Source: a virus. Taken from it: a stretch of DNA of 64,000 bases. Of this stretch, positions 1-64,000 are shown piece after piece. The stretch spans positions 98,231 through 162,230 of IMG/VR virus record IMGVR_UViG_3300045988_177552; one strand, 5' to 3'. A model generated the notes under the pieces. The model did no database searches and was not told the DNA's origin. It saw only the letters and a program-made list of their open reading frames with translations. How positions within the stretch are numbered: position 1 is the first letter of the stretch; each line of letters begins with the position of its first letter. Position numbers and translations under genes: made by a program.

Positions 1-722
1 CTCAAAAGTTAAGTTTTCGTTTGCCTCAGGTTTCTCTCCCTTGGTCTTTTGATTATCAATTAAGACATATGAGACGCCATTTTTACATGACTATTCTCTT
101 CGAATCTCATACTGCCTTAATAACTAAGCTGTATCAAAGTCACTGATAATCCACCCCAATACTCAGAGATCAGAATTATACAGATTCATCTCTCCTTTCT
201 CAGTTCATTAAGGATCCTTAATTACTGTGTTTGGTAATAAGCTGACAGGACATTCTTCATATCCTCGCTACATTCCGGTTGATAAGTCTTCTTCAGACCT
301 ATCGTTTCTTTTTCTTTTATTTGTTAATATCGGTATCACTCTTAAACAGAGCTCCTCCGATGTGTCCTCTTTAACCTTTACGCTTAGGGCCTATTCATTA
401 ATCAGAGGCTTAACAACACCTCTTCGTCCTTTATTTCAAGTAGATTAACTATTCTGGCTATTTTTATATCGCCCTAACGATACCAAGTTCATTACTCTTG
501 GATTTCCTCATATAAGTCCCCCAGACCACCTTCAGTATTATATGAGTAAGCCTTTCACCACGAAGGCATGAAAAATTAAATGGAATATTCTCCTCTCCAA
601 AAATACTCCATTAGGACAATACCAAGTTTCAGAGATTGAGTCTGAATCTGCTCGTTTCCAAGCTATGCTACATTGCACCAAACTTGATATTATCATCATC
701 TTCTATTACATATATAAGGTTT

Positions 723-1295
723 TCACGTGTTCTTAGGCGGTATAAATTCTAGTCCACCTCTATTAAACTTATCAACCTCATTATTCGGATCTACCTTAGA
801 CTGTAAGATAGAAACCCATTCTTCCATTGGCTTATTTCCTAAGATCAATTCCCTAAGGTCTCTACAAAATCTTCCATGAACTCTATTTATACTCCTCTGA
901 CTGTATTCCCCAAGTCCTTCATGCTTAGCTTCCTCCGTGTTAGATATGTACATTGAGGTAGAGAATGATCCCCCTAGTTCATTATTCCAACAAAATATAG
1001 AGGCCCTACACCAGAAGCAGATTATCCTCTTAGCTTTTACCTTATCAGAATTTGAAGAATACAGGACGTAATGGAAATCATCTAGGATAGGAATAGGGAA
1101 TCCAAAAGAAGTTCCATGTCCAGCAAAGATTATAGTATCTTCTTCCTCAGACATAACTTTCTCCACTTCTTCCTCTATTCCGTCCTTGATTTCTCCGGAT
1201 TTTATCTCCAGAACCTTAACACCCTTTACTCCTTTCCAGAGTGTTTGAAGAATCTTACAATCAATATCTCCCAAGTTTGAATATATTACCGTCAT
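723..1295 (-). CDS. hypothetical protein
   Basis: 190-aa ORF in minus-strand gene run, overlaps downstream gene by 4 nt; no recognisable motif. Confidence 0.4.
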   Translation of the reverse strand: MTVIYSNLGDIDCKILQTLWKGVKGVKVLEIKSGEIKDGIEEEVEKVMSEEEDTIIFAGHGTSFGFPIPILDDFHYVLYSSNSDKVKAKRIICFWCRASIFCWNNELGGSFSTSMYISNTEEAKHEGLGEYSQRSINRVHGRFCRDLRELILGNKPMEEWVSILQSKVDPNNEVDKFNRGGLEFIPPKNT

Positions 1296-2068
1296 TTTCT
1301 TGAAAAATTATAGCACGTCACACAGGAAGGAATGAAGATATCATACAAGGCTGAGTTAAACTTCTTAAACTTTTCAAAGAAATTCTTATCAGTCATTCCC
1401 ACATTAAATATCCTATAAAGTCCGAAAGGGCATTTATATACGTCACCGTTTTCATTTATCAGGAATGAATATCTCTGATCTTTATGTCTACAGTAACATC
1501 CTAAGGAGGAAAAGAAGGTTGAGTATAAGAATCCTCTTCCAATAGGGACAACGGCTCTTTCTTCCATTTTTCCTGCTTCACCCTGTATGTTATTTTCTTT
1601 CAACCAGGTAACAGCAGACTCTATGTTTTTCCCATTATGCCACCTATCAGCACTAACACAGAAGAAAATCGTCTTTGACTTATCCTGATTAACGAATTCT
1701 TTGATTCCTTCCTTTACATCATCCCTCGTAACCCAATCTCCATTAGTCACTATCCTCATCATCTTGATTTCCTTCAATAGTAGTGACATAATCTCCTTCC
1801 AGTCAGGATTACAAAAGAACTCTCCTCCCATAACATTGGCATAGAGGATATCATACTTATGTAAAAACTCTGCTACCTTCCTTGCTTGTTCCACTGTCAT
1901 CATATCATTCCTGTCAGGGGAGCAAGAGAAACAGCAATGATCACAGGATTGAGTACACTTCGTTGTTATTCTTATCGTTGGTTTTAAGAGTTTCCAAGCT
2001 GTATGTTTCTCGTCACACTCTAATTTTCCTTTACATTTGCCGTCATAGCAGTAATCACATGGAGTCAT
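1292..2068 (-). CDS. radical SAM domain protein with extra Cys clusters
   Basis: CX3CX2C motif (CTQSCDHCC), GGE motif (MGGEFF), N- and C-terminal Cys-rich stretches (SPASM/twitch-like). Confidence 0.55.
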   Translation of the reverse strand: MTPCDYCYDGKCKGKLECDEKHTAWKLLKPTIRITTKCTQSCDHCCFSCSPDRNDMMTVEQARKVAEFLHKYDILYANVMGGEFFCNPDWKEIMSLLLKEIKMMRIVTNGDWVTRDDVKEGIKEFVNQDKSKTIFFCVSADRWHNGKNIESAVTWLKENNIQGEAGKMEERAVVPIGRGFLYSTFFSSLGCYCRHKDQRYSFLINENGDVYKCPFGLYRIFNVGMTDKNFFEKFKKFNSALYDIFIPSCVTCYNFSRK

Positions 2069-2071
2069 TGT

Positions 2072-2410
2072 TTATTTCTTTAAGAAGGTTAGAAGATCAT
2101 TACATTCTTTACTAGGGCCAAATAGCTTTAAGTTTCTTTTTATCAATGGAATAAACTCTTTCGCCTTATGTTTCTTTACTATCCAGAAATTTATGGCGGG
2201 TAAGAATTCTCCAGTCAATAGATGTTCTGGCCTGATCTCACCATGAACCCTTTCAAAACATTCGGTACAAACAAGAGACCTGGTAGAAATTCCCATCATG
2301 GCACAAAATTTCTTCCAAATGGTATTCTTAACCATAAACCAATCTGTCTCTTTCTTCATCATACATCCGCATATTTCACATTTATGCATAATAATAAAAT
2401 TTAAATTCAC
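2072..2410 (-). CDS. zinc-ribbon protein
   Basis: CEICGC...CTEC pairs; called start is GTG, an ATG 7 codons downstream is more likely. Confidence 0.4.
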   Translation of the reverse strand: MNLNFIIMHKCEICGCMMKKETDWFMVKNTIWKKFCAMMGISTRSLVCTECFERVHGEIRPEHLLTGEFLPAINFWIVKKHKAKEFIPLIKRNLKLFGPSKECNDLLTFLKK

Positions 2411-2446
2411 ACTTATAAGGTTTTGAAAAGAAAAAAAGGAGGAGAC

Positions 2447-3508
2447 TTATAAATCTCCGCCCTTAATATATTCAACGATCAACTCAATACAGGCCTCCAC
2501 GTCAGTCCAACGTACAACTTCCACTGGAGTATGCATGGATCTGTTCGGGATACTCAAGAGAAGGGTTTCACAATCAAAGGATCTTTCCTGAATCCTTGAT
2601 GTATTTGTTCCTCCTGCCCTAGAGACGCCAACTTGATACGGAATTTCCTTCTCCTTGGCAACCTTAATGAGTTTCTCTGCTATTCTCCTACTCTTTCCAG
2701 GTCCAAATTCAATAACGACACCTTTCCCAAGCTTGACATCACCATACTTCGCCTTGGATATTCCGAATTCATCCTCAGTCGATGGAGTCACGTCTATGTC
2801 AATTGAAATGTCCGGATTAACTCTTGAAGCGACAACACCAGCACCTCTAAGTCCTGTCTCTTCCTGTGCCATTGCTGCTCCAATCAGATTTATCCCCTTC
2901 AAGTCATTATCCCCTAGCCTGGACATAACCTCCTCAGTGATATAAACTCCAATCTTATCATCGGTAGCCTCCGAAAGGATGAAATCTCCACTAGGTCCCC
3001 AATCAAGGTTCTCTAATCCTTTCTGAAATACGCAGAGACTTCCAATTCCTATCCCCAAGGATTCAACCTCTTCTTTATTTCTGCATCCCAAGTCAAGAAG
3101 AAGATCACTTACCTTTACCACTTTCTCGTATTCATCATCCTCTTGAACATGGATCGGTTTATAAGAGATTGCCCCAAGGTAGGATGTCCCATTTGATGTC
3201 AAGACCTGTAACCTTGAACCCGGCAGGACTCTTCTATCTTCTCCGGACAGGCAGGTAATATTACAAAATCCTCCTTCCGTTATGTTTGTTATCATGAAAC
3301 CAAGCTCATCAATGTGGCCTGATATCATAACCTTCTTTCCTCCCTTGTCTCCTTTTCGGAATACGCAGTTATTGAAGCTATCCTGGAAGAGAAGTTCACT
3401 ATTCCCTTCCATTTGTCTTTTGAATACCTCTACTCCACGTCCCTCGTCTGACGTTGGGGTTGGTGTTAGTAAGAGGTCTAGTAAGAAATTTTTATTATTC
3501 TTTTTCAT
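2447..3508 (-). CDS. M42-family aminopeptidase (FrvX/glutamyl aminopeptidase-like)
   Basis: 353 aa; MISGHIDELGFMI motif and overall layout typical of M42 peptidases. Confidence 0.55.
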   Translation of the reverse strand: MKKNNKNFLLDLLLTPTPTSDEGRGVEVFKRQMEGNSELLFQDSFNNCVFRKGDKGGKKVMISGHIDELGFMITNITEGGFCNITCLSGEDRRVLPGSRLQVLTSNGTSYLGAISYKPIHVQEDDEYEKVVKVSDLLLDLGCRNKEEVESLGIGIGSLCVFQKGLENLDWGPSGDFILSEATDDKIGVYITEEVMSRLGDNDLKGINLIGAAMAQEETGLRGAGVVASRVNPDISIDIDVTPSTEDEFGISKAKYGDVKLGKGVVIEFGPGKSRRIAEKLIKVAKEKEIPYQVGVSRAGGTNTSRIQERSFDCETLLLSIPNRSMHTPVEVVRWTDVEACIELIVEYIKGGDL

Positions 3509-3729
3509 ACTTCTTTAAATTTGTTTTTAAAGTCCTCTCTTTCTCTGACATATATACTTCCGCCTAGTTCAGTATCCTGGTACATTACTGCCTCAAACCA
3601 TCTTCTTGTTGTTGGATCTTTAGCAGTACATAAGCCAAGAACTTTATATTTTCCATCATGACTTAATCCCGTCTTAGGATTAGGTGTTTGATCTCTGAAC
3701 TCCACTATGGTTCCCTTGTCTGTAATCAT
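3505..3729 (-). CDS. hypothetical small protein
   Basis: 74-aa ORF tightly packed between neighbours. Confidence 0.3.
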   Translation of the reverse strand: MITDKGTIVEFRDQTPNPKTGLSHDGKYKVLGLCTAKDPTTRRWFEAVMYQDTELGGSIYVREREDFKNKFKEV

Positions 3730-6470
3730 TGTATAGCCTCCACTTTTGGTTTATCCTCTTCTATTGTAATTACGAACTTTGTTGCATCAGGTGTCCTAAG
3801 CATTTCATCGCTGACTGGTTCTACGACATACTTGATTATGTTCTTCTGTAAGTCTCTAGCACCAAACTTCTTATCAACCTTCCCAATGACAAACTTCCTA
3901 ACATCTGGATTGACTTTAATACCAACCCTCGTCTTGTTCAGGTTTCTTCTCAGCTTATCCAGCTCGATATTGAAGATCTTCTCCAGTTCAGCATCCCCAA
4001 GTGAGTTGAAAATCAGAATCGATGATAACCTACCTAAGAATTCCGGCCTGAAATGCTTCTCGACACTCTTCATTACAATACCACGATCCTTATTTCTCTG
4101 ATCCTCTTCTGATACTGAACCGAAGCCGATATTAAGAGAGGTTCCGAGTTCCTTAGTTCCTATATTACCTGTGAAGATAAGAACGCAATTTGTAAAGTCT
4201 ACCAACATACCATCAGCCATCTTACAGTAGCCTTGATCTGTAATGCTAAGAATAACATCCAGGATTTTTGGATTAAACTTCTCAACCTCATCAAACAAGA
4301 CTACCGACCTCTTATGCTGCCTAACCTTATTGAAAATTGCACTAGAGAAGTCTCCATGACCAACATAGCCAGCTGGAGCACCGATAAGCTTTGACAATGA
4401 ATGCTCCTCTTTGAACTCTCCACCATCAATCTTAATAAGGTCATTTCTACTACCAAAGAAGATATCCGCTACCTCCTCTGATATTAAGGTCTTACCAACT
4501 CCAGAAGGTCCTATAGCCAAAACACTGCATATCGGTTTTCTCTTATCCCTGATTCCTAAGGCGTTTAGTTGAATAGCCCTAGTGAATGTATCGATAGCTT
4601 CCTGTTGACCAATGACTCTCCTTTCCAATTCCTTCTTCATCAAGGCAATTTTCTCGTTGTCCGTCTGATTGATCTTATCTACAGGAATCCTAGACACCTT
4701 ACTTACAGCTGCTGCCACATAGTCTTTTGTCACCTCAGGCCAGTTCTTTCTCTTATCACCAGTTTTCTCATCTTTCTCCAACTGTGCTCTAAGGGCTTCT
4801 TCCTCAGCCTTCAGTTTTTCTCCAAGCTCAAAATCCATATCTTGGGTTACGGCCTGAATTTTCTGTTTCACCAAGTCAGCAATCTTAGCTTTCAGTTCAG
4901 CATTTTCATCCGTCAAGTTGCTGAGGAATGCCAAAGAACCAGCCAAGTCCATGACATCAATCGCTTTGTCAGGGAAGTTCTTATCACTTATATACCTATC
5001 AGACCACTCAACGCAAAGTTCTAGTGCTGCCTTAGTATATCTGACATGGTGATAAGACTCGTAGTGGGACTGAATACCCTTGAGAATCTTGAAAGTCTCT
5101 TGTACGTCGGGCTCTTCAATCTCTATCTGTGTAAACCTCCTATTCAGGGCAGCATCTTTCTCAATATACTTGTGATACTCTTCTACTGTAGTGGCTCCTA
5201 TACACTGAAACTCTCCTCTTGCAAGGTATGGTTTGAGTATATTAGCTAAGTCACCAGAGCCTGAAGATCCTGCATTGACAATATTATGAAGCTCATCAAT
5301 AAAGACGATGATTTCTCCCTTATGCTCAATGACCTCCTTAATGATTTTCTGGATTCTCTCCTCGAATTGACCACGATATTGAGTTCCAGCAATCAGGTCA
5401 TTTATATTAAGAGCACACAGCCTAATTCCCTTCATCCTCTCAGGAACCTCGCCAGCGACAATTCTCTGTGCAAGTCTTTCAACAATAGCACTTTTACCTC
5501 CACCGGCAGGTCCTGTTATTACGACTGAGTTCTTTTTTCTCTTGTTCAGGATTTCAACGATAGAATCTACCACAGAATCACGTCCTATTACAGAATCAAA
5601 CTCCTTTCTCTCAGCTTTCTTTGTATAATCAACTCCGAAACTGTCAAGAATTGGAGTATCACTGTTAGGATCTACCTCTGTTCCACTAAAGGCCTTTGAA
5701 TTTCCGTATTTTTCGAAGTTCTTCTCATCTTCTTCATGAGTATTCTTCTTCTCGTCTATCTCTTTCTTAGCCTCCTTCATAGCTTCTTTGGATATTTCCT
5801 CCAATTTCTTCTTATCCATTCCAGTAATAGATGATAAGAGATCTGTTACTTTAGAAGTTAAGTCATCTGTATAGTCTTCGGCAGCCTGTTTCCTATACTC
5901 GAACATGATTTTCTCAAGTTCCTCCTGAGATATATAGTCCGATAAGAGGTCTGAAAATTTACTATAGCCCTCACTTAAGACACAGAATAGAAAAACATCA
6001 GTATCAATTTCTCCAAGTCTCTCAGGGAATGACTTATTTGTGAACTCCAGAGCTGCTTCAAGTACCTCTGAAAGCTCTTCATCTGTTACGATTCCTCCAC
6101 CAATAGCAAACTCTTCAGGAATATTCTCTAAGTCTTGAAGCTGTGCAGATTGTTCGAGGAAAGTAAGCAAGTTATCCTTCATTTTTTCTGGTACTTTGCT
6201 TAGCAACCTAGTAAGAACAGTCTCCCTATTCTGTCTACATGTGATAAGTGGAAACAGAAGACGACCTACAACATCGACAACAGTTATTACAGGCCTATGA
6301 TTCCTCTCAGCGAATGCATAAGTCTCGGACATTACTGTTTTCAAATCTTTCGATAATCTAAATTCTTTTTTCTTTTTCATATTTAATTTGAATCTTTTGT
6401 TCATTAATAGGGATTTCACGTGTTCACAGTAGCAATTTTTACACCTTTTCCTTCTGTCTTCACCATCCAC
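3726..6470 (-). CDS. Clp/Hsp100 two-domain AAA+ ATPase (ClpA/ClpC-like unfoldase) with about 300-aa novel N-terminal region
   Basis: D1 Walker A GPAGGGKS, Walker B FIDELH; D2 GPSGVGKT, LFDEVEK; NIGFG loop resembling the ClpP-docking IGF loop; start probably at 6380 (MKKKKEF) or 6404 rather than 6470. Confidence 0.8.
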   Translation of the reverse strand: MDGEDRRKRCKNCYCEHVKSLLMNKRFKLNMKKKKEFRLSKDLKTVMSETYAFAERNHRPVITVVDVVGRLLFPLITCRQNRETVLTRLLSKVPEKMKDNLLTFLEQSAQLQDLENIPEEFAIGGGIVTDEELSEVLEAALEFTNKSFPERLGEIDTDVFLFCVLSEGYSKFSDLLSDYISQEELEKIMFEYRKQAAEDYTDDLTSKVTDLLSSITGMDKKKLEEISKEAMKEAKKEIDEKKNTHEEDEKNFEKYGNSKAFSGTEVDPNSDTPILDSFGVDYTKKAERKEFDSVIGRDSVVDSIVEILNKRKKNSVVITGPAGGGKSAIVERLAQRIVAGEVPERMKGIRLCALNINDLIAGTQYRGQFEERIQKIIKEVIEHKGEIIVFIDELHNIVNAGSSGSGDLANILKPYLARGEFQCIGATTVEEYHKYIEKDAALNRRFTQIEIEEPDVQETFKILKGIQSHYESYHHVRYTKAALELCVEWSDRYISDKNFPDKAIDVMDLAGSLAFLSNLTDENAELKAKIADLVKQKIQAVTQDMDFELGEKLKAEEEALRAQLEKDEKTGDKRKNWPEVTKDYVAAAVSKVSRIPVDKINQTDNEKIALMKKELERRVIGQQEAIDTFTRAIQLNALGIRDKRKPICSVLAIGPSGVGKTLISEEVADIFFGSRNDLIKIDGGEFKEEHSLSKLIGAPAGYVGHGDFSSAIFNKVRQHKRSVVLFDEVEKFNPKILDVILSITDQGYCKMADGMLVDFTNCVLIFTGNIGTKELGTSLNIGFGSVSEEDQRNKDRGIVMKSVEKHFRPEFLGRLSSILIFNSLGDAELEKIFNIELDKLRRNLNKTRVGIKVNPDVRKFVIGKVDKKFGARDLQKNIIKYVVEPVSDEMLRTPDATKFVITIEEDKPKVEAIQ
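6401..6427 (-). promoter_or_regulatory. promoter-like motif at the Clp ATPase start
   Basis: cattaatagggatttcacgtgttcac; near-identical core to 48957 and 708..729. Confidence 0.4.
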
Positions 6471-7318
6471 GGCACTAGGATTTGGTATGAGGTCTTAGTT
6501 TCTTTTCCAATTCCCAACAATCCATCCACCAGTCTGGCCTCTAAGAGGGGATGTAGGTGATTTGTTGGGGAAGGATCAATAAACGTCGTCCCACCAAAGA
6601 GAGAACTAAGGAAGTAGGGCAATGTTTCTATCAGGTACTGAGCCCCCGATCCAAGTTCCTCCAAGTCCATCTCTTTGTCCCTTCCTGAAAATAACCTCCA
6701 CTTCTGATCTATCCTGCCTATGGAGAGGTCTGATGTCACTAAGAATCCCTTCATCCATTTCTGTTGTTCTTCCTGTAATGACCATACCTTTTCCCAGACA
6801 CATTGTTTAGGAAGACATAACGAATTCCCTAAGATTTCCTGCATGAACTCTGCCACTGAAGGACATTCTTTCATCAATGGAATCCTGTAAGGTTGTTCAG
6901 GAAGATCCATATTCAGGAGTCCATCTATATTTGACGAAACAGACCAGAATATACTTTTAGGGATAGCCATTCCATTTGTTAATTCTAGGAGGACTTTAAA
7001 TTCTCCTCCACCTTTCTTTCTTAGGAGAAGTCTTTCATTAAATACTTTTCCCTCCTTATCTAAGACAAGGTTATAGCCATAGGTTTTCTTCTCATGTTCC
7101 CAGGTGATCATGAATTTTGTACCCGTCGTTTTCCCTTTTATCCAATCCAAGGAAACGCCTCTTTGTATCCAATCCATGTAATCTCTGAGACGTATAAAAA
7201 ATTCTTCAACATATAATCCGCACAGGTCATCCGTAACACTAATCAGTCCTGTTGGAATATCTTTTAATCTCTTTGTTCCAATAAATGGATCATCAATTAT
7301 TATTATATCTTTAATCAT
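6416..7318 (-). CDS. hypothetical protein with degenerate ABC-ATPase-like C-terminal motifs
   Basis: ELGSGAQ (signature-like) and TFIDPSPTNHLHP (Walker B/H-loop-like) but no canonical P-loop. Confidence 0.35.
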   Translation of the reverse strand: MIKDIIIIDDPFIGTKRLKDIPTGLISVTDDLCGLYVEEFFIRLRDYMDWIQRGVSLDWIKGKTTGTKFMITWEHEKKTYGYNLVLDKEGKVFNERLLLRKKGGGEFKVLLELTNGMAIPKSIFWSVSSNIDGLLNMDLPEQPYRIPLMKECPSVAEFMQEILGNSLCLPKQCVWEKVWSLQEEQQKWMKGFLVTSDLSIGRIDQKWRLFSGRDKEMDLEELGSGAQYLIETLPYFLSSLFGGTTFIDPSPTNHLHPLLEARLVDGLLGIGKETKTSYQILVPWMVKTEGKGVKIATVNT

Positions 7319-7349
7319 ATCATATATAAGGAATTGAAAAGAAAGGGCC

Positions 7350-7631
7350 TCAACACAACCCCTTCTTCTCTGCGAATACCCTAGCTCCTAACCTCTTATA
7401 GAGTTCCCAATTTTCTTCCATGTCATAAACTTTCCTCAGGCCCTCTAACTTATCTATCAAGGGCTGAACATCATCTAAGGAGCTTTCATGGATATCACAG
7501 GTAGGACAGTCATAGGTATAGGATGTAAAACCTGGAATATCCTCTAGGAAACCCCAAATAGGTGGAACCACTTTCTTCTTTATTATGTGTTCCTTCTTAC
7601 AAAATGGACACTTTATTCTTTTCATATTCAC
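7350..7631 (-). CDS. zinc-ribbon protein
   Basis: CPFC...CPTC Cys pairs in 93 aa. Confidence 0.4.
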   Translation of the reverse strand: MNMKRIKCPFCKKEHIIKKKVVPPIWGFLEDIPGFTSYTYDCPTCDIHESSLDDVQPLIDKLEGLRKVYDMEENWELYKRLGARVFAEKKGLC

Positions 7632-7656
7632 TAGTAAGGAAAAGAAAGGGAGGCTC

Positions 7657-7986
7657 CTAGTCCTCCCCCGAAATCAGGTTTCTTAATTCTTTTCCAGTCT
7701 CTTGTCTACCATAATCTTCCCAATGACATGTCCAAGCGGCTCCTGATATTTCAACCACCAAGACTCTTCCGTCCGATCCACCCCTTTGAATGGCCCTTGT
7801 GACAGCGTCTCGGATTGTATCTCTTTTTCTGGCTCCGCATTTTACAATAAAACATGTCTTTGTGAATTGAACAACTCCACCTCCACGACAATCTGCAAAC
7901 TTTTTACAGGCTTCTATAGCATCTTCATATCGCTGTTCCAATCCTTTTCCAGGATCTAGGGCAAATGTCACTAGGTAAGTTTCCAT
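7657..7986 (-). CDS. hypothetical protein
   Basis: 109-aa ORF, no recognisable motif. Confidence 0.35.
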   Translation of the reverse strand: METYLVTFALDPGKGLEQRYEDAIEACKKFADCRGGGVVQFTKTCFIVKCGARKRDTIRDAVTRAIQRGGSDGRVLVVEISGAAWTCHWEDYGRQETGKELRNLISGED

Positions 7987-8510
7987 TATTCTTGGCCTTC
8001 CTCTTTCTTTTCGAGAAGTTCTTTGAGACTGTTCTCAATTCTCTGACTGATGCTCTTGGTGAACTTCTTTGCTCCAGCCATGATATCATTGAGAGAGCTT
8101 TCCATGTTCAATACCTCACGGAGCTCCTTCACGTCTTTGTCATCGATGACCTTTTGAATCTTCTCACCAAGCATCTCCACGAGCTCACTATTCTCCAAGA
8201 ACTCAGATCCTTTATTCTTCAGGGCGTCATATCCCTCCAGGACCTTCTCCTTGAGTTCCTTAAGCAAACGTTCCTCACGCTCCTCATCTGTAAGACTAGC
8301 CTCTCTTACCATTGCGGCAATCTCTTCGTCCGACAGGTCAGGATTATTCTTGATTCTCTCAAAGATCTCCTCGCGTGTAGGTCTCTTATCTTCTTTCAGT
8401 TCTACCACACTGGCCTTAACGCCATTGATAAACTCTTCACTTGCCTCTTTAAAACTAGCTGCTGAGGCCTTAAGACTTTCATTGATCTTCTTCCAATTAA
8501 ATTTGCTCAT
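7986..8510 (-). CDS. acidic coiled-coil protein
   Basis: 174 aa, E/K-rich, predicted coiled coil. Confidence 0.35.
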   Translation of the reverse strand: MSKFNWKKINESLKASAASFKEASEEFINGVKASVVELKEDKRPTREEIFERIKNNPDLSDEEIAAMVREASLTDEEREERLLKELKEKVLEGYDALKNKGSEFLENSELVEMLGEKIQKVIDDKDVKELREVLNMESSLNDIMAGAKKFTKSISQRIENSLKELLEKKEEGQE

Positions 8511-8612
8511 ATTTTTTTTTAAATTAATAGTTTTTTAATCATATATAAGGAAATAAAGGGTGAGTAAGACTATCCATCCCGGACTGTCCTACTCTGTAAC
8601 AAAGTTGCCCAA

Positions 8613-8990
8613 TTAATTGCCTACTTTTATTATTTTAACTAAGGAAGAAAGAGAACTAACCCTTATCCCCAACTCCCTGACAACCTCTTCAACAGTATCA
8701 AACCTCTCCTTGAAGGATTGGTAATATTGTTTGGCGATTGCATATTGGTTTGGGTCTGGATCTGAAAGTTTTCTGTTGACCATCGCTATAAGTTCATCAA
8801 CATTCTCTTTCAACTCATCTTTCCCTAAGTTATATTCCTCTATAATCCTTTTTGCTTTTTCGAAATAGGACCTTATCTCTTCAATAGTGGCTTCCTTATT
8901 ACTAGCCTCTAATTCAAGTTTAGCCCTCTCTAATTCAGCCTCAATCCCAGATATCTTTGATTGAAGTTCATTAAATTTATCTTTCTCCAT
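8613..8990 (-). CDS. hypothetical coiled-coil protein
   Basis: 125-aa ORF. Confidence 0.35.
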   Translation of the reverse strand: MEKDKFNELQSKISGIEAELERAKLELEASNKEATIEEIRSYFEKAKRIIEEYNLGKDELKENVDELIAMVNRKLSDPDPNQYAIAKQYYQSFKERFDTVEEVVRELGIRVSSLSSLVKIIKVGN

Positions 8991-9300
8991 AACTCATGTA
9001 CATTAGTTTAAGCTGACTTGGAGTTAAGGCGAATAATTTTCCTCCTTTCCTATTGAGCTCTCTACAGATATAATCTTTTCTAGAAGCTGCTTTAACTAGG
9101 GAAGACTGTCCAGAGGAATCTAGGAGTTCATATCCTCCATTATTTAGATCCCTACACTCAAGGAAAACTTTATTCGTTGTTCCGTCTATGGCTCCAACCT
9201 TTGCAATATCACTAAGCCACTCAGGTACGTCTTCTCCCCAAGTCCATGTTTCAATTACTCTCGGATACTTTCCATTATATCCACTTTGAATAAATTTCAT
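8977..9300 (-). CDS. hypothetical protein
   Basis: 107-aa ORF overlapping its neighbours by a few nt. Confidence 0.3.
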   Translation of the reverse strand: MKFIQSGYNGKYPRVIETWTWGEDVPEWLSDIAKVGAIDGTTNKVFLECRDLNNGGYELLDSSGQSSLVKAASRKDYICRELNRKGGKLFALTPSQLKLMYMSYGER

Positions 9301-10022
9301 CCCAATTCTATATTTTGAATGTCGGTCTGTGTAGTTTCAATTCCCTTTCTAACAATCAAAGACGACATGAGGTACGAAAAATCATCCTCAATAAAAGTCT
9401 TGATGTAATCCCTGAAATCTTCTTTATCTCTGTCCCCAATCAAGAGTCCTATAGTCGGGGATTTGAAGAATAATATGTTAGTCGGGGAACTGTGTGTACT
9501 CCAATACCTATCTTTTGTTTCCTTAGCTTTTCTTTCCCACCAATTCAAGGTTATATTGTCTGGCATCATATAAATAGATCCCAACTCTTCCTCTTCCAAA
9601 CGACATACCCTCATGATAGGTTTTTGAATTCCCATCAATGCAATTTCCGGAAACCTACTAATCCTTTTAGTGTCATTGAAGTTTCCTAGTTTTTTCGTAT
9701 CCGTAATCAGATAAGTTGGATGTTTCTGGAAGACATCTTTGCAATATGATAGTGCTAAGAATAAGGGCTCTCCAATAATTTTTCCCTCTCCGCATAAGTA
9801 AGCACATGCATTATAGAGATTTGAAAACTTTGGAATATCAACTCCCTTATTTGTCTCCTTGAAATGATCTGAGAATACGAAGAACAAGTCTGACACTTTT
9901 CCTAGGGCATCAATATTCTCATGAACCCTTTTCGTCAGTGGAAGGTCCCTCGTATCTATTACTATAACTGTAACCAATGAATGTTCTGGTTGTCTCAATA
10001 CGTAAACTGAATTTTTGTTCAT
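9297..10022 (-). CDS. hypothetical protein
   Basis: 241-aa ORF preceded by the promoter-like motif. Confidence 0.4.
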   Translation of the reverse strand: MNKNSVYVLRQPEHSLVTVIVIDTRDLPLTKRVHENIDALGKVSDLFFVFSDHFKETNKGVDIPKFSNLYNACAYLCGEGKIIGEPLFLALSYCKDVFQKHPTYLITDTKKLGNFNDTKRISRFPEIALMGIQKPIMRVCRLEEEELGSIYMMPDNITLNWWERKAKETKDRYWSTHSSPTNILFFKSPTIGLLIGDRDKEDFRDYIKTFIEDDFSYLMSSLIVRKGIETTQTDIQNIELG

Positions 10023-10039
10023 ATCTCTTTAATAAGTAT

Positions 10040-10381
10040 TTAAAGGCCCATGGAGCGCAAAAATTCTATTTCACGGGCCTTATAATCTATCCACCATCGT
10101 AAAACTTCGTTCCATAATTCCTCAGCTTTCTTTTTCGTTTCTGCCAAGTAATAGGATGGATTAGGTGTGGTAAGTTCATGTTCCCGGAAAATGAAGTATC
10201 CTGTCTCTGGTTCATACATCTCCCAAAAACCCTCTCCCACACCTTGATAGAATCCAACGATACACTTCCTTGGAGGAATCATAGTCTCAGTTTTCAGTCT
10301 TCCAAACCTTGTAAACTCCAATCTGAAATACCAATAATCTCCGTAGCCTAAGTCTCTTCCTCTCAAGTAGTTTAAATTCAT
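10040..10381 (-). CDS. hypothetical protein
   Basis: 113-aa ORF, W/Y-rich. Confidence 0.35.
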   Translation of the reverse strand: MNLNYLRGRDLGYGDYWYFRLEFTRFGRLKTETMIPPRKCIVGFYQGVGEGFWEMYEPETGYFIFREHELTTPNPSYYLAETKKKAEELWNEVLRWWIDYKAREIEFLRSMGL

Positions 10382-12507
10382 CGTCTAAGGATATTCTGAT
10401 AATATTCTGGTCCTGTTTCCTTTCTTCTCGACTTCATAAACTTCTCGTTAAGCTGATTTCCATGCTCCCTGAGAATCCTGAGGTAAGTTTCAGAAGACAT
10501 TGAACCATATTCTCCCAGGTATAAGGCTAGTTCTTTAATGAGTTTCTCTTCAGTCTCTATTATGGCCTTCGTTTCTCCAATCAAACCACTCCAGTTCTCC
10601 TTAATCTGGAAATCAACCTGAGAGGCTCTAACATCCATACCTCCCGGAATACCAGAAGATGTGTTCTCGGATTCTCTATCTGAATATGAGATAAAGTTGT
10701 AATAACCGAGTCTATAGGCCGCTGTTGAGAAATAGTTCCAGGAATCCTCAATATCACTCCCCGAACCAAGTAAGCACATCTCGTCTTCAAAGAAATGATG
10801 CTCTGCCAAGTAACCTGCCATTCCTACTTTGGTTGATATATCCAAGTCGAGTTTTGAATCAATTTCTCCCTCTTGTTCCTTGTTATAGGTTGAACAGAAT
10901 CCGCCATGATCTGTAGCTACTGAAACGATAGTGTCTGGAATTTGGCCTGTCAGGAAGGAATAGACTACAGCATGTCCAGCCTCATGAACAGAACTAGCAT
11001 ATCTCTTCTTTCTCTTTTCAGGATTTCTAACTCCTCCTAAGTTAAGCCTCTGAGTATATTCACAAGACTTTCCACCATCGAAGGTCAGGAAGATTGTGAT
11101 TTCCTCCATCTTAAATCCCCTAGTCAAGACTTTTTCGACATCCTTAATTCCAATCACGACCTCCTTATCTCTTTCCCCTTTCTCAATTAGAATTTTTGAA
11201 AGATAGGGAGTAAGAATAGTATTGATTGTAGTAAAGACAGGCCTAACTCCTTGTGTTGGAAATACGCCCTCTACATATAAGAGTTGATAGATCTCCTCAC
11301 ATACCTTAATGGTAATGGGGTCAACCTTCTCATTAAACTCCTTGATAATCCTGAGGACTTCATTCTTTATGATTTCCTCAAAGTGCCTCTTCCCTAGGGT
11401 TGGATATTTAATCAAGTTATTCCCTAACCTAGCAACCTGTTCTGGCCTATATCTCTTAAGCATTGCCCTCTTGATATCAGCCACAGTAACCTTAGATGTT
11501 ATATCACAGAAAATGTCAGCGTTCATGTCAGGGTCTAGGTCATCAGATACTCGAAATGCTTCATCCAAGTTTCCTATGACGATAACTAAGGATCCTGAAC
11601 AATCAAGTTTCTTTGTGACAGGCATGAGTTTCTTCTTCTCCTTGATAAACTCTGTAAGCTCCTTCAAAGACCATGTCCTGCCTATAATTTCTTCCACTAC
11701 ATTAACTCCAAGCCCTGATTCAACCTCATTCAGTTTCTTAACCAGGGTCCTCAAGTGTCCAGTTTCTAGCAAGACGAATGGGCCTTTATCTTCTGTGTCT
11801 GTCTCCTCTTCTCCACCTTCTCCAAATTTCCTAAGATTGGAATAGTGAAGAAATCCGAGAGACTTTTTTATAGCTTCCACGTCATCCTTTCCGTGAATAA
11901 CATTATTCTTCACTACAATTCCAGGATGACTATCAGCAAATACGCAAAGATCATCAAAGAAGTTGCAGAATTGGCTAAAATCCCAGGAATAATTCTCGTT
12001 CATGTGAAGAATTCCACTATCCAGAATTGACCAGATAGGACGGAGACTAGGCTTTACACACTCACTTCCCTCCTCATCTATAGTCCTGGCATATTGAAAC
12101 TCGTCAAAAACAAATACAGACCTATCAAGTTTTATTATTCCTCCATCCATCCTAGTAAAGATAGACTCTTCTTTATCCAAGCCGAAGGAATCGCTAATCA
12201 TTCCTGCCAGGTCTTTACTGTCATTTGAACACTCTCCACAATCGAAGGTCATAGAATTTCTTTCCAATCCCAAGAGTTCAAGCAATCTCTTAACAATACT
12301 ACTCTTTCCAGTACCTGTCATTCCCCAAAGACTAACGATGACTGGCCTTGTAATAATCTCAGGCGTTATATACCAACTTGAGATATTTTCACCAAGTTCG
12401 TCAATAATCTTATCCAGGCCAACAAATTCCTGTTTAAGTATTGAAAGAGATTTTTCCAATGTTTTAATTCTTTCCGCTCTTTCTGTCGGTTCAATTACTA
12501 TTTTCAT
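10378..12507 (-). CDS. P-loop ATPase fused to an FtsH-like (M41) zinc metalloprotease domain; no transmembrane segment seen
   Basis: N-terminal GMTGTGKSS Walker A; C-terminal HEAGHAVV HExxH plus downstream D/G pattern like the FtsH protease domain. Confidence 0.6.
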   Translation of the reverse strand: MKIVIEPTERAERIKTLEKSLSILKQEFVGLDKIIDELGENISSWYITPEIITRPVIVSLWGMTGTGKSSIVKRLLELLGLERNSMTFDCGECSNDSKDLAGMISDSFGLDKEESIFTRMDGGIIKLDRSVFVFDEFQYARTIDEEGSECVKPSLRPIWSILDSGILHMNENYSWDFSQFCNFFDDLCVFADSHPGIVVKNNVIHGKDDVEAIKKSLGFLHYSNLRKFGEGGEEETDTEDKGPFVLLETGHLRTLVKKLNEVESGLGVNVVEEIIGRTWSLKELTEFIKEKKKLMPVTKKLDCSGSLVIVIGNLDEAFRVSDDLDPDMNADIFCDITSKVTVADIKRAMLKRYRPEQVARLGNNLIKYPTLGKRHFEEIIKNEVLRIIKEFNEKVDPITIKVCEEIYQLLYVEGVFPTQGVRPVFTTINTILTPYLSKILIEKGERDKEVVIGIKDVEKVLTRGFKMEEITIFLTFDGGKSCEYTQRLNLGGVRNPEKRKKRYASSVHEAGHAVVYSFLTGQIPDTIVSVATDHGGFCSTYNKEQEGEIDSKLDLDISTKVGMAGYLAEHHFFEDEMCLLGSGSDIEDSWNYFSTAAYRLGYYNFISYSDRESENTSSGIPGGMDVRASQVDFQIKENWSGLIGETKAIIETEEKLIKELALYLGEYGSMSSETYLRILREHGNQLNEKFMKSRRKETGPEYYQNILRR

Positions 12508-12521
12508 ATTTTCACTAGTAT

Positions 12522-12992
12522 TTATTCATTAATAGGGTTTTGCTCGGACCAGAGACGCAAAAATCTCTCTAAGTCAGTCATGGAAAAAGACGGAAATTCC
12601 CACTCAAGAGGATCACTTGAATCTAGAGTCACTGTTAAGGTCTTTTCAATAATAGGACCTTCACTAAACTTAACGTCTCCCTCCAAGATACACAACTGAA
12701 CTAGGTCCTTCCTCTCAATCAAACTCATTAACGACTTGAAATTAGTGGGGAATTTTTGCGGAAGACCTGTTTTAAGGAGGCCATAAAATATTGAGAATTC
12801 TACCTCCTCTTGCGGGTCCTCTAATAACTTGCGAAGTACTTCAAACATCACGTATTGACGGAAAGCACGTAGTTTGCTCTTCTTTCCAATCAAGAATACG
12901 GATGGATATGCTTCTCTGTTTACCCTTAAGGAGGGACACCTAATAATAACTCTTCCTTCCCTATACACGGAGACCTTAATTTCCATTCTCAC
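12522..12992 (-). CDS. hypothetical protein
   Basis: 156-aa ORF. Confidence 0.35.
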   Translation of the reverse strand: MRMEIKVSVYREGRVIIRCPSLRVNREAYPSVFLIGKKSKLRAFRQYVMFEVLRKLLEDPQEEVEFSIFYGLLKTGLPQKFPTNFKSLMSLIERKDLVQLCILEGDVKFSEGPIIEKTLTVTLDSSDPLEWEFPSFSMTDLERFLRLWSEQNPINE

Positions 12993-13956
12993 CTGTCAGA
13001 GTTAATCTTCCAATAAATTTTGCAGGCTCTTTCTCATAATAGAATACCATGTCCCTATCATCAGGATCAGGCTCAATTCCATTCAAGATTTCATATACTT
13101 GAGAATAATATTGCCGTTGAATTCCCTTGTATGTCGCTTTTCCATTGGTAAGGTCTGTTTTCTTGTAGACCCTAACAGTATGTCCATTCTGAGTAAGGAA
13201 CTCTATTGATGAAAGTCGGAAATTCTCTACCTTAACATTAATTCCAGTCTCATCGAATACCAAGTCCTCCATTCCTTCCAAGTCAACTTTCCCAGGTACC
13301 TCCAGGGTCATCTCATCATTACCTACTTGGATGATTGTTGAACCGGGTAGGTGACTATGAATCATAAGACCTGCCTGTCTCACTAGGTATTTTTCAACTT
13401 TAATCTGACTCTTAGCATTACAATTCCCTAAGATAACCTGCCTGAGATACTTTGATTCAGATACATACCACCTCAGGAGCTCTTTTCCATCTGGCATATA
13501 GGAAAGAAGCCATCTCTTATAGACATCATTAACCCTCTCCCCCTTCTTAGAGCCAAAGAAATCATCACTTAACCACATTAGGGCTTGAATATTTGCCTTC
13601 CTTAGGTCAATAGAGACATATGATTTTCCAATTCTAGCCTCATTATAGATATTTTCACCTCCCTGGCAGTTAATTTCCTGCGTCTTAGGGATAGGAGGTA
13701 GGTTTTTTAAGAGATCAAATGCAGGTGATCCATGAATACCTTGAATCAGGGACTCACGATAAGCATAAAAATCACTTAAGAAAGCTTCATAAGATCCACC
13801 ATATTCATTTTCAATTCCCTTGAGGAGCTTGGTCCATGATGTTTTTGATCCAAACTCTTTCTCAAACAAGGAAATTTGAAAACTCCAATATGGTTCTTCA
13901 TAAACAGTGACTGGTAATTTAAAATCATCTACAAATCTACTTTTTAATGTATTCAT
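12976..13956 (-). CDS. hypothetical protein
   Basis: 326-aa ORF, motif about 22 nt upstream of the ATG. Confidence 0.4.
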   Translation of the reverse strand: MNTLKSRFVDDFKLPVTVYEEPYWSFQISLFEKEFGSKTSWTKLLKGIENEYGGSYEAFLSDFYAYRESLIQGIHGSPAFDLLKNLPPIPKTQEINCQGGENIYNEARIGKSYVSIDLRKANIQALMWLSDDFFGSKKGERVNDVYKRWLLSYMPDGKELLRWYVSESKYLRQVILGNCNAKSQIKVEKYLVRQAGLMIHSHLPGSTIIQVGNDEMTLEVPGKVDLEGMEDLVFDETGINVKVENFRLSSIEFLTQNGHTVRVYKKTDLTNGKATYKGIQRQYYSQVYEILNGIEPDPDDRDMVFYYEKEPAKFIGRLTLTGENGN

Positions 13957-14034
13957 CTTATTTAAATTTTATAGTACATATATAAGGAAAAGGGAATTCC
14001 TTATAAGTGTAATGATAAAACAAAAATAAATTAT

Positions 14035-14406
14035 ATGTTTAATAGTAGAAAATTAGAAGTATTTGTATTACATCCTACGACAGGACATAAATCATATGAT
14101 GTCTATAGGGTAAAATATCAAAATCAAATACGAGATTACCTAGAAAAGAACAATTGTAGGAACCTGGTTAAGATTACACAGGCTGAACATGATGGTCGTA
14201 GAATTGATGTGCACCAGGAATCTACTGTACGGTGGAGACCTGGAGATATCTTAATCAAAGTTCCTGAAGGTGTAGACATATATTGGGGACTTAGGGACTT
14301 CTTGAATGACCTCAGTGAAGAAAGGGTAGCCAGAAATGAGCCCAGAGGTTTTAGGTGGTGTAGTCCTATTGAAGTTAGTACTGAAGAAGAGGCAGAAATC
14401 TTATGA
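14035..14406 (+). CDS. hypothetical protein
   Basis: first gene of a plus-strand operon 14035-17690. Confidence 0.4.
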   Translation: MFNSRKLEVFVLHPTTGHKSYDVYRVKYQNQIRDYLEKNNCRNLVKITQAEHDGRRIDVHQESTVRWRPGDILIKVPEGVDIYWGLRDFLNDLSEERVARNEPRGFRWCSPIEVSTEEEAEIL

Positions 14407-15452
14407 AAGGAAATTTCGGAATTAGGATTAGACGTGATAAGGAGAGAAACTATTATTCAGTCTGGCATAATTTAAAGACAACCAGGTTAGATGTAGGTGA
14501 ATCTAAGGACCTGAAGCCAGAAAGAAAAGAGTTTTATGATGTCGGCCTAGGGACAAAGTGTAATGCTATGTGTCCTTGGTGCTACGTATCTGCTAAGGGG
14601 GATGGTGAATTTTGGGAAAATCCATCGGAGATTTGGAAAAGGTGGATAGAAACATTCCCGTCCGATATCACCCTCACAGAAGATATGATGAGGGAGGATC
14701 CAGTATTTGAGGAACTATTCTACCCCGATAAAGGACAAGAATGGGATTCCTTGGATGCTGTGAAGTTATCAATGTTCTTAGTCTCTTCCAGATTAAGGCA
14801 TGATCCGATAACCCTTACCGAGAAGCCTTATCAAGTTGCAATCGGTAGTACAATGGAACCGACGATACATCCAGATTTCATAAAGTTCTTGGAAACGGTT
14901 CATTCTACTGGTGTTGTTCCAAACTATACAACGAACGGAATAACACTAGGGGGATCCAATAATCAAGAACTCCTAGAAGCAACTAGGGAATTTTGTGGTG
15001 GAGTAGCCGTATCTTTTGGTAATACCTTGATTAGGGATCAGGCGAGGAAAGCTATTAAGAACTTACTCAAGTACGATGAATATAAAGTCATGATTCACCA
15101 CTTGATTTCAGATAGGGAGAGTGTTGATGAAGTAGTCGACATTAGCAAAGAGTATAAGGGCCATATTCACTATCACGTCCTTCTCCCACTCATGAAACAT
15201 GGAAGATCGGAGAAAGGAATGGAAGATGACGGAACTTATCAATACCTAGCGGAGAAACTCGATAAGGAAGGAATAAAAAATGTCGCTTTTGGTGCTAATT
15301 TTCTCCCTTATATGGAAAAGTATCCAGGTCTCATTAAAGTCTATGAATACCCAAGTGAGATGTATAGTAATAATATTCTCTTGAAGGATGGGAAAGTAAT
15401 AATAACACCATCCTCATATAATCTGAACCCTATAATGGAAATTCAGGTATGA
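14403..15452 (+). CDS. radical SAM domain protein
   Basis: CX3CX2C (CNAMCPWC); overlaps upstream and downstream genes by 4 nt. Confidence 0.55.
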   Translation: MKGNFGIRIRRDKERNYYSVWHNLKTTRLDVGESKDLKPERKEFYDVGLGTKCNAMCPWCYVSAKGDGEFWENPSEIWKRWIETFPSDITLTEDMMREDPVFEELFYPDKGQEWDSLDAVKLSMFLVSSRLRHDPITLTEKPYQVAIGSTMEPTIHPDFIKFLETVHSTGVVPNYTTNGITLGGSNNQELLEATREFCGGVAVSFGNTLIRDQARKAIKNLLKYDEYKVMIHHLISDRESVDEVVDISKEYKGHIHYHVLLPLMKHGRSEKGMEDDGTYQYLAEKLDKEGIKNVAFGANFLPYMEKYPGLIKVYEYPSEMYSNNILLKDGKVIITPSSYNLNPIMEIQV

Positions 15453-15634
15453 TGACTATGGAACAGGTTATAATATTCTACAGTACATGTCAAGCTCCTA
15501 CCGAACGTGATCTCCTACGTGAAAGACTGGGAATGGAAGAGGAAGAGTTTGTTATGTATGAAGAATTTAAAGAAGGAAAGAACAGTAATTGGCTAATGAT
15601 AAATGAGTATTGTAGGCGTCCTTCAAAAGTATAG
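15449..15634 (+). CDS. small ORF (61 aa) translationally coupled to the radical SAM gene
   Basis: ATGA overlap with the rSAM stop; 2 Cys; acidic. Confidence 0.25.
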   Translation: MMTMEQVIIFYSTCQAPTERDLLRERLGMEEEEFVMYEEFKEGKNSNWLMINEYCRRPSKV

Positions 15635-16316
15635 TGAGATAACATTAGGGGAAGAATTACGTGGGCCATTACTAGGAACACTCTACAAAGAAGCAGAGCG
15701 GTACATTAGGCATATATATCTTGACAGGTTACACAGGACTTTCTTGTTTGACTTATTTCCAAGGAGAGGCTTAATAATTCCTTTGGAGATATTTTCAAGG
15801 TGGTTAGAACGCTTTGATGTCTCCAGAGTTGAAATCATATCTTCAGGAAGTTTCTTGTCCAGAATTCTCAAAGGTCCTGGATATGAGTCATTCAGTGGTT
15901 TGTTTCATGAGATAAACAGAACATGCTATTATCAAGGGGATCACTTCATTCTTGGGTTAATTCAATCTTTCAAGGATTCAACCCTTAATATGCAAGTGTT
16001 TCCTAATAACGAGGGATATATATTGCCTTATGATAGGTATTCCAGGAACTTTGGAAGAGATTGCCCATTATGGAACCTACTACCTGACGAAATTAGGTAC
16101 GGTGGGGCTAGTAGTATTAATGTTAAGTACCTGGATAGACGAGATGACCTATGTGTTTATGTAGGAAATTATGCTGTTATCTTCAAATTCAAGGATGACA
16201 TAGTTTTAATTTATGGAATCCTCGATCTCACTACAAGTAAATGGGTTTTCAATGAGAAATATGAACAAGTAAAAACATTATATAAGTATGAAAATAAAGA
16301 GAATAACTATTTTTGA
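15603..16316 (+). CDS. hypothetical protein
   Basis: 237-aa ORF in operon. Confidence 0.4.
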   Translation: MSIVGVLQKYSEITLGEELRGPLLGTLYKEAERYIRHIYLDRLHRTFLFDLFPRRGLIIPLEIFSRWLERFDVSRVEIISSGSFLSRILKGPGYESFSGLFHEINRTCYYQGDHFILGLIQSFKDSTLNMQVFPNNEGYILPYDRYSRNFGRDCPLWNLLPDEIRYGGASSINVKYLDRRDDLCVYVGNYAVIFKFKDDIVLIYGILDLTTSKWVFNEKYEQVKTLYKYENKENNYF

Positions 16317-17142
16317 ATGGTTCGGATCAAGGGATAACTTCTACTTAGAGTTGGATCCTGATGTTACGATCTTGAAAGGGAAAAATCAAACAGGGAAGAC
16401 GCTTTTCCTTCGCGATATTGAGTCCCTAGTGCAATGTGTCAGGAAGAATAAGACAACAGGAAGGGCTGAATGGAGTGGAGATACTACAGACGTCTTTGCT
16501 AGGGTAGAATTTGATGCTCCCAATACGACTGCAATGTGGGTTTCAAGAGAACTAACTGAAGCTAAAAGTCATGATGTCTACAGTGCTAAGAACTATAATC
16601 ACAATACACAGGACCTCATCAGTATTTGGGACCCTGAAACTGTCTTAGATATACAGACCCTTAACGACTTGACTGTAGAGAGTATTGATCTGATCTACTC
16701 TAAGATGAAAGATGAAGATCAGGATAAGGTCTTAAAAGCAATGAACTACGTGATGGGAGGAGACGAGACAATAGTAACTATCTATGAGATGGTAGCTTAC
16801 AATTCCTCTGCATTCAAAGTTAGATTCGCTGGCAAGAAGACTATGGATATTAGCCAACTTTCTTTCGGAGTAAAGATGTTATTCAATATCCTGATCAATA
16901 CTCCGGTGGGCGAAGGAAAGATCTACTTTATTGATAGTCCGGAACTTGGCATTAGTGATGACTGGAGTTCTAGGGTAATAACTGGAGTGAAAATGATTAA
17001 TCCGGATTGTCAAGTCTTAGTAACAACGAATCAGATCATGGTTGGAGATGAATGGCCTAAGAAGATGAAATCTATAAGTTCTTGTCTCCGTAAGGTTATT
17101 CCGACGTCTCCCACTAAGAAAGAAGAAGGAGGTGAAGCATGA
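16288..17142 (+). CDS. ABC/AAA_21-like ATPase
   Basis: Walker A GKNQTGKT, Walker B-like IYFIDSPELG. Confidence 0.5.
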   Translation: MKIKRITIFEWFGSRDNFYLELDPDVTILKGKNQTGKTLFLRDIESLVQCVRKNKTTGRAEWSGDTTDVFARVEFDAPNTTAMWVSRELTEAKSHDVYSAKNYNHNTQDLISIWDPETVLDIQTLNDLTVESIDLIYSKMKDEDQDKVLKAMNYVMGGDETIVTIYEMVAYNSSAFKVRFAGKKTMDISQLSFGVKMLFNILINTPVGEGKIYFIDSPELGISDDWSSRVITGVKMINPDCQVLVTTNQIMVGDEWPKKMKSISSCLRKVIPTSPTKKEEGGEA

Positions 17143-17690
17143 AGAAGCTAATTTCACGTTTCATCTTAGGAATCCTTGGTTGGAAGCTGGAAGGAGAATG
17201 GCCTAAGGATGTGAGGAAAAGTATAATTTGCTTTGCTCCCCATACCTCATATTCAGATGGATTTATAGGGAAACTCTTCTTCTGGCAACTTGGAGTAAAA
17301 CATAAATGCATGATGACCAAGAAATATTTCAATTGGATAACATCACCATTCCTGAGACTCTTCGGTTTCATTCCGGTAGGTGGTGTTAAAGGTCATAATG
17401 CAGTCTTAGATGCCGTTGGATATCTTAAGGAATCGGATGAGTTGAATATCCTGATCTGTCCAGAGGCTCACTTAAGAAAAATAGAGTCATGGAACTTAGG
17501 ATTCATCAGGATAGCAGAGAAAGCGAAGGTTCCTATCGTCTTTGGATATCTGAATTATAAAGATAAGAAGGGAGGAATCTTGGGATATACGGAATCTTCA
17601 GAATGGGTTAATGTAAAATCTGAGATCTACACAACCTATGAGAAAGAGTGGGCTAAGTATCCAGAGAAGTTTTCATTCCCCATGAACTAA
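17139..17690 (+). CDS. PlsC-like lysophospholipid acyltransferase
   Basis: HX4D (APHTSYSDG) and PEG-like block (ICPEAHLRK). Confidence 0.5.
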   Translation: MKKLISRFILGILGWKLEGEWPKDVRKSIICFAPHTSYSDGFIGKLFFWQLGVKHKCMMTKKYFNWITSPFLRLFGFIPVGGVKGHNAVLDAVGYLKESDELNILICPEAHLRKIESWNLGFIRIAEKAKVPIVFGYLNYKDKKGGILGYTESSEWVNVKSEIYTTYEKEWAKYPEKFSFPMN

Positions 17691-17699
17691 AAAAAAATA

Positions 17700-17736
17700 A
17701 AGGATAAGGTTTCTTAGTATTCCTTATCTTTTTTCT
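17700..17736 (+). terminator. intrinsic terminator hairpin plus T-tract after the plus-strand operon
   Basis: gataagg / ccttatc stem with 12-nt loop followed by TTTTTT. Confidence 0.45.
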
Positions 17737-17814
17737 TCCCTGGAGTAAAAAAAAGGAAAGGCCTATCTTCACAGACGAGCCAATCCAAAGCAAAACTTAT
17801 CATCGAATTTTTTT

Positions 17815-18009
17815 TTATGAAATAATAGTACTAGCAATACCTTTGACAGTTTCTAGTTCTTTTCTCAAGCTTTTGTTCTCTTTCCTCAGAGTAACCGTCT
17901 CTTCAGTTAGCCTTCGGATTTTACTTTCAAGCCTTTCGATCTTCTCTACTAAGCCTTTAATACTCTTTTCATTTCCGAGTACTTTCTTTTGCATAGTATC
18001 TTCTGTCAT
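17815..18009 (-). CDS. small coiled-coil protein
   Basis: 64 aa heptad-like K/E/L repeats. Confidence 0.25.
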   Translation of the reverse strand: MTEDTMQKKVLGNEKSIKGLVEKIERLESKIRRLTEETVTLRKENKSLRKELETVKGIASTIIS

Positions 18010-18030
18010 TGGTTTTCGGAATTAGTTATA

Positions 18031-18774
18031 TTACTCTTTCCTTCCTACGCTATATATCTCATTTATTCCAAGACATCTATATCCAGTTTCTCCATAGTGA
18101 CCCGTCAGAGATTGATGATGGTGTCCATAAAACCACTGAGAACACCTTACTTCATACAAAACATGATCGAGATATCTCCTGGTATTCAAGACCTTTTCCC
18201 ATGTCTCATAAGCAACATCATCTCCTCTCATTGGAATAGGTAGGAAACTCATTGGGGCTTCATGTGAGACAACTATATCTACACGTGTAGGTAATCCCCT
18301 CTCTTTAACAATGGGACTTTCATTTTCCCACCAGACTCTTCTCCTTGAACCAAACCTGATTAATCTATCATTCTCCTGTCTCCTACTTCTGAGTCTTCCA
18401 TAACATCCGGGCTTATCTATATCTACTGACACAGCTCCGCCAACAGGATATATTAAGAATCCACATAGGGTCACAGGAATATGATCAGGCAGGAAATGAA
18501 GCCTGGAGTAATCATGTTCTCCATCAAACCAAGAAGGATCATCATGGTTTCCTCTGATTGTATAGAGAGTCAAGTTATTTTTCTCTAACTTATCCTTTAC
18601 TTTATCATAGAGGACATCCATTGACTTAGGACCACCAAACCCAACTCCGAAGTCTCCAACTATCAAGATATCAGAGTCCCTAACCTTTTTCTGAATCACT
18701 AAGGTATGCACTAAGAGTTTTAATTCTCCGTGTATATCTCCACAAATATATAAACATTTCTTTTCCATATTCAT
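18031..18774 (-). CDS. calcineurin-like metallophosphoesterase (Ser/Thr phosphatase-like)
   Basis: GDIHG, GDFGVGFG, GNHD motifs. Confidence 0.6.
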   Translation of the reverse strand: MNMEKKCLYICGDIHGELKLLVHTLVIQKKVRDSDILIVGDFGVGFGGPKSMDVLYDKVKDKLEKNNLTLYTIRGNHDDPSWFDGEHDYSRLHFLPDHIPVTLCGFLIYPVGGAVSVDIDKPGCYGRLRSRRQENDRLIRFGSRRRVWWENESPIVKERGLPTRVDIVVSHEAPMSFLPIPMRGDDVAYETWEKVLNTRRYLDHVLYEVRCSQWFYGHHHQSLTGHYGETGYRCLGINEIYSVGRKE

Positions 18775-18816
18775 CAGTAAGGTTTTAGGTTCTTCAAGGG
18801 CGCGTTTTCCTTAATT

Positions 18817-19536
18817 ATGAATATGATTATAAACATTAATAATATGAAACGAGACTTTAGAAAATTTTTTAAGTCAAGACATCCATTTGAGATGACAGTA
18901 CTTGACGATTATGAGAAGAAGACTAAGACAGGTCTGATCACTCCCTACGTTACTAGGGAAAGCCAAGAAAGAATGGTTCAGGTCGATGTATTCTCGGAGT
19001 TAATGAGCAATAGGATCCTCTTCTTTGGGGATGAGGTTAATTCAGATACCTCCAATATCGCTCTTTCCCAGCTTCTGTACCTTCATGCAAATTCTCACGA
19101 ACCCATCACAGTTTACATCTCATCACCTGGAGGAGCTGTATATAATGGATTGGCACTCTACGATACGATGCAGCTTGTGGGGAAAGATTGCATAGTAAGG
19201 ACTGTCTGCTTGGGATTAGCAGCTTCAATGGGTAGTATTCTCATGGTCGGTGGAACAAGGGGTCATAGATCTGCGCTTGAACATAGCCGTATCATGATTC
19301 ACTCTGTATCAACTGGTTCAGATAGAGTTACGTATCCTGACTTGAAGATCTTAAGCGAAGAAACAGGAAAACTGAACGATGAACTGATGACAATCCTTTC
19401 AGAGAAGACAGGAAAACCGATCGAAGAAGTTATAAAAGATGCTGGAAGAGATTGCTGGCTTAAGGCGAGTGAATGTTTGCCTGGAGTTTATGGAAAGTTT
19501 GGACTTATTGATAGTATAGTTACTACTTTGCAGTAA
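18817..19536 (+). CDS. clpP: ATP-dependent Clp protease proteolytic subunit
   Basis: ClpP family hallmarks: ILFFGDEV, SSPGG, GLAASMGS (active Ser), His/Asp region. Confidence 0.85.
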   Translation: MNMIININNMKRDFRKFFKSRHPFEMTVLDDYEKKTKTGLITPYVTRESQERMVQVDVFSELMSNRILFFGDEVNSDTSNIALSQLLYLHANSHEPITVYISSPGGAVYNGLALYDTMQLVGKDCIVRTVCLGLAASMGSILMVGGTRGHRSALEHSRIMIHSVSTGSDRVTYPDLKILSEETGKLNDELMTILSEKTGKPIEEVIKDAGRDCWLKASECLPGVYGKFGLIDSIVTTLQ

Positions 19537-19650
19537 TTTTAGAGAAGGACTGGCTTGTGATAAGTCGGTCTTCTTTTTTTTTTCTTCACCCAGGACAAAA
19601 AAAAAGAAAAGGCAGGCTCATTGTCCATACCTTTTCAGTTCAGTCTTAGG

Positions 19651-20451
19651 CTATCCTATAGAAGTCTCAATCTTAGCTCCAAAGCTCTCAACAAGTTCAC
19701 CCCAAAGTCTCTCGGTTGCTTCACACTTTGTATTGATAGCAGCCATACAGTCATCCAGGATTATTAATTTTCCCTGGAACCTAGAGTCATTCATGAGGTC
19801 AATCAGAGTATACCTTACACAATAATCCTTTGCAAATCCAGCCACAAAGATATTATCGTACTCTGCCATGTCATCGAGAGCCTCTGTAACCCAGGAAGGA
19901 GAAGTTCCGTCAGCATAGGAGAAAGCTGAATACATCTCAGCTCCATCATACTCTCCCTTGTCGATAATCTTATAATGCCGATTCATATCCCTTGTCCAGA
20001 GATTAAGAGAGAACATTAGGTTATCGGGGAATTGCTGTCCTGTTGATCCATGAAGACAATGTTCAGGCCAGATATGATGCATCTCTCCCTTAGCCTCTAT
20101 AGCATTTAAGTACTTGAGTGCCTCCTCCTTGGTTATATAGGCTGGCTCATAGACTCCTGCTTCAACCTGCTTAGCAGAGATTGTTATAGGATAATTGTCT
20201 ATAATATGCCTTGGATTTCCCTCTAACCAAGCAAAGGGAGTTCCAATGTGAGTTATGAAGTGATTATCCCTTGTCAGAGTTATATCGCTGATAACCCCAA
20301 CGTTTCTATAAATGTCAATGAATGAACAAAGTCTCTTCATTGCATCTACTGCTCCCATTACGTACAATTTTCCTGAGATGTCGACAAAATCAATCTGTGC
20401 ATCAATGACCAGGAGCAGATTTTTCTTTCCTTTCAAGTCGCTAAATTTCAT
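19651..20451 (-). CDS. pncA: nicotinamidase / isochorismatase-family hydrolase
   Basis: LLVIDAQIDF N-terminal Asp motif, conserved Lys and Cys (DYCVRYT) spacing typical of PncA. Confidence 0.55.
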   Translation of the reverse strand: MKFSDLKGKKNLLLVIDAQIDFVDISGKLYVMGAVDAMKRLCSFIDIYRNVGVISDITLTRDNHFITHIGTPFAWLEGNPRHIIDNYPITISAKQVEAGVYEPAYITKEEALKYLNAIEAKGEMHHIWPEHCLHGSTGQQFPDNLMFSLNLWTRDMNRHYKIIDKGEYDGAEMYSAFSYADGTSPSWVTEALDDMAEYDNIFVAGFAKDYCVRYTLIDLMNDSRFQGKLIILDDCMAAINTKCEATERLWGELVESFGAKIETSIG

Positions 20452-21655
20452 ATTTTTCAGATATTTTAATGTTATTCTCTAAGATTCCCGATACCTCTAA
20501 GAACTTGTCAAGCGTTAGATCACAGTAATCATCGACCCAATCAGCAATATAATAGAGGCACCTACTGTCGGCCATAATTCCGAAAAGGATAGGGTCAGCC
20601 TTCTTTCTTCTTTCCTCCTCCTTCTCGTCCTTCGTTGCCTTATAGACTTTTCCATCCGGGTCATAGTGAAGAACGACATAGTTATCAAAGACATGGAGAC
20701 TATCTGCTTCAAGCTTCTTTTCCCTAACTTCCTTGGGAATTGGTCTTGAGAAGTTCTTGATATAACATAAAGATATTCCCTTCTCTGACAGCTTAATGAA
20801 ACTGACCATCTGAGCTTCTGTGATTCTTTTCTCAAATCCCTTTGACCTGAGGATGGATTCATACTTGACTGTAAACAACCTAGCCAACCATTTATCAACT
20901 AAGGCTGTCTGTCCCATCTCCTTAGCATCTTTCAGGGCTGCCAGGTAAGATCCAATACGTCCATAATAGTCATCAACTTCTTTCTGAGTCGTAAGTTTAA
21001 CCAAGTCAAAGAATTTAATGACATCCAACTTATAGACCTTTGGCTTTTCTTCCTTAGGATCTTTATCAGGCATCTCTTCCTCCTTTTTCTTTTCAGATTC
21101 AGAAGATTTCTTGAATACCTTCCCTAGGAGGCCTTTCATCCAACCTTTCTTTTCCTCTTTCTTATTGGATTGATAAAGATTCTCTAGGGCTTTCGCTGTA
21201 CTCCCCATGGTATTCCTGAAATTATCAATAGTATCAGTGTCTACTTCCTCCTCTATCCAGATCTGATCAGGTGTTACCAGTTTATATTGAGAGGCCATGT
21301 TCTTCGCTTTCTTCTCATCTACGAGGAAATTCAACTCATCAATAGACATAGCATCGAAGGCTTCTTGAGTAATAGTCTGTTGGGTTCTCATCCTTGCTAA
21401 GGCCTTTCTCTTTTCATAGGAATTGAATACTGAAACTTCCCTATCTTTAACAGCCCTATCTGAAGAGGAATAATCTTCTGTGACAGTTACGACACCATTC
21501 TTTCCTTCCTCAACTTTTTTCAAGATCGCATTATATTTCGGAAGGGTATAGTCAATCTCTACAGTTTCAGTAAAGATTCTGAGATATGACTGTGATCTAT
21601 CTAAGATTTCTGTTGCCATAGGCCTAAGCGACATCTTCGTCCAAGTGAAGCTCAT
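20441..21655 (-). CDS. hypothetical protein embedded in the NAD salvage operon
   Basis: 404 aa with K/E-rich linker; overlaps pncB and pncA ends (operon). Confidence 0.4.
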   Translation of the reverse strand: MSFTWTKMSLRPMATEILDRSQSYLRIFTETVEIDYTLPKYNAILKKVEEGKNGVVTVTEDYSSSDRAVKDREVSVFNSYEKRKALARMRTQQTITQEAFDAMSIDELNFLVDEKKAKNMASQYKLVTPDQIWIEEEVDTDTIDNFRNTMGSTAKALENLYQSNKKEEKKGWMKGLLGKVFKKSSESEKKKEEEMPDKDPKEEKPKVYKLDVIKFFDLVKLTTQKEVDDYYGRIGSYLAALKDAKEMGQTALVDKWLARLFTVKYESILRSKGFEKRITEAQMVSFIKLSEKGISLCYIKNFSRPIPKEVREKKLEADSLHVFDNYVVLHYDPDGKVYKATKDEKEEERRKKADPILFGIMADSRCLYYIADWVDDYCDLTLDKFLEVSGILENNIKISEKYEI

Positions 21656-22811
21656 ACTTAGCTATCTCAATCTCCTTAGGATCACCGATATGCTTTCCTT
21701 CATCATCGCTAATTTTGATAGTTTTCTCCCAAGGATCTTTAGCGCTCATCCTGACACGGCTAAGTTTCATCACGATATTGGCAGGCTTATAACCCTCAAT
21801 ATCAGGATCACAAGTAAGGTTAGTTCCTATACCAGCGGATACCTGAATTCTATTTCCAAAGTAGTCTCTAATAGTCTTATACTTCGGAAAATCAAGAGCA
21901 TTGGAGAATACCAAGAGCTTTGTCTTTGGATCTATTCCGAACTCCTCCAATCTCTCGATAATCATATTACCAATCTTGAAATTATCACCAGAATCAATCC
22001 TATAGCCCTGGAGAAGAAGTGCTTGTTGTCTTGTGAGGGTCCTAAGGAAAGACTTTGTTCCAAACAAGTCTGTCAAGGCTGTTCCCAAGTCTCCCTTATA
22101 GACATCAATCCAGGCTTCCAACATGAGATAGTTCGCCCTCTTATTGCCAAACATACCAGCATGGGCCTGAATCCACTCATGAGGGAATGTGCCAATAGGA
22201 GTCATGTCATACTTCATTGCATAGTACATATTAGACGTACCAGTGCAATAGATCGGACATCTCTCTTTGAGTCTTCTCACAACCTCATCCTGTACTAATG
22301 AGCTGAAACGCCTCCTTGTTCCAAACTCACTAAACTTAAGCTGGTACTCATTAGCGAAGTCAATCTTCTTGTCCAGCTTCCTTATAATATCTTGGATGTT
22401 AGCTTTCACACCAAGTCTAGCATTTCTCAACTCACTGACCGTATAGAGAACAAGGATCTCATACCAAGTCACCTTATAGAGACGGTCTGTAACTTCAATC
22501 TTCAATTCACCCGTCTCAGTCAAAGAAACTTGTATCCTCTTCGGCTCAAATCTGAATGTCTTAAGCCACTCCCAATACGGAAGGTCAATATACTTAATTC
22601 TCTTACTAACAAACTCAAATTCTTTGTCAGTCAATTTCAACATACCAGCCTTAGCGAATTCCAAGTTGAGAGCTTCTACAAATTTTTCATCGTAAGTCTC
22701 ATGGTTACGATCGTAGAATGTAAATGTTCCTTCTGCTAATGGATATAATTTCCAATAAGCAAATGATGTACTCGCTTTGTACAAATCAGTGTCTAAAATA
22801 CTTTGTATCAT
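21624..22811 (-). CDS. pncB: nicotinate phosphoribosyltransferase
   Basis: LDTDLYK, FGTRRRFS, GTSN, HEW, LVFSNALD, GIGTNLTCD blocks align with E. coli PncB. Confidence 0.8.
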   Translation of the reverse strand: MIQSILDTDLYKASTSFAYWKLYPLAEGTFTFYDRNHETYDEKFVEALNLEFAKAGMLKLTDKEFEFVSKRIKYIDLPYWEWLKTFRFEPKRIQVSLTETGELKIEVTDRLYKVTWYEILVLYTVSELRNARLGVKANIQDIIRKLDKKIDFANEYQLKFSEFGTRRRFSSLVQDEVVRRLKERCPIYCTGTSNMYYAMKYDMTPIGTFPHEWIQAHAGMFGNKRANYLMLEAWIDVYKGDLGTALTDLFGTKSFLRTLTRQQALLLQGYRIDSGDNFKIGNMIIERLEEFGIDPKTKLLVFSNALDFPKYKTIRDYFGNRIQVSAGIGTNLTCDPDIEGYKPANIVMKLSRVRMSAKDPWEKTIKISDDEGKHIGDPKEIEIAKYELHLDEDVA

Positions 22812-22910
22812 AATATACCTTTTTAATAAGTTTGATTAATACTCACTGATAAGGTTTTGAAGGATAAAAGAAAAGAGGGACTTACATTTTCCCTCCTCCC
22901 TTTATCATCA

Positions 22911-23504
22911 TCAAGAGAATTCGACTGATGTACTAAACCGAAGACCGTCTGAATAGAAATCATAGTATCCAGTGGGTTGATATCCTAAGGACCTCCAGAA
23001 GTTATCCCTCTCGTGATCATAATAATATCCATACTCCCTAGGATATTTCTTGTAATACATTTCCCCGTCAAGCATAGGTTCAGTTCCTTGCCATAATAGG
23101 GAGTCTCTTTCTACAGTCTCCTTAAACCAAGCCTCTTTGTCTAGATACTCTTCCTCGTATTCATCATAGAGTCTTACGTCAGGTCTCATAAGGAACCCTA
23201 AGATGCCCTCCTTGGTAAGATCATAATACTGTTTAATCCCCCAAGAACTGACATACCTCTTAGTTTCCGAATCATAGGATCCATTATTTACTTTCCAGAC
23301 ATTTGGGTTCCAGAGAAATTTCCATCCCCCAGATCTCTTTCCAAGATGAATAATGCCGCCTCTCCATTCATACTGCCCTGGTTCAGAATAAGTTAAAGAG
23401 ACTTCATCAACAATCTCCTTAAACTTATCCTCATCAATCAGTCGTTTTAGCTCCTCTTTCCTTTCTTTTGTTGGAATAATCCTTGCATAAAAATTAGTTC
23501 CCAT
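22911..23504 (-). CDS. hypothetical protein
   Basis: 197 aa, Y/W/E-rich. Confidence 0.4.
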   Translation of the reverse strand: MGTNFYARIIPTKERKEELKRLIDEDKFKEIVDEVSLTYSEPGQYEWRGGIIHLGKRSGGWKFLWNPNVWKVNNGSYDSETKRYVSSWGIKQYYDLTKEGILGFLMRPDVRLYDEYEEEYLDKEAWFKETVERDSLLWQGTEPMLDGEMYYKKYPREYGYYYDHERDNFWRSLGYQPTGYYDFYSDGLRFSTSVEFS

Positions 23505-23632
23505 AAGTCATAATGTTTTATTTGATTCACTAATAAGAGTTATGCGGTTTCTGGAGAGCAAAAAAATAGGAGGATACACATTCATCACGAACTTCTCCTC
23601 CCCAGAAAACACTTTAGTATGAACAAACGTTA

Positions 23633-24463
23633 CTAATTGCTAGTCGCCCACTCCTTGACTTCTTTGAGATATCCTGGAGTGAGTTCGATTATGTTAACGT
23701 GTTCCATATCACTTAACCTGTTGATTAAGATAGGGTTATGAATTACGGCAATTATCTGAGTATCTGGTCTATTCGTCTTAAGCACCCCTAGGAGGTCCTT
23801 TGAATATTTTATACTAAGATTTCTATCAGGTTCATCAAGAAGTATTGTTACTCTATTCTCTGTTTTCTCTGACCCTGGTAGATCATGTTTCTCGTAATAC
23901 TCTACAAGACTCTGGAACCTCTTACTCCAAACATCATTGCTTTCCTTTATGGCCTTCTTTATTCTCTCCAGAGGAAATTCTTTGGGAGCCTCTTTTCCGA
24001 ACATGAATTTGAAGAGAACACTAATAGAGTTTATCGTGGATTCTCCCGTTGAACCATTCATTCCGTTCATCTTAAGTTGAAAATTATGTATACTGTCAGC
24101 GAATTCGTAGTCGTTTATATCTGCCGACATCCTTAAGTTGAACGTTGGAAGTAAATAATCAGAGAATACATCAACTCCATCATTAAACCTGTCATCCTCT
24201 CCTCCCAATACATAGTCATCCCAGAATAGTCTTTTCAAGTGAAGTGTATCATTTCCTCCAGTCTTAAACTCTGAGCATAGATTCTTATCACACAACGTAT
24301 AAGAAGCTAGTAATTTCATTAGAGTTGATTTTCCAGAACCATTTTCTCCAATCACAATATTAACATGTGGCGTAAAATTAAACTCTTCACCACCTTTAAA
24401 TACTTTGTTACACCATGATATCGGCGTACTCTCAATATCTTTAATAATTACTTTTGTTATCAT
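23633..24463 (-). CDS. ABC/AAA_21-like ATPase
   Basis: Walker A GENGSGKST, Walker B ILLDEPD, H-loop IHNP. Confidence 0.5.
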   Translation of the reverse strand: MITKVIIKDIESTPISWCNKVFKGGEEFNFTPHVNIVIGENGSGKSTLMKLLASYTLCDKNLCSEFKTGGNDTLHLKRLFWDDYVLGGEDDRFNDGVDVFSDYLLPTFNLRMSADINDYEFADSIHNFQLKMNGMNGSTGESTINSISVLFKFMFGKEAPKEFPLERIKKAIKESNDVWSKRFQSLVEYYEKHDLPGSEKTENRVTILLDEPDRNLSIKYSKDLLGVLKTNRPDTQIIAVIHNPILINRLSDMEHVNIIELTPGYLKEVKEWATSN

Positions 24464-24673
24464 ACATTAATAAGAGTTTCCTGGGGACGAAAAAAAAAAA
24501 TCGGAGGAATGATCAAGGCTAAATTCACCTACCTTAATCACCCTCCTTTAATAATGCCTCTGTCATGGGATTATCGACATCAGCGCTCCAACCTGAGTTT
24601 ACCCGGGATGGGAACTCAAATTAATTCCTCATCAATAAGGACTTGAAGCCTTCCGGAGCGCGTTTTCTCCACA

Positions 24674-25069
24674 TTACAAGACAGAGACCATCCTCTCGAA
24701 CATCTTGTCAAATCCAGCTTGACATAATAGGAGTGAATAATTCCTAAATACAGCAGACCTAATCTTATATTGAACAAGTGGCAAGGATTCTCCAATATTC
24801 CAAATATCTAGCCTCCTCTGATCAGGGATGTAAGTGACAAACCCTATTGGAGCCTTCTTATAGTCTGGGGTGCAAATTGTATATCTATAAACCTTCTGTC
24901 CCTCAGCTACTTGAAGTTTAAGGCTAGTTGTCACATTGAAAACAGATTGAATAGCTCCAAACATTGCTTTCAACTTAAGGGACTCATTCTTATCGCTGAT
25001 ATCTTTGAAAAATACCATTGGATCACCTATATCCAGGTAATTGAGCCCCATATATCCGATTCCTAACAT
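24674..25069 (-). CDS. hypothetical protein
   Basis: 131-aa ORF. Confidence 0.35.
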   Translation of the reverse strand: MLGIGYMGLNYLDIGDPMVFFKDISDKNESLKLKAMFGAIQSVFNVTTSLKLQVAEGQKVYRYTICTPDYKKAPIGFVTYIPDQRRLDIWNIGESLPLVQYKIRSAVFRNYSLLLCQAGFDKMFERMVSVL

Positions 25070-25072
25070 AGC

Positions 25073-27835
25073 TTATTTCATTTTAATTCCAGTTATTCCA
25101 CCTTCGTTCAATTCCAACTTTAACGATTTATTGTTGAAAGCTGGGATAGAATCCATATGGCTGCTAAGGAGAGTTAAGCCGATATTCATTTGTCCTATCA
25201 TATCAAGGACTATATCATGATTTGAAGAATCTAGGTGTTTTAAGAATTCATCCATAATCAAGAGACCCATCCTAGTAACAACTTTGCTTAGGAAATCTAC
25301 ATCAAGTAACGTTCTCTGACCATCTGAACAATTAACATATCTCACATTATTTCCATTGAGATTATATGAAGATTCCAAGTTGAGATGATCTTTTCCTCTA
25401 AACGTTGTCTGTGTAACCTCATACTTTATCCTATTATCACTAAACTGATCTGCCAACCTTGTCATAATCTCTTTATAGATAATTCCTGTCGGTCCTGTCA
25501 GTTTAATGTAGGCTTGGTATGCTTCTACGGCCTTTGACATCTCTTGTAGGTGAGATTCGCAAGCCTGAATTTCCTCTAAGGCAGCTGTCCTATCTCTTAT
25601 TAAGGATTCATATTGGTCCCATGTCACCAAGTCCTTCTCTAGCTTCCCCATTGTCTCCATAAAATCCAAAGGCAACTCTACTTTCTCAGGTTGTGGCCCT
25701 ATACTTTCAATAGACTTCTCAACCTCCCCTAGTTTTGTCTCCTCAGAATTTTTCTCCCAGAGCAACCTATTATACTCATTGGTTTCAGAAATTCTCTTAG
25801 CTATCTCTGTTGACATCTGAGATATAAACCCTTTACAGCCAGAATCAATTTCCTGTTTATCCTGAATTCCGAAGTCCCAAAATTCCTGATAGAGTGAATT
25901 CTGCTTTCCAACCAAATCCTGAATCTGAGCATCAAGTTCAGCCTTATGTTGCTCTAAGTGTTCTCCTGGTTTGATAGGTTGACCACAGGAAGGACAGACT
26001 TTCTTTTTCTCCAAGTCCTGTCTCTCATAGTAAGCCTTCTTTCCAAGTTGTTTGATTTCATTCAACCTGGTCACAGCATTAGTCACCCAATCGAGCTTCT
26101 TATGATACTCATCTGTTTCTTTATTGATGACATCCAGGGGCCTAACGTTGGAGAGACTAGGGAGAATAATTTCAGTCAACCTCTTCCCTATCGATTCCTT
26201 CTGAGCTTGAAGATTTGCAGTCGTAGTCATGTACCTATTATAGGCCATCCACTTCTCTTGCATACTCTTCCCATATGCCTTCTTGGATTGGAGATCTTCT
26301 TTTGTAAGTTCGGGCAAGACTAGGGAATCCAACTTTCCATTTAAGTAAGTCAACAATTCTCCTGCCTTATCCTGTCTCTCCTTCCAACCACTACCTTGTC
26401 TTAGGTATTGCTCCAAAAGAATCCTCGCCTGATCATTATAAGCATCAATCCTATCCATCTTATAGAACCTACTTATGATCTCACTCTTCCTCTCTGGTGT
26501 TATGTCACCAATGAGCTTAGGATGATCTGAGTCAAAGAAGTAGACGTCCATGTAATCAATGAATGGGAACCTTACGTGCATATCTTTCTCAAAGTCTTTC
26601 TTGCAATTATACTTTTGAGGCTCTCCATTTATCCAGAAGCCATACCTCTTGGAACCTCTCTGAATTTTATACTGAGATCCTTGATATAAGAATTCTACCT
26701 CTGTCCAACACTCTTTAGTTCCAAATTGAATAAGATCCTTAGGGTGCGGATTCTCTAGGAAAGCATATTTCAAAGCACTAAGAAGAGAACTTTTACCTGA
26801 TCCATTCTCTCCTGTAACCAGTACCTTGTCCATATCCTCGAAAAAGAGCTCAACCTCATCTATACTTCTCCAATTCTTACAATAGAATCTTGTAATAACG
26901 AAATTGAAATCAACCTCTTTCGAATCAATGTCCTGAATATTCTGAATTACCTCACTATGAACTCCCTGAAGTGAGTTGGAAATGATTATATTATCCGTCA
27001 AGTGTTCAATCTCCTCCCAAGCTGGAATTTCAATATCCCTAACACCACCGGAAATAGATTGATTTGAAGGTTTATAAACACTCCAAACACCTGTCGAAGC
27101 ATTCCATCCTTCCTCATCCCGCTTATCTGTATATTGGAATTTCATCAAGTTATCATGAGGGTTCAGGTTTACCCATTTCCATGACTTCTTTTCCGGTTCC
27201 AAAATAATGCCAGTTGAATATTCACAGTCCGACATCTTACACCTCTGAGGAATTCCTATACTGACAAACTTTCCATTTTGTGCTGGTTTATGAATATCTC
27301 CACAAATAGCCAGGTCAAACTTAGTCTCATCTAAGATTTGTGAGTGGTAATTATCATCAGGGGAATAGGAAATAGTAGCATGAGTAAATAAGACATCAAG
27401 CTTTCCATTAATCCAGGATAAGTTAAATTCCGGTCTCCAGTTATAGAAGCCAATCCTACAACCGTCCACATTAATCTCCTTCATATCAGAGTAATAGAGA
27501 TTATGGGGCAACATAACACCGAGACAAGAATCCGAAAGTTCTGAATCTACTCCTTTATTATCCTGATCATGATTTCCTAAGATGAAATACCCAACCCTGA
27601 AATGCTCCATCAAGGTATCCAGGAACATCTTAACTTCGTTCTGGATATAAGGGCGGATAAGGAATTTCTCGATAATATCACCAGCCAAGACAATAATATC
27701 ACAACCTTCCTGTTCTCCAACCTCAATTATATTTTGACATACAGTTCTTGTTTGATAGAGTCTATACTTTTCCGACGGATTTCTCTGCGGATAGTCATAG
27801 ATATGTATGTCTGATATTGCAAGAATCCTACTCAT
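25073..27835 (-). CDS. fused Mre11/SbcD nuclease and Rad50/SbcC ATPase
   Basis: N-terminal phosphoesterase motifs (SDIHI, AGDI, GNHD); Walker A GENGSGKSS; long coiled coils with CPSCGQP zinc hook; C-terminal LLIMDEF Walker B. Confidence 0.65.
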   Translation of the reverse strand: MSRILAISDIHIYDYPQRNPSEKYRLYQTRTVCQNIIEVGEQEGCDIIVLAGDIIEKFLIRPYIQNEVKMFLDTLMEHFRVGYFILGNHDQDNKGVDSELSDSCLGVMLPHNLYYSDMKEINVDGCRIGFYNWRPEFNLSWINGKLDVLFTHATISYSPDDNYHSQILDETKFDLAICGDIHKPAQNGKFVSIGIPQRCKMSDCEYSTGIILEPEKKSWKWVNLNPHDNLMKFQYTDKRDEEGWNASTGVWSVYKPSNQSISGGVRDIEIPAWEEIEHLTDNIIISNSLQGVHSEVIQNIQDIDSKEVDFNFVITRFYCKNWRSIDEVELFFEDMDKVLVTGENGSGKSSLLSALKYAFLENPHPKDLIQFGTKECWTEVEFLYQGSQYKIQRGSKRYGFWINGEPQKYNCKKDFEKDMHVRFPFIDYMDVYFFDSDHPKLIGDITPERKSEIISRFYKMDRIDAYNDQARILLEQYLRQGSGWKERQDKAGELLTYLNGKLDSLVLPELTKEDLQSKKAYGKSMQEKWMAYNRYMTTTANLQAQKESIGKRLTEIILPSLSNVRPLDVINKETDEYHKKLDWVTNAVTRLNEIKQLGKKAYYERQDLEKKKVCPSCGQPIKPGEHLEQHKAELDAQIQDLVGKQNSLYQEFWDFGIQDKQEIDSGCKGFISQMSTEIAKRISETNEYNRLLWEKNSEETKLGEVEKSIESIGPQPEKVELPLDFMETMGKLEKDLVTWDQYESLIRDRTAALEEIQACESHLQEMSKAVEAYQAYIKLTGPTGIIYKEIMTRLADQFSDNRIKYEVTQTTFRGKDHLNLESSYNLNGNNVRYVNCSDGQRTLLDVDFLSKVVTRMGLLIMDEFLKHLDSSNHDIVLDMIGQMNIGLTLLSSHMDSIPAFNNKSLKLELNEGGITGIKMK

Positions 27836-28350
27836 AGCGTCAACATTATATTCCTATAATTATTCTGAACCCACAATAAAGCCGCATATACATGTTTACA
27901 GAGAAGCGTCGTTCCTCTCTTTCCGGTAGGGGCATCATTCAAGGCTGCTCCAAGGCTTAGCTTAGTCCAGTCATTTGCAAATAATGAATCCCTTTTATTC
28001 AAGAGATAGGCGGAACGATACTTGAAATCATTACAATCACAATATACCCTAATCTGATTTCCCATCCAATTACTATTTGTAAAGTCTGGTTCAAGTTGGA
28101 TAAGGACATAATGTGTGTTTCCTGTATCACTACTAACTTTCAATTTCAGAGTAAGATAACAAACTTTAACCGAGTTTCCCGTGAAGAGGCTTATAAACTT
28201 TGATGCTATAGATTCCTCTTTAATGGTGAAAAATGTATTAACCAAGGAGACAGAGCAAGATGATGCCCTACCCTGTCTTCCCTGATCTATATTCATTAAC
28301 TCGCCAATTGTGTATCTTCGTCCAAATATGCTACCTAATACACTAGCCAT
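27832..28350 (-). CDS. SWIM zinc-finger protein
   Basis: CDCNDF...CKHVYAALLW CxC..CxH pattern. Confidence 0.45.
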   Translation of the reverse strand: MASVLGSIFGRRYTIGELMNIDQGRQGRASSCSVSLVNTFFTIKEESIASKFISLFTGNSVKVCYLTLKLKVSSDTGNTHYVLIQLEPDFTNSNWMGNQIRVYCDCNDFKYRSAYLLNKRDSLFANDWTKLSLGAALNDAPTGKRGTTLLCKHVYAALLWVQNNYRNIMLTL

Positions 28351-28353
28351 AAT

Positions 28354-28584
28354 TTATTTTATTGAATTTATATCTACAACTGGTTTTATATGTCCGGCAG
28401 GAGTTAGAATTGAGTTAATATTCTTAAGCATTAAGCCTGAAAATATCGGCTCAGAATCTTTTCCATTGCCACAATATACTGGTTCTACCTGTGATTTCGG
28501 GACAAACATACCATTCTTAAAGGTTCTCTCTGTCTCTCTATCAAAAGAATAGGCATCACCATTTGAAGTTACAATCTCAATCAT
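28354..28584 (-). CDS. small hypothetical protein
   Basis: 76 aa. Confidence 0.25.
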   Translation of the reverse strand: MIEIVTSNGDAYSFDRETERTFKNGMFVPKSQVEPVYCGNGKDSEPIFSGLMLKNINSILTPAGHIKPVVDINSIK

Positions 28585-29633
28585 CTCTCACAGTATAATG
28601 AAGGGTTAAACCTACTGATGAATGTTGTAAAGAATCCATCACTAAGGCCTATCATCTTAAACCTATCACAGAACTCATGCCATTCCTGCAATGAACCGAG
28701 ACGTCCACAGGTAGGAAGGAGGTCTGTAATATTCCTCTTCGCCTCTTCTAATCTAGGATAATTTCCCAGGTTAAACGTTGAGAGCTGAAGATTAAACAGA
28801 TCAACATCATCAACATTGGTATAATCGCCTTCCAAGATCTGTTCGATTGTCTTTACAGGATCTGCATACTCCTTCTTGGTTCTCCTCATTTGATTATGTC
28901 CCATTCCCAAGGAGTCCATATAAGACTTGTAATTATAGAGGCTTAACTTACTCCTCAAGGTCTCAGGAATCTTATCATACATCTCCTCATACGTTATTGT
29001 GATAGGTTGTTGTCCTGACTTTGGAATCTTGAAAAACTCCATAGTAGGACTCAAGGCATAAGTAAGATCAGAATCCTGAGTGATAATGACGCTATGTTTC
29101 CTGTTTTCCTGATACAACATCATACTGGCCAGGTAAGCTAGGTTATCAAACTCCCAACCAGGAACTCCAAGCGATGGAAATCCAAAGTTCTTGAGCTCTT
29201 TAACCATACCCCACTTAGCATCAAACCTTACCTCATTCTTGTAAAGTTTTTCATAAGCCTCTTTCAGGTCCTCTTGAGAAACATCAGGATCTGCTTTCAT
29301 CTCCTCAAACTTCTCCTTGGTCATATAGGTATCCAGGGGGTTTGCTTTTCCTTTGTTGGAATCTATATCACCTCTAGAGTCTTTGTATGCACCTCCAAGA
29401 ATTTGAGTCGTGACATAACCCTTATCACCATCCCACCTGTCTAAGAGGAGGATATGTTTCTCAGCCGTAATACCAAAATCTCGTTGGACCTTGTTGAATG
29501 TGTATATACAGCTCTTTATCAGGTCTCCAGCCGTATACTCTCCCGCTTTCTTGTCCTTTGATACGCCATACATGTTCCTCTGCATTATATAGGAGAGGTC
29601 CCAGAATGCGTATTCATATTTACAATTGTTCAT
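28581..29633 (-). CDS. FEN / 5'-3' exonuclease-like (PIN-fold) nuclease
   Basis: acidic blocks LLLDRWDGD and IITQDSDLTYAL resemble T4 RNase H / T5 D15 active-site motifs. Confidence 0.45.
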   Translation of the reverse strand: MNNCKYEYAFWDLSYIMQRNMYGVSKDKKAGEYTAGDLIKSCIYTFNKVQRDFGITAEKHILLLDRWDGDKGYVTTQILGGAYKDSRGDIDSNKGKANPLDTYMTKEKFEEMKADPDVSQEDLKEAYEKLYKNEVRFDAKWGMVKELKNFGFPSLGVPGWEFDNLAYLASMMLYQENRKHSVIITQDSDLTYALSPTMEFFKIPKSGQQPITITYEEMYDKIPETLRSKLSLYNYKSYMDSLGMGHNQMRRTKKEYADPVKTIEQILEGDYTNVDDVDLFNLQLSTFNLGNYPRLEEAKRNITDLLPTCGRLGSLQEWHEFCDRFKMIGLSDGFFTTFISRFNPSLYCER

Positions 29634-29719
29634 CTTTATTATTATTTTTATAGTAAATAAAATGGTGGGAGGGTTCCATCCTATTAAGATTTCGCCTATC
29701 CCACCTTAATCAATTTCTA

Positions 29720-31024
29720 TTAGAAAGGCAGACCATTACTACCTGCTCCGAAATTGCTACCTGCAAACTGAGGTCTCTCGAAAGGAGCTGCTTGACCAGG
29801 ATTTGCAGAACCAGGAACTATTGGAGCTCCTGTAATTGCATCCAAGTGTGCAGCAGGTGCCTGACGGAAAGGATCATTATTCTTTGATGTAATATCCTGA
29901 CCATTACCACCTACAAAATTACTGTTTCCATAACCTCCTACTGGCTGAGCTGCCTGTTGTGCGGCTTGCTGTGCCATCTGAGCAAGAACGGGATCATTTG
30001 TAGCCTGGCCCCTAGTATCTGTAGGAGTCTGATTTGCCAAGAGCGTCTTATTAGTTGCTTCAATGGCCTCCTCAATACTAGTACCGTTAGCCTTTGCCAT
30101 TCTAGTTTTTGCGAGAATATCAGTCATAAACTCAATCGTCTCTGTGATGAGTGCCTTATTGAAAAGTCTACGCTGATCTGCAGGAACGGAATCATCTTCA
30201 CGACCTGCCTGCCAACCCAAGAACATTTGCACTGGATTCTGCATTAACTCAAGATCCTCCTCAGGAATTGTTACTCCATTGAGGTAATTCTCCGCATTGA
30301 GAGAATGACTAACCGAAATATTGAAACCCGGTGAATCAGATTTTGAGATATTGAACATTAAGAAGCCCTTACGACCGCTTGCATCACGGTTATAGACATT
30401 CTTAACCCAATCATCATCTCCAGCTGTGATACTTGTGTCAGAGATGCTTTCTCCAACAGTATCCATGAAACCCTTCGATGTTACTACCATGAGGGCACTA
30501 AAGTTCTGGCGGGCTACTTCACGTGTGTTTCCAACTGACCAATAGTTCATAACACGTGCCATAAACAGTGAATAGGTCTTACGACGAATAAGTCCACCAA
30601 TAGCAGGATTCATGACGTTATTCTTTGCGTCAAGTTCCTTATAAAGCTCCTCCCAGACTGCATAAGCCTGATCCAAGAGTGCCTCATCTGCTGCTGTCAA
30701 AGAGCTTACCTCACGACCCGTTGAAGGATCCTTGATTGTATAAGCATCTTTCGGCAGAAGCTTAATCCATGCTGAATACTCCTGAGGTGTACCATCTGAC
30801 ATCACATTCTTCCTAGGCATCTTGATCTCCCTCGTATTTTTCAACGATACATAAGGGAAGTCATTGATTACGCTAGTCAGAGGAAGCAATTGATACTTAC
30901 CAAAGTTAGCCTTAGCATTGGTGTACACTGTCTCAATAGCACGACGCTTTACGAATGAGGTCGGCTTTTTCTTAGGCGACATTGACTGAAGTCTCTCCAA
31001 GAATGTTTCTACTGAATTACTCAT
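29720..31024 (-). CDS. abundant hypothetical protein with Gly/Gln/Ala-rich disordered tail ending LPF (possible SSB-like)
   Basis: 434 aa, elevated GC and codon bias; 115-nt leader with strong promoter motif; tail resembles SSB linker and tip. Confidence 0.4.
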   Translation of the reverse strand: MSNSVETFLERLQSMSPKKKPTSFVKRRAIETVYTNAKANFGKYQLLPLTSVINDFPYVSLKNTREIKMPRKNVMSDGTPQEYSAWIKLLPKDAYTIKDPSTGREVSSLTAADEALLDQAYAVWEELYKELDAKNNVMNPAIGGLIRRKTYSLFMARVMNYWSVGNTREVARQNFSALMVVTSKGFMDTVGESISDTSITAGDDDWVKNVYNRDASGRKGFLMFNISKSDSPGFNISVSHSLNAENYLNGVTIPEEDLELMQNPVQMFLGWQAGREDDSVPADQRRLFNKALITETIEFMTDILAKTRMAKANGTSIEEAIEATNKTLLANQTPTDTRGQATNDPVLAQMAQQAAQQAAQPVGGYGNSNFVGGNGQDITSKNNDPFRQAPAAHLDAITGAPIVPGSANPGQAAPFERPQFAGSNFGAGSNGLPF

Positions 31025-31127
31025 AAATTAATAAATAATTGTTTGTTGTTAAACATAAATTTTTGTTAAATTCTCATTGAGGGCTACATATCATTAACAC
31101 AAAAATCAGATCATGCCCTCTTCTCTA

Positions 31128-31172
31128 CATTATTAAGATTTTGCCGGCTTCTGGAGTGCGTTTTCTCCATGG
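31128..31172 (-). promoter_or_regulatory. two-part promoter-like motif (full form) about 115 nt upstream of abundant gene 29720..31024
   Basis: cattattaagattttgccggcttctggagtgcgttttctcc; same composite at 48957..48997. Confidence 0.45.
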
Positions 31173-31238
31173 ACCCTTTAAAATCTTATATATGTGAAAT
31201 GAAAAACTTTATTATTAACTTTTTAAAATTAAATTATT

Positions 31239-32771
31239 ATGATTACTTACATTATTTGTGGTGTAGTAGCAGTGCTATTAGTAGTGTTAATCTCAAGTAG
31301 TTATGTCAAAGCTCCTCCCTCATTTGCCTTTGTAATCTCTGGTCTCAATAAAGAGCCTAGGGTACTCATTGGCAAGGGCGGATTCCGAGTTCCTGGATTG
31401 GAGCGCCTGGACAAAGTGTATCTTGGCCAAATCACAGTTGACGTTGATACCGAAGGAAGTGTTCCTACAAACGATTTCCTCGATGTCATTGTATCATCTG
31501 TCGCTAAGATACGTGTAGTCCAGACTCCGGAAGGTATTAGGTTGGCTGCTAAGAACTTCCTCAACATGACATCTGAAAAGATCTCTGAGCAAGTTAGAGC
31601 AACTCTCCAAGGTAACCTCCGTGAAATCATTGGAACTATGGACCTCAAATCTCTTAACATCAACAGAGAGGGATTCAGTCAGGCAGTTACGAAGAGTGCA
31701 ACACCAGACATGGACAAACTTGGTATTGAGATTCTTAGCTTCAATATCCAGAACATCAGTGATAAGGACGGCTTGATTCGTGATCTCGGTGCTGACAATA
31801 CTGCTAGCATCAGGAAGGCAGCCGCTATCAATAAGGCTAATGCTACACGTGATATCAAGATTCAAGAGGCAATCGCTGAACGTGAAGCAAACGAGGCCCG
31901 TGTTGAAGCTGATACTGCCATCGCTGAGAAGAATAATGAGCTTGAGCTGAAAAAAGCGGCCTTGAAGAAACAGTCTGATGCAGCAAAGGCAGAGGCTGAT
32001 GCAGCTTATGAGATTCAGAAGCAGATCCAGCAGAAGACTATCAACATCTCAAAATCAGAAGCTGAGATTGAATTGAAGAAGCAGCAACAGATCATCTCTA
32101 ATGAATCAATCAAGATTAAGGAGAATGAACTTACTGCAACAGTCAACAAACAGGCTGAAGCAGACAAGTACAAGACTCAGGTTAATGCAGAGGCTGAGCT
32201 GGAACAAAGAAAGAGAAAGGCTGAAGCTGAGCGTTATGAAAAGGAACAACAGGCTGCTGCTAGGAATGCAGAGGCTGACGCTATAAGGTACGCTCAGGAA
32301 CAGAAAGCTCTTGGTATTAAGGCAGAAGGTGAAGCTGAAGCCGCTGCCATAGAAGCTAAGGGTAAGGCAGAAGCAGCAGCAATTGAAGCTAAGGCAAAAG
32401 CTGAGGCCGCTGGTATGAAAGAAAAAGCAGAAGCATTCAAGCAGTACAATGATGCTGCTGTAACTCAAATGCTTATCGATAAACTTCCTGAGGTTGCCAA
32501 TTCTGTCTCAAGTGCTATCGCTGGCATCAAGGGTATCAATATCTACAGTGCCGGAGGTGGCGATGGCGAAGGAGCTATCGGTTCAGTATCAGGCAATGTT
32601 CCTGTAGTGATCAAGCAGGTTTTTGACACTATGGAGAGCGTTACTGGAGTTCCTATGGCTGAACTCGTCAAGGCTCATACAATCGAGGCTAAGACAACCA
32701 GGAAGATTCAGGTTGATGATGCCCTGGCTGAAGTAGCTGATGAAATACTTGAAAGCGCTAAGAAAAAGTAG
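31239..32771 (+). CDS. SPFH/band-7 flotillin-like protein
   Basis: N-terminal TM helix, SPFH core, long EA-rich coiled coil (AEAAAIEAKGKAEAAA repeats); elevated GC. Confidence 0.7.
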   Translation: MITYIICGVVAVLLVVLISSSYVKAPPSFAFVISGLNKEPRVLIGKGGFRVPGLERLDKVYLGQITVDVDTEGSVPTNDFLDVIVSSVAKIRVVQTPEGIRLAAKNFLNMTSEKISEQVRATLQGNLREIIGTMDLKSLNINREGFSQAVTKSATPDMDKLGIEILSFNIQNISDKDGLIRDLGADNTASIRKAAAINKANATRDIKIQEAIAEREANEARVEADTAIAEKNNELELKKAALKKQSDAAKAEADAAYEIQKQIQQKTINISKSEAEIELKKQQQIISNESIKIKENELTATVNKQAEADKYKTQVNAEAELEQRKRKAEAERYEKEQQAAARNAEADAIRYAQEQKALGIKAEGEAEAAAIEAKGKAEAAAIEAKAKAEAAGMKEKAEAFKQYNDAAVTQMLIDKLPEVANSVSSAIAGIKGINIYSAGGGDGEGAIGSVSGNVPVVIKQVFDTMESVTGVPMAELVKAHTIEAKTTRKIQVDDALAEVADEILESAKKK

Positions 32772-32889
32772 CACTATTTAACAAAGAAGGGGACCTAAGA
32801 TTCGGGTTCCTTTCTTTTTTTTTATTTTTGCGCTTAGGAAGGTCTCATTGCTTTATTATTGGAAAGTAAAACATATAAATTTTTAAACT

Positions 32890-34764
32890 ATGAATGGAAG
32901 GTACGAAGACATTAATCAAATTGATTTGGTATTAAGTATGTTTAATCAATACCTATTCCAGGATTGTAAGAATAATATTGATGACTTGATATATTCTTAT
33001 CAGACTAATATGGCAACAAACGGCAATAGACTGGTAGAGTTACTCTTGGATTCAATAAAAAATTACACCCTGGATAATATTGGTTTACCATTATTTCAAA
33101 GCATCCTGGGGAGGTGTGGAAAAACTGGGCCTGAGAGTCAACAGATCATCAATAAGATCATAGAGTATAAGATGTACACTAAGGATCAGATTGAACCAAT
33201 GAAGAAATACGTTAAGGATATGATTGCTAAGACGTATATTCTCAGAGCTAATGATCGCTATAGTGATTCCCCTAGTGATTTCATAAACTACCTTAAGGGT
33301 GTAAACTTTAAATCTTCGGCTGTTGATTACTTGACATCTACGAAATTTGGAGATATAGATGTAAATTCAATCAAGGCGGAAGAACAAAACCAAGGAATTC
33401 CATCTTCTTTTGAGTGGATTAATCAAACTTTCCGCCCTGAATGTATGTATCCAAGGATGGGATTGTTCTGTGTTTCAATGCCTCCTGGTTGTATGGCAGG
33501 AGATACTGAGGTCTTTCTTGCAGATGGGACAGTAAAAACTCTGGAGGATCTCTATAAAAGCAAAAAGACAAATATTACGATCTATGCATGTGATGGAAAT
33601 GATCCAAAGGTTTCAGTAGCAGAGAATTGTCAGATCTCTAAGTACGTGAATTCCTGGTATGTAGTTGAGATTGATGGAAAGAAGGAATATAGGGTTACTG
33701 AAAACCACCCATTCCTAATGATAAACGGAGAATGGAAGAGGGCAGATAAGCTTGTTGAAGGTGATATTCTAATGACATTTAACTATAAGTCAGTAAATGA
33801 AAAAGTGATTCACACAATCACTAAGGTATATGTTGAGACCTTAAAGGAACCACAGCCAGTATATGACTTAGTAAATGTCGATCTCTATCATAATTATGCA
33901 GTAAAGTTCGACGAAACATCTGGATTCTTTAGCCACAACACTGGTAAGACCCTTTTCTGTATGCAAGAGTGTCTTTATATGTGCTTGAAAGGAAAGAAAT
34001 GTCATTATCTCTGTATGGGTGATATGACAGAATCCGACTTTATCATTCGTATGGCAGCTCAATATTTTGGAATCCCATTCTATGAGGCTAAAAGAAACTT
34101 CGATATCGTCTATGAAGAACTAAAGAAAGTCATAGGGGACAGACTTGAGATTACTTGTATTCCTGCCAGTGTTATTACAGTGGATGAATATATTGAATTT
34201 GTTAAGAGTAAGGACTATGATGTCTGTTTCTGTGATTATGATAGTCAGTTTAAATCTAATGTCTATACAGAATCAATGTACCTAACTTACGGTGATATCT
34301 ATGCTAAATTGAGTGAGCTTACGATACAGTATAAAAAACTAGTATTCATCTTAGCTCAGCCTATGAAAGCGTCTTGGTCTCTCCCTGTTATTGAAATTGA
34401 TCAGGTAGGTGAGAGTGCTAGGAAGATTCATGCCGTAGACTGGTGTTTGACAAGGGGACGTGAGCCTGGAAACTTGAATGGCTTGGGAATTTCTAAGATA
34501 GTTAAATCTAGACGTGGAGAGGAACAAGTTATAGATTACAATATTAGGCTGAACAACGGTAGATTTAAAAGTCTTCCTAGGGCAGTCTATGAGGATATCA
34601 AGCAGATTCCAGAAAAGAAAGACTATACAGAAGCTGAGATTGACAATATGATAAATAATTACCTTCAAGCTAGAGGACAGGTTCAGCAATCTATCAATAA
34701 TAAAATGGGAAATTCAGGAATAAACAATTCAGGACCTAATAGGAGAGGCGCGGCACCATTTTAA
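32890..34764 (+). CDS. RecA-fold replicative helicase (DnaB-like), intein-containing
   Basis: Extein junction restores PPG|TGKT Walker A; downstream VCFCDYDSQ resembles DnaB Walker B/DYLQ block. Confidence 0.55.
   Translation: MNGRYEDINQIDLVLSMFNQYLFQDCKNNIDDLIYSYQTNMATNGNRLVELLLDSIKNYTLDNIGLPLFQSILGRCGKTGPESQQIINKIIEYKMYTKDQIEPMKKYVKDMIAKTYILRANDRYSDSPSDFINYLKGVNFKSSAVDYLTSTKFGDIDVNSIKAEEQNQGIPSSFEWINQTFRPECMYPRMGLFCVSMPPGCMAGDTEVFLADGTVKTLEDLYKSKKTNITIYACDGNDPKVSVAENCQISKYVNSWYVVEIDGKKEYRVTENHPFLMINGEWKRADKLVEGDILMTFNYKSVNEKVIHTITKVYVETLKEPQPVYDLVNVDLYHNYAVKFDETSGFFSHNTGKTLFCMQECLYMCLKGKKCHYLCMGDMTESDFIIRMAAQYFGIPFYEAKRNFDIVYEELKKVIGDRLEITCIPASVITVDEYIEFVKSKDYDVCFCDYDSQFKSNVYTESMYLTYGDIYAKLSELTIQYKKLVFILAQPMKASWSLPVIEIDQVGESARKIHAVDWCLTRGREPGNLNGLGISKIVKSRRGEEQVIDYNIRLNNGRFKSLPRAVYEDIKQIPEKKDYTEAEIDNMINNYLQARGQVQQSINNKMGNSGINNSGPNRRGAAPF
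33490..33939 (+). other. mini-intein (150 aa, no endonuclease domain) inserted in helicase P-loop
   Basis: Block A CMAGDTEV, block B TENHPF, blocks F/G VYDLVNVDLYHNYAV...SGFFSHN followed by extein T. Confidence 0.7.
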
Positions 34765-34767
34765 ATT

Positions 34768-36153
34768 ATGGAAGAATTAATAAACAGCCCAGAGATGATG
34801 CTTAGACTAGATCTTGAAAAAGAAACCTACTCTAAGTATTATCACGACTTGGTAGACTACTGTAAAAACAAGTACCCAGGAAGAGATAAGTCTATTTATG
34901 TAGACTATCTTGAAGAGCATCATATTCTACCTCGGTGTATGGGAGGAAAGGATGAAGATAGCAACTTAGTACTAATGAACTATAGATGCCACGTCTTAGC
35001 CCATTGTTTACTATTTTTAATGGATCAAGACAGTAGAAGCTTGGCGAAAGCTGCTTGGTACATGTTATATACAGCAAATAACAATAGGGGAGGAAAGGAT
35101 ATAAATAGTTTAATATTAAGTTTCGAAAAATTTAAGGAAGAGTTATTTAATACGCTAAAGAAACCAATCGTATGTCTATCTTTAGATCTTAAGGTTGTAA
35201 AAATATACAAAGGAGTTCTAGAAATAAAAGTAGATGGTTTTTCTCCAAAACTTATGAGTCGAGTCCTAAAGAATAGGGAAATGCACAAAGGGTATCTGTG
35301 GGAAAGATTAGAAGATGTTGAAGATAAATATCCAGAAGAGATAAAAGAGTACTACAGAGACTTGGAAAATGGGAATGTTCGAACCATAAATAAAGATAAA
35401 ACTTGGATAAAAGAACAGACTACGCTGTACAGATCTCGATATAGACGAGGAAATAAGGGAAAAACCGTGGTTGGGTATGATGACGAAGTGTATTGTGTAT
35501 TTAATAATATATCCGTTGCCAAGAGACTAGGATTTTCTGCTTCAATTATAAGTTTAAACATAAACAATAAAGCTACAGTCAATAATGGGGGATACTCTTG
35601 GAAACTTATTAAATCAGATGACGACTTAAAAGATATCTCAAGTAGTAGAAAGAGAGTAGAAGAAATTCACCCTAAATCAAAAAGAGTTATCTGTTTTGAT
35701 AAAGAGAATAATAGAATTATTAAAATTTACAAAACACAAAAGGATACCGCAGCGGACGGTTTTGTTTATACTACTGTTTGTTCAGCTTTGGCAAGTGATT
35801 CTAGAAAATATTGTGGATATTATTGGTATCTAGAGTACGAATGGAAGGATAAAGATCTTCTAGAGGATTATAATAGAAGAGATGTTTTACCCGAAGTTAT
35901 TGTAAATAGGCCAAACGATCCCATAAAATTAGTTCAATTAAGTGAAAACCATAAGATTGTAAATGTATTTAGTAATCTACATGATGCTAAACCATTTGAC
36001 TATCGAGCATTAAGCAAGGTCCTAAAAAAGGAAGATAGGTTCTATAAAGGATTCTTTTGGTTTACAATGGATGAACTGAAAGTTAAATTTCCAAACATTA
36101 TAAAAGAATATGAAGAAAGAATTAAGTATAGTAATAACACTAGAAAAAATTAA
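34768..36153 (+). CDS. HNH homing endonuclease with repeated putative DNA-binding modules
   Basis: HHILPRCMGG...N...HVLAH HNH core; three repeats with G[YF]xW + acidic KYPEEIKEY-like blocks. Confidence 0.65.
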   Translation: MEELINSPEMMLRLDLEKETYSKYYHDLVDYCKNKYPGRDKSIYVDYLEEHHILPRCMGGKDEDSNLVLMNYRCHVLAHCLLFLMDQDSRSLAKAAWYMLYTANNNRGGKDINSLILSFEKFKEELFNTLKKPIVCLSLDLKVVKIYKGVLEIKVDGFSPKLMSRVLKNREMHKGYLWERLEDVEDKYPEEIKEYYRDLENGNVRTINKDKTWIKEQTTLYRSRYRRGNKGKTVVGYDDEVYCVFNNISVAKRLGFSASIISLNINNKATVNNGGYSWKLIKSDDDLKDISSSRKRVEEIHPKSKRVICFDKENNRIIKIYKTQKDTAADGFVYTTVCSALASDSRKYCGYYWYLEYEWKDKDLLEDYNRRDVLPEVIVNRPNDPIKLVQLSENHKIVNVFSNLHDAKPFDYRALSKVLKKEDRFYKGFFWFTMDELKVKFPNIIKEYEERIKYSNNTRKN

Positions 36154-36940
36154 GCTAATTTCAGTCAATGCACTATATAATGCAGGACTGATGTATAGGG
36201 GTGGGAGACCGGTACCTTATATATACAAATCTCCAGATGCTAAGAAGTTTGAGGCTATAATGGATGAACAACTTCGAGCATTAAACTGGGATGATCACAT
36301 TGAATGGCTAACTAATACTAAGCAATTCACTGTAACTCAGCAGTATATATTTAAGAGCGGTATTAAGAGCAGGGACGTCTCGAATGTTGAAAAACTATGT
36401 AGTGACGGATTTGTGCGCTTCGTTCGCTCTGAATTGGGTATAACTACCTTTGATGACTCATTATTTAGTGATGTCCATCTATATAAATCTATTATACCTG
36501 GCTCAACTAGGGAATATCTTTGTTTCAAAATATCCCCTTCTGACTTCAATATGCGATTTGATCAGATGGACAAGCCTGAACAGATCCTCTTTCACTTTGA
36601 GGGGGATTCGGATTGGGAAACGAAGGAATTCAAGAAAGGACTTAAAGATCTTGGTCTGAAATATCAATTATGTAATACCGACAAGAAGATAAAAGATCAT
36701 AATACCGATGTTTATTTCTTAGATTACCGAGATGAAAACTTTACGGAGAAGCTAATAGATCTCATGGATGTCTTATATTCAAAAAAGGACTCCGGTTTCT
36801 GCTATGTCGGAATCTTGGGGGAACCGAAAGAGAGCATCATAAAGAAAATTAATGACCTTGGTGGTAGTAATATTAAGGCCATTGGGATAGAAGAGCATAA
36901 AGATATTATAAGATTGTTCAAAGATGAAGATACACGTTAA
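36110..36940 (+). CDS. hypothetical protein
   Basis: 276-aa ORF. Confidence 0.4.
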   Translation: MKKELSIVITLEKIKLISVNALYNAGLMYRGGRPVPYIYKSPDAKKFEAIMDEQLRALNWDDHIEWLTNTKQFTVTQQYIFKSGIKSRDVSNVEKLCSDGFVRFVRSELGITTFDDSLFSDVHLYKSIIPGSTREYLCFKISPSDFNMRFDQMDKPEQILFHFEGDSDWETKEFKKGLKDLGLKYQLCNTDKKIKDHNTDVYFLDYRDENFTEKLIDLMDVLYSKKDSGFCYVGILGEPKESIIKKINDLGGSNIKAIGIEEHKDIIRLFKDEDTR

Positions 36941-37319
36941 TGAATTTAGGGTTATCATAGCAGGATCTAGGGAATTTAGTGATTATGAACTCCTCAAGAA
37001 GACCTGTGATTATTACCTATCCAATAAATTCAAAGATCCAAGTTGTAAGGTAATTGTTGTTTCCGGTCATGCCTCTGGAGCTGATACCTTAGGAGAGATA
37101 TATGCCAAGGAAAGAGGCCTGGATTGTGAAATTTATCCCGCTGATTGGAATAAGTACGGCAAGAAAGCTGGATACCTAAGGAATATGTCAATGGCTGAGG
37201 TTGGAAATTCCGCTATTATCTTCTTAAGTGCTTACGGTGAAAACAAAGGAAGCAGGATGATGGAGAGAATAGCTAGAGAAAAACATCTCTTAGTTAGAGT
37301 AGTGGAGGAAGAGGCATGA
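36924..37319 (+). CDS. SLOG-superfamily (DUF2493-like) protein
   Basis: IAGSREFSDYELLKK..., SGHASGADTLG, PADWNKYGKKAGYLRN match the DUF2493/SLOG pattern. Confidence 0.55.
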   Translation: MKIHVNEFRVIIAGSREFSDYELLKKTCDYYLSNKFKDPSCKVIVVSGHASGADTLGEIYAKERGLDCEIYPADWNKYGKKAGYLRNMSMAEVGNSAIIFLSAYGENKGSRMMERIAREKHLLVRVVEEEA

Positions 37320-37540
37320 TTAGGGTAGGCTTAGGAGATAATGATAATGAACTTGAACCTCACGGAACATTAAAGAGTTTCCTAGATGGGGTTGTGAAAG
37401 AACAAGAAGATCCTGAAGCGGAGAAGCATATAAAACTAGCTGAGAGAGTTCAGAGCCTCTATGGTGGAGACTTGAATTATTGGCTTAGATTATACGATCA
37501 AGAGTTATACGATAAAATTAGAATGTATGAAAGTAAATGA
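37316..37540 (+). CDS. hypothetical small protein
   Basis: 74 aa, overlapping neighbours by 4 and 14 nt. Confidence 0.3.
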   Translation: MIRVGLGDNDNELEPHGTLKSFLDGVVKEQEDPEAEKHIKLAERVQSLYGGDLNYWLRLYDQELYDKIRMYESK

Positions 37541-37811
37541 TTTTAGGAACAGAGTAAATCAATATGTCTCTAGAGATTCTCAGCCAGGGAATCTTTGTAA
37601 GGCATATGTCCAAAACTTAGTAAGTGAATTTGGACGACTTACCCTTCCTACAGGTCCTTTCAAGTTCTCTCTTTACAATGATGAGGATGGAGAATTGGTC
37701 TGTGAGAGAGGAGGCAAGAAAGACATTGTGGATGAGGTAAATGCCAAAGCCACACTAGAAATGGTTGGAACATTTAGAGATGACTTAACAATTGGAGGAG
37801 AGGATGATTAA
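37527..37811 (+). CDS. hypothetical small protein
   Basis: 94 aa. Confidence 0.3.
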   Translation: MKVNDFRNRVNQYVSRDSQPGNLCKAYVQNLVSEFGRLTLPTGPFKFSLYNDEDGELVCERGGKKDIVDEVNAKATLEMVGTFRDDLTIGGEDD

Positions 37812-38514
37812 GGTTTGTGCACTTAGTGACCTACATGGACACATTGATGAAGTCAGGATAGAAGAGTCTGACTACCTATTGATTGGAGGAGACATAATGC
37901 CTTTGGGTATTCAGAGCACATATGTAGCTTCTATTGACTGGCTTGAGAATAAATTCGTCCCCTGGGTGAGAAAACAGCCGGTACTCAAGAAAACTATTGT
38001 CGTCGCTGGTAATCATGACTTTGTTTTTGAGAGACATGATGAAAAAGCGAGGAATGTCTTGGAGATGGCTGGTATTGCTTACTTGAACCTGGAGACATGG
38101 GAAAATAATGAAGTTAAAATCCTAGGAGTCCCCTGGTGTAAACAATATGGATCCTGGGCATTTATGAAACCCGATAGCATCTTGAAGGAACTATATTCAG
38201 ATAGAATTAAGGATGATATATTTAAGGATACAGGAAAAATAACAATTCTCTTGAGCCATGATGCACCGTATGGAACTTCTGATATCATAACTCAGGATGT
38301 ATCATGGAATACTGGAGATCACATAGGAAGTGTAGCTATGAAAGACTTGGTGGAGAGGATTCAGCCTGATTATAACTTACACGGACACCTACATACAACG
38401 AATCACGACCAGGAAGTACTGGGGAAGACGAAGGTATATTGTGTAAGTATTCTCGACGAAAGTTATGAAGTAGCATATAAACCGTTATATCTTACAATCG
38501 GGAGTGAGGAATAA
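37792..38514 (+). CDS. metallophosphoesterase
   Basis: LSDLHGH, GGDI, AGNHD motifs. Confidence 0.55.
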   Translation: MEERMIKVCALSDLHGHIDEVRIEESDYLLIGGDIMPLGIQSTYVASIDWLENKFVPWVRKQPVLKKTIVVAGNHDFVFERHDEKARNVLEMAGIAYLNLETWENNEVKILGVPWCKQYGSWAFMKPDSILKELYSDRIKDDIFKDTGKITILLSHDAPYGTSDIITQDVSWNTGDHIGSVAMKDLVERIQPDYNLHGHLHTTNHDQEVLGKTKVYCVSILDESYEVAYKPLYLTIGSEE

Positions 38515-38533
38515 AAAAAATATAGAGAGGGAC

Positions 38534-38944
38534 TTATAATCCTTCTCTATTAATTTTACTCAAATCGATAACTAGTGGTTCTCCTGTTATGGCGTAAACT
38601 AAGAGCTGAAGTTGATGAAGATATTCAAAATCTCCAGACCCTATAGTACAATGATCCTCACTATCGAAGTGAACCGACCATGAACGCCCAACAGAATTAC
38701 TCCATTCATCAGTTAATTCGAGGTAATACTTTCCACCTAAGCAAGCCTCATGACGTTTAATCCCAAGAATCTTGTCATGTACTTCCTTAAACCCGATGGA
38801 CCTTAAGACCTCCTTCGTTACAGGAATAGGCTTAAGATTCTCCACCTTAATCGTCTCTTCATTCACAGTTCTGGTTTTGGGGTCATAGTCTCTTATAACT
38901 ATTCCTCCTTGCCAGACTGATCCTATAAAATAATCCTGTTCCAT
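38534..38944 (-). CDS. hypothetical protein
   Basis: 136 aa. Confidence 0.35.
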   Translation of the reverse strand: MEQDYFIGSVWQGGIVIRDYDPKTRTVNEETIKVENLKPIPVTKEVLRSIGFKEVHDKILGIKRHEACLGGKYYLELTDEWSNSVGRSWSVHFDSEDHCTIGSGDFEYLHQLQLLVYAITGEPLVIDLSKINREGL

Positions 38945-39561
38945 TATTTCTCAAACTTAATCACCTCATTAACCTTTTCGCCAACAGTATCTTTATTGAT
39001 TCCTGGCATCCTAACTAGTTCTTCAAAACATGAGCATTCCAAGACGGTCTTCTTAAAATCCGTATCACCATCCTTACAAGCTTCGTAGAGTTCATCCCAG
39101 ACTGGATTAGTTTCCCAGTCATTAGTCCAAATCTCAATCTTAATTCTCTCACTGACAGGCTCCAAGTATCCTTTCATAAGATCCATGACTTGATACTCAG
39201 GGAGGCCTCCATTATTACATCCCAACAGAGGGAAAGCAACTTCCTTGAGACCTTGTGCCTTGTATTGAGAACAGAACTTATTAAGGCCAGATTCGATATC
39301 CCTAATATCTGACTTACTTCTCCAGTCTCTTTTAGTAGGGAAATTCAGTACGTCCCATCGATTGGTATTCTGATATAACCAGAGAGTTCCAATCCGCAAT
39401 GCTCCAGTACTACAATACTCTTTATACTGCTGGAACATCTTGGGGAACATCATTTTATGTACTAATGCTAATCCTGCTCCCATAACGCCAACAGTATTAA
39501 CGGTGTTTACAATTGTCTTACACCTAGTGTTAAAAATACTTCCAGTTTTGTACTCGATCAT
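38944..39561 (-). CDS. macro-domain (ADP-ribose binding/processing) protein
   Basis: GSIFNTRCKTIVNTVNTVGVMGAGLAL resembles macro-domain N-terminal and Gly-rich blocks. Confidence 0.5.
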   Translation of the reverse strand: MIEYKTGSIFNTRCKTIVNTVNTVGVMGAGLALVHKMMFPKMFQQYKEYCSTGALRIGTLWLYQNTNRWDVLNFPTKRDWRSKSDIRDIESGLNKFCSQYKAQGLKEVAFPLLGCNNGGLPEYQVMDLMKGYLEPVSERIKIEIWTNDWETNPVWDELYEACKDGDTDFKKTVLECSCFEELVRMPGINKDTVGEKVNEVIKFEK

Positions 39562-39694
39562 AATATTTTATTTTTACTTTTTTATACACACTAATAAGGA
39601 TTTAGACGGGGAATAAAAAAAAGAAGTGCGACAGTCTCATTCGTACATATCACACTCCTCCAAACATTTTATTTGAGAACTGTTTGTATGATTC

Positions 39695-39895
39695 CTACTT
39701 AGTTCCCTCCTGTGTTGCCTCCGGATTTTCCGGTTCCGGCGTTGGTTCAGCTGTTGCTTCGTCGCTCTTCTTGTTCTTGTTCAAGAAAGGTACACGCTTG
39801 GTGACCTTTGAAGCGATTCCAAACTTGTTCTCCAGGAAAACTCCCAGACCGAACGCTGCTACTCCCACGAGTGAAGGTATAATTGTCTTTTTCAT
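39695..39895 (-). CDS. small membrane protein
   Basis: 66 aa with one hydrophobic helix; elevated GC. Confidence 0.3.
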   Translation of the reverse strand: MKKTIIPSLVGVAAFGLGVFLENKFGIASKVTKRVPFLNKNKKSDEATAEPTPEPENPEATQEGTK

Positions 39896-39913
39896 AATTC
39901 AATCCTCCGATAA

Positions 39914-40267
39914 TTAATGTTTGTAACTATTGTTGTTAAACTCGCGACGCTGATCACGACGATCTTCACGACGCTCAAAGTTGTTGCGCTGTGCAGGCTG
40001 TTGTTCACGCTGAGGCTGCTGATAAATGCAACCAGTCATCTCCTGCGGCTGTTCGCGCACTACTGTTGTTGTATCACTCTTGGTAAAGAGTCCCTTGACC
40101 CAATTACCGCATGACTTAGTCCCACTTACGACTTTGTCGCGGGAACCCCACTTGTTTGTTGCCAGTACATAAGTTCCACCGGCTACTACTGCTCCGAATC
40201 CTATCCATTTAAGGACGGTCTTCACTTTACTACCCTTCTTAGGGGCTTCGTTATTGTTATTGTTCAT
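39914..40267 (-). CDS. small membrane protein, Q/R/E-rich tail
   Basis: 117 aa, one TM helix, elevated GC, promoter motif upstream. Confidence 0.35.
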   Translation of the reverse strand: MNNNNNEAPKKGSKVKTVLKWIGFGAVVAGGTYVLATNKWGSRDKVVSGTKSCGNWVKGLFTKSDTTTVVREQPQEMTGCIYQQPQREQQPAQRNNFERREDRRDQRREFNNNSYKH

Positions 40268-40339
40268 ACCAATAAAATGTTTTAAAAAAGTTTATAATTT
40301 TGTTTATTATTTTCTCATATATAAGGTTTTCACGCCTTC

Positions 40340-40789
40340 CTAGACGGTCGTTTTTCTTTTCCGAATTTTCTTCAATTCTTGGGCCTTTTTCTCGCATTTT
40401 CTGATCTCTAACGACAATAAAGCCACCTCTCTATCCTTTTCTGGCAAGATTTCTATACATCCTCGATCATTGATAAACTTTAAGTCATCAATAGTATACT
40501 CCGGAGTCCTATACATAAATCTCATTTCAGGATTCATAGAGGGATGAACGAAGCTGAACCTAACCGTCTGCATCTCCTTATCAACTTCAGTCCATATATC
40601 CAACTTGTTCTCCAGGATTGATAGGGTTGATAAGGTCTTCTTTTTCTTAGAAGAATCTTTTATTCCAGATACAACGAACTCTTTCCAAAATTCATGGCTC
40701 CTTAACCATCTAAAAATTGCCATGTTGTTCTTTGTCTTCTCTTCTTCGAATAATTTCTTCAAGACTACGTATTCTTTCCGTCTTTTCAT
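40340..40789 (-). CDS. hypothetical protein
   Basis: 149 aa. Confidence 0.35.
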   Translation of the reverse strand: MKRRKEYVVLKKLFEEEKTKNNMAIFRWLRSHEFWKEFVVSGIKDSSKKKKTLSTLSILENKLDIWTEVDKEMQTVRFSFVHPSMNPEMRFMYRTPEYTIDDLKFINDRGCIEILPEKDREVALLSLEIRKCEKKAQELKKIRKRKTTV

Positions 40790-40847
40790 ATCACATATAA
40801 GGAAAAGAAGTGGCCCCAGGATTTTACTCCCGGGACTCTAATACCTA

Positions 40848-41345
40848 TCATTGTAAGTGAAAGAGGAGGTTCGTTACATCCCCTAGGTCACTGTTTATGA
40901 TAGTCTTCTTTTCAACTTTCTTAATGGCACCTGTTCCTGGCTCTATATATTCAGAACCAGCCAAGAGATACTCCTTAGGTTGAATAGTGCATGTCTCCTG
41001 TGCTCTGTCGGTTACCTCCTTAAGCTTTGTCAACCAATACTTCGACCACTCCGACCTACCCTCTGAAGGATTATATGGAGGATTGAAAATACCATCCTTA
41101 GGCCTAGGACACTCTACCCTAACCGTAATATCTTCATCATCAATGGAAGTAACAGTGACCTCCCAATAGATATAGTTCTTATCTCTCTTACATGTACTAG
41201 TGGGACTTAGTAATTCATCCCAAATATTTTCAATAAGTGCGACCGTATTACTGCTTGTCACACCACCAGGACCTACCAGTGTCTGATCCTGTAACAAAGA
41301 ATCGCCTGAAATCCAAGCCTGTCCTTTTATAATCTTCGTATTCAT
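40848..41345 (-). CDS. hypothetical protein
   Basis: 165 aa. Confidence 0.35.
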   Translation of the reverse strand: MNTKIIKGQAWISGDSLLQDQTLVGPGGVTSSNTVALIENIWDELLSPTSTCKRDKNYIYWEVTVTSIDDEDITVRVECPRPKDGIFNPPYNPSEGRSEWSKYWLTKLKEVTDRAQETCTIQPKEYLLAGSEYIEPGTGAIKKVEKKTIINSDLGDVTNLLFHLQ

Positions 41346-41406
41346 ATCAATATTAATAAAAAGACATGCTCAGAATGAACATGCCCTTTAAAGTTAGTTT
41401 TAATTC

Positions 41407-42459
41407 TTAATTCGTCTCCGCTGATCCTGAAGCCTTCATAATAAGATCCTCAGTAATCAACAGGTAGGAGATACTATTATAATATTCACTACTATCGTTC
41501 GGAGTTATAATAAAGCTGAGAGGGAAATGTTTCTCAATCTCCTTGCAGAATGTCTCGTCCCCTAGGAGTTTCTTGAAAAGATATGCTCCACCTCCAAGCA
41601 TGACAAGATTATTGGCAGCATCAAGGAACTCTCCATATCTCTCTTCAATTAAGTTCAAGACATTAACGAAATATCTCTTAGTAAACTGATTAACTACCTC
41701 TGAGAGATTAACTTCACGTCCCCTACGCCTGAGAATTCCAGTATCTACAACGGTCTGAGCTTCCTTAATTGAAATTCTATACTCGAAATTCTTGTAGATA
41801 TAATCTGACATATCTCTAGCGATTACGATAATTCCTGTGTCGGGAAGTCCTATCGTAGCACCAACAGAAGACTTCCTATTAATCACAGAACAAAGATCAA
41901 CGGTGAGATAACCAATGTCTGCGATTACATAGGAGTCGAAATCATTAACCTTCGTTGCATTAGCTGCATTTTCCCTAATATTTGCTCCAAACTTCTGAAG
42001 TGTATACCTACTTGACATAGCCTGAGGAAGACATACGAAGAACTGAGAATCTGGAGAAATCATCAAGGCGTCGTATAAGGTCTGAAGGAGTAGATCTGCT
42101 TTCTTAACAAATGCAAAACTAAGTCCAATAGCTACCTTATCAAACTTTATATGTTCCAACTTCTTCAACATATAACTAACCCAAGCAGGATAAACAGCCA
42201 ACATATCCTCGAATGTCTCTAGGGGAAGGAGATAACTACGGGCCGTCCTAAGAGCAGAAGGACCGAGGAGGAACCAGTCTGCACCAAGTCTGAAAGTCTC
42301 ATCATTATCTGCTGTTGTTGGAGGTTCTGGAAGTTTGGCAGCAGCTGAAATAATCTTATCGCTAACCATCTTTCCATTCTCATCAATGTAAGTATACTTT
42401 AGTGCTGAATAACCAAGATCCAGCGCTAGAATTTTAGCTCTTTTTTCCATAACGTTCAA
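41407..42459 (-). CDS. actin-like ATPase (ParM/Alp family)
   Basis: phosphate-1 ILALDLGYSALK, phosphate-2 IADIGYLTVDL, adenosine LMLGGGAYLF. Confidence 0.6.
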   Translation of the reverse strand: MNVMEKRAKILALDLGYSALKYTYIDENGKMVSDKIISAAAKLPEPPTTADNDETFRLGADWFLLGPSALRTARSYLLPLETFEDMLAVYPAWVSYMLKKLEHIKFDKVAIGLSFAFVKKADLLLQTLYDALMISPDSQFFVCLPQAMSSRYTLQKFGANIRENAANATKVNDFDSYVIADIGYLTVDLCSVINRKSSVGATIGLPDTGIIVIARDMSDYIYKNFEYRISIKEAQTVVDTGILRRRGREVNLSEVVNQFTKRYFVNVLNLIEERYGEFLDAANNLVMLGGGAYLFKKLLGDETFCKEIEKHFPLSFIITPNDSSEYYNSISYLLITEDLIMKASGSAETN

Positions 42460-42778
42460 TAATTTCTTTATAAGTCTCTATAATTTTCTTTTCCACTTTC
42501 CACGCAATAAAGTCTCCAATCAAGCTTTCCAGGTAAGAATAGCCAACATGAGGATAAAGCATAGTATAGCCTGATGTAATTATTCCAACACCATAATCGT
42601 CCTCACTTCCCAGGTTCTTTACCACTACAGCTTGGAGTAGACCTGACTTTGCTGTTCCTAACTCTTTGTATAAGAATAACGGAAAACCACTTAAGAGAGA
42701 ACTATGAAGGCTACAATAAATCTCCTCCGCAGCTCTATCTACGCTCGGCCATCCATAACAATAACTATCTGATTGCAT
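42434..42778 (-). CDS. hypothetical protein
   Basis: 114 aa. Confidence 0.3.
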   Translation of the reverse strand: MQSDSYCYGWPSVDRAAEEIYCSLHSSLLSGFPLFLYKELGTAKSGLLQAVVVKNLGSEDDYGVGIITSGYTMLYPHVGYSYLESLIGDFIAWKVEKKIIETYKEIIERYGKKS

Positions 42779-43145
42779 AAAATAGGATATAATAATAATC
42801 GTCTAATGAACATTCTACTTCCTGAATTCCGAATCCCTTCAAACCATGACCACTAAGATCATCGCATAGAAATTCATAGAGCTGAAACATAACAAAGGAT
42901 AAGTACCTAGGGCACTCTTCAATTTTCTTGATGCCGATAAGGATATCATACTCGGTCCAATGATCCAAGTCTCCCTTAACATCTCTACTCTGAAGAAATA
43001 CCAAGTCTCCAGTTCCTCTTAAGCCCTTGTTATAATCATACTCCAAGAGAAATTCAGTGAAGTCATCTTTTACCTGTAGTCTTTTCCTGCCCTTCATAGA
43101 TAAGAGCCTGGATATATTATGACTACTTATTCCCTGTGTGTCCAT
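42765..43145 (-). CDS. hypothetical protein (start trimmed to internal Met to avoid a 200-nt overlap with dut)
   Basis: ORF track 42765..43319; Met at 43145 gives a 23-nt overlap instead. Confidence 0.3.
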   Translation of the reverse strand: MDTQGISSHNISRLLSMKGRKRLQVKDDFTEFLLEYDYNKGLRGTGDLVFLQSRDVKGDLDHWTEYDILIGIKKIEECPRYLSFVMFQLYEFLCDDLSGHGLKGFGIQEVECSLDDYYYILFYAIR

Positions 43146-43581
43146 AGCCGCCTTCTCCTCTATCGGTATTCGTGTCAATCGTCTCTTTCGGTTCCCACAC
43201 AATCTTAGGAACCTTCTGAAGTACAAACTGTGCAATCCTCTCTCCAGGTTCGATAACTTGACTCTCCTTACCCGTATTGAAGATAATGACACCGATCTCA
43301 TTTCTATATCCGGAATCAATTGTCCCCGGAGTATTAAGTACAGTAAGGCCTTTCTTCAGAGCATTTCCACTCCTTGGCCTAACCTGAATTTCATACCCCA
43401 TCGGAAGCTCTACATAAAGTCCAGTCGGTATCAAGACCCTTTCGAAAGGACCCACTACAACAGGACTTCCCAAGCTAGCCCTAACATCCATTCCTGAATC
43501 TCCCTCTTTAGCATAAACGGGGAGGTCGTTGGATGACTTATTAAGGACACCTACTTTTACAATCTCTTCTTGAATTTCCAT
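43123..43581 (-). CDS. dut: dUTP diphosphatase
   Basis: all dUTPase motifs incl. AKEGDSGMD, RSG, GTIDSGYRNEI, C-terminal GGYGHTG. Confidence 0.85.
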   Translation of the reverse strand: MEIQEEIVKVGVLNKSSNDLPVYAKEGDSGMDVRASLGSPVVVGPFERVLIPTGLYVELPMGYEIQVRPRSGNALKKGLTVLNTPGTIDSGYRNEIGVIIFNTGKESQVIEPGERIAQFVLQKVPKIVWEPKETIDTNTDRGEGGYGHTGNK

Positions 43582-44024
43582 TTTGTTATTAATTTAAACC
43601 ACCATGAATTACTAGAAACAAATCTCACTCGTCCCACTAGAGATAGGCCCTTCTGAAACTCCTTCAGGTCAATAGCATATAAGTCAAAGCCATAATTCTC
43701 AGGACTTACGATAAAACCTCTATCTTCCAAGACCCTAGAATCATATATAGACTCACTTAAGGTTGTCATGAGATATTTATAATCTTCAGCCAGGAGATAT
43801 GAACAATTCTCCTTTCCTGCTAAGTCTTCCAGGCCAAGGCTATAGTAGATAGGGAGTCTAAGCCTAACCATAGTACCTTTATGTTCGAATACTAAGGGAG
43901 ACTCAATTCCATCCCTATCAAACCATACCCTAATAGGCGCTGGATTCTCTGCTTGTGCTACTGCCTTACTAAACTCCGTTAGGTTATTATAAATCTCTAG
44001 GAGGTCAGTCTGCAGAACATTCAT
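43557..44024 (-). CDS. hypothetical protein
   Basis: 155 aa. Confidence 0.35.
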   Translation of the reverse strand: MNVLQTDLLEIYNNLTEFSKAVAQAENPAPIRVWFDRDGIESPLVFEHKGTMVRLRLPIYYSLGLEDLAGKENCSYLLAEDYKYLMTTLSESIYDSRVLEDRGFIVSPENYGFDLYAIDLKEFQKGLSLVGRVRFVSSNSWWFKLITKWKFKKRL

Positions 44025-44677
44025 TATTCACCAAGAGCTAAGAATACCTTTACACCAACCTGCTCCAGGATCTCATAAATCTTAGACGCTGCACCAGGTT
44101 CAATCTTACCCAACAGTTCCTTAGCCTTCTCAAGCTGCTCAACATAGTCCTTCAGCGGGTTCTTAGTATTACCAAACTTTGTGGTATCAAACAGACCACT
44201 TTGCTCAATTGCTTGCTTGAGAACGGTAATTACATCAGCACCTTCACCAGGAACAATCTTGATAGCTGTAGGATAGTCATTCTGAACGAAATTAGTGTCA
44301 ATGATATTCCACTCAGCTACCTCTGCAGGAACACCAGTAGGATTCTCTTCATCATCAGTCACATTCTGGATCTTCACAATGTAACCACTCTTTGCCAACC
44401 AATAATTCAGACTTGCAAAATCCTTAGTTGTCATTGCAGTATCACCATTGATGAAACTAATGATGTCAGGGTTCTTTACAGCCAATTCCAGGGTAGGAAC
44501 ATTAGTACGAAGAAAACCCTTTACAAACTCCATTACTCCAACCCCCAAGGTCTCTTTGTCAAAACGGGTACGATCAACACACTTACCCATTGATACATTC
44601 ACATCACCACCGGCAATTGAATACAAACTTACTTCAATCATTTCTGTTATTAAATTTATTGTTATTACTCGGGTCAT
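44024..44677 (-). CDS. hypothetical protein
   Basis: 217 aa. Confidence 0.35.
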   Translation of the reverse strand: MTRVITINLITEMIEVSLYSIAGGDVNVSMGKCVDRTRFDKETLGVGVMEFVKGFLRTNVPTLELAVKNPDIISFINGDTAMTTKDFASLNYWLAKSGYIVKIQNVTDDEENPTGVPAEVAEWNIIDTNFVQNDYPTAIKIVPGEGADVITVLKQAIEQSGLFDTTKFGNTKNPLKDYVEQLEKAKELLGKIEPGAASKIYEILEQVGVKVFLALGE

Positions 44678-45041
44678 CTATTACTAGGAATATGGCCCAT
44701 AATCTTTCTTCAATGTCTCCTAGTTCAAACATTCTCTGCTCAGAACTAACGAAATCTCCAACCTGAAGGATAGACTCGTAGATATCTGTAAAATCAACTG
44801 GCTTACCTTCCTTGAACTGAATCATTTGATCAATAAGGTAAGAAGTAAATCCAGCACCCCCAAGGTCTCTCTGTTGATCTGAACTCCATTCGGTTACACC
44901 AAAAGAGTATTTCAACATTTCTATAAGGGATGTTATTCTAGCAGAATATTGAAACTTCTCTCTGACATGATCGTACACCAGTTTCATAGTTGGGGTATAC
45001 GTCATGTCATCCTTCGTCCTAATATAATGTTCTTTTTTCAC
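44634..45041 (-). CDS. hypothetical protein
   Basis: 135 aa. Confidence 0.35.
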   Translation of the reverse strand: MKKEHYIRTKDDMTYTPTMKLVYDHVREKFQYSARITSLIEMLKYSFGVTEWSSDQQRDLGGAGFTSYLIDQMIQFKEGKPVDFTDIYESILQVGDFVSSEQRMFELGDIEERLWAIFLVIDDPSNNNKFNNRND

Positions 45042-46536
45042 TTAACGCTATATAAGATGCTTCCCACACAAGTTCTAAGTTCTTTTTCTGAAGGTCTGTA
45101 CTTAAGAATGACTTCAGGTAATCATGATATTCTGCCTTCTTATCATCCTTGACAAGACCAAGGAGGACACTGAGATCTACTCCAGTATTCTCCCACCTAA
45201 ACCTATCAATGACAAGGAAGTTATTAAGATTGAGCTCCTTGGGAATATCGTTAATAGAGTCCAAGTAAGCCCTCATTCTTCCAAGTCTCTTAGTACATAA
45301 GGGATTTCCACACTTCAGGAGGGATGAGTAGATATCAGCCACTCCTAACTTATAACCACACTCACACGTAGGCCACCTGAAATCCCCATTACCTGGACTA
45401 AACACTGATCCAACCATGGGGATAGTACTATTAGCCAGGATAATACCAACTTCAGCACCGGGAGATATATTACTCTTAACAAGTTTTGCAACACTTCCAG
45501 CACTAGGTTTCTTTACAGTACAGCCCTTGATATCGACCGGTTCAATAACGACATTTGCAGACCAAGAATCTTTTCCCTTATCTGTCTGGTCATTCCATTG
45601 GATATCTAGGACTTTCGTTTTAATTGCCTCAGTTCCAGAACCAGCTCCAGCAAACTTCAAAGCTCTCTGACACACTCCAGCCTTATTATAACAAACCCAG
45701 CCATCAGCCAAGAATGTTCCCGTGAGTGTCTTTACGTGGTCGGTCTCTGTAATCTCTTCCGTCAGGCTTCCTAATGTCCAAACCTGTCCTGGAGCAAATG
45801 TTATATGACCATCTGCAGGACTAGTCTTAATCTGAAGTGCCCTGATCAATTCATCATAGGGTTTCTGCATGAGAAGTTTTCCAAAGTAATTATCTTCATC
45901 GATAAAATACCTGAAAACCCGGAGAGTCAAGAGATCCAAGACTTCATTATCCATGTTCTTAGAGTTCACGAGACCGTTTGCCTTCTGCCTTGCTTTCTCT
46001 GGGTTAATATCATTTAATCTATTAATATCCACCAAGGCCTCACACTGAAGAGCCTTTATACCAAGAGGAAAACTGGCAGGAAGAAGCTTGTGTATTTTCC
46101 AAGTCTGGTCAACACCCATAGAGCCGATATTAGTATTCCCCACCGTAACAGCATTAAGAAGTCGACCTGTGGATGGATTGATGTAGAGGGCTATAGAGCT
46201 GCCATCATACTTAGGCATCCAGAATAAGTCCTCAGGTGCAACTCCTAATTCCTTAGCAGTTTGTCCCATGGCCTGAAGCATAGTAGAATCAGGACTAACT
46301 TTGAACTTGGTAATCTTTTCAATGTAAGGAGCATTCTGTCTCTTCTTTCCTTTAGTCCACGTCCTCATAACGTAGTCCCTAACGAAGAAACCATCCTCCT
46401 TGGCGGCTTGAATTTCATACTTATCGAAAACTTCATCTGTCATGCCTGTTGGAATATTATCTATCCAATAGGCCTTTCCCGCATTAATCAGGAATTCCCA
46501 TTTCTTGAGAACATTATCATTCATATTTCTTATCAA
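45019..46536 (-). CDS. NAD-dependent DNA ligase-like protein
   Basis: Ia-domain-like AYWIDNIPTGMTDEVFDKY, KxDG adenylation motif (MPKYDGSS), C-terminal Cys4 zinc finger. Confidence 0.5.
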   Translation of the reverse strand: MIRNMNDNVLKKWEFLINAGKAYWIDNIPTGMTDEVFDKYEIQAAKEDGFFVRDYVMRTWTKGKKRQNAPYIEKITKFKVSPDSTMLQAMGQTAKELGVAPEDLFWMPKYDGSSIALYINPSTGRLLNAVTVGNTNIGSMGVDQTWKIHKLLPASFPLGIKALQCEALVDINRLNDINPEKARQKANGLVNSKNMDNEVLDLLTLRVFRYFIDEDNYFGKLLMQKPYDELIRALQIKTSPADGHITFAPGQVWTLGSLTEEITETDHVKTLTGTFLADGWVCYNKAGVCQRALKFAGAGSGTEAIKTKVLDIQWNDQTDKGKDSWSANVVIEPVDIKGCTVKKPSAGSVAKLVKSNISPGAEVGIILANSTIPMVGSVFSPGNGDFRWPTCECGYKLGVADIYSSLLKCGNPLCTKRLGRMRAYLDSINDIPKELNLNNFLVIDRFRWENTGVDLSVLLGLVKDDKKAEYHDYLKSFLSTDLQKKNLELVWEASYIALSEKRTLY

Positions 46537-46909
46537 GTTTAAGTAAGAGTTTCAAGATAATTCTCTGAACTTCATCAGTAAAGACCTCAATTATATTATC
46601 ATACTCGGGGATAGTCTCTGTTTCCGGTTTTACAGCAACAGTATAATCCTCGTCAGTATCTTCATCTGTTCTATTCATAATAACATAACCTAAAGCCTTA
46701 AGAAATCCTGTCATAGAATCTAAGGTCCATGGCATTCCGAACGGTTTAGGAACAAAGATGAGTTTTGATATCATATCTGCATATTCACACCCTAAGTCAT
46801 CCCCTTCATCTTCCCAATCAGAATCATCGTCAGGGGAAGGCCAAGAGGGAAGACCGCTAATGAGGTTATTAAGGTCACCATCATTATTTCCAAAATTTTT
46901 CTTCTTCAT
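46517..46909 (-). CDS. acidic hypothetical protein
   Basis: 130 aa, D/E-rich. Confidence 0.35.
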   Translation of the reverse strand: MKKKNFGNNDGDLNNLISGLPSWPSPDDDSDWEDEGDDLGCEYADMISKLIFVPKPFGMPWTLDSMTGFLKALGYVIMNRTDEDTDEDYTVAVKPETETIPEYDNIIEVFTDEVQRIILKLLLKLDKKYE

Positions 46910-47016
46910 ATAAATAAATTTTATGTGTTATTATACATTGATAAGGATTATAGTTCCTCTGAAGCGCAAAAAAGAGAATTCCTCCCCGATATTATTCAGG
47001 AAGGAAAACTCAAATG

Positions 47017-48642
47017 TTATTCCTCTTTAGTAGCAACCTTTGGCTCACAGGTAATCGTACAGTCAATAAGCAAGATCATTGAGGCTGCACTGATACTATT
47101 CTCCAAGCTTACACGAAGGGCCTTTGATGAATCCAAGACACCTGACTCAATAAGATCCTCGAACTTCTTTGTCTTAGCATTGAATCCATAACCAGGCCTA
47201 TTCTCCTTGGATGCTATATCAAGTACAACATCCCCTGAGACTCCAGAATTCTCAGCAATAGTCTTCATGATGATGGGGAGTGATTTCTGAACAATCTTTA
47301 TACCCTCTTTCTCATCCTCCGTACAACCTTCCCAAAGCGTCTTATCAAGATCCATAGACTTTGAAGCTTGGTAGAAGATATAACCACCACCAGGAGCACA
47401 TCCCTCTTCAATAGCGGCCCTAGCAGCAAGGATAGCATCTTCAATCGTAGCTTTCCTATTCGCTGTCTCTGCCTCTGATGCACCACCAGCCTTAATTACA
47501 GCTATACCACCAGTCAAGTTGGCAACTCTCTTCTCAAACTTCGTCTTATCATAATCTGAAGTCTGAGGGTCAACAAGTCGCTTCTTGAGAATTTCAGCCC
47601 TCTCATTGATTTCGCTCGGATTTCCTGCACCCTCATAGATGATACAAGAATCCCTTCCAACAACGACCTTCCTAGCCTGACCAAGATCTGACAGGGAAGC
47701 TTGGATAACTGAAACTCCATTTTCCTGACAAATATGAGTACCCCCAACTACAATAGAAATATCCTCCATTGTATTCTTCCTGTTGTCTCCATAATCGATA
47801 CCCTTCACTACACAGCACCGAATAGCACCACGTAGGGTATTGAAAACGAACATCGCATTGACAGTCTCATCCATGTCATCACAGATAATAAGGAGAGGAC
47901 GACCTTGTGAATTTCCCTGATAATCCTCCAAGAGATTCATAAGTTGAGCAACAGATGAAATTCTCTCTGAGGCAACCAGGATATAAGGATTCTCAAGAAC
48001 ACACTTTCCTTCCTCCGGTGATGTGACATATTGAGGACTAGCCCATCCACGATCCAGTTTCATACCGGTCGTGATGTCAATGGTTGTATCAAGTCCTGCA
48101 CTTCCTTCAGCGGTGACAAGAGAATTAATGCCTACCTCCTTGAAAGCCTGCATAACCAAGTTTCCAACCTCAGGATCATTGTTCGCTGAAATAGTAGCAA
48201 CCTTCCTGATTTTCTCAAGATCAGAACCAACCTCGATACTGTTAGCCTTGATATACTCGGTCATCCACTTTCCAGCTTTCAACATACCTGACTTGAGTTC
48301 ATTGACATTAGCTCCAACACTGACCGCCTTCTGTCCTTTCTTACAGAACTCCCTGATTAAGAGAGATGTAGAGGAAGTTGCATCACCAGCCTTATCCTCA
48401 GTCATTGATGCTGCCTTCTTAACAAGCTCTGCACCAATATTTTCCTCTGGATCACTGAATTTGACGGACTTTGCAATAGTGGCTCCATCTCTTGTAATCT
48501 GGACACCAAAACCATCATCCTCAATGGCAATACCCCTACCTGCAGGACCCATAGAAAGCTTAATCGCATCTACAATTTTGTCTACACCAGCAATAACCTT
48601 AGCCTGTGTAGAATCACCAAGCTTAATTACCTTGTTTTCCAT
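47017..48642 (-). CDS. groL: chaperonin GroEL (Cpn60)
   Basis: 541 aa; GPAGRG-type N-terminal block, ATP-binding segments, typical length; directly downstream of groES. Confidence 0.85.
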   Translation of the reverse strand: MENKVIKLGDSTQAKVIAGVDKIVDAIKLSMGPAGRGIAIEDDGFGVQITRDGATIAKSVKFSDPEENIGAELVKKAASMTEDKAGDATSSTSLLIREFCKKGQKAVSVGANVNELKSGMLKAGKWMTEYIKANSIEVGSDLEKIRKVATISANNDPEVGNLVMQAFKEVGINSLVTAEGSAGLDTTIDITTGMKLDRGWASPQYVTSPEEGKCVLENPYILVASERISSVAQLMNLLEDYQGNSQGRPLLIICDDMDETVNAMFVFNTLRGAIRCCVVKGIDYGDNRKNTMEDISIVVGGTHICQENGVSVIQASLSDLGQARKVVVGRDSCIIYEGAGNPSEINERAEILKKRLVDPQTSDYDKTKFEKRVANLTGGIAVIKAGGASEAETANRKATIEDAILAARAAIEEGCAPGGGYIFYQASKSMDLDKTLWEGCTEDEKEGIKIVQKSLPIIMKTIAENSGVSGDVVLDIASKENRPGYGFNAKTKKFEDLIESGVLDSSKALRVSLENSISAASMILLIDCTITCEPKVATKEE

Positions 48643-48656
48643 TTTCTTTTCTTAAA

Positions 48657-48917
48657 TTAAAGTACTACTAAGATATCAGATACTGAGATAACACGGAAAG
48701 AATCTCCTTCGAATGTAAACTGATGACCTGGATTGACATAAGTAGCCAAGAGATCTCCCTCTACTACCCCCTCAACCTTCGGACCTACAGAAATAACCCT
48801 ATAAGTCTCATACTCACCAGCACCAGCAGGAACTTCAAATCCGCCTAACCTCTCAGTAAGTTTTGAATCTTTTTGATCTTCTTTCTTTACCAAGATCTTT
48901 GAATCAATTGCTTTCAT
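48657..48917 (-). CDS. groS: co-chaperonin GroES (Cpn10)
   Basis: MKAIDSKILVKK...GEYETYRVISVGPKVEG; ORF-track start 48974 over-extends into the promoter motif. Confidence 0.75.
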   Translation of the reverse strand: MKAIDSKILVKKEDQKDSKLTERLGGFEVPAGAGEYETYRVISVGPKVEGVVEGDLLATYVNPGHQFTFEGDSFRVISVSDILVVL

Positions 48918-48956
48918 AATTTCTTTTTTATCAAAAATTAATAATTGAGTTAATAT

Positions 48957-48997
48957 CATTAATAGGGATTTCACGGCTTCTGGAGTGCGTTTTTGTC
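48957..48997 (-). promoter_or_regulatory. two-part promoter-like motif upstream of groES-groEL
   Basis: cattaatagggatttcacggcttctggagtgcgtttttgtc. Confidence 0.45.
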
Positions 48998-49053
48998 ATC
49001 AAACCCTCATATATGATGATAAAATTAATCATAACAGGTAAAAAGTAATAAGT

Positions 49054-51153
49054 ATGAATAAAACAGTGATTAATGTCCCTAGTGAAATAAAGTATATTGG
49101 GGACTGGGAAGAGTTTAATAACATCTTTCCCATGCATCCACACATCATGAATAAATCAGTGACTGGCTGTGGATTTACAGAGTGGTGTCTGAGAAATGAC
49201 ATGAACGTGATCTTATGCTCCCCTAGAAATGTTCTCCTTGATAATAAAGCGAGACAACATGAAGGGGAAGTATATAGGTTTCGTAGTCAATATTTCGATA
49301 AAGATCTCGATGTTGACAGAAATCTTTTAGACACCAGAGAGGTAAAACTTACCAATCCTAAGCAAGAGAACACATCTAGTGGAAAAATTAATGACGAGAA
49401 ACTAGAAATAACGAAACAGGAAACTTTAAGTGCCTATCAGAAGCTGAAAGTAGATCTTACGACATACTTTAGTGTAAGGCAGAATAAAGCTAAGAAAATT
49501 CTTGTCACTTATGATTCATTCCACTTGGTAAGAGACGTTCTTGAGAAGTGGGGACTGATAAGAGACTATTACATCATAGTAGATGAATTCACTTCAATTT
49601 TTACAGATTCACGTTTCAAAGCAACAGTAGAGATAAGTTTTGTTGGACAATTGAGAGGCTTAGATAAAATCTGTTACCTTTCAGCAACTCCTATGATGGA
49701 AGCTTATCTCAAAGAAATTGATGAGTTTAAAGATCTCCCTTACTACAAATTAGACTGGACAGCACTAAATCCATCAAGGATTGTAAAACCCGATCTAACA
49801 GTTAGGGTCGTTAGTAGTATATTTAAGCCAGCTAAAAGAATCATTGACGAATACAAGAAAGGAAAATTCAAAAAATGCTTTATAAAAGACGAAAAAACTG
49901 GAGAAATCATAACGGTAGAATCTAAAGAGGTTGTCTTCTTCGTTAATTCTGTATATAATATACAGAATATAATCAGGAAATGTGATCTCAAGCCGGAAGA
50001 AGTTAATATTATATGTGCGGATACAGATAAGAATAAAAAACTGTTGGCTGATAAACTGGGCAAGAAGTTTACCATAGGGCAAATTCCGATAAAAGGAGAG
50101 CCTAATAAAATGTTTACTTTCTGTACAAGAACCGCGTATATTGGCGCTGACTTCTATTCAGATAATGCTAGGACTATTGTTCTAAGCGACGCAAACATCG
50201 ACTGTCTCGCAGTTGATATTTCTCTAGACCTTCCTCAAATTATTGGAAGACAGAGACTCGAAGAGAATCCTTGGAGAAATAGTGCTGAATTCTATTATAA
50301 ACCTCTAACGAAAAATAAAGGAATAGACGAAAAAGATTTCAAGGAATACATCGATAGGAAGATAGCAAGGACGAAATCCTTGATCAGTTCTTGGAAAAGA
50401 GTCGAAAATGATCCTAAAGATCGAGATGCACTAACAGAGGTTTATGAAGACTGGATTAAGATGAATAACTACTCAAGAGACTATTTAGCAATCAGTAAAC
50501 GAGTTAAATCGTATCCAGTACCGGTTTTGAATAGTCTGGTTATGATAGCAGAAAAACGAGCATATGATATTCAAGCAAAAGACTATAAAGATAGGATAAC
50601 TGTTCTAAACCTTGCATTCAAAGAGCTAAGAGATGAGGATGGTAATAGTCTATCTGATTCTAAAAAAGCTATGTTGATATTTGACCACTTTGATTTATTA
50701 GAAACACCTAGAGATAAATTAAAGTTTATCTGTAGTGTTCTGGAAGATTCTGAAATTCCGGAAAAAACTAAAGAAATCGTAGATAACAACTTAGGAGTTA
50801 TCTTCAAAAATTATTTGTCATTAGGTATCGATAGACTGAGAGCTTTAAACTATGATACCTCGCTCATTGACAAAGATCTTGGGGTAAAAACATTTAATAA
50901 ATCAATATTAACTGAAGCTATTTTTCAGAATTTCCAAATAGGAGATAGATACAGTAATCCAGAATTGAAAAAGAAATTAGGTGAAATTTATGAAAAAATT
51001 GGATATCATGAAGCACCTAAAGCCACAGATATAAAGAACTGGTTTAAAACAAAACGGGGATCAGAATTAAGAAATGGATTTAAACAGGATGTAGTAGTTC
51101 TAAGTGATGTTATTGATGGAATACGGGCAGCTGAGTTAGGCGCTGCCCGGTAG
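49054..51153 (+). CDS. SF2 helicase-like protein (degenerate Walker A)
   Basis: motif II IIVDEF, motif III LSATP, motif VI QIIGRQR. Confidence 0.4.
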   Translation: MNKTVINVPSEIKYIGDWEEFNNIFPMHPHIMNKSVTGCGFTEWCLRNDMNVILCSPRNVLLDNKARQHEGEVYRFRSQYFDKDLDVDRNLLDTREVKLTNPKQENTSSGKINDEKLEITKQETLSAYQKLKVDLTTYFSVRQNKAKKILVTYDSFHLVRDVLEKWGLIRDYYIIVDEFTSIFTDSRFKATVEISFVGQLRGLDKICYLSATPMMEAYLKEIDEFKDLPYYKLDWTALNPSRIVKPDLTVRVVSSIFKPAKRIIDEYKKGKFKKCFIKDEKTGEIITVESKEVVFFVNSVYNIQNIIRKCDLKPEEVNIICADTDKNKKLLADKLGKKFTIGQIPIKGEPNKMFTFCTRTAYIGADFYSDNARTIVLSDANIDCLAVDISLDLPQIIGRQRLEENPWRNSAEFYYKPLTKNKGIDEKDFKEYIDRKIARTKSLISSWKRVENDPKDRDALTEVYEDWIKMNNYSRDYLAISKRVKSYPVPVLNSLVMIAEKRAYDIQAKDYKDRITVLNLAFKELRDEDGNSLSDSKKAMLIFDHFDLLETPRDKLKFICSVLEDSEIPEKTKEIVDNNLGVIFKNYLSLGIDRLRALNYDTSLIDKDLGVKTFNKSILTEAIFQNFQIGDRYSNPELKKKLGEIYEKIGYHEAPKATDIKNWFKTKRGSELRNGFKQDVVVLSDVIDGIRAAELGAAR

Positions 51154-51384
51154 AGAATAAACTCTATTAATAGCTTAATTGGTGTAATTTTTATAGTTAA
51201 ACTTTAATCAATATATAGGTATTGAACAAAATGTTTTATGAAAATTGCACTTTTAATTTTAAACTTCCGGGATTTTTATAGTTAAATTTTATCATTTTAC
51301 TAATAGTATGGTATAAATAGAAAAAATCCCGGAAACTACTAATCCAATTAATCTAATAAATCTCCTATCTTAACCAAGCGAAGC

Positions 51385-51520
51385 CGGGACCCACCCGGCA
51401 GTGAGGACCTATGTTCCGAACAGGGTGGGAGGCAAAGCGATAGAGGTCTTGGGTTCAGATAGGTTCTCTGTAGCGTAGCGGAGGAGGTTCTAGCTGTGGC
51501 CCGGGAAGGCAAGACCTCTT
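51385..51520. ncRNA. GC-rich structured intergenic region (candidate small RNA)
   Basis: nested inverted repeats: ccggg/cccgg, cccaccc/gggtggg, gaggtcttg/caagacctc, in a 500-nt ORF-free gap between convergent genes. Confidence 0.25.
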
Positions 51521-51681
51521 CTATTCAATCACCATGAGAATAATAGAAACTCTTGCCTAATATCCCACAGAGTTTTCTACCTGGACCCTCCTAACTCCCC
51601 TTAAAATTAAAAAATCACTGAAGCAAAAAAAAAGAAAGGTGAAATTCGTTATGAAATCCACCTCTCTTTTTCTTTTTATCC

Positions 51682-52488
51682 TTATAATTCTTCTAGTTGG
51701 ATAAGTACTCTGTTCGCCTCGTGACTATCTCCCAGGGTCTTACTCCCCAAGAGTTCAGCCTCAATGATCTTTTCCAGGTAGACCACCTCATTATCTAATC
51801 TCCTAGCCAAGTCAGCGCCACCTATGAAAAAGTCGCAACCCCTCATTTGTCTCTTAAACCCAGCCAGTTTTATGAAGTCCTTTATAGACTTTGACATGAC
51901 GATATTGATAATCTTACTTGGCATTTCAATATCCGGTCTTTCCTGTGTAGAACCATTAAACCAAGCTCTAACATCATCCAGCGTTAAGCCAGAATTTATC
52001 ACACAAGGCACAACTAACTTCTGATTTCTCGGGTTATACTTTTGTACTTCCTTCCAGACATCATCACCATTTTTCAAGGAATATGTATTGTTATTTCCCT
52101 TTGTTAAGATCCCAGGAAATGATCTAACAATACTATCCAATTCCATGTTTGATGTAACTATCTTTCTCCATCTATTCTCCCTCAAGTATTTTCCAACTAA
52201 GGCAAAGTCGATGGGACCTCTTATTCTACGTCCAAGAGCAGCCATGACGAATAGGATATAATCCACGTCTTCAACTGTCTTCTTTCTTGCCTTTGATTCA
52301 ATAATGGCCTCCTTAACCTCCGTATCCCCTTTGTCCTCATTATTCATTGGGGAAACCTCAGCAAATTGAATTCCATAAGTTTTCTTTGCATAGGACGTTA
52401 CTTTCCTAAGGTATACTGGAACTGTACTCTCACTGAAGTTCAATTTCCAGCTTCTACCTTCTTTGACGATCGTATAGACAAGGACCAT
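51682..52488 (-). CDS. hypothetical protein
   Basis: 268 aa. Confidence 0.4.
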   Translation of the reverse strand: MVLVYTIVKEGRSWKLNFSESTVPVYLRKVTSYAKKTYGIQFAEVSPMNNEDKGDTEVKEAIIESKARKKTVEDVDYILFVMAALGRRIRGPIDFALVGKYLRENRWRKIVTSNMELDSIVRSFPGILTKGNNNTYSLKNGDDVWKEVQKYNPRNQKLVVPCVINSGLTLDDVRAWFNGSTQERPDIEMPSKIINIVMSKSIKDFIKLAGFKRQMRGCDFFIGGADLARRLDNEVVYLEKIIEAELLGSKTLGDSHEANRVLIQLEEL

Positions 52489-53035
52489 CCCTATGTCTTT
52501 GAATCGTCTGAGCCATTTTTTCTATCCAAGCCTGAGATAGAGACTTTTTCTTCATGAGTTTCCTTAGGTCCTCAGGTTCTAGGTCTCTTTCTGTCTCAGC
52601 TTTCTTTAGGAGCAGGTATAAGGAGATAACATCCTCCTTCTTTACTGCCCGATGTCTTGTTTTCTTCACTACTACTTCGGCGGCAACAGGTTTTTGTTTC
52701 CTAGCCTTATCGAAGTACTCTGTGGCTATATTCTCGATAATCTCGTTCTCAGGGCTATTGACATAAGAAATCAGTCTGTGATTCTTATTCTTGCCAACAC
52801 CTCTTTCCTCTTTGCTTCTTTCAACCATAGCCACCTCAACGATGTCATGATAGATATCGAGAAATTTATCCTCAATATTCTTCACTACCTTAGGTTTTCC
52901 ATAACCCAGTTCCAGAGAAACCGTGTCAATCAGGTCTCTCATTTTGTCTTGGGTTACAATACCACCAAGGTTTTTAATTTCAGTTGCCAACATCTTATAG
53001 AATTCGCAACCTCTCAATTTTTCACTTGTCTTCAT
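52454..53035 (-). CDS. hypothetical protein
   Basis: 193 aa, basic. Confidence 0.35.
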   Translation of the reverse strand: MKTSEKLRGCEFYKMLATEIKNLGGIVTQDKMRDLIDTVSLELGYGKPKVVKNIEDKFLDIYHDIVEVAMVERSKEERGVGKNKNHRLISYVNSPENEIIENIATEYFDKARKQKPVAAEVVVKKTRHRAVKKEDVISLYLLLKKAETERDLEPEDLRKLMKKKSLSQAWIEKMAQTIQRHRDGPCLYDRQRR

Positions 53036-53056
53036 TTGTTTTTCTTTTTTATTTAT

Positions 53057-53437
53057 TTATTTATTCCATAATGCCTCTTCGATCTTTTTCAGTTTCTCGT
53101 TGTCATCCAAGTCCATTACATAATAGACATCAAGGTGAAACTCATCTGATAGGATCTCTGAGATATTTTTCTTATCTCTCAGTATTTTGTCTGGTCTCAC
53201 TAAGATTAAGTAATCACCAGGCAAAAGGAAAACACTATCAATGAAGTATTTTTCCAAGTTCATTCCAAGCTTTTCACTGAGGGTATATTCTATGCTATCG
53301 TTCCTGATGCATGTCCGATATCCCTCCTTAAGCTCTTTCAATTTCTCTATTTCGTAGCTTCCGATCCGTACAGGCCCGCTTAGGGGAGTTAATTGACGGA
53401 GCATGGAAGGCGCGAAAAGGTTTGTTATATATTTCAT
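53057..53437 (-). CDS. hypothetical protein
   Basis: 126 aa. Confidence 0.35.
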   Translation of the reverse strand: MKYITNLFAPSMLRQLTPLSGPVRIGSYEIEKLKELKEGYRTCIRNDSIEYTLSEKLGMNLEKYFIDSVFLLPGDYLILVRPDKILRDKKNISEILSDEFHLDVYYVMDLDDNEKLKKIEEALWNK

Positions 53438-53667
53438 TTCTTTGTTAATTTTCCGTTTATGAAACTTGTTCTCTCTATATCTCTCTTAAGGCCAGCGATC
53501 AAGAGATTCTGATTATCAATCTGGCCCTGCAGGTTATTTACCCTACCTCGCAGCTTCATGTTATTTTTCGCTAAGCCGTAAATCACTGCTATACCGGCTA
53601 GACCACTGAACACAGCTATCACCGTCTTCCATGGGATTGTTTTCTTTTCTTCTTCTTTTGTTTTCAT
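53434..53667 (-). CDS. small membrane protein
   Basis: 77 aa, one TM helix then coiled coil. Confidence 0.3.
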   Translation of the reverse strand: MKTKEEEKKTIPWKTVIAVFSGLAGIAVIYGLAKNNMKLRGRVNNLQGQIDNQNLLIAGLKRDIERTSFINGKLTKK

Positions 53668-53762
53668 ATTTTACGTTTTTATTATTATTGTTCATTTACA
53701 TATATAAGGCTTTGAAAGGCAGGTGAATCTCTTATATATGGACTAATAAAATTTAAACTATT

Positions 53763-54794
53763 ATGATTGAAAAAGAAACAAAGTATTCGTATCGTGACTT
53801 ATTCATTAAACCGAGAACCACTTCGTATATTCGTCATCGGTCAGAGTGCATTCTCCCCGATACCCTTCCCTTGATTACTGCCCCTATGGATAGTATTGTA
53901 GGGAAAGAAAATTTCGAAGAGTGGAAGAAGAACGGTATTACTCCTATTCTTCCTAGGACATTCAGCTTAGAGGAGAGACTTGAGTTTGGATCTCATAATT
54001 GGATCGCCCTGGGGTTGGATGAATTCGAGGGAGCAACTTTACCGAAAGGCCAGCATGTCTTGATTGATATAGCCAATGGACATATGGAGGACTTATACGA
54101 CGCCGTCAGGAAAGCAAAGTATGAGGATCCTTCCCTTGTTGTAATGGTTGGAAACATAGCTAACCCTGAAACCCTCATTGTAGCGGAAGAGGCTGGAGTT
54201 GATTATATTAGGGTTGGTATAGGAGCAGGACAGGGTTGTATAACTGCCTCTAACGTCTCTGTATCTTATCCAATGGCCTCCTTAGTGAATGACTGCTATG
54301 AGGTAAAAGTGAGGCACGGACTTAGGGTTGGAATTGTAGCAGATGGTGGTGTCAGGAATTATTCAGATGCTATAAAAGCCCTTGCCCTTGGAGCAGATTA
54401 TGTCATGATTGGTTCAGTATTCGCCAAGATGTTAGAGTCTTCGGGTGAGATTCTTAGTTTCCCTGAACTCCCTAGGTTCATTAGGGAAGAAGATATGGAG
54501 ACTTACGGAATTGAGCCGGATTTTACTAAGAATGGAATTGGTCTAAAGAAGATATTCTATGGTATGGCTTCAAGACAAGGACAGATTGCTATGCATGGAC
54601 AAAAGACTAGAACATCTGAGGGTATAATGAAGTTCTTGCCTGTAGAATATACAATGAGGACTTGGGTCGAGAATTTCAGAGATTACCTGAGATCCGCCAT
54701 GTCTTATACTGGTCATAAGAGGCTTTCAGATTTCATTGGCAGTCCTACATTGATCGTTGCTTCTCCACTAACGGTTGAAGGAATAAATAAGTAG
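53763..54794 (+). CDS. GMP reductase / IMP dehydrogenase-family enzyme
   Basis: 343 aa TIM-barrel; ANGHMED, GIGAGQGCITAS (catalytic Cys loop), IVADGG blocks. Confidence 0.7.
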   Translation: MIEKETKYSYRDLFIKPRTTSYIRHRSECILPDTLPLITAPMDSIVGKENFEEWKKNGITPILPRTFSLEERLEFGSHNWIALGLDEFEGATLPKGQHVLIDIANGHMEDLYDAVRKAKYEDPSLVVMVGNIANPETLIVAEEAGVDYIRVGIGAGQGCITASNVSVSYPMASLVNDCYEVKVRHGLRVGIVADGGVRNYSDAIKALALGADYVMIGSVFAKMLESSGEILSFPELPRFIREEDMETYGIEPDFTKNGIGLKKIFYGMASRQGQIAMHGQKTRTSEGIMKFLPVEYTMRTWVENFRDYLRSAMSYTGHKRLSDFIGSPTLIVASPLTVEGINK

Positions 54795-54828
54795 GGAGAA
54801 AAGAAAAAGTTAGGGATTGATTATTTCC

Positions 54829-55371
54829 CTAACCTTCTTTTTTAGTCTCCTTATCGAGTAATCTTAAGAGTTCTGGGAGTCTATACTGTCCCTTCATTCT
54901 TTTAACCAATCGTAAGGCCTCCTCATTACTCAAGCCACCTCCACCTTGTATCCATAGTGGCGTACTTCCTTTTGGTCCCCTGGTATAACCTAAGGCCTCT
55001 CCATAGATAAGGCCTGTTCCACCAAAGTCCTTCTTAGCCACTCCGATAAGACAAGGATTCCACGGCTTGATACGCCTTAAGAGCATATCACCGAGACCCT
55101 CCCTAAGCTCTCCAGTTTCCTTATCGTGAATCCTTAAGAACCCGTCTAAGATTATGTATGTTATCCTCTCTTCCTTCCCCTGAATTTTCTCAAGGAGGTC
55201 AAGAATAGGAGGAAGTTCTCTAAGGTAAAACTTTCCTGGAATATAAGGACCGAATTGATCAGTCCAAGAGGTTATAATTTCCTCAGGCACCAAGTCAATC
55301 CAGTCCTTAAACAATATCCCTACCGTCTTAGCTTTATCGCTCAGGTAGTAAGTGTCGATAGCGAGAATCAC
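54829..55371 (-). CDS. nfi: endonuclease V (deoxyinosine 3' endonuclease)
   Basis: collinear with E. coli Nfi: YIPGKFYLRELPPILDLL, ILDGFLRIH, LIGVAKK, MKGQYRLPELLRLLD. Confidence 0.7.
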   Translation of the reverse strand: MILAIDTYYLSDKAKTVGILFKDWIDLVPEEIITSWTDQFGPYIPGKFYLRELPPILDLLEKIQGKEERITYIILDGFLRIHDKETGELREGLGDMLLRRIKPWNPCLIGVAKKDFGGTGLIYGEALGYTRGPKGSTPLWIQGGGGLSNEEALRLVKRMKGQYRLPELLRLLDKETKKEG

Positions 55372-55721
55372 CAGTCGTCCTCAGTATCATACGACTTCTT
55401 GAATTCATCCAGGTCAATGGCATCCTTTAAGATAGGATCATCATCACTAACCTCTTTGATTTCATTGATGTCGAGATAACAGCACTCTTCATCCACGTCG
55501 TCCCAGTCTTCATCTTCCTCATCGTCATCATCGAAGTACCTGCCAGAGTCGAAAGAAGGCTCATCATAATCGTAGTCCTCCTCTCCATCTCCATAATAGT
55601 ACTCTTCTGGAATTTCCTCTCTTACGTAGTCTTCCACGTCTTCTTCAGTAATTTTCTGACTTGACTTAAACACGAACTTTTTGCCTACATGAACGGCACT
55701 TTCACATAATGCTACAAACAT
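55368..55721 (-). CDS. highly acidic small protein
   Basis: 117 aa, D/E/Y-rich. Confidence 0.3.
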   Translation of the reverse strand: MFVALCESAVHVGKKFVFKSSQKITEEDVEDYVREEIPEEYYYGDGEEDYDYDEPSFDSGRYFDDDDEEDEDWDDVDEECCYLDINEIKEVSDDDPILKDAIDLDEFKKSYDTEDDW

Positions 55722-55744
55722 AATTCTTAATTTTTATTTATTGT

Positions 55745-56326
55745 TTAGTATTTCCAGATCTTATGCAACCTACAGCCAAGGAGATTTCCCAAGACTTCAG
55801 CTATCCAGATTAATTCAACTTCACCATTGCCGGTCATACTCATAAAATAGAATGAATCTGCTATGCTATGTGTAAATCCAGCCATGATGAAGAGTGGAAT
55901 GCCTAAGAGTATTGGTAAGACCCTCTTGGATTCTCTATAGTGTTCAACAGCTGTAGTCATGATTATACCACATCCTATTGCTAAGAGAAAACAGTCGATT
56001 ATCCCATGCTGTATTCTTCCTTCTGTTATAGTCCTGGCTCCTTCCACTACTTCTGGCATGGCAATTATACACACTAGGAATGAGATCAGTGTTCCCAAGA
56101 TATTACCTCCCAGGATTATACCGAGTCTCTTCCAGGATTCCAATGACTTATGATCAAAGAATCCCGCTGTTCCTGTATATAGCCCTAATCCATAGTAGCA
56201 AACACTAATCAGGCCAAAGGAGAATAATACGGCTCCTATGATACCTCCGACTTTAATGTTTACTATGCAGCCTAAGGAAATGAATATTCCAGCTCCAATC
56301 GATTCCCTTAAAGTCTTACTTATCAT
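55745..56326 (-). CDS. integral membrane protein (possible small-molecule transporter)
   Basis: 193 aa, 5-6 hydrophobic helices. Confidence 0.4.
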   Translation of the reverse strand: MISKTLRESIGAGIFISLGCIVNIKVGGIIGAVLFSFGLISVCYYGLGLYTGTAGFFDHKSLESWKRLGIILGGNILGTLISFLVCIIAMPEVVEGARTITEGRIQHGIIDCFLLAIGCGIIMTTAVEHYRESKRVLPILLGIPLFIMAGFTHSIADSFYFMSMTGNGEVELIWIAEVLGNLLGCRLHKIWKY

Positions 56327-57080
56327 CTAAGAGGTCGATTATTTTAAGATCTCCAATAACTTCCTGTCCCTGGGTAAACTCATAAAAATCAGTCTCCCCT
56401 TCGTCTATTAGGAAGTTATATGTCTTTCCAGTCTCATCCGTCAAGAAAATTCTCCATGATTCTTTGTAGGAGTGTTTCAATTTCAGTCCACAGAGCCTAA
56501 ACACCAGGACTTCATCTTCCCAATCCTTGACATCTTCCTCATCAGTATCTTTCAGAGGTCGAATCGCTACAACAATATTCTTTGCATACTTCAAGGTCTT
56601 TACAAGGTCCTTATTATCATTCAATGCTTTCAAGGCACCGAAAGGTAGGGTTCCTCGTTTATCCCAGAGCTTCAATACCCTGTCATAGTAGATTCCCTCC
56701 TCCAAAAGTCTGTTGTGGAGTGAGAATGTCGTAAACCTATTCATTGTATTCTGAATTCCTTGTCCCATGACATCGAAACTGAAACCTTCCGGAATGATTC
56801 TTTCGATTCGGATTTTTTCGCCATCTTCACCTTGTCTGTCAGGAAGCTTATACTCTACTTGGTATGTCATAGTAACGGGATCATAGTCTGACATCTTTGT
56901 AATGATAGCCTTCTCAACTGTTGTATCCCACTTACCATCGGACGGGTCTCTCCTATAATCAATATAAACGAGCTCAGCCCCGACATACTTCAAGAGTTCA
57001 CCACCTTCCAGAACCCACTTAACGTCTCCGGTGTTAAATCCATAACGTTCTTTAAATTCCTGAAACTTAGTTTTACTCAT
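56316..57080 (-). CDS. hypothetical protein
   Basis: 254 aa. Confidence 0.35.
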   Translation of the reverse strand: MSKTKFQEFKERYGFNTGDVKWVLEGGELLKYVGAELVYIDYRRDPSDGKWDTTVEKAIITKMSDYDPVTMTYQVEYKLPDRQGEDGEKIRIERIIPEGFSFDVMGQGIQNTMNRFTTFSLHNRLLEEGIYYDRVLKLWDKRGTLPFGALKALNDNKDLVKTLKYAKNIVVAIRPLKDTDEEDVKDWEDEVLVFRLCGLKLKHSYKESWRIFLTDETGKTYNFLIDEGETDFYEFTQGQEVIGDLKIIDLLDDK

Positions 57081-57133
57081 CGTTTTGTTTGTTTATTTTT
57101 ATTGTTATACATATATCAGGAGTTGAGGCCTTC

Positions 57134-57514
57134 CTAAGCGCAAATTATTCCTTTTGCTACTAGGATTTTCTCAACCTCTTCCCAATTAATGAAAGGTCTA
57201 GGAGATAAGGCAGGGTCTTGTGTTAAGGGAGCCCCTAGTGCAGTATCATCTATATAAAGATTCGCAAATACTTTAGGGCTTTTTGTCCATCTAGTCTGTG
57301 ATCTATTGAAATTAACCCCATACAGAGGAATTTCATGATCCTTAAACCACTTAACGGCCTCTTTCTCTGTTTCATCACTTCTCATTGTATGAAGGATTAG
57401 TTTATGTCCCTCATCAACAAGTTTCTTCAAGACGGGAACAGCTCCTATGTCCTTCCCTACTTTTGGATAATCATGCGTTACACATGTTCCATCAAAATCA
57501 ATTGCTATAAACAT
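57134..57514 (-). CDS. HAD-superfamily phosphatase
   Basis: IDFDGT motif I, small 126-aa HAD core. Confidence 0.5.
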   Translation of the reverse strand: MFIAIDFDGTCVTHDYPKVGKDIGAVPVLKKLVDEGHKLILHTMRSDETEKEAVKWFKDHEIPLYGVNFNRSQTRWTKSPKVFANLYIDDTALGAPLTQDPALSPRPFINWEEVEKILVAKGIICA

Positions 57515-57557
57515 AATAAAATAGTTTTTAATACAGAGTCCACTTCATTGTTGACTC

Positions 57558-57615
57558 CTACATACATAAGGAAATAAGGGCGGGAAATTCAGAAGCCGGC
57601 AAAATCTTAATAATG
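57558..57615. promoter_or_regulatory. divergent promoter region: minus-type motif for 57134..57514 and plus-oriented motif for the leader/57838 gene
   Basis: catacataaggaaataaggg (minus gene) adjacent to ttcagaagccggcaaaatcttaataatg (plus orientation). Confidence 0.4.
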
Positions 57616-57716
57616 TAAGATGAATGTATTTAAAAAAGTATTATTAATGATGAAAAAGAGCGTTGATGTATTGAAAATTAATATGTCAAATGAGCGTTCA
57701 TCAGAGAGATACTACG

Positions 57717-57772
57717 ATCTATGTGGTGAGGAATTTGCTGGCTCACTTTGGGGTTCGAATCCCCGACATAGA
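57717..57772 (+). ncRNA. tRNA-like element lacking anticodon arm
   Basis: 7-bp acceptor stem TCTATGT/ACATAGA, D-arm-like TGAG..CTCA with GG loop, canonical T-arm TGGGG-TTCGAAT-CCCCG, discriminator G; no CCA. Confidence 0.3.
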
Positions 57773-57837
57773 GCTATTGCCTTAGAATCCACAGTCAACT
57801 CTAAGGTGATGTTTCAACTTAAAACTAGTTTTAAAAT

Positions 57838-58896
57838 ATGAACAAGATCGTAGTTTACACATCAAATCTTGATGTAAATCCCAAAAACATGGGAGACGTC
57901 ATCGAGTTCGCAAAAAGAACACCGAAGTTCTACATTGCGTCTGTAGGGGCTAGTGAAACACTTGCCAATGTGAAACCAGGAGACCAGATTATTACTAAGA
58001 AGGGCAATTCCCTCTATGTAATTCGTGCGTTCGACAAAGACCTGGAGAATCTCTCTGACGAAGACCGTAACTATCTCGCCGAAATCAAGGGTGCGTACGG
58101 TGCTCGTAATATGAATATCACCAGTGTAGGTCAGATTATCAAGTTTGAGACCTGGTGCAAATCAGCAAAACCATTCATCAATTTAAAATCAGAAACAAAA
58201 ATGAAGAATTCAATCAGTGGCCTCAGTGCCCGTCTTAAGGAGCTCTATACTCCTACTGAAGCAAAGGATGTACGTGTAACCGCTCAGGGTGACATCTGTG
58301 TAGAAACAAAGAACGGCTTCGTAGCTATCGACGCCAATGGTAAGCTCAACTCATACGTAGAGGAGCTCACTGTGAAGCTGCCTTGCTACATCATGTCAAA
58401 GCCCGCTAATGCTCTCCAGCCTGGTGATATTCTCGCCCTGGATAAGAGCTACGCAAAGGTTACTGAAGTGAAGGGTGACAAGATCTCTGCTATCGGCTAT
58501 ACCGGTGCAGTCAAGACCATCCGCACTATCAACGACGTCCTGTTCAACCAGACCATGGTACGCGTTGTCGTATCTCTCGCTGGCAATCTCGGCGGTGGTG
58601 CACTCAACCCTCTTATGTTGATGCTCCTCAGCGACGACGAAGAGAAGTCTAGCAAGAAGGACCTCCTGCCTCTGCTCATGATGAGCCAGAACGGTGGTGC
58701 ACTTCAGGCTAATCCCCTGATGATGCTCGCCCTCACAAAGGACGGTGAAGGATCTTCTATGAAGGACCTCCTGATGCTCAGCGCTATGTCTAGTAATGGC
58801 ATGAACCTTTTTGCTGGTCTCGGTGCTCAGCCTGCCGCTCCTGCAACTAACGCAACTGGTGCAGCACAGGCAGCTGATCCTAAGGCCGCTGAATAA
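57838..58896 (+). CDS. abundant hypothetical protein with C-terminal Met/Leu-rich triple repeat
   Basis: 352 aa, high GC and codon bias; repeats NPLMLMLLSDDEEKSSKKDLL / LMMSQ.. / LMMLALTKDGEGSSMKDLL; long 5' leader. Confidence 0.45.
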   Translation: MNKIVVYTSNLDVNPKNMGDVIEFAKRTPKFYIASVGASETLANVKPGDQIITKKGNSLYVIRAFDKDLENLSDEDRNYLAEIKGAYGARNMNITSVGQIIKFETWCKSAKPFINLKSETKMKNSISGLSARLKELYTPTEAKDVRVTAQGDICVETKNGFVAIDANGKLNSYVEELTVKLPCYIMSKPANALQPGDILALDKSYAKVTEVKGDKISAIGYTGAVKTIRTINDVLFNQTMVRVVVSLAGNLGGGALNPLMLMLLSDDEEKSSKKDLLPLLMMSQNGGALQANPLMMLALTKDGEGSSMKDLLMLSAMSSNGMNLFAGLGAQPAAPATNATGAAQAADPKAAE

Positions 58897-58967
58897 ATAA
58901 TAAATGGAGCTACTTTACTGTGGGAGTAGTTCCATTCTTTTTGTTAATATCAAACTTTTTAGCATAG

Positions 58968-59795
58968 ATGGAAAATTTTTCATGTGGGATATTAAGTTTA
59001 TGCACAATGTATAAATGTGATTTTGATGGACATTCCATTGATCACTTTTCAGATTGTGAGTCAGCCGCTTGTTTTGGCGGTTATACTGGGCTTCTCAGGA
59101 AAGAAAAATACAGGCCACAGGAGAAACTTGATGTAACTCTGGATATCAAAATAAGAACGTTCGATCACTTCCTTGAGGATCATAAGGGAAAGAATAACTT
59201 TTGCCTCTTAGGGAAGAAAGATATTGAGGAGCATTTCGCTTATCTCAGTGAAACCTATTGTATCGATTGTTCTGTTCAGGTTTTCGGAGACGATTGGAAG
59301 GAGCTCGAAGATGATAAGTTGCCTGAGGAGAATTATTACCTCAAGCTTCATCTCAACGCTACTCCAGGACAGCAGGTATTTGCCCTGACTTGGTGTAGAC
59401 ATCTTTACGAGTTTCCGTTCAATATGTTCCTCCTTGATGCACTTCGTCTTAAGAAGGAGTTTGGGGAATTCAGGAACGAACACCTAGCCAATATCATCCA
59501 AGTAGTCGGATCTTCTTTTGCTAAGGTCTCATACTATAGAGGTGATCAGTGTCTGTGTGAGCCTCAGAAAGAGTTGATAACAGAGGATAGACTCTGTAAA
59601 CACTTGACTTCTCACAAGACGATAACAAGTGCTTGGAATTCACTGTCGGAAGAAAAGCGACAGGCAATTAAGCCGCTCCTTTCTAATGAGGATACTTTGA
59701 AGAAGTCAACCTACTGGCTCGATCCTCAGACTTTTGACGAGAGGAAGAATATCTATCTCCAGAACTATATGTCAATTTATAATTTTATAGGATGA
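58968..59795 (+). CDS. hypothetical protein, paralog A1 of duplicated module
   Basis: 275 aa; paralogous to 60375..61169 (LTWCRHLYEFPFNMFLLDALRLKKEF vs LTWIRYIYEYPYNLILMDSRRLKKG). Confidence 0.4.
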   Translation: MENFSCGILSLCTMYKCDFDGHSIDHFSDCESAACFGGYTGLLRKEKYRPQEKLDVTLDIKIRTFDHFLEDHKGKNNFCLLGKKDIEEHFAYLSETYCIDCSVQVFGDDWKELEDDKLPEENYYLKLHLNATPGQQVFALTWCRHLYEFPFNMFLLDALRLKKEFGEFRNEHLANIIQVVGSSFAKVSYYRGDQCLCEPQKELITEDRLCKHLTSHKTITSAWNSLSEEKRQAIKPLLSNEDTLKKSTYWLDPQTFDERKNIYLQNYMSIYNFIG

Positions 59796-60430
59796 AAGAA
59801 AAAGCGATAAAAGTTTATGTAGTGGGTCCGTCTACAGGTTATTCTGGATTTATTGAGAATAAGGTACTTGTAGATAAGATGGAGGAGGCTCAAGTTGTAT
59901 TGTTTACTGGCGGAGAAGATATCAATCCCCGTCTCTATAACAAGGCTCCACATCACTCAGTCTATTATACGGACCGTCGTGATAAGATGGAAGTAGCTGC
60001 CTTTGAGAAAATAAGGCCGGGACAGATTGCCGTAGGTATATGTAGGGGCGCTCAATTATTCTGTGCTTTGTATGGTGGTATCTTAGTTCAGGACTGTGAC
60101 CGTCATTGGGGTCATGGCAAGCATACAATTACGAATGGAACTCAGGAATTTACTGTTACCTCCATTCACCACCAGATGCAATACCCTTATGACCTGCCTA
60201 ATGAGGATTATGAGGTCTTATTCTGGTCAGAGGGGAGAAGCTCCTACTATGAAGGCGATGGTGTTGACCCAAAGAAGATAAAGGAATTCGGAGAGCCTGA
60301 GGTTACTGTTTTCCATCGTGAAGGTATGCCGTTGTGTTTCGGAATTCAAGGACACCCCGAGATGATGGATAGAAATGATCCGTTCGTTAAGTGGGTTAAT
60401 GAGAAAATCCATGAATACGTTGAAGGATGA
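59792..60430 (+). CDS. class-I glutamine amidotransferase-like / C26 gamma-glutamyl hydrolase-like protein (copy 1)
   Basis: nucleophile elbow GICRGAQLF, IQGHPE His-Glu motif. Confidence 0.6.
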   Translation: MKEKAIKVYVVGPSTGYSGFIENKVLVDKMEEAQVVLFTGGEDINPRLYNKAPHHSVYYTDRRDKMEVAAFEKIRPGQIAVGICRGAQLFCALYGGILVQDCDRHWGHGKHTITNGTQEFTVTSIHHQMQYPYDLPNEDYEVLFWSEGRSSYYEGDGVDPKKIKEFGEPEVTVFHREGMPLCFGIQGHPEMMDRNDPFVKWVNEKIHEYVEG

Positions 60431-61169
60431 AATTACTGGGAGAACCTCTTATTATACCTGTTATAGGAACGGTAACGATAAGATTAAGAGGGGACAAGGA
60501 TGTTTCAGCTCTATCTTCTATAAGGGCAAATTAGATGATATCTCTAGTAGGACGTATCATGTCTATGCCTTTATCGGATTTGGTTGTACAGTAAGTAATA
60601 ACTGTTTCATGACCAAAGAGGAAGTGGAGGAACACCTGGGATACCTCAATGATATTGTTCCCCTAGAGCGTTATTCAGTTAAAGAGACAAAGTTTCCTTA
60701 TCCTGGTACAAAAGGAATTCCAGCTTTTGATATATCCATAAAGCTTAAGAATCAGAGGAGAATAAAACATAAGTATGCCTTGACTTGGATAAGGTATATC
60801 TATGAATATCCTTACAATCTTATTCTCATGGATTCAAGGAGGCTGAAAAAGGGATTGCTTCAGGATGAAACGATGATTAATCTCTTTACTCTCGTTGTTA
60901 GATGTTTTAAGTGTAGTAAATATATGTATGGCGCAGGTCATGCAATGCCATTACCGGCTTCATCTGGTTTCATTTCAGATGTAGATGTTATCAAGAAATT
61001 GGATGGCACACTGAAACTTAATTCAATCTTCCCAACGACTTCAGTGAAGGTACCAACATTGCCGGGAGGCTCAGAAACCAAGTTCTTAGAATATTGGGCG
61101 GCAAATGAGTACTTTGATCAGAGAGCCAAGATTTATATGGAAGCATATAAAAAACTAAAAGGACAATGA
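60375..61169 (+). CDS. hypothetical protein, paralog A2
   Basis: 264 aa, paralog of 58968..59795. Confidence 0.4.
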   Translation: MIRSLSGLMRKSMNTLKDEITGRTSYYTCYRNGNDKIKRGQGCFSSIFYKGKLDDISSRTYHVYAFIGFGCTVSNNCFMTKEEVEEHLGYLNDIVPLERYSVKETKFPYPGTKGIPAFDISIKLKNQRRIKHKYALTWIRYIYEYPYNLILMDSRRLKKGLLQDETMINLFTLVVRCFKCSKYMYGAGHAMPLPASSGFISDVDVIKKLDGTLKLNSIFPTTSVKVPTLPGGSETKFLEYWAANEYFDQRAKIYMEAYKKLKGQ

Positions 61170-61792
61170 AAAATTTAAAAGTTTACGTAGTGGGTGGATC
61201 ACTTAGGTATTCCTCGTTTATCAAGGAATGTGAAGTGGTTGATGACATAAAATCCGCCCAGGTAGTGATATTTACAGGAGGTGAAGATGTTTCGCCTTCA
61301 ATGTATGGTTGTAGGAAACATAAGAAAACATCTTGCAACTTAGAACGTGATAAGAAAGAGGAGAAGATCTTTAAGAGCATTCGTCAGGATCAGTTGGTGA
61401 TTGGCGTATGTAGGGGATCTCAGCTCCTGTGTGTGTTAAATGGTGGAATCCTCGTGCAAGACGTGCCAGGTCATGCAACAGGAAGAACGCACGAGATAAC
61501 AAATGGTGAGATGGCATATCAGATTACGTCCACACATCACCAAATGCAGTATCCGTATGTATTGAATGAGAAAGAGTATTCTGTTCTCTACTGGTCATCC
61601 CTCAATGCTGGAAATTACGAGGGAGATAAGGTAGACGGAAATATCATAATGGAAAAGGGAGAGCCAGAGATTGTGCTTTATAAGAAAAAAGGAAAGCCTA
61701 CCTGTCTGGCTATTCAAGGGCATCCCGAAATGATGGTTGATGCCCCGGTTGTTGATATGTTAAATAAATTAATTGAAGAATATGTACATTGA
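61166..61792 (+). CDS. class-I glutamine amidotransferase-like / C26 protein (copy 2)
   Basis: GVCRGSQLL, IQGHPEMM; paralog of 59792..60430. Confidence 0.6.
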   Translation: MKNLKVYVVGGSLRYSSFIKECEVVDDIKSAQVVIFTGGEDVSPSMYGCRKHKKTSCNLERDKKEEKIFKSIRQDQLVIGVCRGSQLLCVLNGGILVQDVPGHATGRTHEITNGEMAYQITSTHHQMQYPYVLNEKEYSVLYWSSLNAGNYEGDKVDGNIIMEKGEPEIVLYKKKGKPTCLAIQGHPEMMVDAPVVDMLNKLIEEYVH

Positions 61793-62132
61793 AGATTTTA
61801 CAGTAGGTTCAGATCCCGAGTTGTTCATTATTAACGAGAAGACGGGAAAAGTAGTATCATCAATAGGTCTTATCCCTGGAGTAAAGGGAGAACCATGGGT
61901 TGGTAGTGATATGCCAAGTGGTTTCGGACTGGAGACTGACAATATCTTGGCGGAGTTCAACATTCCACCAGTGACTGATTGCGAGAATTTCGTGAATAAT
62001 ATCCAGTATATGAAGGATTATATCACGAAGTTTGTGAAGAGCCAAAATCCTGATCTGGGTATCAGGTGTATAGCATCTCAGATGGTTGATGCAAGCCAAT
62101 TACAAAGTGAAGAAGCACAGTTATTCGGTTAA
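61773..62132 (+). CDS. carboxylate-amine ligase (GCS2/amidoligase-like) N-terminal segment, putative exon 1
   Basis: FTVGSDPELFIIN resembles the GCS2 N-terminal hxhGxExEh motif; ORF stops exactly at start of structured insert. Confidence 0.45.
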   Translation: MKNMYIEDFTVGSDPELFIINEKTGKVVSSIGLIPGVKGEPWVGSDMPSGFGLETDNILAEFNIPPVTDCENFVNNIQYMKDYITKFVKSQNPDLGIRCIASQMVDASQLQSEEAQLFG

Positions 62133-62664
62133 AAAAAATAGCCGCCTACTAGGATTAATAGTAGGAAAATCGGACAAAAACGGTGAATAAATACCAAGAG
62201 TATATTGTTTAAATACCGTGATAACTCTGAGGATTGCGAAAGGCTTCAGAGTATTGTAGAGCGTAGGAAGTGAATAAATATAATCTTCCCAAGAGTGCCC
62301 GACATGAAAATGAAAATGTACGCCGAACTATAGCGAGAATTGGTGTAGCTATAGAAGTCTAGATAAAAAGCTAGGCGATAACATAATTGTGTGATCCTGA
62401 CTTCAACGCATACACACTTTCTGAGAACCCTAAACCAGAGGGAACAGCAACAAATCTGAGAAGTGCGGGTCGGTGGAAAGGCCCGAGAGCATAGTAATAT
62501 GTTCTTGAGAATAGATCAAAAACGGTAAACGAGTAAAATATAATGTCTTGGATACCGTGCTAATTATAAATTTAAAATGTTTATAACAGTGTAACGCATA
62601 GAGATTGAACCTGAGAAATCAGAATAAAATATCTCCACGAGTGATCTACCCCATGAGTTAATTG
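62130..62664 (+). other. candidate self-splicing (group I-like) intron, ORF-less
   Basis: 535-nt ORF-free insert starting with TAA; perfect hairpins cctacta/tagtagg, ctatagc/gctatag, ctctgagg/cttcagag; repeats ataccgtg, aaaacggt; R-like TTCAGAG element; joining 62129|62665 is in frame. Confidence 0.3.
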
Positions 62665-63123
62665 TGGGTGAAAATATATGCTGAACTTACGGAAAATATT
62701 TGGAACCGTAAGAACTGTGGGATAAAAAGCCTGCAGGTTAACAAATTGTTTCATATACATCTTGGATATCCGCATAACAATCAGGACGCATCCGTTGAAC
62801 TGGTAAAATACTTGGACTGCTATCTTGGAGTTCCTTCTATTGTTGAGGATCCTGATACAAAGCGTCGTTCCCTCTATGGAAAGGCTGGTGCATTCAGACT
62901 TCAAGATTGGGGAGTTGAGTATAGGTCCCTCTCATCTTATATGATGAGGAATGAGGAGTCCTTGAGGAAAGTTTGGAAGGGAGTACGACGTGCTATCCAT
63001 GCTTTCAATGAGGGATATGATCGTCCCGCTGAGAGTGATGTAGTAACGTGCATTAACAAGAGCAACGTCAACCTTGCAAAAGAACTCATCAAGGAGTATA
63101 ATCTTGAGTTTGATATTCACTAA
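62662..63123 (+). CDS. carboxylate-amine ligase C-terminal segment, putative exon 2
   Basis: no in-frame ATG near start (TTG called); FHIHLGYP resembles the GCS2 H-x-H-x-G catalytic motif. Confidence 0.4.
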   Translation: MWVKIYAELTENIWNRKNCGIKSLQVNKLFHIHLGYPHNNQDASVELVKYLDCYLGVPSIVEDPDTKRRSLYGKAGAFRLQDWGVEYRSLSSYMMRNEESLRKVWKGVRRAIHAFNEGYDRPAESDVVTCINKSNVNLAKELIKEYNLEFDIH

Positions 63124-63135
63124 CGGTTTAAGCTT

Positions 63136-64000
63136 ATGTGTGGAATCGCAGGTATATTGAATTTAAAGCCGAAGAAATTAGATTACGCAACCTTCACTTC
63201 AATGGGAATCTTGAATGATGAACGTGGTGGAGACGCTTGTGGTATCTTCATTGACGGCGACGTAGACTATGGAACCGCCGTGGATGATCGGCATTTCAGA
63301 GATTATTTCACAAAGAGTACTGTCCTGAAAGAGGCCAGGGATAAGAAAGTTAATATCGCCCTAGTTCATTGCAGGAAAGCCTCTGTTGGTGGTGTAGCTC
63401 CAGAGAAGGCTCAGCCAGTTGTTCTAAAAGACTCTAAGGGTAATGTGAGGTTCGTTATGATTCATAATGGAACTGTTCACAACTACGAGGCCTTAGCGAA
63501 GAAGTATATTCCTGATGTTAAAATCGAGGGTCTTACTGATTCACAGGTCTTGGCTAGGATATTCTATTACAAGGGATATGAGTGTCTTAGTGAGTATAAT
63601 GGTGGAGCAGCTTTCGTAACTGTAGATTATAGACAGCCCACTCCATTGGTATTGATGTGGAGAGGAGCTTCTAAGAAGACTGATGTTTCGAAAGAGGTTA
63701 CTGAAGAAAGGCCGTTGTGGTTTGTTTATAATAAAAAGAAGGCAGAGCTCGTATTCTGCTCTATTCCAGAAATCCTAGAAGCTTGTCGGCCTGATGAAAC
63801 ACTCTATAGGCCAGTTGAAAATAAGCTGGTTACATTCAGGTGGGATGACGAGAAGCCAGGAGAAGCTGAAGTTTATGTTCATGCTTCCTATTCTCGTGAT
63901 AAGTGTACCCAGACTAAGGAGTATACAGGAACGACTACCTATTATGGAGGTGGTTATTCTGGTTCCTACAACTGGGGAAGGTCTAGTGGTGTATCTTCTG
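63136..64000 (+). CDS. class-II (Ntn-type) glutamine amidotransferase, partial at window end
   Basis: N-terminal MCGIAG nucleophile Cys2; frame open to end of window. Confidence 0.6.
   Translation, partial: MCGIAGILNLKPKKLDYATFTSMGILNDERGGDACGIFIDGDVDYGTAVDDRHFRDYFTKSTVLKEARDKKVNIALVHCRKASVGGVAPEKAQPVVLKDSKGNVRFVMIHNGTVHNYEALAKKYIPDVKIEGLTDSQVLARIFYYKGYECLSEYNGGAAFVTVDYRQPTPLVLMWRGASKKTDVSKEVTEERPLWFVYNKKKAELVFCSIPEILEACRPDETLYRPVENKLVTFRWDDEKPGEAEVYVHASYSRDKCTQTKEYTGTTTYYGGGYSGSYNWGRSSGVSS

Follow-up and report, generated by a model that had tools for sequence, protein, structure and literature searches.

A jumbo-phage proteostasis toolkit that includes a soluble fusion of a Clp-D2-type ATPase and an M41 metalloprotease, with a probable role in translation-damage quality control

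Proteostasis genes of the window

The window, a stretch of 64,000 nucleotides (IMGVR_UViG_3300045988_177552:98231-162230), comes from a jumbo phage genome of ~305 kb. Its sequence suggests that the host is probably a member of the Bacteroidota, which is favoured because the nearest relatives of the phage ClpP are those of the Prevotella Lak phages (43% identity) and the nearest relatives of its GroEL those of Bacteroides phages (40% identity). The genes for an M42 aminopeptidase, a Clp ATPase, ClpP, GroEL, a GroES-like protein and an ATPase-protease fusion are all present where the original prediction had placed them (Table 1). Its further proposal, that they constitute one combined functional region, was not retained: GroEL and GroES lie 35 kb off and unrelated genes (radical SAM, acyltransferase, phosphoesterase and many unknown ORFs) are interleaved between the remaining members. 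The set looks like a loosely linked toolkit, not one operon.

Table 1. Features of the window, with positions counted from its first nucleotide
Feature	Position	Strand	Basis or remark
Terminator-like hairpin	2458-2441	-	directly 3' of the M42 stop
M42 (TET-type) aminopeptidase, 353 aa	2447..3508	-	Pfam Peptidase_M42 2e-71
ClpC-type double-ring Hsp100 ATPase, 892 aa	3726..6404	-	Pfam AAA, AAA_lid_9, AAA_2, ClpB_D2-small
NIGFG loop in D2 (putative ClpP-docking tripeptide IGF)	4119..4133	-	aligned on S. aureus ClpC FAGFG
Extra ~75-aa helical linker, N-domain to D1	5700..5927	-	FEKYG motif at 5703-5717
Divergent Clp N-domain, residues ~17-158	5934..6359	-	AlphaFold model and Foldseek
Unknown 300-aa ORF (orf300)	6416..7318	-	overlaps the Clp ATPase start, directly upstream
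Soluble Clp-D2-type AAA+/M41 metalloprotease fusion, 709 aa	10378..12507	-	AlphaFold, Foldseek, profiles
M41 (FtsH-type) zinc protease domain, residues 500-670	10498..11010	-	family profile, Pfam M41
D585 (third zinc ligand Asp)	10753-10755	-	
E569 (structural Glu)	10801-10803	-	
HEAGH, residues 508-512	10972-10986	-	
ATPase half, residues 1-446	11170..12507	-	single Clp/Hsp100 D2-like module with D2-small
Fusion sensor-2 QGVRP	11239-11253	-	
Fusion RYRPEQVARLGNN box (Arg-finger box)	11416-11454	-	equivalent of Clp D2 FRPEFLNR
Fusion sensor-1 GNLDEA	11557-11580	-	
~130-aa mostly helical insertion, residues ~170-300	11608..12000	-	post-Walker-B helix to sensor-1 strand
Fusion Walker B, residues 132-137	12097-12114	-	
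Equivalent of the Clp D2 GYVG pore-1 loop, residues 105-125	12133..12195	-	acidic, variable (phages)
Fusion Walker A, residues 62-69	12301-12324	-	
Cellular-type ClpP, 239 aa	18817..19536	+	Pfam CLP_protease 7e-50
ClpP catalytic Ser, AASMG	19219-19233	+	
ClpP catalytic His, MIHS	19294-19305	+	
ClpP catalytic Asp, GRDCW	19444-19458	+	
Terminator-like hairpin	19546-19572	+	after ClpP
GroEL, 541 aa	47017..48642	-	phrog_5725 8e-123
Divergent GroES-like co-chaperonin, 86 aa	48657..48917	-	directly upstream of GroEL

The M42 aminopeptidase covers positions 5-292 of the 292 of the Peptidase_M42 profile (PF05343; 240.8 bits for a cut-off of 23.2). Its metal and catalytic motifs HxDE, DD, QEE, D and H align with those of its best solved relative, PDB 4wwv (5e-50), and by this alignment its dinuclear metal ligands are intact. 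GroEL passes the NCBIfam GroEL subfamily cut-offs (NF000592, 493 bits versus 397). The GroES-like ORF gives a weak full-length match to phrog_3188 (co-chaperonin GroES) at 6.5e-6 and stays under the gathering score of Pfam Cpn10 (E 0.013; 16 bits for 21.1); an adjacent GroES-like/GroEL pair in the same gene order is also found in the related phage locus L051.

The Ser-His-Asp triad of ClpP, on which its identification as a protease was to be judged, is intact in an alignment with Coxiella and other solved ClpPs (E 2e-39). The protein scores 195 and 184 bits with the NCBIfam cellular ClpP models and 58-67 bits with those of ClpP-like prohead proteases, and remains under the equivalog cut-off (195 versus 361 bits).

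In the case of the Clp ATPase, translation probably begins with the ATG at 6404 and not with the GTG at 6470; the near-identical homologue P0124 is also 892 aa long. The D1 module carries the Walker A GPAGGGKS and the pore loop QYRG, the D2 module the Walker A GPSGVGKT and the pore loop GYVG, and the middle domain, as read by eye from the sequence, is short, with a coiled-coil stretch of ~55 aa after AAA_lid_9. The best match of the D2 half is S. aureus ClpC (2.9e-55), and the protein, like ClpP, misses all NCBIfam equivalog cut-offs. The IGF-like loop noticed earlier is borne out, since NIGFG aligns on the ClpP-docking loop of ClpC and 34 phage-clade homologues all share its G761 and F762. 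The claim of a novel N-terminal region of 300 aa was corrected: the region measures ~270 aa and its first ~160 aa have the fold of a Clp N-domain. Pfam Clp_N gives no match there, even at E 10; the AlphaFold model has a pLDDT >85 over residues 20-170, and the top 50 Foldseek hits in the PDB are all Clp N-domains, including ClpB-N 1khy (TM 0.75, rmsd 3.8 Å), ClpC 3fes and ClpA 1k6k. As modelled, the N-terminus is a Clp N-domain, divergent but recognizable by its fold, and then an extra helical linker, not a new domain. The linker is modelled at lower confidence as two long helices (161-195 and 199-236), and its FEKYG motif has an invariant F231 as well as E232 and G235 with a conservation of 90% or more (alignments A2 and A3).

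The orf300 upstream has weak P-loop matches only (AAA_21 at 0.0046, AriA at 0.003) and no PHROG match, and its inclusion in the transcription unit of the Clp ATPase is possible. Terminator-like hairpins at 7370-7336(-) and 2458-2441(-) bracket orf300, clpC and the M42 gene; the number of such hairpins is no higher than in shuffled sequence.

The enzymes of the toolkit, judged from their active-site residues, are intact and look catalytically competent, and the ClpC-type Hsp100 and ClpP together appear, from sequence and model, to possess all that a phage-encoded ClpCP protease would require. By its sequence relationships, the toolkit is a set of captured and diverged cellular protein-quality-control genes.

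The ATPase-protease fusion

The fusion had been predicted to be a soluble protein joining an FtsH-type HEAGH zinc protease to a P-loop ATPase that is not the classical FtsH module, and each of these traits was recovered. The HEAGH region matches Peptidase_M41 in 48 of 48 family members at E<=1e-3, the best at 1.9e-15. The score of the window protein alone lies under the PF01434 gathering score (25.8 versus 29.9 bits), and that of an Ohtaekwangia homologue reaches 64.9 bits. The family profile matches the FtsH protease domain 2di4 at 2e-11 and, of FtsH structures, the protease half only. H508, E509, G511 and H512 do not vary among the 48 phage homologues, and their conservation is still 95% or more when bacterial ones are included, the 80 bacterial homologues all carrying HE[ASTC]GH. 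E569 and D585 are likewise invariant or at least 95% conserved, at spacings (+61 and +77) which we take to match those of E479 and D495 in E. coli FtsH. On these sequence grounds, we consider that the protease half is a genuine member of M41, complete with HEAGH and with an Asp as third zinc ligand.

The ATPase half has another affiliation. In the AlphaFold model (pLDDT 82), the full-length protein is matched by Foldseek to FtsH and its N-terminal half to ClpB NBD2 (TM 0.66), and hhalign places the ATPase on Clp D2 with a probability of 94.8% (E 5e-8). Against the PDB, the family profile retrieves the D2-small domain of ClpC/Hsp104 at 2e-10 and no FtsH AAA domain. Among the 48 family members, Pfam ClpB_D2-small is found in 45, Torsin in 21 and PF00004 in none; FtsH chains are matched only in the protease half, and NCBIfam FtsH_fam gives 19.5 bits for a cut-off of 600, over residues 500-671 only. 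The Walker A and B motifs, sensor-1, the Arg-finger box and sensor-2 are all at least 95% conserved in phage and bacterial members. The profiles thus assign the ATPase to a single Clp/Hsp100 D2-type module, not to the FtsH type. The absence of a membrane anchor was also supported. The Walker A is situated at residues 62-69 and therefore leaves no room for the membrane and periplasmic part of FtsH; the maximal Kyte-Doolittle mean over 19 residues is 1.19, so that no transmembrane helix is predicted, and the hydropathy peaks of the homologues fall on the HExxH helix.

Two features distinguish this module. The GYVG pore-1 loop is absent from the fusion family, both in alignment A1 examined by column and in the joint alignment of phage and bacterial members: its position is occupied in the phage members by [LF]-G-[LFI]-[DE] and then an acidic stretch that varies (pLDDT <50 at residues 113-121 of the model) and is deleted in the bacterial homologues. 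The helical insertion of ~130 aa is found in phage and bacterial members alike in the joint alignment and stays unaligned to Clp D2 in hhalign. We read the fusion, from these sequence comparisons and the model, as an architecturally new variant among AAA+ proteases. The lack of a canonical pore-1 loop speaks against unfolding of the classical processive kind.

Distribution and neighbourhoods of the fusion family

At least 1215 full-length homologues were found, and 974 clusters at 50% identity score E<=1e-30. The family is represented by 71 IMG/VR loci, mostly on contigs of 80-400 kb, the largest of 401 kb, and 193 matches in GTDB species genomes, nearly all from Bacteroidota/FCB, isolates among them; no deposited phage genome of the INPHARED set holds one. 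In the databases these proteins are named 'hypothetical protein' or 'Peptidase M41 domain-containing protein'. The family is large and uncharacterised, shared by many jumbo phages and Bacteroidota chromosomes, and the fusion belongs to a Bacteroidota chromosomal family and is no phage invention. The 'FtsH-like' protein of MIJ3/PA5oct (PMC6892783) has no detectable relationship to it.

Bacterial contexts were counted in the 65 loci whose upstream sequence measured 2.5 kb or more. RtcB is encoded directly upstream on the same strand in 24 of them, 15 of which also have a PrfH-like GGQ protein; an HTH-WYL-WCX regulator is directly upstream in 16, and about 23 have neither RtcB/PrfH nor WYL upstream. 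The gaps between RtcB/PrfH and the fusion homologue are of about -100 to +40 bp, and the homologue often stands at the end of an rtcB-prfH operon in Bacteroidota. In the 64-kb window, no rtcB, prfH or RNA ligase was detected by tblastn at E<=1e-4. The ribosome-rescue link of the phage fusion is carried over from bacterial homologues which are only ~30% identical to it.

In phages, four lineages (the window, L034, L073 and L236) carry an M42 gene no more than 10 kb from the fusion. M42 is the sole neighbour that recurs in at least three of 16 phage lineages, the neighbourhoods being otherwise not conserved, and this enrichment is modest, as ±10 kb represents about 7% of a 300-kb genome and about one lineage is expected by chance. 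Other proteostasis genes within the same distance code for HSP20 (L236), ClpP (L074), GroES/EL (L051) and DnaJ (L070-L072), and RNA-repair genes for Pnkp-Rnl1 in a 340-kb clade, for RtcB in L045 and L065, and for Tpt1, RlaP and a CCA-adding enzyme in L237. The distant IMG/VR contigs L069-L073, on which DnaJ, IF3 and a sigma factor are encoded, may be cellular DNA wrongly called as viral.

The synteny of the proteostasis set is not kept among related phages. None of 72 related phage loci has a Clp ATPase at less than 10 kb from the fusion, and the fusion and ClpP are ~100 kb apart in IMGVR_UViG_3300031992_000005. The fusion, ClpC-like and ClpP genes are all present in the diverged 340-kb clade, where the latter two are 3.7 kb apart, and fusion and Clp matches are apparently linked in four further assemblies, through identical lengths of their longest contigs. 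No single deposited genome was found in which ClpC-like, ClpP, M42, GroEL, GroES and M41 fusion genes occur together.

Proposed role and known systems

The model we propose, which we hold to be rather probable, is that of a phage-borne quality-control toolkit whose fusion would act against the products of damaged translation. The fusion would assemble as a ring, like FtsH and Lon, and ATP hydrolysis would drive substrates into the M41 chamber. As the family is devoid of the canonical GYVG pore-1 loop, substrates would probably be handled by the helical insert, or would be already unfolded or short polypeptides. By analogy with its bacterial relatives, the fusion probably takes part in a protein quality control connected with damage to translation: as the Bacteroidota homologue comes last in rtcB-prfH operons or after a WYL stress regulator, the most likely role would be the removal of aberrant polypeptides or damaging proteins upon translation damage and ribosome rescue. 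The phage would use the fusion together with ClpCP, M42 and GroEL/ES so that synthesis and folding stay productive in the infected cell, M42 trimming the resulting peptides to amino acids.

The same enzymes could serve a bulk demolition of the host proteome, a possible but doubtful alternative in which ClpCP and the M41 fusion would unfold and cut host proteins and M42 would finish the peptides, the amino acids being directed to phage synthesis; GroEL/ES would, just as tentatively, fold large phage proteins. All the proteases look active from their residues, the proximity of M42 and fusion in four lineages (window, L034, L073 and L236) goes in the same direction, and in the window the ClpC-like and M42 genes are adjacent, co-oriented and bracketed by terminator-like hairpins, but the count of these is not above that of shuffled sequence. 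Furthermore, the fusion lacks the pore-1 loop expected in a general unfoldase and its bacterial relatives stand in damage-response operons, not in nutrient-scavenging contexts; by analogy, the rtcB-prfH context favours a bulk breakdown of host proteins no more than it does quality control following translation damage. It is somewhat unlikely, in our opinion, that the genes are unconnected cargo, acquired singly from Bacteroidota hosts and each acting or drifting independently outside any proteostasis system. Active-site and partner-docking residues are conserved over lineages that are 43-60% identical; the fusion, ClpP and a ClpC-like protein with the same lineage-specific N-region persist in the second, diverged clade; and the apparent linkage of fusion and Clp matches in four further assemblies also speaks against independent drift. 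These facts have to be set against the 0/72 loci with a Clp ATPase within 10 kb of the fusion, the ~100 kb to ClpP in IMGVR_UViG_3300031992_000005, the distant GroEL/ES and interleaved unrelated genes of the window, and the patchy occurrence of single components in other jumbo phages (PMC7824862).

A counter-defence protease would also display the linkages of the bacterial gene, on the one hand to rtcB-prfH, which counteracts ribotoxins (PMC9304027, PMC6514570), on the other to the WYL regulators that typify conflict systems. The fusion would then destroy host immunity proteins or ribotoxins (anticodon nucleases, rRNA-cleaving toxins), not misfolded proteins, a reading that we judge unlikely, as we do the corresponding view of its ATPase as a recognition and switch module. 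Phage copies near Pnkp-Rnl1, RtcB, Tpt1, RlaP and CCA-adding enzymes agree with it, and, with no canonical pore loop, the family-specific helical insert could bind a defined target; against it, PADLOC defence-system proteins are unmatched except for a weak P-loop match, the RNA-repair neighbours are found in only 3 of 16 phage lineages and are divergently oriented, and conservation extends, as it does in ring translocases, to the Arg-finger box and sensor-2. The help of GroEL/GroES-type chaperonins in capsid folding is classical (T4 gp31). The AAA+ chaperones of jumbo phages have been proposed to aid assembly (PMC7824862), and among PHROGs the ClpP ORF is matched best by phrog_94, 'head maturation protease' (1.8e-29); it is nevertheless very unlikely that this protein is a prohead maturation protease and that the chaperones and ATPases serve capsid or tail assembly. 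Indeed, the cellular ClpP models score about three times those of the ClpP-like prohead proteases, the 239-aa protein is ~40% identical to bacterial ClpPs over their full length and carries no fused scaffold or capsid part, its gene is surrounded by NAD-salvage and phosphoesterase genes instead of structural ones, and the partner ATPase retains the ClpP-docking loop.

Could the fusion, beyond the quality-control role that we prefer for it, found a hitherto unrecognised class of soluble AAA+ metalloproteases and be the missing proteolytic arm of the PrfH/RtcB pathway, captured by jumbo phages? We regard this broader proposal as rather doubtful. If so, a Clp-D2-type ring would drive an M41 chamber without a canonical pore loop, and the Bacteroidota fusion would clear the untagged truncated polypeptides or ribotoxins left by PrfH/RtcB rescue and repair. 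Jumbo phages would have taken the fusion along with RNA-repair enzymes, ClpCP and chaperonins against abortive-infection systems that target translation, thereby keeping translation running.

Among known systems, FtsH, Yme1 and AFG3L2 share with the fusion the order ATPase then protease on one chain and a C-terminal M41 domain in which HEAGH, the structural Glu and the Asp that forms the third zinc ligand are spaced as in FtsH, and full-length Foldseek matches extend to the FtsH structures 4ww0 and 3kds (E 1e-9). Unlike FtsH, the fusion has neither N-terminal transmembrane helices nor a periplasmic domain, its ATPase is of the Clp D2 type, with a sensor-2 Arg and D2-small, instead of classic-clade AAA, the MFVG-type pore loop is missing, the ~130-aa helical insert is present, and a small beta-rich linker domain precedes the protease. 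With the D2 of Clp/Hsp100 proteins (ClpB, ClpC, ClpA, Hsp104) it has in common Walker A/B, an LDDG-like helix after Walker B, the sensor-1 Asn, a FRPEFxNR-like Arg box, a GAR(P) sensor-2 and D2-small, and Torsin is matched by Pfam in 21 of the 48 family members; it differs in being a single ring module and no tandem, in the replacement of the GYVG loop by an acidic loop (phages) or a deletion (bacteria), and in carrying its own protease instead of docking ClpP by an IGF loop. Lon is likewise a soluble single-chain AAA+ protease, whose ATPase belongs with Clp D2 to the same broad HCLR group of AAA+; its protease is a Ser-Lys Lon domain whereas that of the fusion is a zinc M41, and it possesses the Lon N-domain and the canonical pore-1 aromatic residue which the fusion lacks.

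The phage Hsp100 and ClpP resemble the ClpCP of Firmicutes and Actinobacteria by the two AAA rings, the short coiled-coil middle region, the KYR- and GYVG-type pore loops, a docking loop at the position of the S. aureus ClpC AGF loop, an N-domain of Clp_N fold and the full ClpP triad; they differ by an N-domain too divergent for Pfam Clp_N and by the extra helical linker of ~75 aa with its conserved FEKYG, and no MecA- or McsB-type adaptor was recognised near the ClpC-like gene. ClpP, ClpA, ClpX, ClpS, HSP60, HSP10 and DnaJ have each been reported in subsets of jumbo phages (PMC7824862), and ClpP, M42, GroEL or Clp ATPase genes are found in Lak phages and in 'huge phages' of 460-735 kb. Finally, rtcB-prfH has been described as a two-gene unit with TPR, NTase and Zn-ribbon accessories and no protease partner (PMC9304027, PMC1586002, PMC6514570); the phage window itself has neither gene, whereas in the rtcB2-prfH operons of Bacteroidota the fusion homologue is encoded directly downstream of, and co-oriented with, RtcB and the PrfH-like GGQ protein.

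The soluble fusion and its family

Judged from its sequence, the 709-aa fusion is an M41 protease and not FtsH. A profile of 48 homologues, compared with FtsH structures, matches the protease domain only (2di4, 2e-11) and never the FtsH AAA domain, and the same profile matches the D2-small domain of ClpC and Hsp104 (2e-10). Pfam finds Peptidase_M41, over the HEAGH region, in all 48 members (E<=1e-3), the window protein itself scoring 25.8 bits for a gathering score of 29.9; 45 members also match ClpB_D2-small, 21 match Torsin, and none matches the classic AAA family PF00004. This bears out the original prediction that an FtsH-type protease is joined there to an ATPase other than the FtsH module. 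hhalign aligns residues 16-436 with the D2 module of the Clp family to which the window's own Hsp100 belongs (94.8% probability, E 5e-8), and the AlphaFold model (pLDDT 82) resembles FtsH as a whole and, in its first half, ClpB NBD2 (TM 0.66). The claim that a membrane anchor is missing also holds, no hydrophobic segment of the fusion being capable of spanning a membrane.

Both halves look active on every defining residue, the motifs listed in the Table being invariant or at least 95% conserved over the phage and bacterial members. E569 and D585 have the spacing of the structural Glu and the third zinc ligand of E. coli FtsH. At the site of the Clp D2 GYVG pore-1 loop, the phage proteins have a short [LF]-G-[LFI]-[DE] and after it an acidic stretch, variable and of low model confidence; in the bacterial homologues the equivalent site is deleted. 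All members carry a mostly helical insertion of ~130 aa, placed after the post-Walker-B helix and ahead of the sensor-1 strand; this insertion is the obvious candidate for engaging substrates. We infer that the protein would assemble into a ring and couple ATP to proteolysis.

The family is large. It has at least 1215 full-length homologues by a word-indexed search and 974 representatives at 50% identity (E<=1e-30) by an exhaustive HMM search; nearly all of the best 150 of these 974 measure 655-790 aa. Its 71 loci in IMG/VR form 16 lineages when grouped at 75% identity. Identity to the window protein is 38-45% for most of the phage lineages, which share ~30-33% with the bacterial members; a further set of IMG/VR contigs (L069-L073) is about as far from the one as from the other. 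A GTDB scan with one genome per species returned 193 relatives, nearly all from Bacteroidota or the wider FCB group, on megabase-size contigs and in isolates including Ohtaekwangia koreensis, Aquiflexum lacus, Parachryseolinea silvisoli, Dawidia soli, Chryseosolibacter histidini and Brumimicrobium oceani. The 80 relatives kept for the bacterial analysis all share the same length and motif positions; on these comparisons the fusion is not a phage invention. The 376-kb contig L156 (JAGAYY010000025.1), from a 'Bacilli' MAG of water-deer omasum, encodes a homologue 43% identical to the window protein, as in the phage clade and against ~30% in true bacterial members; the contig probably comes from a jumbo phage and ended up in a bacterial MAG through binning.

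Database entries call these homologues 'hypothetical protein', 'Peptidase M41 domain-containing protein' or, wrongly, 'cell division protease FtsH', and neither NCBIfam nor Pfam has a model specific to the family. The fusion has no tblastn match in 50,697 deposited phage records, and a BFVD fold search returned only giant-virus FtsH/Yme1 at low TM-score. The sole report of a phage 'FtsH-like' protein that we found concerns MIJ3/PA5oct (PMC6892783), and that protein has no similarity to the fusion by tblastn. As a known defence component the fusion was likewise rejected, PADLOC models giving weak P-loop matches only. A literature search for a phage or soluble Clp-M41 protease yielded nothing relevant and, as far as we found, this AAA+ protease architecture appears new and undescribed.

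Table. Features of the window, of the fusion protein and of homologue loci (phage or bacterial; coordinates local to each locus)
Feature	Location	Strand	Remarks
Radical-SAM-like ORF	window 1292-2068	-	Pfam 1e-11
M42 aminopeptidase	window 2447-3508	-	Pfam 2e-71; every metal and catalytic motif aligned to M42 structures
Hsp100 (ClpC-like) ATPase	window 3726-6404	-	two AAA modules, AAA_lid_9, ClpB_D2-small
FEKYG motif	window 5703-5717	-	N-domain-D1 linker of the Hsp100
orf300	window 6416-7318	-	upstream of the Hsp100 gene
Fusion	window 10378-12507	-	Clp D2-type AAA+/M41 protease
Walker A	fusion G62 to K68
Walker B	fusion D135, E136
LDDG-like helix	fusion R156, W159, D163, G165
Sensor-1	fusion GNLDEA
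Arg-finger region	fusion RYRPEQxARxGNN box		equivalent of Clp D2 FRPEFxNR
Sensor-2	fusion QGVRP
Protease residues	fusion HEAGH, E569, D585
Radical-SAM-like ORF	window 14403-15452	+	weak match
Calcineurin-like phosphoesterase	window 18031-18774	-	divergent from ClpP
ClpP	window 18817-19536	+	Ser, His and Asp in register with ClpPs of solved structure
Isochorismatase/nicotinamidase-like ORF	window 19651-20451
Transposase-like ORF	window 20441-21655		phrog_10081
Nicotinate phosphoribosyltransferase	window 21624-22811		Pfam 5e-42
920-aa protein	window 25073-27835	-	metallophosphoesterase N-terminus, SbcC-like body
DnaB-like helicase, then HNH homing endonuclease	window 32890-36153	+	endonuclease 461 aa
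NAD-dependent DNA ligase	window 45019-46536	-
GroEL	window 47017-48642	-	above NCBIfam GroEL cut-offs
GroES-like, 86 aa	window 48657-48917	-	upstream of GroEL; weak (PHROG 6.5e-6, Pfam Cpn10 under cut-off)
M42 near fusion	L034, L073, L236, window
HSP20 near fusion	L236 3273-3617	-	clade closest to window
ClpP near fusion	L074
GroES/GroEL near fusion	L051
Full DnaJ directly downstream of fusion	L070-L072
DnaJ, IF3, sigma-70 factor contigs	L070 12893-14011, 15036-15593	+, +
Pnkp-phosphatase-Rnl1 fusion	L001 4666-6831	-	340-kb clade; ~3 kb from protease fusion
RtcB near fusion	L045
RtcB near fusion	L065 5410-6663	-
Tpt1, RlaP, CCA-adding enzyme near fusion	L237 12715-13251, 16294-17589, 20293-21660
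Phosphoesterase homologue by ClpP	L076-L081 ~3667-5826		weak; 340-kb clade
rtcB-(prfH)-protease operons	L200 3554-7028; L209 2845-7052; L217 2695-7022; L221 3588-7082 (bacterial loci)

The companion genes and the phage that carries them

We infer that the window belongs to a jumbo phage with a Bacteroidota host, because the relatives of the fusion in IMG/VR lie on viral contigs, mostly of 80-400 kb, and the nearest phage relatives of its ClpP and GroEL are those of Prevotella Lak phages (43% identity) and Bacteroides phages (40% identity). An identical fusion protein is present on a metagenomic contig of 304,892 bp, and megablast against the 50,697 deposited records found no close DNA-level relative of the window. 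Its G+C content is ~39%, its genes are oriented in strand blocks, and its replication and repair genes are of phage type: a DnaB-like helicase directly followed by one of the HNH homing endonucleases, an NAD-dependent ligase and an SbcC-like nuclease whose gene may be an SbcD-SbcC fusion. Radical-SAM-like ORFs stand on both sides of the protease block. Two ORFs separated by a transposase-like one form a putative NAD-salvage cluster, which fits the NAD+ synthesis genes reported in gut jumbo phages (PMC11662467).

Every gene listed in the original prediction was recovered at its position, GroES as a weak match, and the predicted ClpP triad is present. Cellular ClpP models score ~3x higher on this protein than ClpP-like prohead-protease models, and its top PHROG is the 'head maturation protease' family. 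ClpP has the calcineurin-like phosphoesterase beside it in the window and a weak homologue of this enzyme beside it in the 340-kb clade, a second, diverged phage lineage, which suggests a conserved pairing. The GroES-like and GroEL genes are also adjacent in one related phage locus.

The D2 half of the Hsp100 has its best match in S. aureus ClpC (2.9e-55); its NIGFG aligns exactly with FAGFG, the ClpP-docking loop of ClpC, G761 and F762 of this loop are invariant in 34 homologues, and the GYVG pore loop is retained. The N-terminus, which had been called novel, gives no match to Pfam Clp_N even at E 10. The fold search on its predicted structure overturns that description: for an AlphaFold model built from 20 homologous N-regions and confident over residues 20-170, the top 50 PDB matches are all Clp N-domains (ClpB, ClpC, ClpA, ClpT, Hsp104), the best with TM 0.75 and rmsd 3.8 A. 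The unusual part of the N-region comes after this domain and consists of two long predicted helices of lower confidence (residues 161-236) and a conserved D-x-x-FEKYG motif directly before the canonical DPNSxTPxLD entry to D1. Homologues on 310-430-kb contigs preserve the entire region, in pattern as in length. FEKYG, which is preceded by acidic residues and kept in all phage-clade ClpC-like homologues, is to our knowledge not known from cellular ClpC and could be an adaptor-binding or autoregulatory element.

A conserved phage operon of the fusion with the Clp ATPase, ClpP or M42 was rejected, synteny being poor across loci: the Clp ATPase occurs within ±10 kb of the fusion in 0 of 72 related loci, and in one relative ClpP lies ~100 kb away. 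A single-sequence scan of IMG/VR found the Clp ATPase in no locus and ClpP in one; searches were then made with alignments in place of single proteins. On at least six IMG/VR contigs the fusion and the ClpC-like gene are ~30 kb apart, the ClpC-like match covering the same N-region in five of them and starting only at residue 199 in another (3300008101_000010). In four further assemblies the equal size of the longest contig ties the two genes to one contig, and in the 340-kb clade the ClpC-like gene has a ClpP (58% identity) 3.7 kb away. At least two diverged lineages thus retain all three, the fusion, the ClpC-like protein and ClpP. In the window, orf300, the clpC-like gene and M42 are tightly packed in the same orientation between terminator-like hairpins; a single unit is only suggestive, because such hairpins are no more numerous in the window than in shuffled sequence. 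A scan for sigma-70 promoters, a type that leaves out those of Bacteroidota, gave 55 sites for 52.9 expected.

Neighbourhoods in phages and bacteria

Two themes recur around the fusion in phages, proteostasis genes and RNA-repair genes, and no count is statistically strong alone because ±10 kb is roughly 7% of such genomes. In three lineages other than that of the window, RNA-repair genes lie at most 10 kb from the fusion gene: the Pnkp-phosphatase-Rnl1 fusion of the 340-kb clade, an RtcB, and the group of Tpt1, RlaP and a CCA-adding enzyme. The contigs with full DnaJ, IF3 and a sigma-70 factor (L070-L072) are distant and possibly not viral.

In bacteria, the ORFs around the 80 genes were clustered, representatives were annotated with Pfam and occurrences were counted by tblastn over the 65 loci whose sequence extends 2.5 kb or more upstream. 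RtcB stands directly upstream on the same strand in 24 of the 65, and in 15 of these 24 a PrfH-like GGQ release-factor homologue lies between RtcB and the protease, with gaps of ~-100 to +40 bp; an HTH-WYL-WCX regulator is directly upstream in a further 16/65. In the 24 loci with RtcB, on Bacteroidota chromosomes, the homologue is the last gene of an rtcB-(prfH)-protease operon. Experiments have characterised the rtcB2-prfH pair, which frees the nascent chain when a ribotoxin has damaged the ribosome and religates the 16S rRNA (PMC9304027). Non-stop ribosomes are rescued as well, by a PrfH subfamily of Bacteroidota (PMC12829566). RFH-type (PrfH) rescue proceeds without the degradation tag of tmRNA (Baranov et al., PMC1586002). 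Since the released peptide is left untagged, a protease serving this pathway as its third gene would be a reasonable functional fit. Papers on rtcB-prfH (PMC9304027, PMC1586002, PMC6514570) present an operon of two genes, accompanied by further accessory ones, and name no protease; a literature search for a protease partner yielded nothing relevant.

A proposed quality-control toolkit among known systems

The evidence best supports a loosely linked toolkit for quality control, derived from the host, that would comprise phage ClpCP, the M42 aminopeptidase, GroEL/ES and the soluble Clp-D2/M41 protease. The genes and motifs of the original prediction stand; its interpretation, a combined set for remodelling or degrading host proteins or folding phage products, is only partly supported. 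The cellular relatives of the fusion point to a role after translation damage, and by analogy with them the phage protein may be linked to ribosome rescue. For Bacteroidota, the operon with rtcB-prfH offers a testable hypothesis on the fate of the untagged peptide.

Taken together, the proteostasis genes are a more complete form of what was already known. Subsets of jumbo phages carry ClpP, ClpA, ClpX, ClpS, HSP60, HSP10, DnaJ and MoxR (PMC7824862), and by tblastn M42, ClpP, Clp ATPase or GroEL are scattered in Lak phages and 460-735-kb 'huge phages'. The huge-phage paper (PMC7162821) and a 2026 jumbo-phage review (PMC13282480) mention neither Clp, GroEL, chaperones nor FtsH; in the text of the Jug-phage paper (PMC12880540) CLP_protease figures solely among the frequent Pfam domains, and neither FtsH nor chaperones are mentioned. 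Many short INPHARED records (OR847299.1, OR846612.1, MT837238.1 and others, under names such as 'Listeria phage LM 4-11-1', 'Enterococcus phage Efs 1-1-1', 'Staphylococcus phage SA 1306 Kay' or 'Bacteriophage sp.') contain cellular-looking ClpC, GroEL and M42; they look like bacterial fragments that inflate the apparent phage counts of these genes. A near-complete quality-control toolkit of their own in jumbo phages of gut and oral Bacteroidota bears on their independence from the host.

In conclusion, the short list of AAA+ protease architectures comprises ClpXP/AP/CP, HslUV, Lon, FtsH and the proteasome ATPases. The fusion family, with its ~1000 clusters, would add to it a Clp D2-type motor and an FtsH-type protease in one soluble chain, without the usual substrate-gripping loop. 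How would such a machine engage its substrates? The question is posed by the two features in which the fusion departs from the characterised AAA+ proteases, its altered pore-1 site and its long insertion.

Follow-up and report, generated by a model that had tools for sequence, protein, structure and literature searches.

A putative Preiss-Handler NAD salvage cassette with an embedded conserved phage protein in a large phage of Bacteroidales

NAD+ is central to the conflict between bacteria and phages, and nicotinamide is released alike by SIR2, TIR and SEFIR NADases and by ADP-ribosyltransferases. The phage pathways NARP1, NARP2 and NARP3 have been experimentally proven and, to our knowledge, none of them runs via the nicotinamidase/PncB (Preiss-Handler) route. 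Three minus-strand genes at positions 19651-22811 of a 64-kb stretch of phage DNA (the window, that is, all 64,000 nucleotides analyzed) raise the question of whether a phage uses this route, and of what the protein encoded between the two predicted enzymes, here called X, contributes to it. The cassette sits on a phage-like contig amid phage-type genes, from a large Bacteroidales phage of the gut or rumen. On balance, it is probably an auxiliary metabolic cassette that provides the front end of Preiss-Handler NAD salvage, with X as a non-obligatory member.

Gene layout and the two enzymes

The ORF listing reproduced exactly the three ORFs that the original prediction had placed at this locus. 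The first, PncB (21624..22811, minus strand, 395 aa), was assigned as a nicotinate phosphoribosyltransferase by Pfam, NCBIfam and PDB matches. That it is a clear member of this family, as had been claimed, was borne out by a full-length match above the equivalog cutoff of TIGR01514 (356.4 bits vs. 269.55) and by NF003704 (390.3 bits vs. a cutoff of 379); the Pfam matches were NAPRTase_N (PF17767, 86.1 bits) and NAPRTase (PF04095, 144.8 bits), and the N-terminal domain and the catalytic barrel are both present. The best PDB match was 2im5 (E 1.2e-90, residues 2-386), and the phage protein resembles this representative of bacterial pncA/pncB salvage in family, domain architecture and catalytic His. 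In detail, G-T-F-P-H211-E-W aligns with G-T-H-P-H-E-W of 2im5, and H211, the counterpart of the autophosphorylated His of enterobacterial PncB (His219 in Salmonella/E. coli), was invariant in all five phage PncB types aligned.

The window PncB was 64-66% identical to chromosomal PncBs of rumen/gut Bacteroidales MAGs, whose genes are flanked by MnmE, Rho and LptD, and it grouped with them in 200/200 bootstraps, suggesting that it is host-derived and was recently captured from a Bacteroidales host. Because Bacteroidales hosts already have a chromosomal PncB (L092, L093), it is not obvious what a phage copy would add. In all, three distinct Bacteroidales-derived PncB lineages were found, each directly upstream of X (position -1); these lineages share ≤40% identity and were polyphyletic in 200/200 bootstraps.

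The last gene of the cassette (19651..20451, minus strand, 266 aa) encodes a PncA-like nicotinamidase of isochorismatase fold, assigned on a weak Pfam match, PDB matches and conserved residues. Its predicted membership of the nicotinamidase family held, as all six catalytic and metal-binding residues are kept and are identical to those of characterised nicotinamidases. D17/K165/C211 align with D8/K122/C167 of yeast Pnc1 (2h0r), the catalytic triad of that enzyme, and D62/H64/H131, which include the WPEHC motif, align with Pnc1 D51/H53/H94; an Asp/His/His metal site of this kind, including WPxHC, sets nicotinamidases apart from other isochorismatase-fold hydrolases. The six residues were also invariant among 13 phage homologues. 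A loss of catalytic residues, which the original prediction had named as evidence against itself, was thus not seen in the alignment to 2h0r and the 13 homologues, where both triad and metal site are intact.

The protein is yet highly divergent. Pfam Isochorismatase reached 28.4 bits against a cutoff of 27 and aligned over aa 197-244 only, and the NCBIfam nicotinamidase PRK11609 scored 44.7 bits, far below its curated cutoff of 174. The seven PDB sequence matches were nicotinamidases/pyrazinamidases, including the nicotinamidases 2wt9 (6e-10), 2h0r and 3pl1, bar one labelled only 'alpha/beta-hydrolase-like'. At 266 aa it is longer than canonical nicotinamidases (~180-215 aa), and it carries a conserved insertion of ~30-55 aa between the D-x-H and WPxHC motifs (between H68 and W128). 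The low score, the length and the insertion together place it in a divergent nicotinamidase-like subfamily, and given the sub-cutoff score and the large insertion its substrate could be different from nicotinamide. This insertion-bearing form is rare, with 13 clusters found.

Between the two enzymes lies X (20441..21619, minus strand), a conserved phage protein of 392 aa when counted from M13, assigned by homologue alignment and a PHROG 10081 match. With the start taken by the ORF finder at 21655 (ORF 20441..21655), X would have 404 aa and overlap PncB by 32 nt; alignment with homologues indicates that M13, with its ATG at 21619, is the true start, 4 nt after the PncB stop codon. The ATG of the PncA-like gene is at 20451, giving an 11-nt overlap with the end of X. 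From the 4-nt gap and the 11-nt overlap at its junctions, X appears to be co-expressed with both enzyme genes.

Upstream of PncB, a terminator-like hairpin was read by eye on the minus strand at 22866..22895 (GAGGGA, a 9-nt loop and TCCCTC, then TTTTCTTTT); it was skipped by the terminator scanner as its loop exceeds 8 nt. It lies directly after the upstream gene (22911..23504), which suggests that PncB is the first gene of a separate transcription unit. At the other end, the terminator scan and the sequence delimited a convergent intergenic region (19537..19650, no strand assigned), lying between the cassette end and a plus-strand ClpP gene (18817..19536) that converges on it; within the region, a terminator-like hairpin (19546-19572) precedes a T-run, and both strands have T/A runs.

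The proposed pathway and its surroundings

The original prediction that the PncA-like protein and PncB together convert nicotinamide to NaMN is supported by homology, with intact residues and co-oriented, tightly packed genes. In the pathway proposed, the divergent nicotinamidase would deamidate nicotinamide to nicotinate. Cys211 would act as the nucleophile together with Asp17 and Lys165, and Asp62, His64 and His131 would bind a metal ion. PncB would then join nicotinate and PRPP to form NaMN, driven by ATP-dependent phosphorylation of His211. There the cassette would end, leaving NadD and NadE to be supplied by the host or by phage genes beyond the window. If flux runs in this direction, nicotinamide would be drawn back towards NAD+ during infection; phage functions that consume NAD would benefit, and defences that deplete it might be weakened. 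A role of the cassette in counter-defence is plausible, and it is just as reasonable to see it as a general boost to the NAD available for phage replication (PMC11662467).

Among the window ORFs scanned (64 kb), no NadD (CTP_transf_like), NadE (NAD_synthase), NMNAT or Nudix was detected, and no Prs/Pribosyl_synth, Namat, Nampt-specific domain, PnuC or NadR; to take the product of the cassette on to NAD+, the phage would thus have to rely on host enzymes or on copies of its own encoded elsewhere. Of the further NAD-related genes predicted in the window, the macro-domain protein (38944..39561) was confirmed at 51 bits to Macro and is specifically DarG-like (161.7 bits), and the SLOG/DUF2493 protein (36924..37319) was likewise recovered, at 58.9 bits to SLOG/YAcAr (PF10686). 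The predicted NAD-dependent ligase-like gene (45019..46536) stood in part: a KYDG motif, a LigA domain-Ia-like motif and a Cys4 finger were read by eye in its translation, while Pfam DNA_ligase_OB stayed below threshold (23.4 vs. a cutoff of 32.9) and no PDB sequence matched.

Protein X and its distribution

In profile searches, X matched no Pfam or NCBIfam family. It consists of an N-terminal motif (L-x-I-F...I-D-x-x-L-P-K), a variable, K/E-rich linker that is helical or disordered (~aa 54-220), and a conserved C-terminal domain (aa ~205-404) with near-invariant Q249, P307, D324, D332, D354-P-I-L-F-G359, Y368, D372-W373, D375 and C378. The C-terminal domain was modelled confidently as an alpha/beta fold, and comparison of the model detected no structural relative; the original prediction had proposed a comparison with NadD, NadE and NMNAT folds, and these too gave no match. 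X matched PHROG 10081 (E 4.1e-18, 66.9 bits, aa 210-387 vs. profile positions 6-184 of 254), a phage-specific family so large that it forms at least 1,362 clusters at 50% identity, and one that also occurs in Enterococcus, Bacillus SPbeta-like and Fusobacterium phages. Its members Enterococcus phage EFP01 gp131, Fusobacterium phage Fnu1 gp007 and Bacillus phage SPbetaL1 WIT26940 are shorter than X (~245 aa) and have in common with it the C-terminal domain and the signature FDxY...DPILFG...YxxxDWxDxYCDLT. Their contexts are a nucleotide-metabolism block with PnuC, a position beside an RlaP RNA-repair nucleotidyltransferase, and a position among small early genes.

The PncB-X-PncA order recurred in independent metagenomic contigs, being present in eight dereplicated X lineages with differing flanking genes, which shows that the genes do not lie together by coincidence. 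Unlike bacterial chromosomal pncA/pncB, the version with X between the two enzymes turned up only on contigs from phages and metagenomes. Most of the X family lies elsewhere: 22 of the 31 dereplicated X lineages had no PncB or PncA within 8 kb, the neighbours of X varied widely between lineages, and in L036-type genomes X and PncB were more than 100 kb apart. Likewise, X was within 7 kb of PncB in 0/80 of the best 80 PncB-bearing viral contigs in IMG/VR, which carried canonical PncA, NadE and NadD in place of X. The common order in IMG/VR was pncA-(Nudix)-pncB-nadE-nadD, without X, and among 23 dereplicated PncB loci pncA was found in 19, nadE in 14 and nadD in 9. Since related phages carry this gene series, the Preiss-Handler route appears to be one that the phage group uses.

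Given the size of the X family and the many lineages away from PncB and PncA, the suggestion that the middle gene adds a new component to the pathway became weakly supported or unlikely, and X is probably not obligatory for the pathway. Its position in the cassette is best explained by a gene order inherited within one phage clade, across which X and the linked PncA-like gene co-diverge. X may be tied functionally to NAD metabolism, as distinct PncB lineages stand upstream of it and NAD-related neighbours recur: X homologues were found near PncA in L032 and L035, near PnuC in EFP01 and near PARP/Nudix/ARPP in L281.

These neighbours bear on two readings that give X a more specific role than a non-obligatory member of a salvage cassette. 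The whole cassette could be a dedicated counter-defence module against SIR2-HerA, DSR, Thoeris or SEFIR, like NARP1-NARP3, with X in an accessory role, such as that of a regulator, a PncB scaffold or an NADase inhibitor. The DarG-like Macro and SLOG proteins in the window speak for a genome invested in NAD/ADP-ribose conflicts; nicotinamide is what these NADases release, X is translationally coupled to both enzymes, and the three PncB lineages at position -1 and the neighbours of X homologues just named point the same way, as do the NARP pathways, by which phages rebuild NAD+ to escape (bioRxiv 10.1101/2024.02.11.579819; PMC13464706). Against this, the NAD pathway is incomplete within the window, and X homologues and phage pncA-pncB clusters are mostly found without one another. 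Proximity by chance is also likely where ~85% of jumbo phages have NAD/ADPr genes (PMC9503650), and if host copies replaced pncB in situ, its position would be preserved without selection for adjacency. We regard a dedicated module as possible, if somewhat unlikely. Less likely again is that X is an enzyme or effector, so far unrecognised, in NAD/ADP-ribose or PRPP-nucleotide metabolism, for example a PncB activator or channelling partner, a non-canonical NaMN-processing enzyme or an inhibitor of NAD-consuming defence effectors. Such a protein would account for the three independently acquired PncB lineages directly upstream, and for the presence of PncA, PnuC, PARP/Nudix/ARPP and RNA-repair nucleotidyltransferases beside X in unrelated phages.

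Two further readings fared worse on the sequence and distribution of X. X could be a new enzyme replacing NadD and/or NadE, which would make the three genes a self-sufficient, non-canonical NAD+ route: X follows PncB here where NadE (14/23) and NadD (9/23 clusters) follow it in related phages, no NadD/NadE occurs within 8 kb in the clade or in the 64-kb window, and the confidently modelled domain, itself lacking a known relative, has invariant Q249, D324, D332, D354, D372, D375 and C378 typical of an active or metal site. However, X has neither the (H/T)xGH nor the SGGxDS motif and no CTP_transf_like or NAD_synthase Pfam match or fold match, so it was rejected as a NadD/NMNAT or NadE. The family is common in phages without a nearby PncB (Enterococcus, SPbeta-like, Fusobacterium), the L032 and L035 genomes have X plus a canonical NadE, and X is far from PncB in L036-type genomes, making replacement very unlikely. 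The thought that X is a mobile-element gene inserted into an ordinary pncB-pncA pair is harder still to credit. It starts from the label 'transposase' of PHROG 10081, which several GenBank phage records repeat, and pncA and pncB are indeed adjacent without X at most phage loci, with X having widely varying neighbours. But X showed no Pfam transposase, integrase or nuclease domain and no such fold match, is single-copy in every phage record, and co-diverges with the linked PncA-like gene, while its junctions, at +4 and -11 nt, are too tight to accommodate element ends. The order pncB-X-pncA, rather than the common pncA-pncB, also argues against a simple insertion into the common pair.

Relation to known phage NAD systems

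The salvage cassette that we favour most resembles the Preiss-Handler clusters (pncB-nadD-nadE, with a phage pncA also mentioned) of gut 'NAD-jumbo phages' (Microbiome 2024, PMC11662467), clusters that our IMG/VR survey recovered as well. Both occur in large gut/rumen phages, many with Bacteroidota hosts, both group a host-derived pncB with further genes of NAD salvage, and the same roles are proposed for both, namely feeding NAD-consuming phage enzymes and possibly countering NAD depletion. The differences are that nadD and nadE are missing here from the locus and the window, and that the present order is pncB-X-pncA, with a rare insertion-bearing nicotinamidase and an embedded, translationally coupled X.

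Similar to NARP2 (Nampt plus a bifunctional Nmnat/Nudix), which counters NAD-depleting defences (bioRxiv 10.1101/2024.02.11.579819), and to KVP40 NadV/NatV, the cassette would start salvage from nicotinamide and PRPP with a type II phosphoribosyltransferase of the NAPRTase/Nampt superfamily. NARP2 is self-sufficient, running from Nam via NMN to NAD+ in two phage-encoded steps, whereas the cassette would run from Nam via NA to NaMN and then need two further enzymes; the window has no Nampt-specific or NMNAT domain. NARP1 (Adps plus Namat) and NARP3 (PnuC plus NadR-like) are likewise operons with which phages restore NAD+ from breakdown products or from precursors, and NARP1-AP adds a Macro-domain phosphatase, a Macro gene being present elsewhere in this window. 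Their chemistries (ADPR-PP plus Nam for NARP1; NR import, phosphorylation and adenylylation for NARP3) and protein families differ from those of the cassette. The phosphoribosyltransferase here is an equivalog-level nicotinate enzyme, with no Prs or Nampt-specific domain as in NARP1, and the window ORFs include no PnuC transporter or NadR-like kinase/adenylyltransferase as in NARP3. A route via PRPP, three ATP-consuming steps and host NadD/NadE seems slow compared with NARP1 in acute NAD depletion.

As phage NAD recycling genes were already published in 2024 (PMC11662467), X is the only new part of this locus, an X-interrupted cassette cut down relative to the known phage Preiss-Handler clusters. 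PncB relatives in 380 IMG/VR contigs indicated that the route is common in Bacteroidales phages, and the capture of pncB from hosts more than once points to strong, recurrent selection. The two-enzyme minimal cassette offers a clean test case for dependence on host NadD/NadE. X itself stands for a very large phage family of uncharacterised proteins, whose conservation is enzyme-like and which lack a structural relative; current annotation pipelines mislabel them as 'transposase', a name that domains and fold do not support. Relabelling X and finding its function would change the annotation of many phage genomes, including those of Enterococcus and Fusobacterium phages.

Gene content and layout of the pncB-X-pncA cassette

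ORF listing recovered, at exactly the coordinates of the original prediction, three minus-strand genes: pncB (21624..22811, 395 aa), a middle gene termed X (20441..21655, 404 aa), and a gene for a PncA-like nicotinamidase (19651..20451, 266 aa). The PncB assignment was borne out, as the ORF matched both Pfam domains (NAPRTase_N, 86.1 bits; NAPRTase, 144.8 bits), scored 356.4 bits against the NCBIfam equivalog TIGR01514 (cutoff 269.55), and aligned over residues 2–386 with the solved PncB 2im5 (E 1.2e-90). The histidine motif was also kept (GTFPH211EW vs. GTHPHEW in 2im5), and by sequence the product is unambiguously predicted to be a nicotinate phosphoribosyltransferase. The nicotinamidase-family call held as well. 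The PncA-like ORF had low curated-model scores (Pfam Isochorismatase, 28.4 bits vs. 27; nicotinamidase PRK11609, 44.7 vs. 174) because a conserved insertion lies between its D-x-H and WPxHC motifs, and its PDB sequence matches were nicotinamidases/pyrazinamidases (2wt9, 2h0r, 3pl1, and others). When aligned to yeast Pnc1 (2h0r), whose catalytic triad is D8/K122/C167 and whose metal site is D51/H53/H94, D17/K165/C211 corresponded to the triad and D62/H64/H131 to the zinc ligands, with H131 inside WPEHC. These six residues were invariant in all the 13 phage homologues found, and, with PncB H211 also kept, the alignments revealed no loss of catalytic residues. At two other loci, L002 (6222..7325) and L003 (7722..9110), the insertion-bearing nicotinamidase carried an extra N-terminal region of ~100–200 aa without a Pfam match, to total 367 and 462 aa, respectively.

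Homologues of X started at the position of its M13 in the alignment, so the likely X start codon is at 21619, 4 nt past the PncB stop codon; the PncA start codon and the end of X overlap by 11 nt. Directly after the gene upstream of pncB, a hairpin (GAGGGA, 9-nt loop, TCCCTC) with a T-run behind it was seen by eye, and the cassette ends in a convergent intergenic region that faces the ClpP gene and contains a terminator-like hairpin. Based on these tight junctions and flanking terminator-like hairpins, pncB, X, and pncA look like a single co-translated unit. A sigma-70 scan found no minus-strand site upstream of pncB, which is uninformative since the consensus leaves out Bacteroidota-type promoters. 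Just upstream of pncB, 22911..23504 (minus strand) encodes a 197-aa protein with no Pfam, PHROG, or PADLOC match; its homologues were found 2–3 genes upstream of X at the X-bearing locus L001 and likewise in L032, a distant lineage of X, making it a second unexplained co-traveller of X.

Predicted salvage route and known phage NAD pathways

Judged from homology, the PncA-like enzyme would convert nicotinamide to nicotinate and PncB would convert nicotinate to NaMN, after which host NadD and NadE would complete the route. A scan of 10 neighbouring ORFs and 57 further ones in the window revealed no NadD (CTP_transf_like), NadE (NAD_synthase), NMNAT, Nampt, PnuC, or Nudix, so NAD+ formation would need NadD and NadE from the host, or phage copies encoded outside the window. 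The NAD salvage reading of the original prediction was partly supported: it stood for the enzymes from nicotinamide to NaMN, but in the window it stops short of the NadD and NadE steps.

IMG/VR was scanned with a PncB alignment, which returned 380 contigs; the best 80 were surveyed and formed 23 clusters at 90% identity. Among these 23 clusters from the best 80 of 380 contigs, a canonical PncA of ~190 aa was encoded just upstream of PncB in 19, NadE (PF02540, 110 bits) was present in 14, NadD (PF01467, 69 bits) in 9, a Nudix protein in 7, and a calcineurin-like phosphoesterase, 2–4 genes upstream of pncB, in 8. A NadE scan of viral contigs gave at least 376 matches. The IMG/VR pncA-pncB-nadE-nadD clusters are the complete Preiss-Handler cluster known from an earlier paper on gut 'NAD-jumbo phages', in which Kuafu_71 carries pncB-nadD-nadE, a phage pncA is also mentioned, and NAD supply is put forward as a role alongside possible counter-defence (PMC11662467). 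In contrast, the experimentally proven phage pathways NARP1 (Adps + Namat), NARP2 (Nampt + Nmnat), and NARP3 (PnuC + NadR-like) use chemistry unlike that of the cassette, and PncA/PncB are unmentioned for them (PMC13464706); in a 2022 survey of viral NAD/ADPr systems, the NAD-synthesis enzymes listed for phages comprised only NadV, NadM, and NadR (PMC9503650). Comparison with the reported clusters thus indicated that the window cassette is a shortened, rearranged form of the known phage Preiss-Handler cluster, from which it differs by truncation and by the interruption with X.

Two genes away from the cassette, 18031..18774 (minus strand) encodes a calcineurin-like metallophosphoesterase (PHROG 1649, 98.6 bits); it is similar in size to the Metallophos proteins encoded upstream of pncB in the 8 clusters, and may be tied to NAD/nucleotide metabolism. 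Its reading as the RES-countering 'phage phosphatase' was rejected, since the latter belongs to the Poa1p-like Macro domains.

The X family and its linkage to NAD genes

X had no match in Pfam or NCBIfam, and its PADLOC match (17 bits, in the low-complexity linker only) was judged spurious. A word-indexed search gave 118 homologues, all of them lacking Pfam domains, and an exhaustive profile search with the X C-terminal domain yielded 1,362 clusters at 50% identity, 870 of them at E ≤ 1e-30; the domain is nearly always C-terminal, in proteins of 200–430 aa. By tblastn, X was present in 50 deposited phages, including Enterococcus Schiekvirus, Bacillus SPbeta-like, Fusobacterium Fnu1, and a Twort-like Staphylococcus phage, where it is annotated as 'hypothetical protein' or 'transposase'. 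In 141 diverse members, Q249, P307, D324, D332, D354-P-I-L-F-G359, Y368, D372-W373, D375, and C378 were near-invariant, and an N-terminal motif, L-x-I-F...I-D-x-x-L-P-K, was recognized. AlphaFold2 was confident on this motif and on a C-terminal alpha/beta domain (pLDDT 77.9, pTM 0.73), but not on the K/E-rich linker, and the X domain, run as a profile against PDB sequences, gave a best E no lower than 0.75. X matched PHROG 10081, labelled 'transposase', over aa 210–387 (E 4e-18), and the 'transposase' labels of deposited proteins (e.g. NC_047796.1 gp131 and NC_055035.1 gp007) appear to be propagated from it. This label has no support from domain, fold, or copy number, and a transposase was rejected, as X has no transposase domain, is single-copy per genome, and has tight junctions with both neighbours, too tight to accommodate element ends. 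Neither the (H/T)xGH nor the SGGxDS motif is present in X. As far as motifs and domains indicate, we conclude that X cannot be recognised as an analogue of NadD or NadE and is not a transposase; it is a widespread phage protein, possibly enzymatic.

A functional link of X to NAD metabolism is possible, while a strong version of such a link is improbable. Among the dereplicated X lineages, PncB was encoded immediately upstream in 9/31 and a PncA-like gene 1–3 genes downstream in 8/31, whereas 22/31 had no PncB or PncA-like gene within 8 kb and their neighbours were heterogeneous; in a large jumbo-phage group, X and PncB are even >100 kb apart. In a neighbour-joining tree, the X proteins linked to both PncB and PncA made up essentially a single clade, so the conservation of the cassette within this one phage clade fits inherited gene order. 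However, the X-linked PncBs were of three types with ≤40% mutual identity. When bacterial sequences were added and the tree was bootstrapped, the window PncB (type 1) grouped with chromosomal Bacteroidales PncBs, the PncB type of locus L031 grouped with another set, from Bacteroidales/Muribaculaceae, at 61% identity, and type 2 was a separate lineage (each in 200/200 bootstraps), while phage PncB monophyly was recovered in 0/200. X of L008 and L002, two X-bearing loci, was 75% identical but their PncBs only 34%. This polyphyly and mismatch indicated repeated capture or replacement of pncB, which each time landed immediately upstream of X, and this argues for a link.

Further in favour of the link, L032 and L035 carry an insertion-bearing PncA-like gene 2–3 kb from X without PncB, Enterococcus phage EFP01 encodes a PnuC-like transporter three genes from X, and X in L281 is flanked by PARP, Nudix, and ARPP proteins. 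Against it, recombination with host copies could swap pncB in situ, so that its position is kept without selection, and NAD/ADPr genes occur in ~85% of jumbo phages (PMC9503650). Because of such in-situ replacement and this prevalence, the X-NAD link was rated only possible. The suggestion that the middle gene is a new pathway component was judged unlikely, as X lacks NadD/NadE motifs and is unlinked in those 22 lineages and at all of the best 80 PncB loci, none of which had X within 7 kb.

Several neighbourhoods of X were inspected. On L281, a 262-kb JGI contig, the X homologue (8001..8864) is followed by a methyltransferase at +1 and a PARP-family ADP-ribosyltransferase with PARP_reg at +3; its upstream side has a Nudix gene and one for ARPP-1/ARPP-2, ARPP being predicted to act on ADP-ribose. 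In EFP01 (L089), whose X homologue is gp131, a deoxynucleoside-kinase-family protein (dNK, 129 bits) annotated 'thymidylate kinase' is encoded directly upstream of the PnuC-like NMN/NR transporter (81.5 bits), and the pair (2031..3628) might form a NARP3-like module for nicotinamide riboside uptake and phosphorylation. RNA-repair-type nucleotidyltransferases were found near X, among them Thg1 in L006 and L081 and RlaP in Fnu1, where RlaP is the actual upstream neighbour. A CCA-adding/poly(A)-polymerase-type HD enzyme (PolyA_pol, 81.5 bits, + HD) was located near X in L036, L067, and L033, and the same type adjoins pncA-pncB in L116, L163, L178, and L123, which suggests that NAD genes and tRNA repair form a shared module in these jumbo phages; an ATP-dependent ligase adjoins X in L280. 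Reading the Fnu1 neighbours 'ComF family' and 'RfaE' as PRTase and NMNAT-like was rejected for want of Pfam support. The idea that X lies beside NARP1 in SPbetaL1, the source of purified Adps and Namat, was also rejected, as the two large ORFs located 4 kb upstream encode a DndB-like protein and an MrpR recombinase. A 510-aa SPFH/Band 7 + flotillin-domain protein is encoded at 31239..32771 (plus strand), and L279 also has Band_7 ~4 kb from X.

Other window genes, probable host, and possible role of the cassette

Three further genes named by the original prediction lie 14–25 kb from the cassette, outside it. The Macro gene (38944..39561, minus strand; Pfam Macro, 51 bits) and the SLOG gene (36924..37319, plus strand, 131 aa; PF10686 YAcAr, 58.9 bits) were both confirmed. 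The Macro protein matched PADLOC DarG over aa 1–146 (161.7 bits, E 7.6e-48; profile positions 1–144 of 329), suggesting that it reverses DarT-type DNA ADP-ribosylation rather than binding gcADPR; it could act as anti-DarTG counter-defence, or alternatively could be like the Poa1p-like Adpp phosphatase of NARP1-AP. The SLOG protein belongs to the YAcAr family, YspA/cpYpsA-related, and its clade is predicted to act on NAD/ADPr-derived molecules (Aravind-lab survey, PMC9503650). For the NAD-dependent ligase-like protein (45019..46536, minus strand, 505 aa), the claim drew support from motifs seen by eye, but not from its OB domain (23.4 bits, below the Pfam cutoff of 32.9) or from any PDB sequence match. 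Given its KYDG nucleotidyl-transfer motif, LigA domain-Ia-like motif (AYWIDNIPTGMTDEVFDKY), and Cys4 finger, a minimal LigA-like enzyme is plausible, apparently without an HhH or BRCT region, and the protein may be a minimal NAD+-dependent ligase consuming the NAD pool.

Two small ATPases of the ABC/OLD type lie on either side of the cassette region (16288..17142, plus strand; 23633..24463, minus strand), one AriA-like (59.8 bits, full length) and the other AAA_21/PtuA/GajA-like through its P-loop, and 25073..27835 (minus strand) encodes a Metallophos+SMC (SbcCD-like) fusion of 920 aa. It is unusual for a phage to carry defence-type ATPases like these, which might serve to exclude superinfecting phages or to repair DNA. 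A 624-aa protein (32890..34764, plus strand) contains an intein splicing domain (aa 208–350, 40 bits), which interrupts its host protein, and is followed by a 461-aa HNH-domain protein (34768..36153, plus strand). The window also encodes a GroEL-like chaperonin (47017..48642), and a rich auxiliary set came from 47 aligned window ORFs, including a dUTPase/dCTP deaminase-like protein, an M42 aminopeptidase, two peptidase C26 (gamma-glutamyl hydrolase-like) proteins, a formate/nitrite transporter, a radical SAM protein, an MreB-like actin, and a phiEco32-like COOH-NH2 ligase.

The gene content is of large-phage type, with the SbcCD-like fusion, ClpP, the chaperonin, the intein-containing and HNH proteins, dUTPase, endonuclease V, IMPDH/GMP reductase, ClpB-like AAA+, Macro, and SLOG; X and cassette homologues sit on IMG/VR viral and metagenomic contigs of up to ~480 kb. 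No tRNAs were found in the window, and no close DNA-level relative of the region among deposited phage genomes. The window PncB, of Bacteroidales origin, was 64–66% identical to PncBs on two Bacteroidia/Bacteroidales MAG contigs, both chromosomal with PncB flanked by MnmE, Rho, and LptD, and its genome matches were nearly all rumen/gut Bacteroidales. From the gene content and these matches we infer that the source is probably a large Bacteroidales phage.

For such a phage, the cassette may supply NAD to consumers such as the LigA-like ligase, and/or confer resistance to NADase defence; the data are compatible with both rationales and do not discriminate between them. The main interest of the locus lies in a possible counter-defence role of a common salvage route, and in X as a large, mislabelled, and structurally orphan phage protein family.

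Follow-up and report, generated by a model that had tools for sequence, protein, structure and literature searches.

The window, a 64,000-nucleotide (64-kb) stretch of DNA from an uncultured jumbo phage, carries on its minus strand a 920-aa open reading frame (ORF) in which an Mre11/SbcD-type nuclease is joined to a Rad50/SbcC-type ATPase. The gene, the parts of its product and the neighbouring genes are as follows:

25073..27835, minus strand: Mre11/SbcD-Rad50/SbcC fusion gene (ATG start, 920 aa, stop codon 25073..25075)
27221..27835, minus strand: Mre11/SbcD-type phosphoesterase (nuclease) core with motifs I-V, residues 1-205 (Metallophos match, invariant motifs, PDB profile)
27032..27214, minus strand: small beta domain at the position of the Mre11 capping domain, residues 208-268
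26918..27019, minus strand: three short helices linking nuclease to ATPase, residues 273-306 (AlphaFold model, invariant H293)
26456..26902, minus strand: Rad50 ATPase N-lobe including Walker A (G342-S349), residues 312-460
26006..26455, minus strand: ascending coiled-coil arm, residues 461-610 (model helices 461-504, 512-562, 567-610)
25985..25996, minus strand: CPSC zinc-hook motif at the coiled-coil apex, residues 614-617 (invariant Cys, apex loop in the model)
25496..25963, minus strand: descending coiled-coil arm, residues 625-780 (model helices 625-655, 660-664, 668-710, 725-780)
25076..25495, minus strand: Rad50 C-lobe with signature S837-Q840, Walker B D862-E863, D-loop and H-loop H893, residues 781-920
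24674..25069, minus strand: conserved 131-aa protein, 3 nt downstream of the fusion gene (four relatives)
27832..28350, minus strand: 172-aa SWIM-like zinc-finger protein, directly upstream of the fusion gene
28354..28584, minus strand: conserved 76-aa protein between the FEN-like and SWIM-like genes (four relatives)
28581..29633, minus strand: 350-aa probable FEN / 5'-3' exonuclease-like protein (weak Pfam and PDB profile matches)
29720..31024, minus strand: 434-aa conserved protein with an SSB-like layout (alignment of 5 relatives)

In regard to the fusion protein, a sequence-only reading had named a set of nuclease, hook and ATPase motifs, and all of them were found in the order first claimed: phosphoesterase motifs in the N-terminal part (D9-x-H11, G52-D53, G87-N-H89-D90, H152 and G179-D-I-H182), a Rad50-type Walker A (G342ENGSGKS), a CPSCGQP hook within the coiled coils (C614-P-S-C617), and the C-terminal signature S837-D-G-Q840, Walker B L858LIMDE863 and H-loop H893. 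Domain models agree with this layout, as Metallophos (residues 3-184, E 5.6e-12), SMC_N (from residue 314, E 7.8e-11) and AAA_29 all exceed their Pfam cut-offs, while a PHROGs search placed the SbcC-like phrog_77 over residues 295-915 (E 1e-28). Within one ORF, an Mre11/SbcD-type two-metal phosphoesterase is followed by a capping-like beta domain, then by a short connector of helices, and finally by a bipartite ABC ATPase of the Rad50 type with antiparallel arms of ~150 residues and a CxxC hook. The AlphaFold model has a pLDDT of 85.1 and a pTM of only 0.56, so the placement of the nuclease relative to the head is unreliable. A nucleotide search of the region against cultured phages gave no match, and promoter and terminator signals between 23000 and 31500 were not in excess over shuffled sequence.

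Conservation was followed in an alignment of 16 sequences with identities down to 22%, and for some positions in one of 57 sequences. In the nuclease half, D9, H11, G52, D53, G87, H89, H152 and G179-D180-I181-H182 are invariant among the 16, and H89, the motif III catalytic His, is invariant in the larger alignment as well. The two-metal site (D9, H11, D53, N88, H152, H182) is conserved, with N88 replaced by Gln in two distant family members. Motif V reads GDIH in 16/16 sequences and departs from the usual GHxH (GHFH in T4 gp47), so that one metal ligand would be Asp instead of His. A profile of residues 1-311 compared with PDB gave significant matches to Mre11/SbcD only, and the alignment with T4 gp47 by hhalign reached a probability of 92% (E 6.5e-7). 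The putative nuclease is closer to Mre11/SbcD than to other metallophosphoesterases.

In the ATPase half, G342xxGxGKS349, S837xGQ840, D862-E863 and H893 are invariant or nearly so in the 16 sequences, with S837, G839, D862, E863 and H893 strictly invariant. Coiled-coil helices of residues 461-610 and 625-780 run antiparallel between the lobes (pLDDT mostly 80-90), and the putative zinc hook, whose cysteines C614/C617 are invariant in both alignments, sits in the loop joining the two arms in the model. The fold is nearest to Rad50/SbcC among SMC-like ATPases, and hhalign gave a probability of 99% with T4 gp46. At the Q-loop position, S436 is aligned to the Gln of the fused proteins of cultured phages, followed by a conserved D437-H438; T4 gp46 likewise has no Gln at the aligned position.

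The stretch from the capping-like domain to the Rad50 start is short (~45 residues). It is modelled as helices 273-286, 290-299 and 303-306, followed by the start of the Rad50 part, and these helices could possibly be a remnant of the Mre11 helix-loop-helix. H293 and F312 are invariant in the alignment of 16 and D309 is nearly so. Such conservation across the junction bears on the concern that the long ORF is an artefact, in which adjacent Mre11-like and Rad50-like genes were fused by a sequencing or assembly frameshift, as might be suspected from the separate nuclease and ATPase genes of T4 and from a few short database relatives (P0206 matches profile positions 1-311 only, while P0196 and P0182 cover 1-405 and 419-917). 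However, the best 120 homologs, which come from independent samples, cover both domains in 906-942 aa; among the best 150 representatives, ~130 have at least 814 aa; and in five cultured phage lineages the fused protein is annotated as one CDS. The short relatives (P0206/L013, P0196/L014), inspected as candidates for true split genes, proved to be broken or frameshifted; their contigs are short or have low coverage, and the position of the frameshift varies. Likewise, the apparent two-gene case of phage RHph_TM39 comes from a partial genome and reflects a partial duplication in tandem. The comparison of related genomes thus revealed conserved fused homologs and no genuine two-gene split among the cases inspected, and because the fused homologs are conserved, we consider the artefact refuted, with a practically negligible chance of being correct. 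The fusion is genuine and conserved, many phages carry such fusions, and the reading as a single-polypeptide nuclease-ATPase is borne out by full-length homologs in relatives and cultured phages. The family comprises 284 clusters at 50% identity with E<=1e-30.

The single-chain Mre11-Rad50 architecture itself has been known since 2011, when natural Mre11/Rad50 (SbcDC) fusions, including Mimivirus R555 and its relatives, were described in viruses, phages and plasmids, found to be abundant in viral metagenomes, and argued to be recurrent and independent (Yoshida, Claverie and Ogata 2011, Virol J 8:427, PMC3175470). Their study was the only literature found on natural fusions, and none was found on a fused SbcCD in a jumbo phage. 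The 920-aa ORF corresponds to their description, as do the single CDSs of the cultured phages. By domain architecture it can be likened to R555, both being single polypeptides in which an Mre11-like nuclease at the N-terminus precedes a Rad50-like ATPase at the C-terminus, and in both cases the virus apparently has the fused copy only, which here applies to the 64-kb window. The sole phage example of that study, Bacillus phage 0305phi8-36, is partial, with one P-loop segment and the capping/HLH part absent (PMC3175470), and is not among the tblastn matches to the 920-aa protein. In contrast, the family studied here is complete, retains the hook, and is found in uncultured phages with contigs of up to ~400 kb.

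Among cultured phages, fused proteins are present in Ralstonia RP13 (BCG50154.1), Acinetobacter Ab1-TPeters (XTJ53578.1), E. coli vB_EcoM_IME392 (AXY86089.1), Rhizobium RHph_TM61 (QIG77826.1) and Vibrio 150E35-1 (CAH9017181.1). These proteins of 921-959 aa align end to end in the same domain order, 98-99% of the query being aligned in one piece in RP13, Ab1-TPeters, IME392 and RHph_TM61, and they share the invariant motifs, including GDIH, H293 and CxxC. Still, they have only 22-25% identity to the window protein, and their Q-loop Gln is retained, the window family having Ser in its place. Their annotation goes no further than 'SMC family ATPase', 'SbcC-like subunit', 'recombination endonuclease' or 'hypothetical', so that the fusion passes without remark.

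T4 gp47/gp46 are likewise phage-encoded Mre11-Rad50 (MR) nucleases with short coiled coils, and the T4 gene order 47 -> 46 equals the domain order of the fusion. As the sequence-only reading had stated, nuclease and ATPase are separate genes in T4, where two small ORFs lie between them, whereas here they form one ORF. T4 was not found among the tblastn matches of the fusion protein at E<=1e-5, which makes the fusion family a distinct lineage. In E. coli SbcCD and archaeal/eukaryotic Mre11-Rad50, with only 12-18% sequence identity, there are two polypeptides, tethered where the helix-loop-helix of Mre11 binds the base of the Rad50 coiled coil, and the coiled coils are much longer.

We consider it likely that the gene product is a self-contained Mre11-Rad50 (SbcDC-type) ATP-dependent DNA-end/hairpin nuclease with a role in phage replication-recombination. 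Motif V and the canonical Q-loop Gln, which is not evident (S436), count against this explanation. The same two features would favour a protein with a mainly structural, SMC-like role in DNA tethering, its nuclease domain being either inactive or a non-nuclease phosphoesterase, and Yoshida et al. proposed possible roles other than those of canonical MR for the fused versions of cellular organisms (PMC3175470). Such a protein is nevertheless very improbable, as the remaining metal ligands and the motif III His are invariant across deep divergence, the ATPase motifs are intact, and no separate Mre11 gene was found within the 64-kb window of a genome that is probably >300 kb. Furthermore, no aligned sequence departs from GDIH, and this speaks for an active site under selection.

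Alternatively, the fusion could belong to an SMC/ABC-nuclease conflict system (Lamassu-, OLD- or Gabija-like) and serve defence, anti-defence or superinfection exclusion instead of replication and recombination. Nuclease-ATPase fusions are common among defence systems, and PADLOC returned matches to LmuB (E 2.2e-18) and mad3 (E 1.1e-18), with weaker ones to AriA, PtuA and GajA; in addition, a PtuA/GajA-like 276-aa ATPase is encoded two genes downstream. However, these matches are weaker than that to phrog_77, most of them are limited to the shared ABC Walker-A head region, and the longer ones (LmuB, mad3, AbiLi, PbeC) lie wholly inside the Rad50-like part, while the nuclease domain is specifically Mre11/SbcD-like and a CxxC hook is present. 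The 276-aa ATPase was rejected as a partner because none of the four relatives compared has it beside the fusion gene. Among the flanking genes scanned it was also the only one matched by PADLOC, with a generic mad3/AriA/PtuA/GajA ATPase head, no other one matching a defence model. Identity with Lamassu LmuB or another defence ABC-SMC protein was rejected on the scores, the Mre11-type nuclease and the lack of defence partner genes alongside. Moreover, in distant phages the fused gene is part of a replication module that is conserved and also includes a FEN-like gene and topoisomerase II or helicase genes, and we regard a conflict system as improbable.

The FEN-like and SSB-like genes named in the sequence-only reading are both present on the strand of the fusion gene. 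On the 350-aa ORF, Pfam 5_3_exonuc_N (PF02739) is sub-threshold (E 0.024, 14.8 bits vs cut-off 34.3), its profile matched nothing in PDB but chains of Pol I 5' nuclease, FEN and Xni, weakly (E 0.04-0.8), and 5'-3' exonuclease family matches are weak or faint in the homologs of relatives (L009, L010, L014). Ab1-TPeters and IME392 have annotated exonuclease or Pol I-like genes immediately upstream of the fused gene. In the 434-aa protein, the alignment of 5 relatives delimits a globular part of ~345 aa, a low-complexity tail that varies and, at the very C-terminus, an invariant PF tip (here LPF), a putative SSB-like layout. It had no Pfam, PHROG, NCBIfam or PDB-sequence profile match, and no tblastn match in cultured phages. 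The replicative helicase also terminates in '...PF'.

In regard to the mechanism, solved Mre11-Rad50/SbcCD complexes suggest that two fusion chains would pair into an M2R2-equivalent homodimer. One contact would be made by the nuclease domains; the heads would engage in an ATP-dependent manner, each Walker A facing the signature motif of the partner chain, and the four hook cysteines would bind one Zn2+ as an additional dimer contact. ATP binding and hydrolysis would then switch the head between a closed and a cutting state, the latter trimming or opening DNA ends and hairpins, and the covalent link would take the place of helix-loop-helix tethering. Gene context and the example of T4 gp46/47 point to replication-recombination as the probable role: the fusion, along with the FEN-like 5' nuclease and the SSB-like protein encoded next to it, would process ends for recombination-dependent replication, and could possibly degrade host DNA, both being roles expected of the T4 proteins as well.

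The fusion is settled as genuine, and the phage family to which it belongs is large and diverse, with hardly any annotation. As a minimal system for MR structure and mechanism, a short-armed single-chain Mre11-Rad50 that has the hook and every catalytic motif would be convenient, in that stoichiometry poses no problem and the two halves are tethered covalently. Genetics would be possible in cultured relatives, namely the phages of Acinetobacter, E. coli, Ralstonia and Rhizobium. The biological gain over the 2011 proposal is small, with the possible exception of the coupled SWIM-like protein as a candidate cofactor.

The stop of the gene encoding this protein overlaps the start of the fusion gene (ATGA), so the two would be translationally coupled. 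The ORF described earlier as a SWIM zinc-finger gene is present and its signature, C104-x-C106 ... C151-x-H153, is conserved at all four positions in 36 sequences, but the Pfam SWIM score stayed below threshold (PF04434, 15.9 bits vs cut-off 19.6, E 0.0098). The protein thus shares the CxCxnCxH signature with SWIM zinc-finger proteins such as ZSWIM8 and Shu2/Sws1, with an unusually long spacer of 44 residues. None of its 41 homologs had a precomputed Pfam domain, the family profile found no match among PDB sequences, and in the cultured phages no SWIM-like gene is annotated immediately upstream of the fused gene. To our knowledge, no prokaryotic or phage MR complex needs a dedicated third subunit. 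It is conceivable, though rather doubtful, that in this jumbo-phage clade the fusion is a multi-subunit machine with clade-specific cofactors, namely the SWIM-like protein and perhaps the 76-aa and 131-aa proteins, which might target or license the nuclease in the manner of eukaryotic Nbs1/CtIP or the SWIM protein Shu2/Sws1, while the '...PF' ends of the 434-aa protein and the helicase might bring both to a common hub, as SSB tails do. The two small proteins match no family in Pfam, PHROGs or PADLOC, yet homologs of both hold the same positions in four relatives, with 31-64% identity for the 76-aa and 32-60% for the 131-aa protein.

The sequence-only reading held that one polypeptide joins an Mre11/SbcD nuclease to a Rad50/SbcC ATPase with a zinc hook, and that a SWIM zinc-finger gene precedes it. 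The two reading frames, which overlap in an ATGA, are:

25073..27835, minus strand, fusion ORF of 920 codons
27832..28350, minus strand, SWIM-like ORF of 172 codons, directly upstream of the fusion gene

Every motif that had been listed was found in the fusion ORF in the correct order: the phosphoesterase motifs DIH (residue 9), GD (52), GNHD (87), H152 and GDIH (179), and the Rad50-type Walker A GENGSGKS (342), hook CPSC (614), signature SDGQ (837), Walker B LLIMDE (858) and H-loop H893. Metallophos and SMC-type head families were both matched. In Pfam, Metallophos on residues 3-184 (E 5.6e-12) and SMC_N and AAA_29 from residue 314 each exceed the cut-off; in PHROGs, a metallophosphoesterase family matches residues 3-93 and the SbcC-like phrog_77 spans residues 295-915 (E 1e-28). 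The NCBIfam matches to Rad50, RecF and SbcD are all sub-threshold.

The fusion of the Mre11- and Rad50-like halves is genuine. According to the alternative of a sequencing or assembly artefact, related genomes would carry two genes with a stop at the junction; the frameshift check found no such case, because the homologs are fused and the short or two-gene exceptions fail. The best 120 homologs in a 5.8-billion-protein collection (49-99% identity, 906-942 aa) all combine a Metallophos domain with an SMC-type head, many are encoded on contigs of 270-400 kb, and the automatic JGI names of two homologs already mention an SbcCD ATPase subunit plus nuclease or phosphatase. When 1.84 billion cluster representatives were searched exhaustively with HMMER, 284 proteins scored E<=1e-30, and about 130 of the 150 best representatives have at least 814 aa and are matched end to end. 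By tblastn, 12 cultured-phage records cover at least 80% of the protein as one in-frame piece, and the fused protein is a single annotated CDS in Ralstonia phage RP13, Acinetobacter phage Ab1-TPeters, E. coli phage vB_EcoM_IME392, Rhizobium phage RHph_TM61 and Vibrio phage 150E35-1. In the connector between nuclease and ATPase, H293 and F312 are invariant and D309 nearly so.

Rhizobium phage RHph_TM39 (locus L011, MN988559.1 89177-96687), with CDSs named 'DNA repair exonuclease subunit 1' and 'recombination endonuclease', was rejected as a two-gene case, because its fused gene is partially duplicated in tandem: one copy corresponds to residues 1-487, with 99.8% identity to RHph_TM61, and a second, near-complete copy then follows. 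The genome is a partial one, and the duplication probably an assembly chimera. Two short metagenomic representatives were likewise rejected as split genes, as they lie on short contigs and are disrupted at differing positions, L013 (417..2314) by a ~30-codon deletion and a frameshift close to the domain junction and L014 (5001..6621) by several frameshifts around codons 405-460. Either these are pseudogenes, or they reflect errors in low-coverage assemblies.

A nuclease profile of residues 1-311, built from window-clade and cultured-phage proteins, was searched against all PDB sequences. Since only Mre11/SbcD proteins were significant (P. furiosus Mre11, 2.3e-7; E. coli SbcD, 1.7e-5; T. maritima Mre11), with a mycobacterial MPE nuclease at 0.012, the N-terminal domain is Mre11/SbcD-like rather than a generic phosphoesterase. 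In the fold comparison, nuclease matches aligned over 233-251 residues, in contrast to 150-229 (mostly <=202) for unrelated metallophosphoesterases. The AlphaFold model of the fusion protein, obtained with 57 input sequences (mean pLDDT 85.1, pTM 0.56), consists of:

residues 1-~205, phosphoesterase core
residues 208-268, small beta domain, where Mre11 has its capping domain
residues 273-306, three short helices
residues 312-~460, Rad50 N-lobe
residues 461-610, ascending helical arm
residues around 611-624, apex loop with CPSC
residues 625-780, descending helical arm
residues 785-919, Rad50 C-lobe

Its top PDB match by Foldseek is C. thermophilum Rad50 (E 4.9e-17). In profile comparison, T4 gp47 corresponds to the nuclease core with 92% probability and gp46 to the N-lobe with 99%, and the T4 gene order 47 -> 46 is the domain order of the fusion protein.

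Conservation was followed in 16 sequences, including four cultured-phage proteins at 22-24% identity. Invariant are D9, H11, G52, D53, G87, H89, H152 and G179-D180-I181-H182 in the nuclease, the Walker A glycines, K348, S349, S837, G839, D862, E863 and H893 in the ATPase, and the hook cysteines C614 and C617. Motif V is GDIH in all 16, whereas T4 gp47 has GHFH. At the Q-loop position, where Gln is expected, cultured-phage fused proteins retain it, while the window clade has S436, followed by conserved D437-H438; T4 gp46 likewise has no Gln at the aligned position, and S436 is therefore not taken as evidence of inactivity. His293 (codon 26957..26959), in the helical connector, is the same in every fused protein compared, even at 22% identity, and to our knowledge matches no known Mre11 or Rad50 motif.

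The gene neighbourhood supports a replication-recombination role. In five relatives, with fusion proteins 47-75% identical, the upstream order is kept as a 411-443-aa protein, a FEN-like protein, a 76-81-aa protein, a 170-177-aa SWIM-like protein and the fusion gene, with homing-endonuclease or other small genes occasionally inserted. Two relatives (L009, L010) have topoisomerase II genes upstream. Directly upstream of the fused gene in the distant Acinetobacter and E. coli phages there is likewise a 5'-3' exonuclease gene, with a helicase gene and topoisomerase II genes nearby. Downstream, in the four relatives with available sequence, the fusion gene is followed first by a variable gene and next by one of ~131 aa. 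Among the insertions, GIY-YIG/NUMOD homing-endonuclease-like genes (L005 7140..8183, L006 1831..2874, L007 6752..7855) separate the 434-aa-type and FEN-like genes in some relatives and are absent from the window; in others, a 114-aa gene is added between the SWIM-like and fusion genes.

A defence-system role was considered for the fusion gene, given PADLOC matches to LmuB (2.2e-18) and mad3 (1.1e-18). These are confined to the ATPase and coiled-coil part and weaker than the SbcC-like match, and these scores, together with the gene context, argue against it. Within the 64-kb window, no further Mre11 or Rad50 gene was detected; the window also encodes two stand-alone proteins:

23633..24463, minus strand, ABC-type ATPase of 276 aa, two genes downstream of the fusion gene
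18031..18774, minus strand, second metallophosphoesterase, 247 aa (Pfam Metallophos, E 1.7e-10)

The ATPase resembles the defence ATPases mad3, AriA, PtuA and GajA (E 1e-10 to 1e-12); as none of the genes compared around the fusion in four relatives is homologous to it, it is probably a variable accessory gene. The metallophosphoesterase is not significantly similar to the Mre11-like domain and lacks an SMC-like partner; in L009, a Metallophos gene adjoins an M42 peptidase gene.

The 172-aa protein belongs to a family of 41 detectable members, all of which are of the window clade and lack Pfam domains. In this family C151 and H153 never vary, and C104 and C106 occur in at least 90% of sequences; in the predicted structure (pLDDT 82, pTM 0.79) CxC ends a strand and CxH begins the last helix. 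The Pfam SWIM score is under threshold; SWIM-like is a reasonable label, but SWIM membership is unproven. For the FEN-like nuclease (28581..29633, minus strand), the matches are consistent yet weak, and the assignment is tentative. The possible SSB-like protein of 434 aa (29720..31024, minus strand) does match the bacterial SSB layout, with a conserved globular part, a variable Gly/Gln/Pro-rich low-complexity tail and an invariant PF tip (LPF in 4 of 5 sequences, the window and three others; MPF in L009), but no homolog of known function was detected. Only one other window ORF of at least 100 aa ends in PF, the first of two adjacent ORFs:

32890..34764, plus strand, helicase-like intein ORF, 624 aa, read as replicative (Pfam Intein_splicing, residues 208-350, E 4.4e-10)
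34768..36153, HNH-endonuclease ORF, after the helicase-like ORF

The helicase-like ORF ends in '...GAAPF'. Both ends recall the SSB 'DDDIPF' tip and may represent a shared docking peptide.

We know of no fused family member that has been characterised biochemically. Mre11/Rad50 fusions were described in 2011 in Mimivirus (R555) and a Bacillus phage, as well as in clostridial and Deferribacter plasmids and several eukaryotes, with many homologs in aquatic viral metagenomes and an N-to-C order compatible with the geometry of the T. maritima complex (Yoshida, Claverie and Ogata, PMC3175470). Full-text searches found no paper on natural fusions after 2011. The observation of a fused Mre11-Rad50 is thus confirmed and its interpretation supported; since this architecture had been described before and is found widely among phages, the window protein is a well-defined additional member of a described group. 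The sole element that could be new is a conjectural role of the translationally coupled SWIM-like protein as a dedicated cofactor.

The source of the window is an uncultured jumbo phage. Besides an NAD-ligase-like protein and the intein-containing helicase, it encodes:

3726..6470, ClpB-like AAA protein
10378..12507, FtsH-like AAA protein
21624..22811, NAPRTase
31239..32771, flotillin/SPFH protein
41407..42459, MreB/ParM-like actin
47017..48642, GroEL
53763..54794, IMPDH/GMP reductase

Such a cellular-type gene set is unusual for a phage; related contigs reach 350-400 kb.
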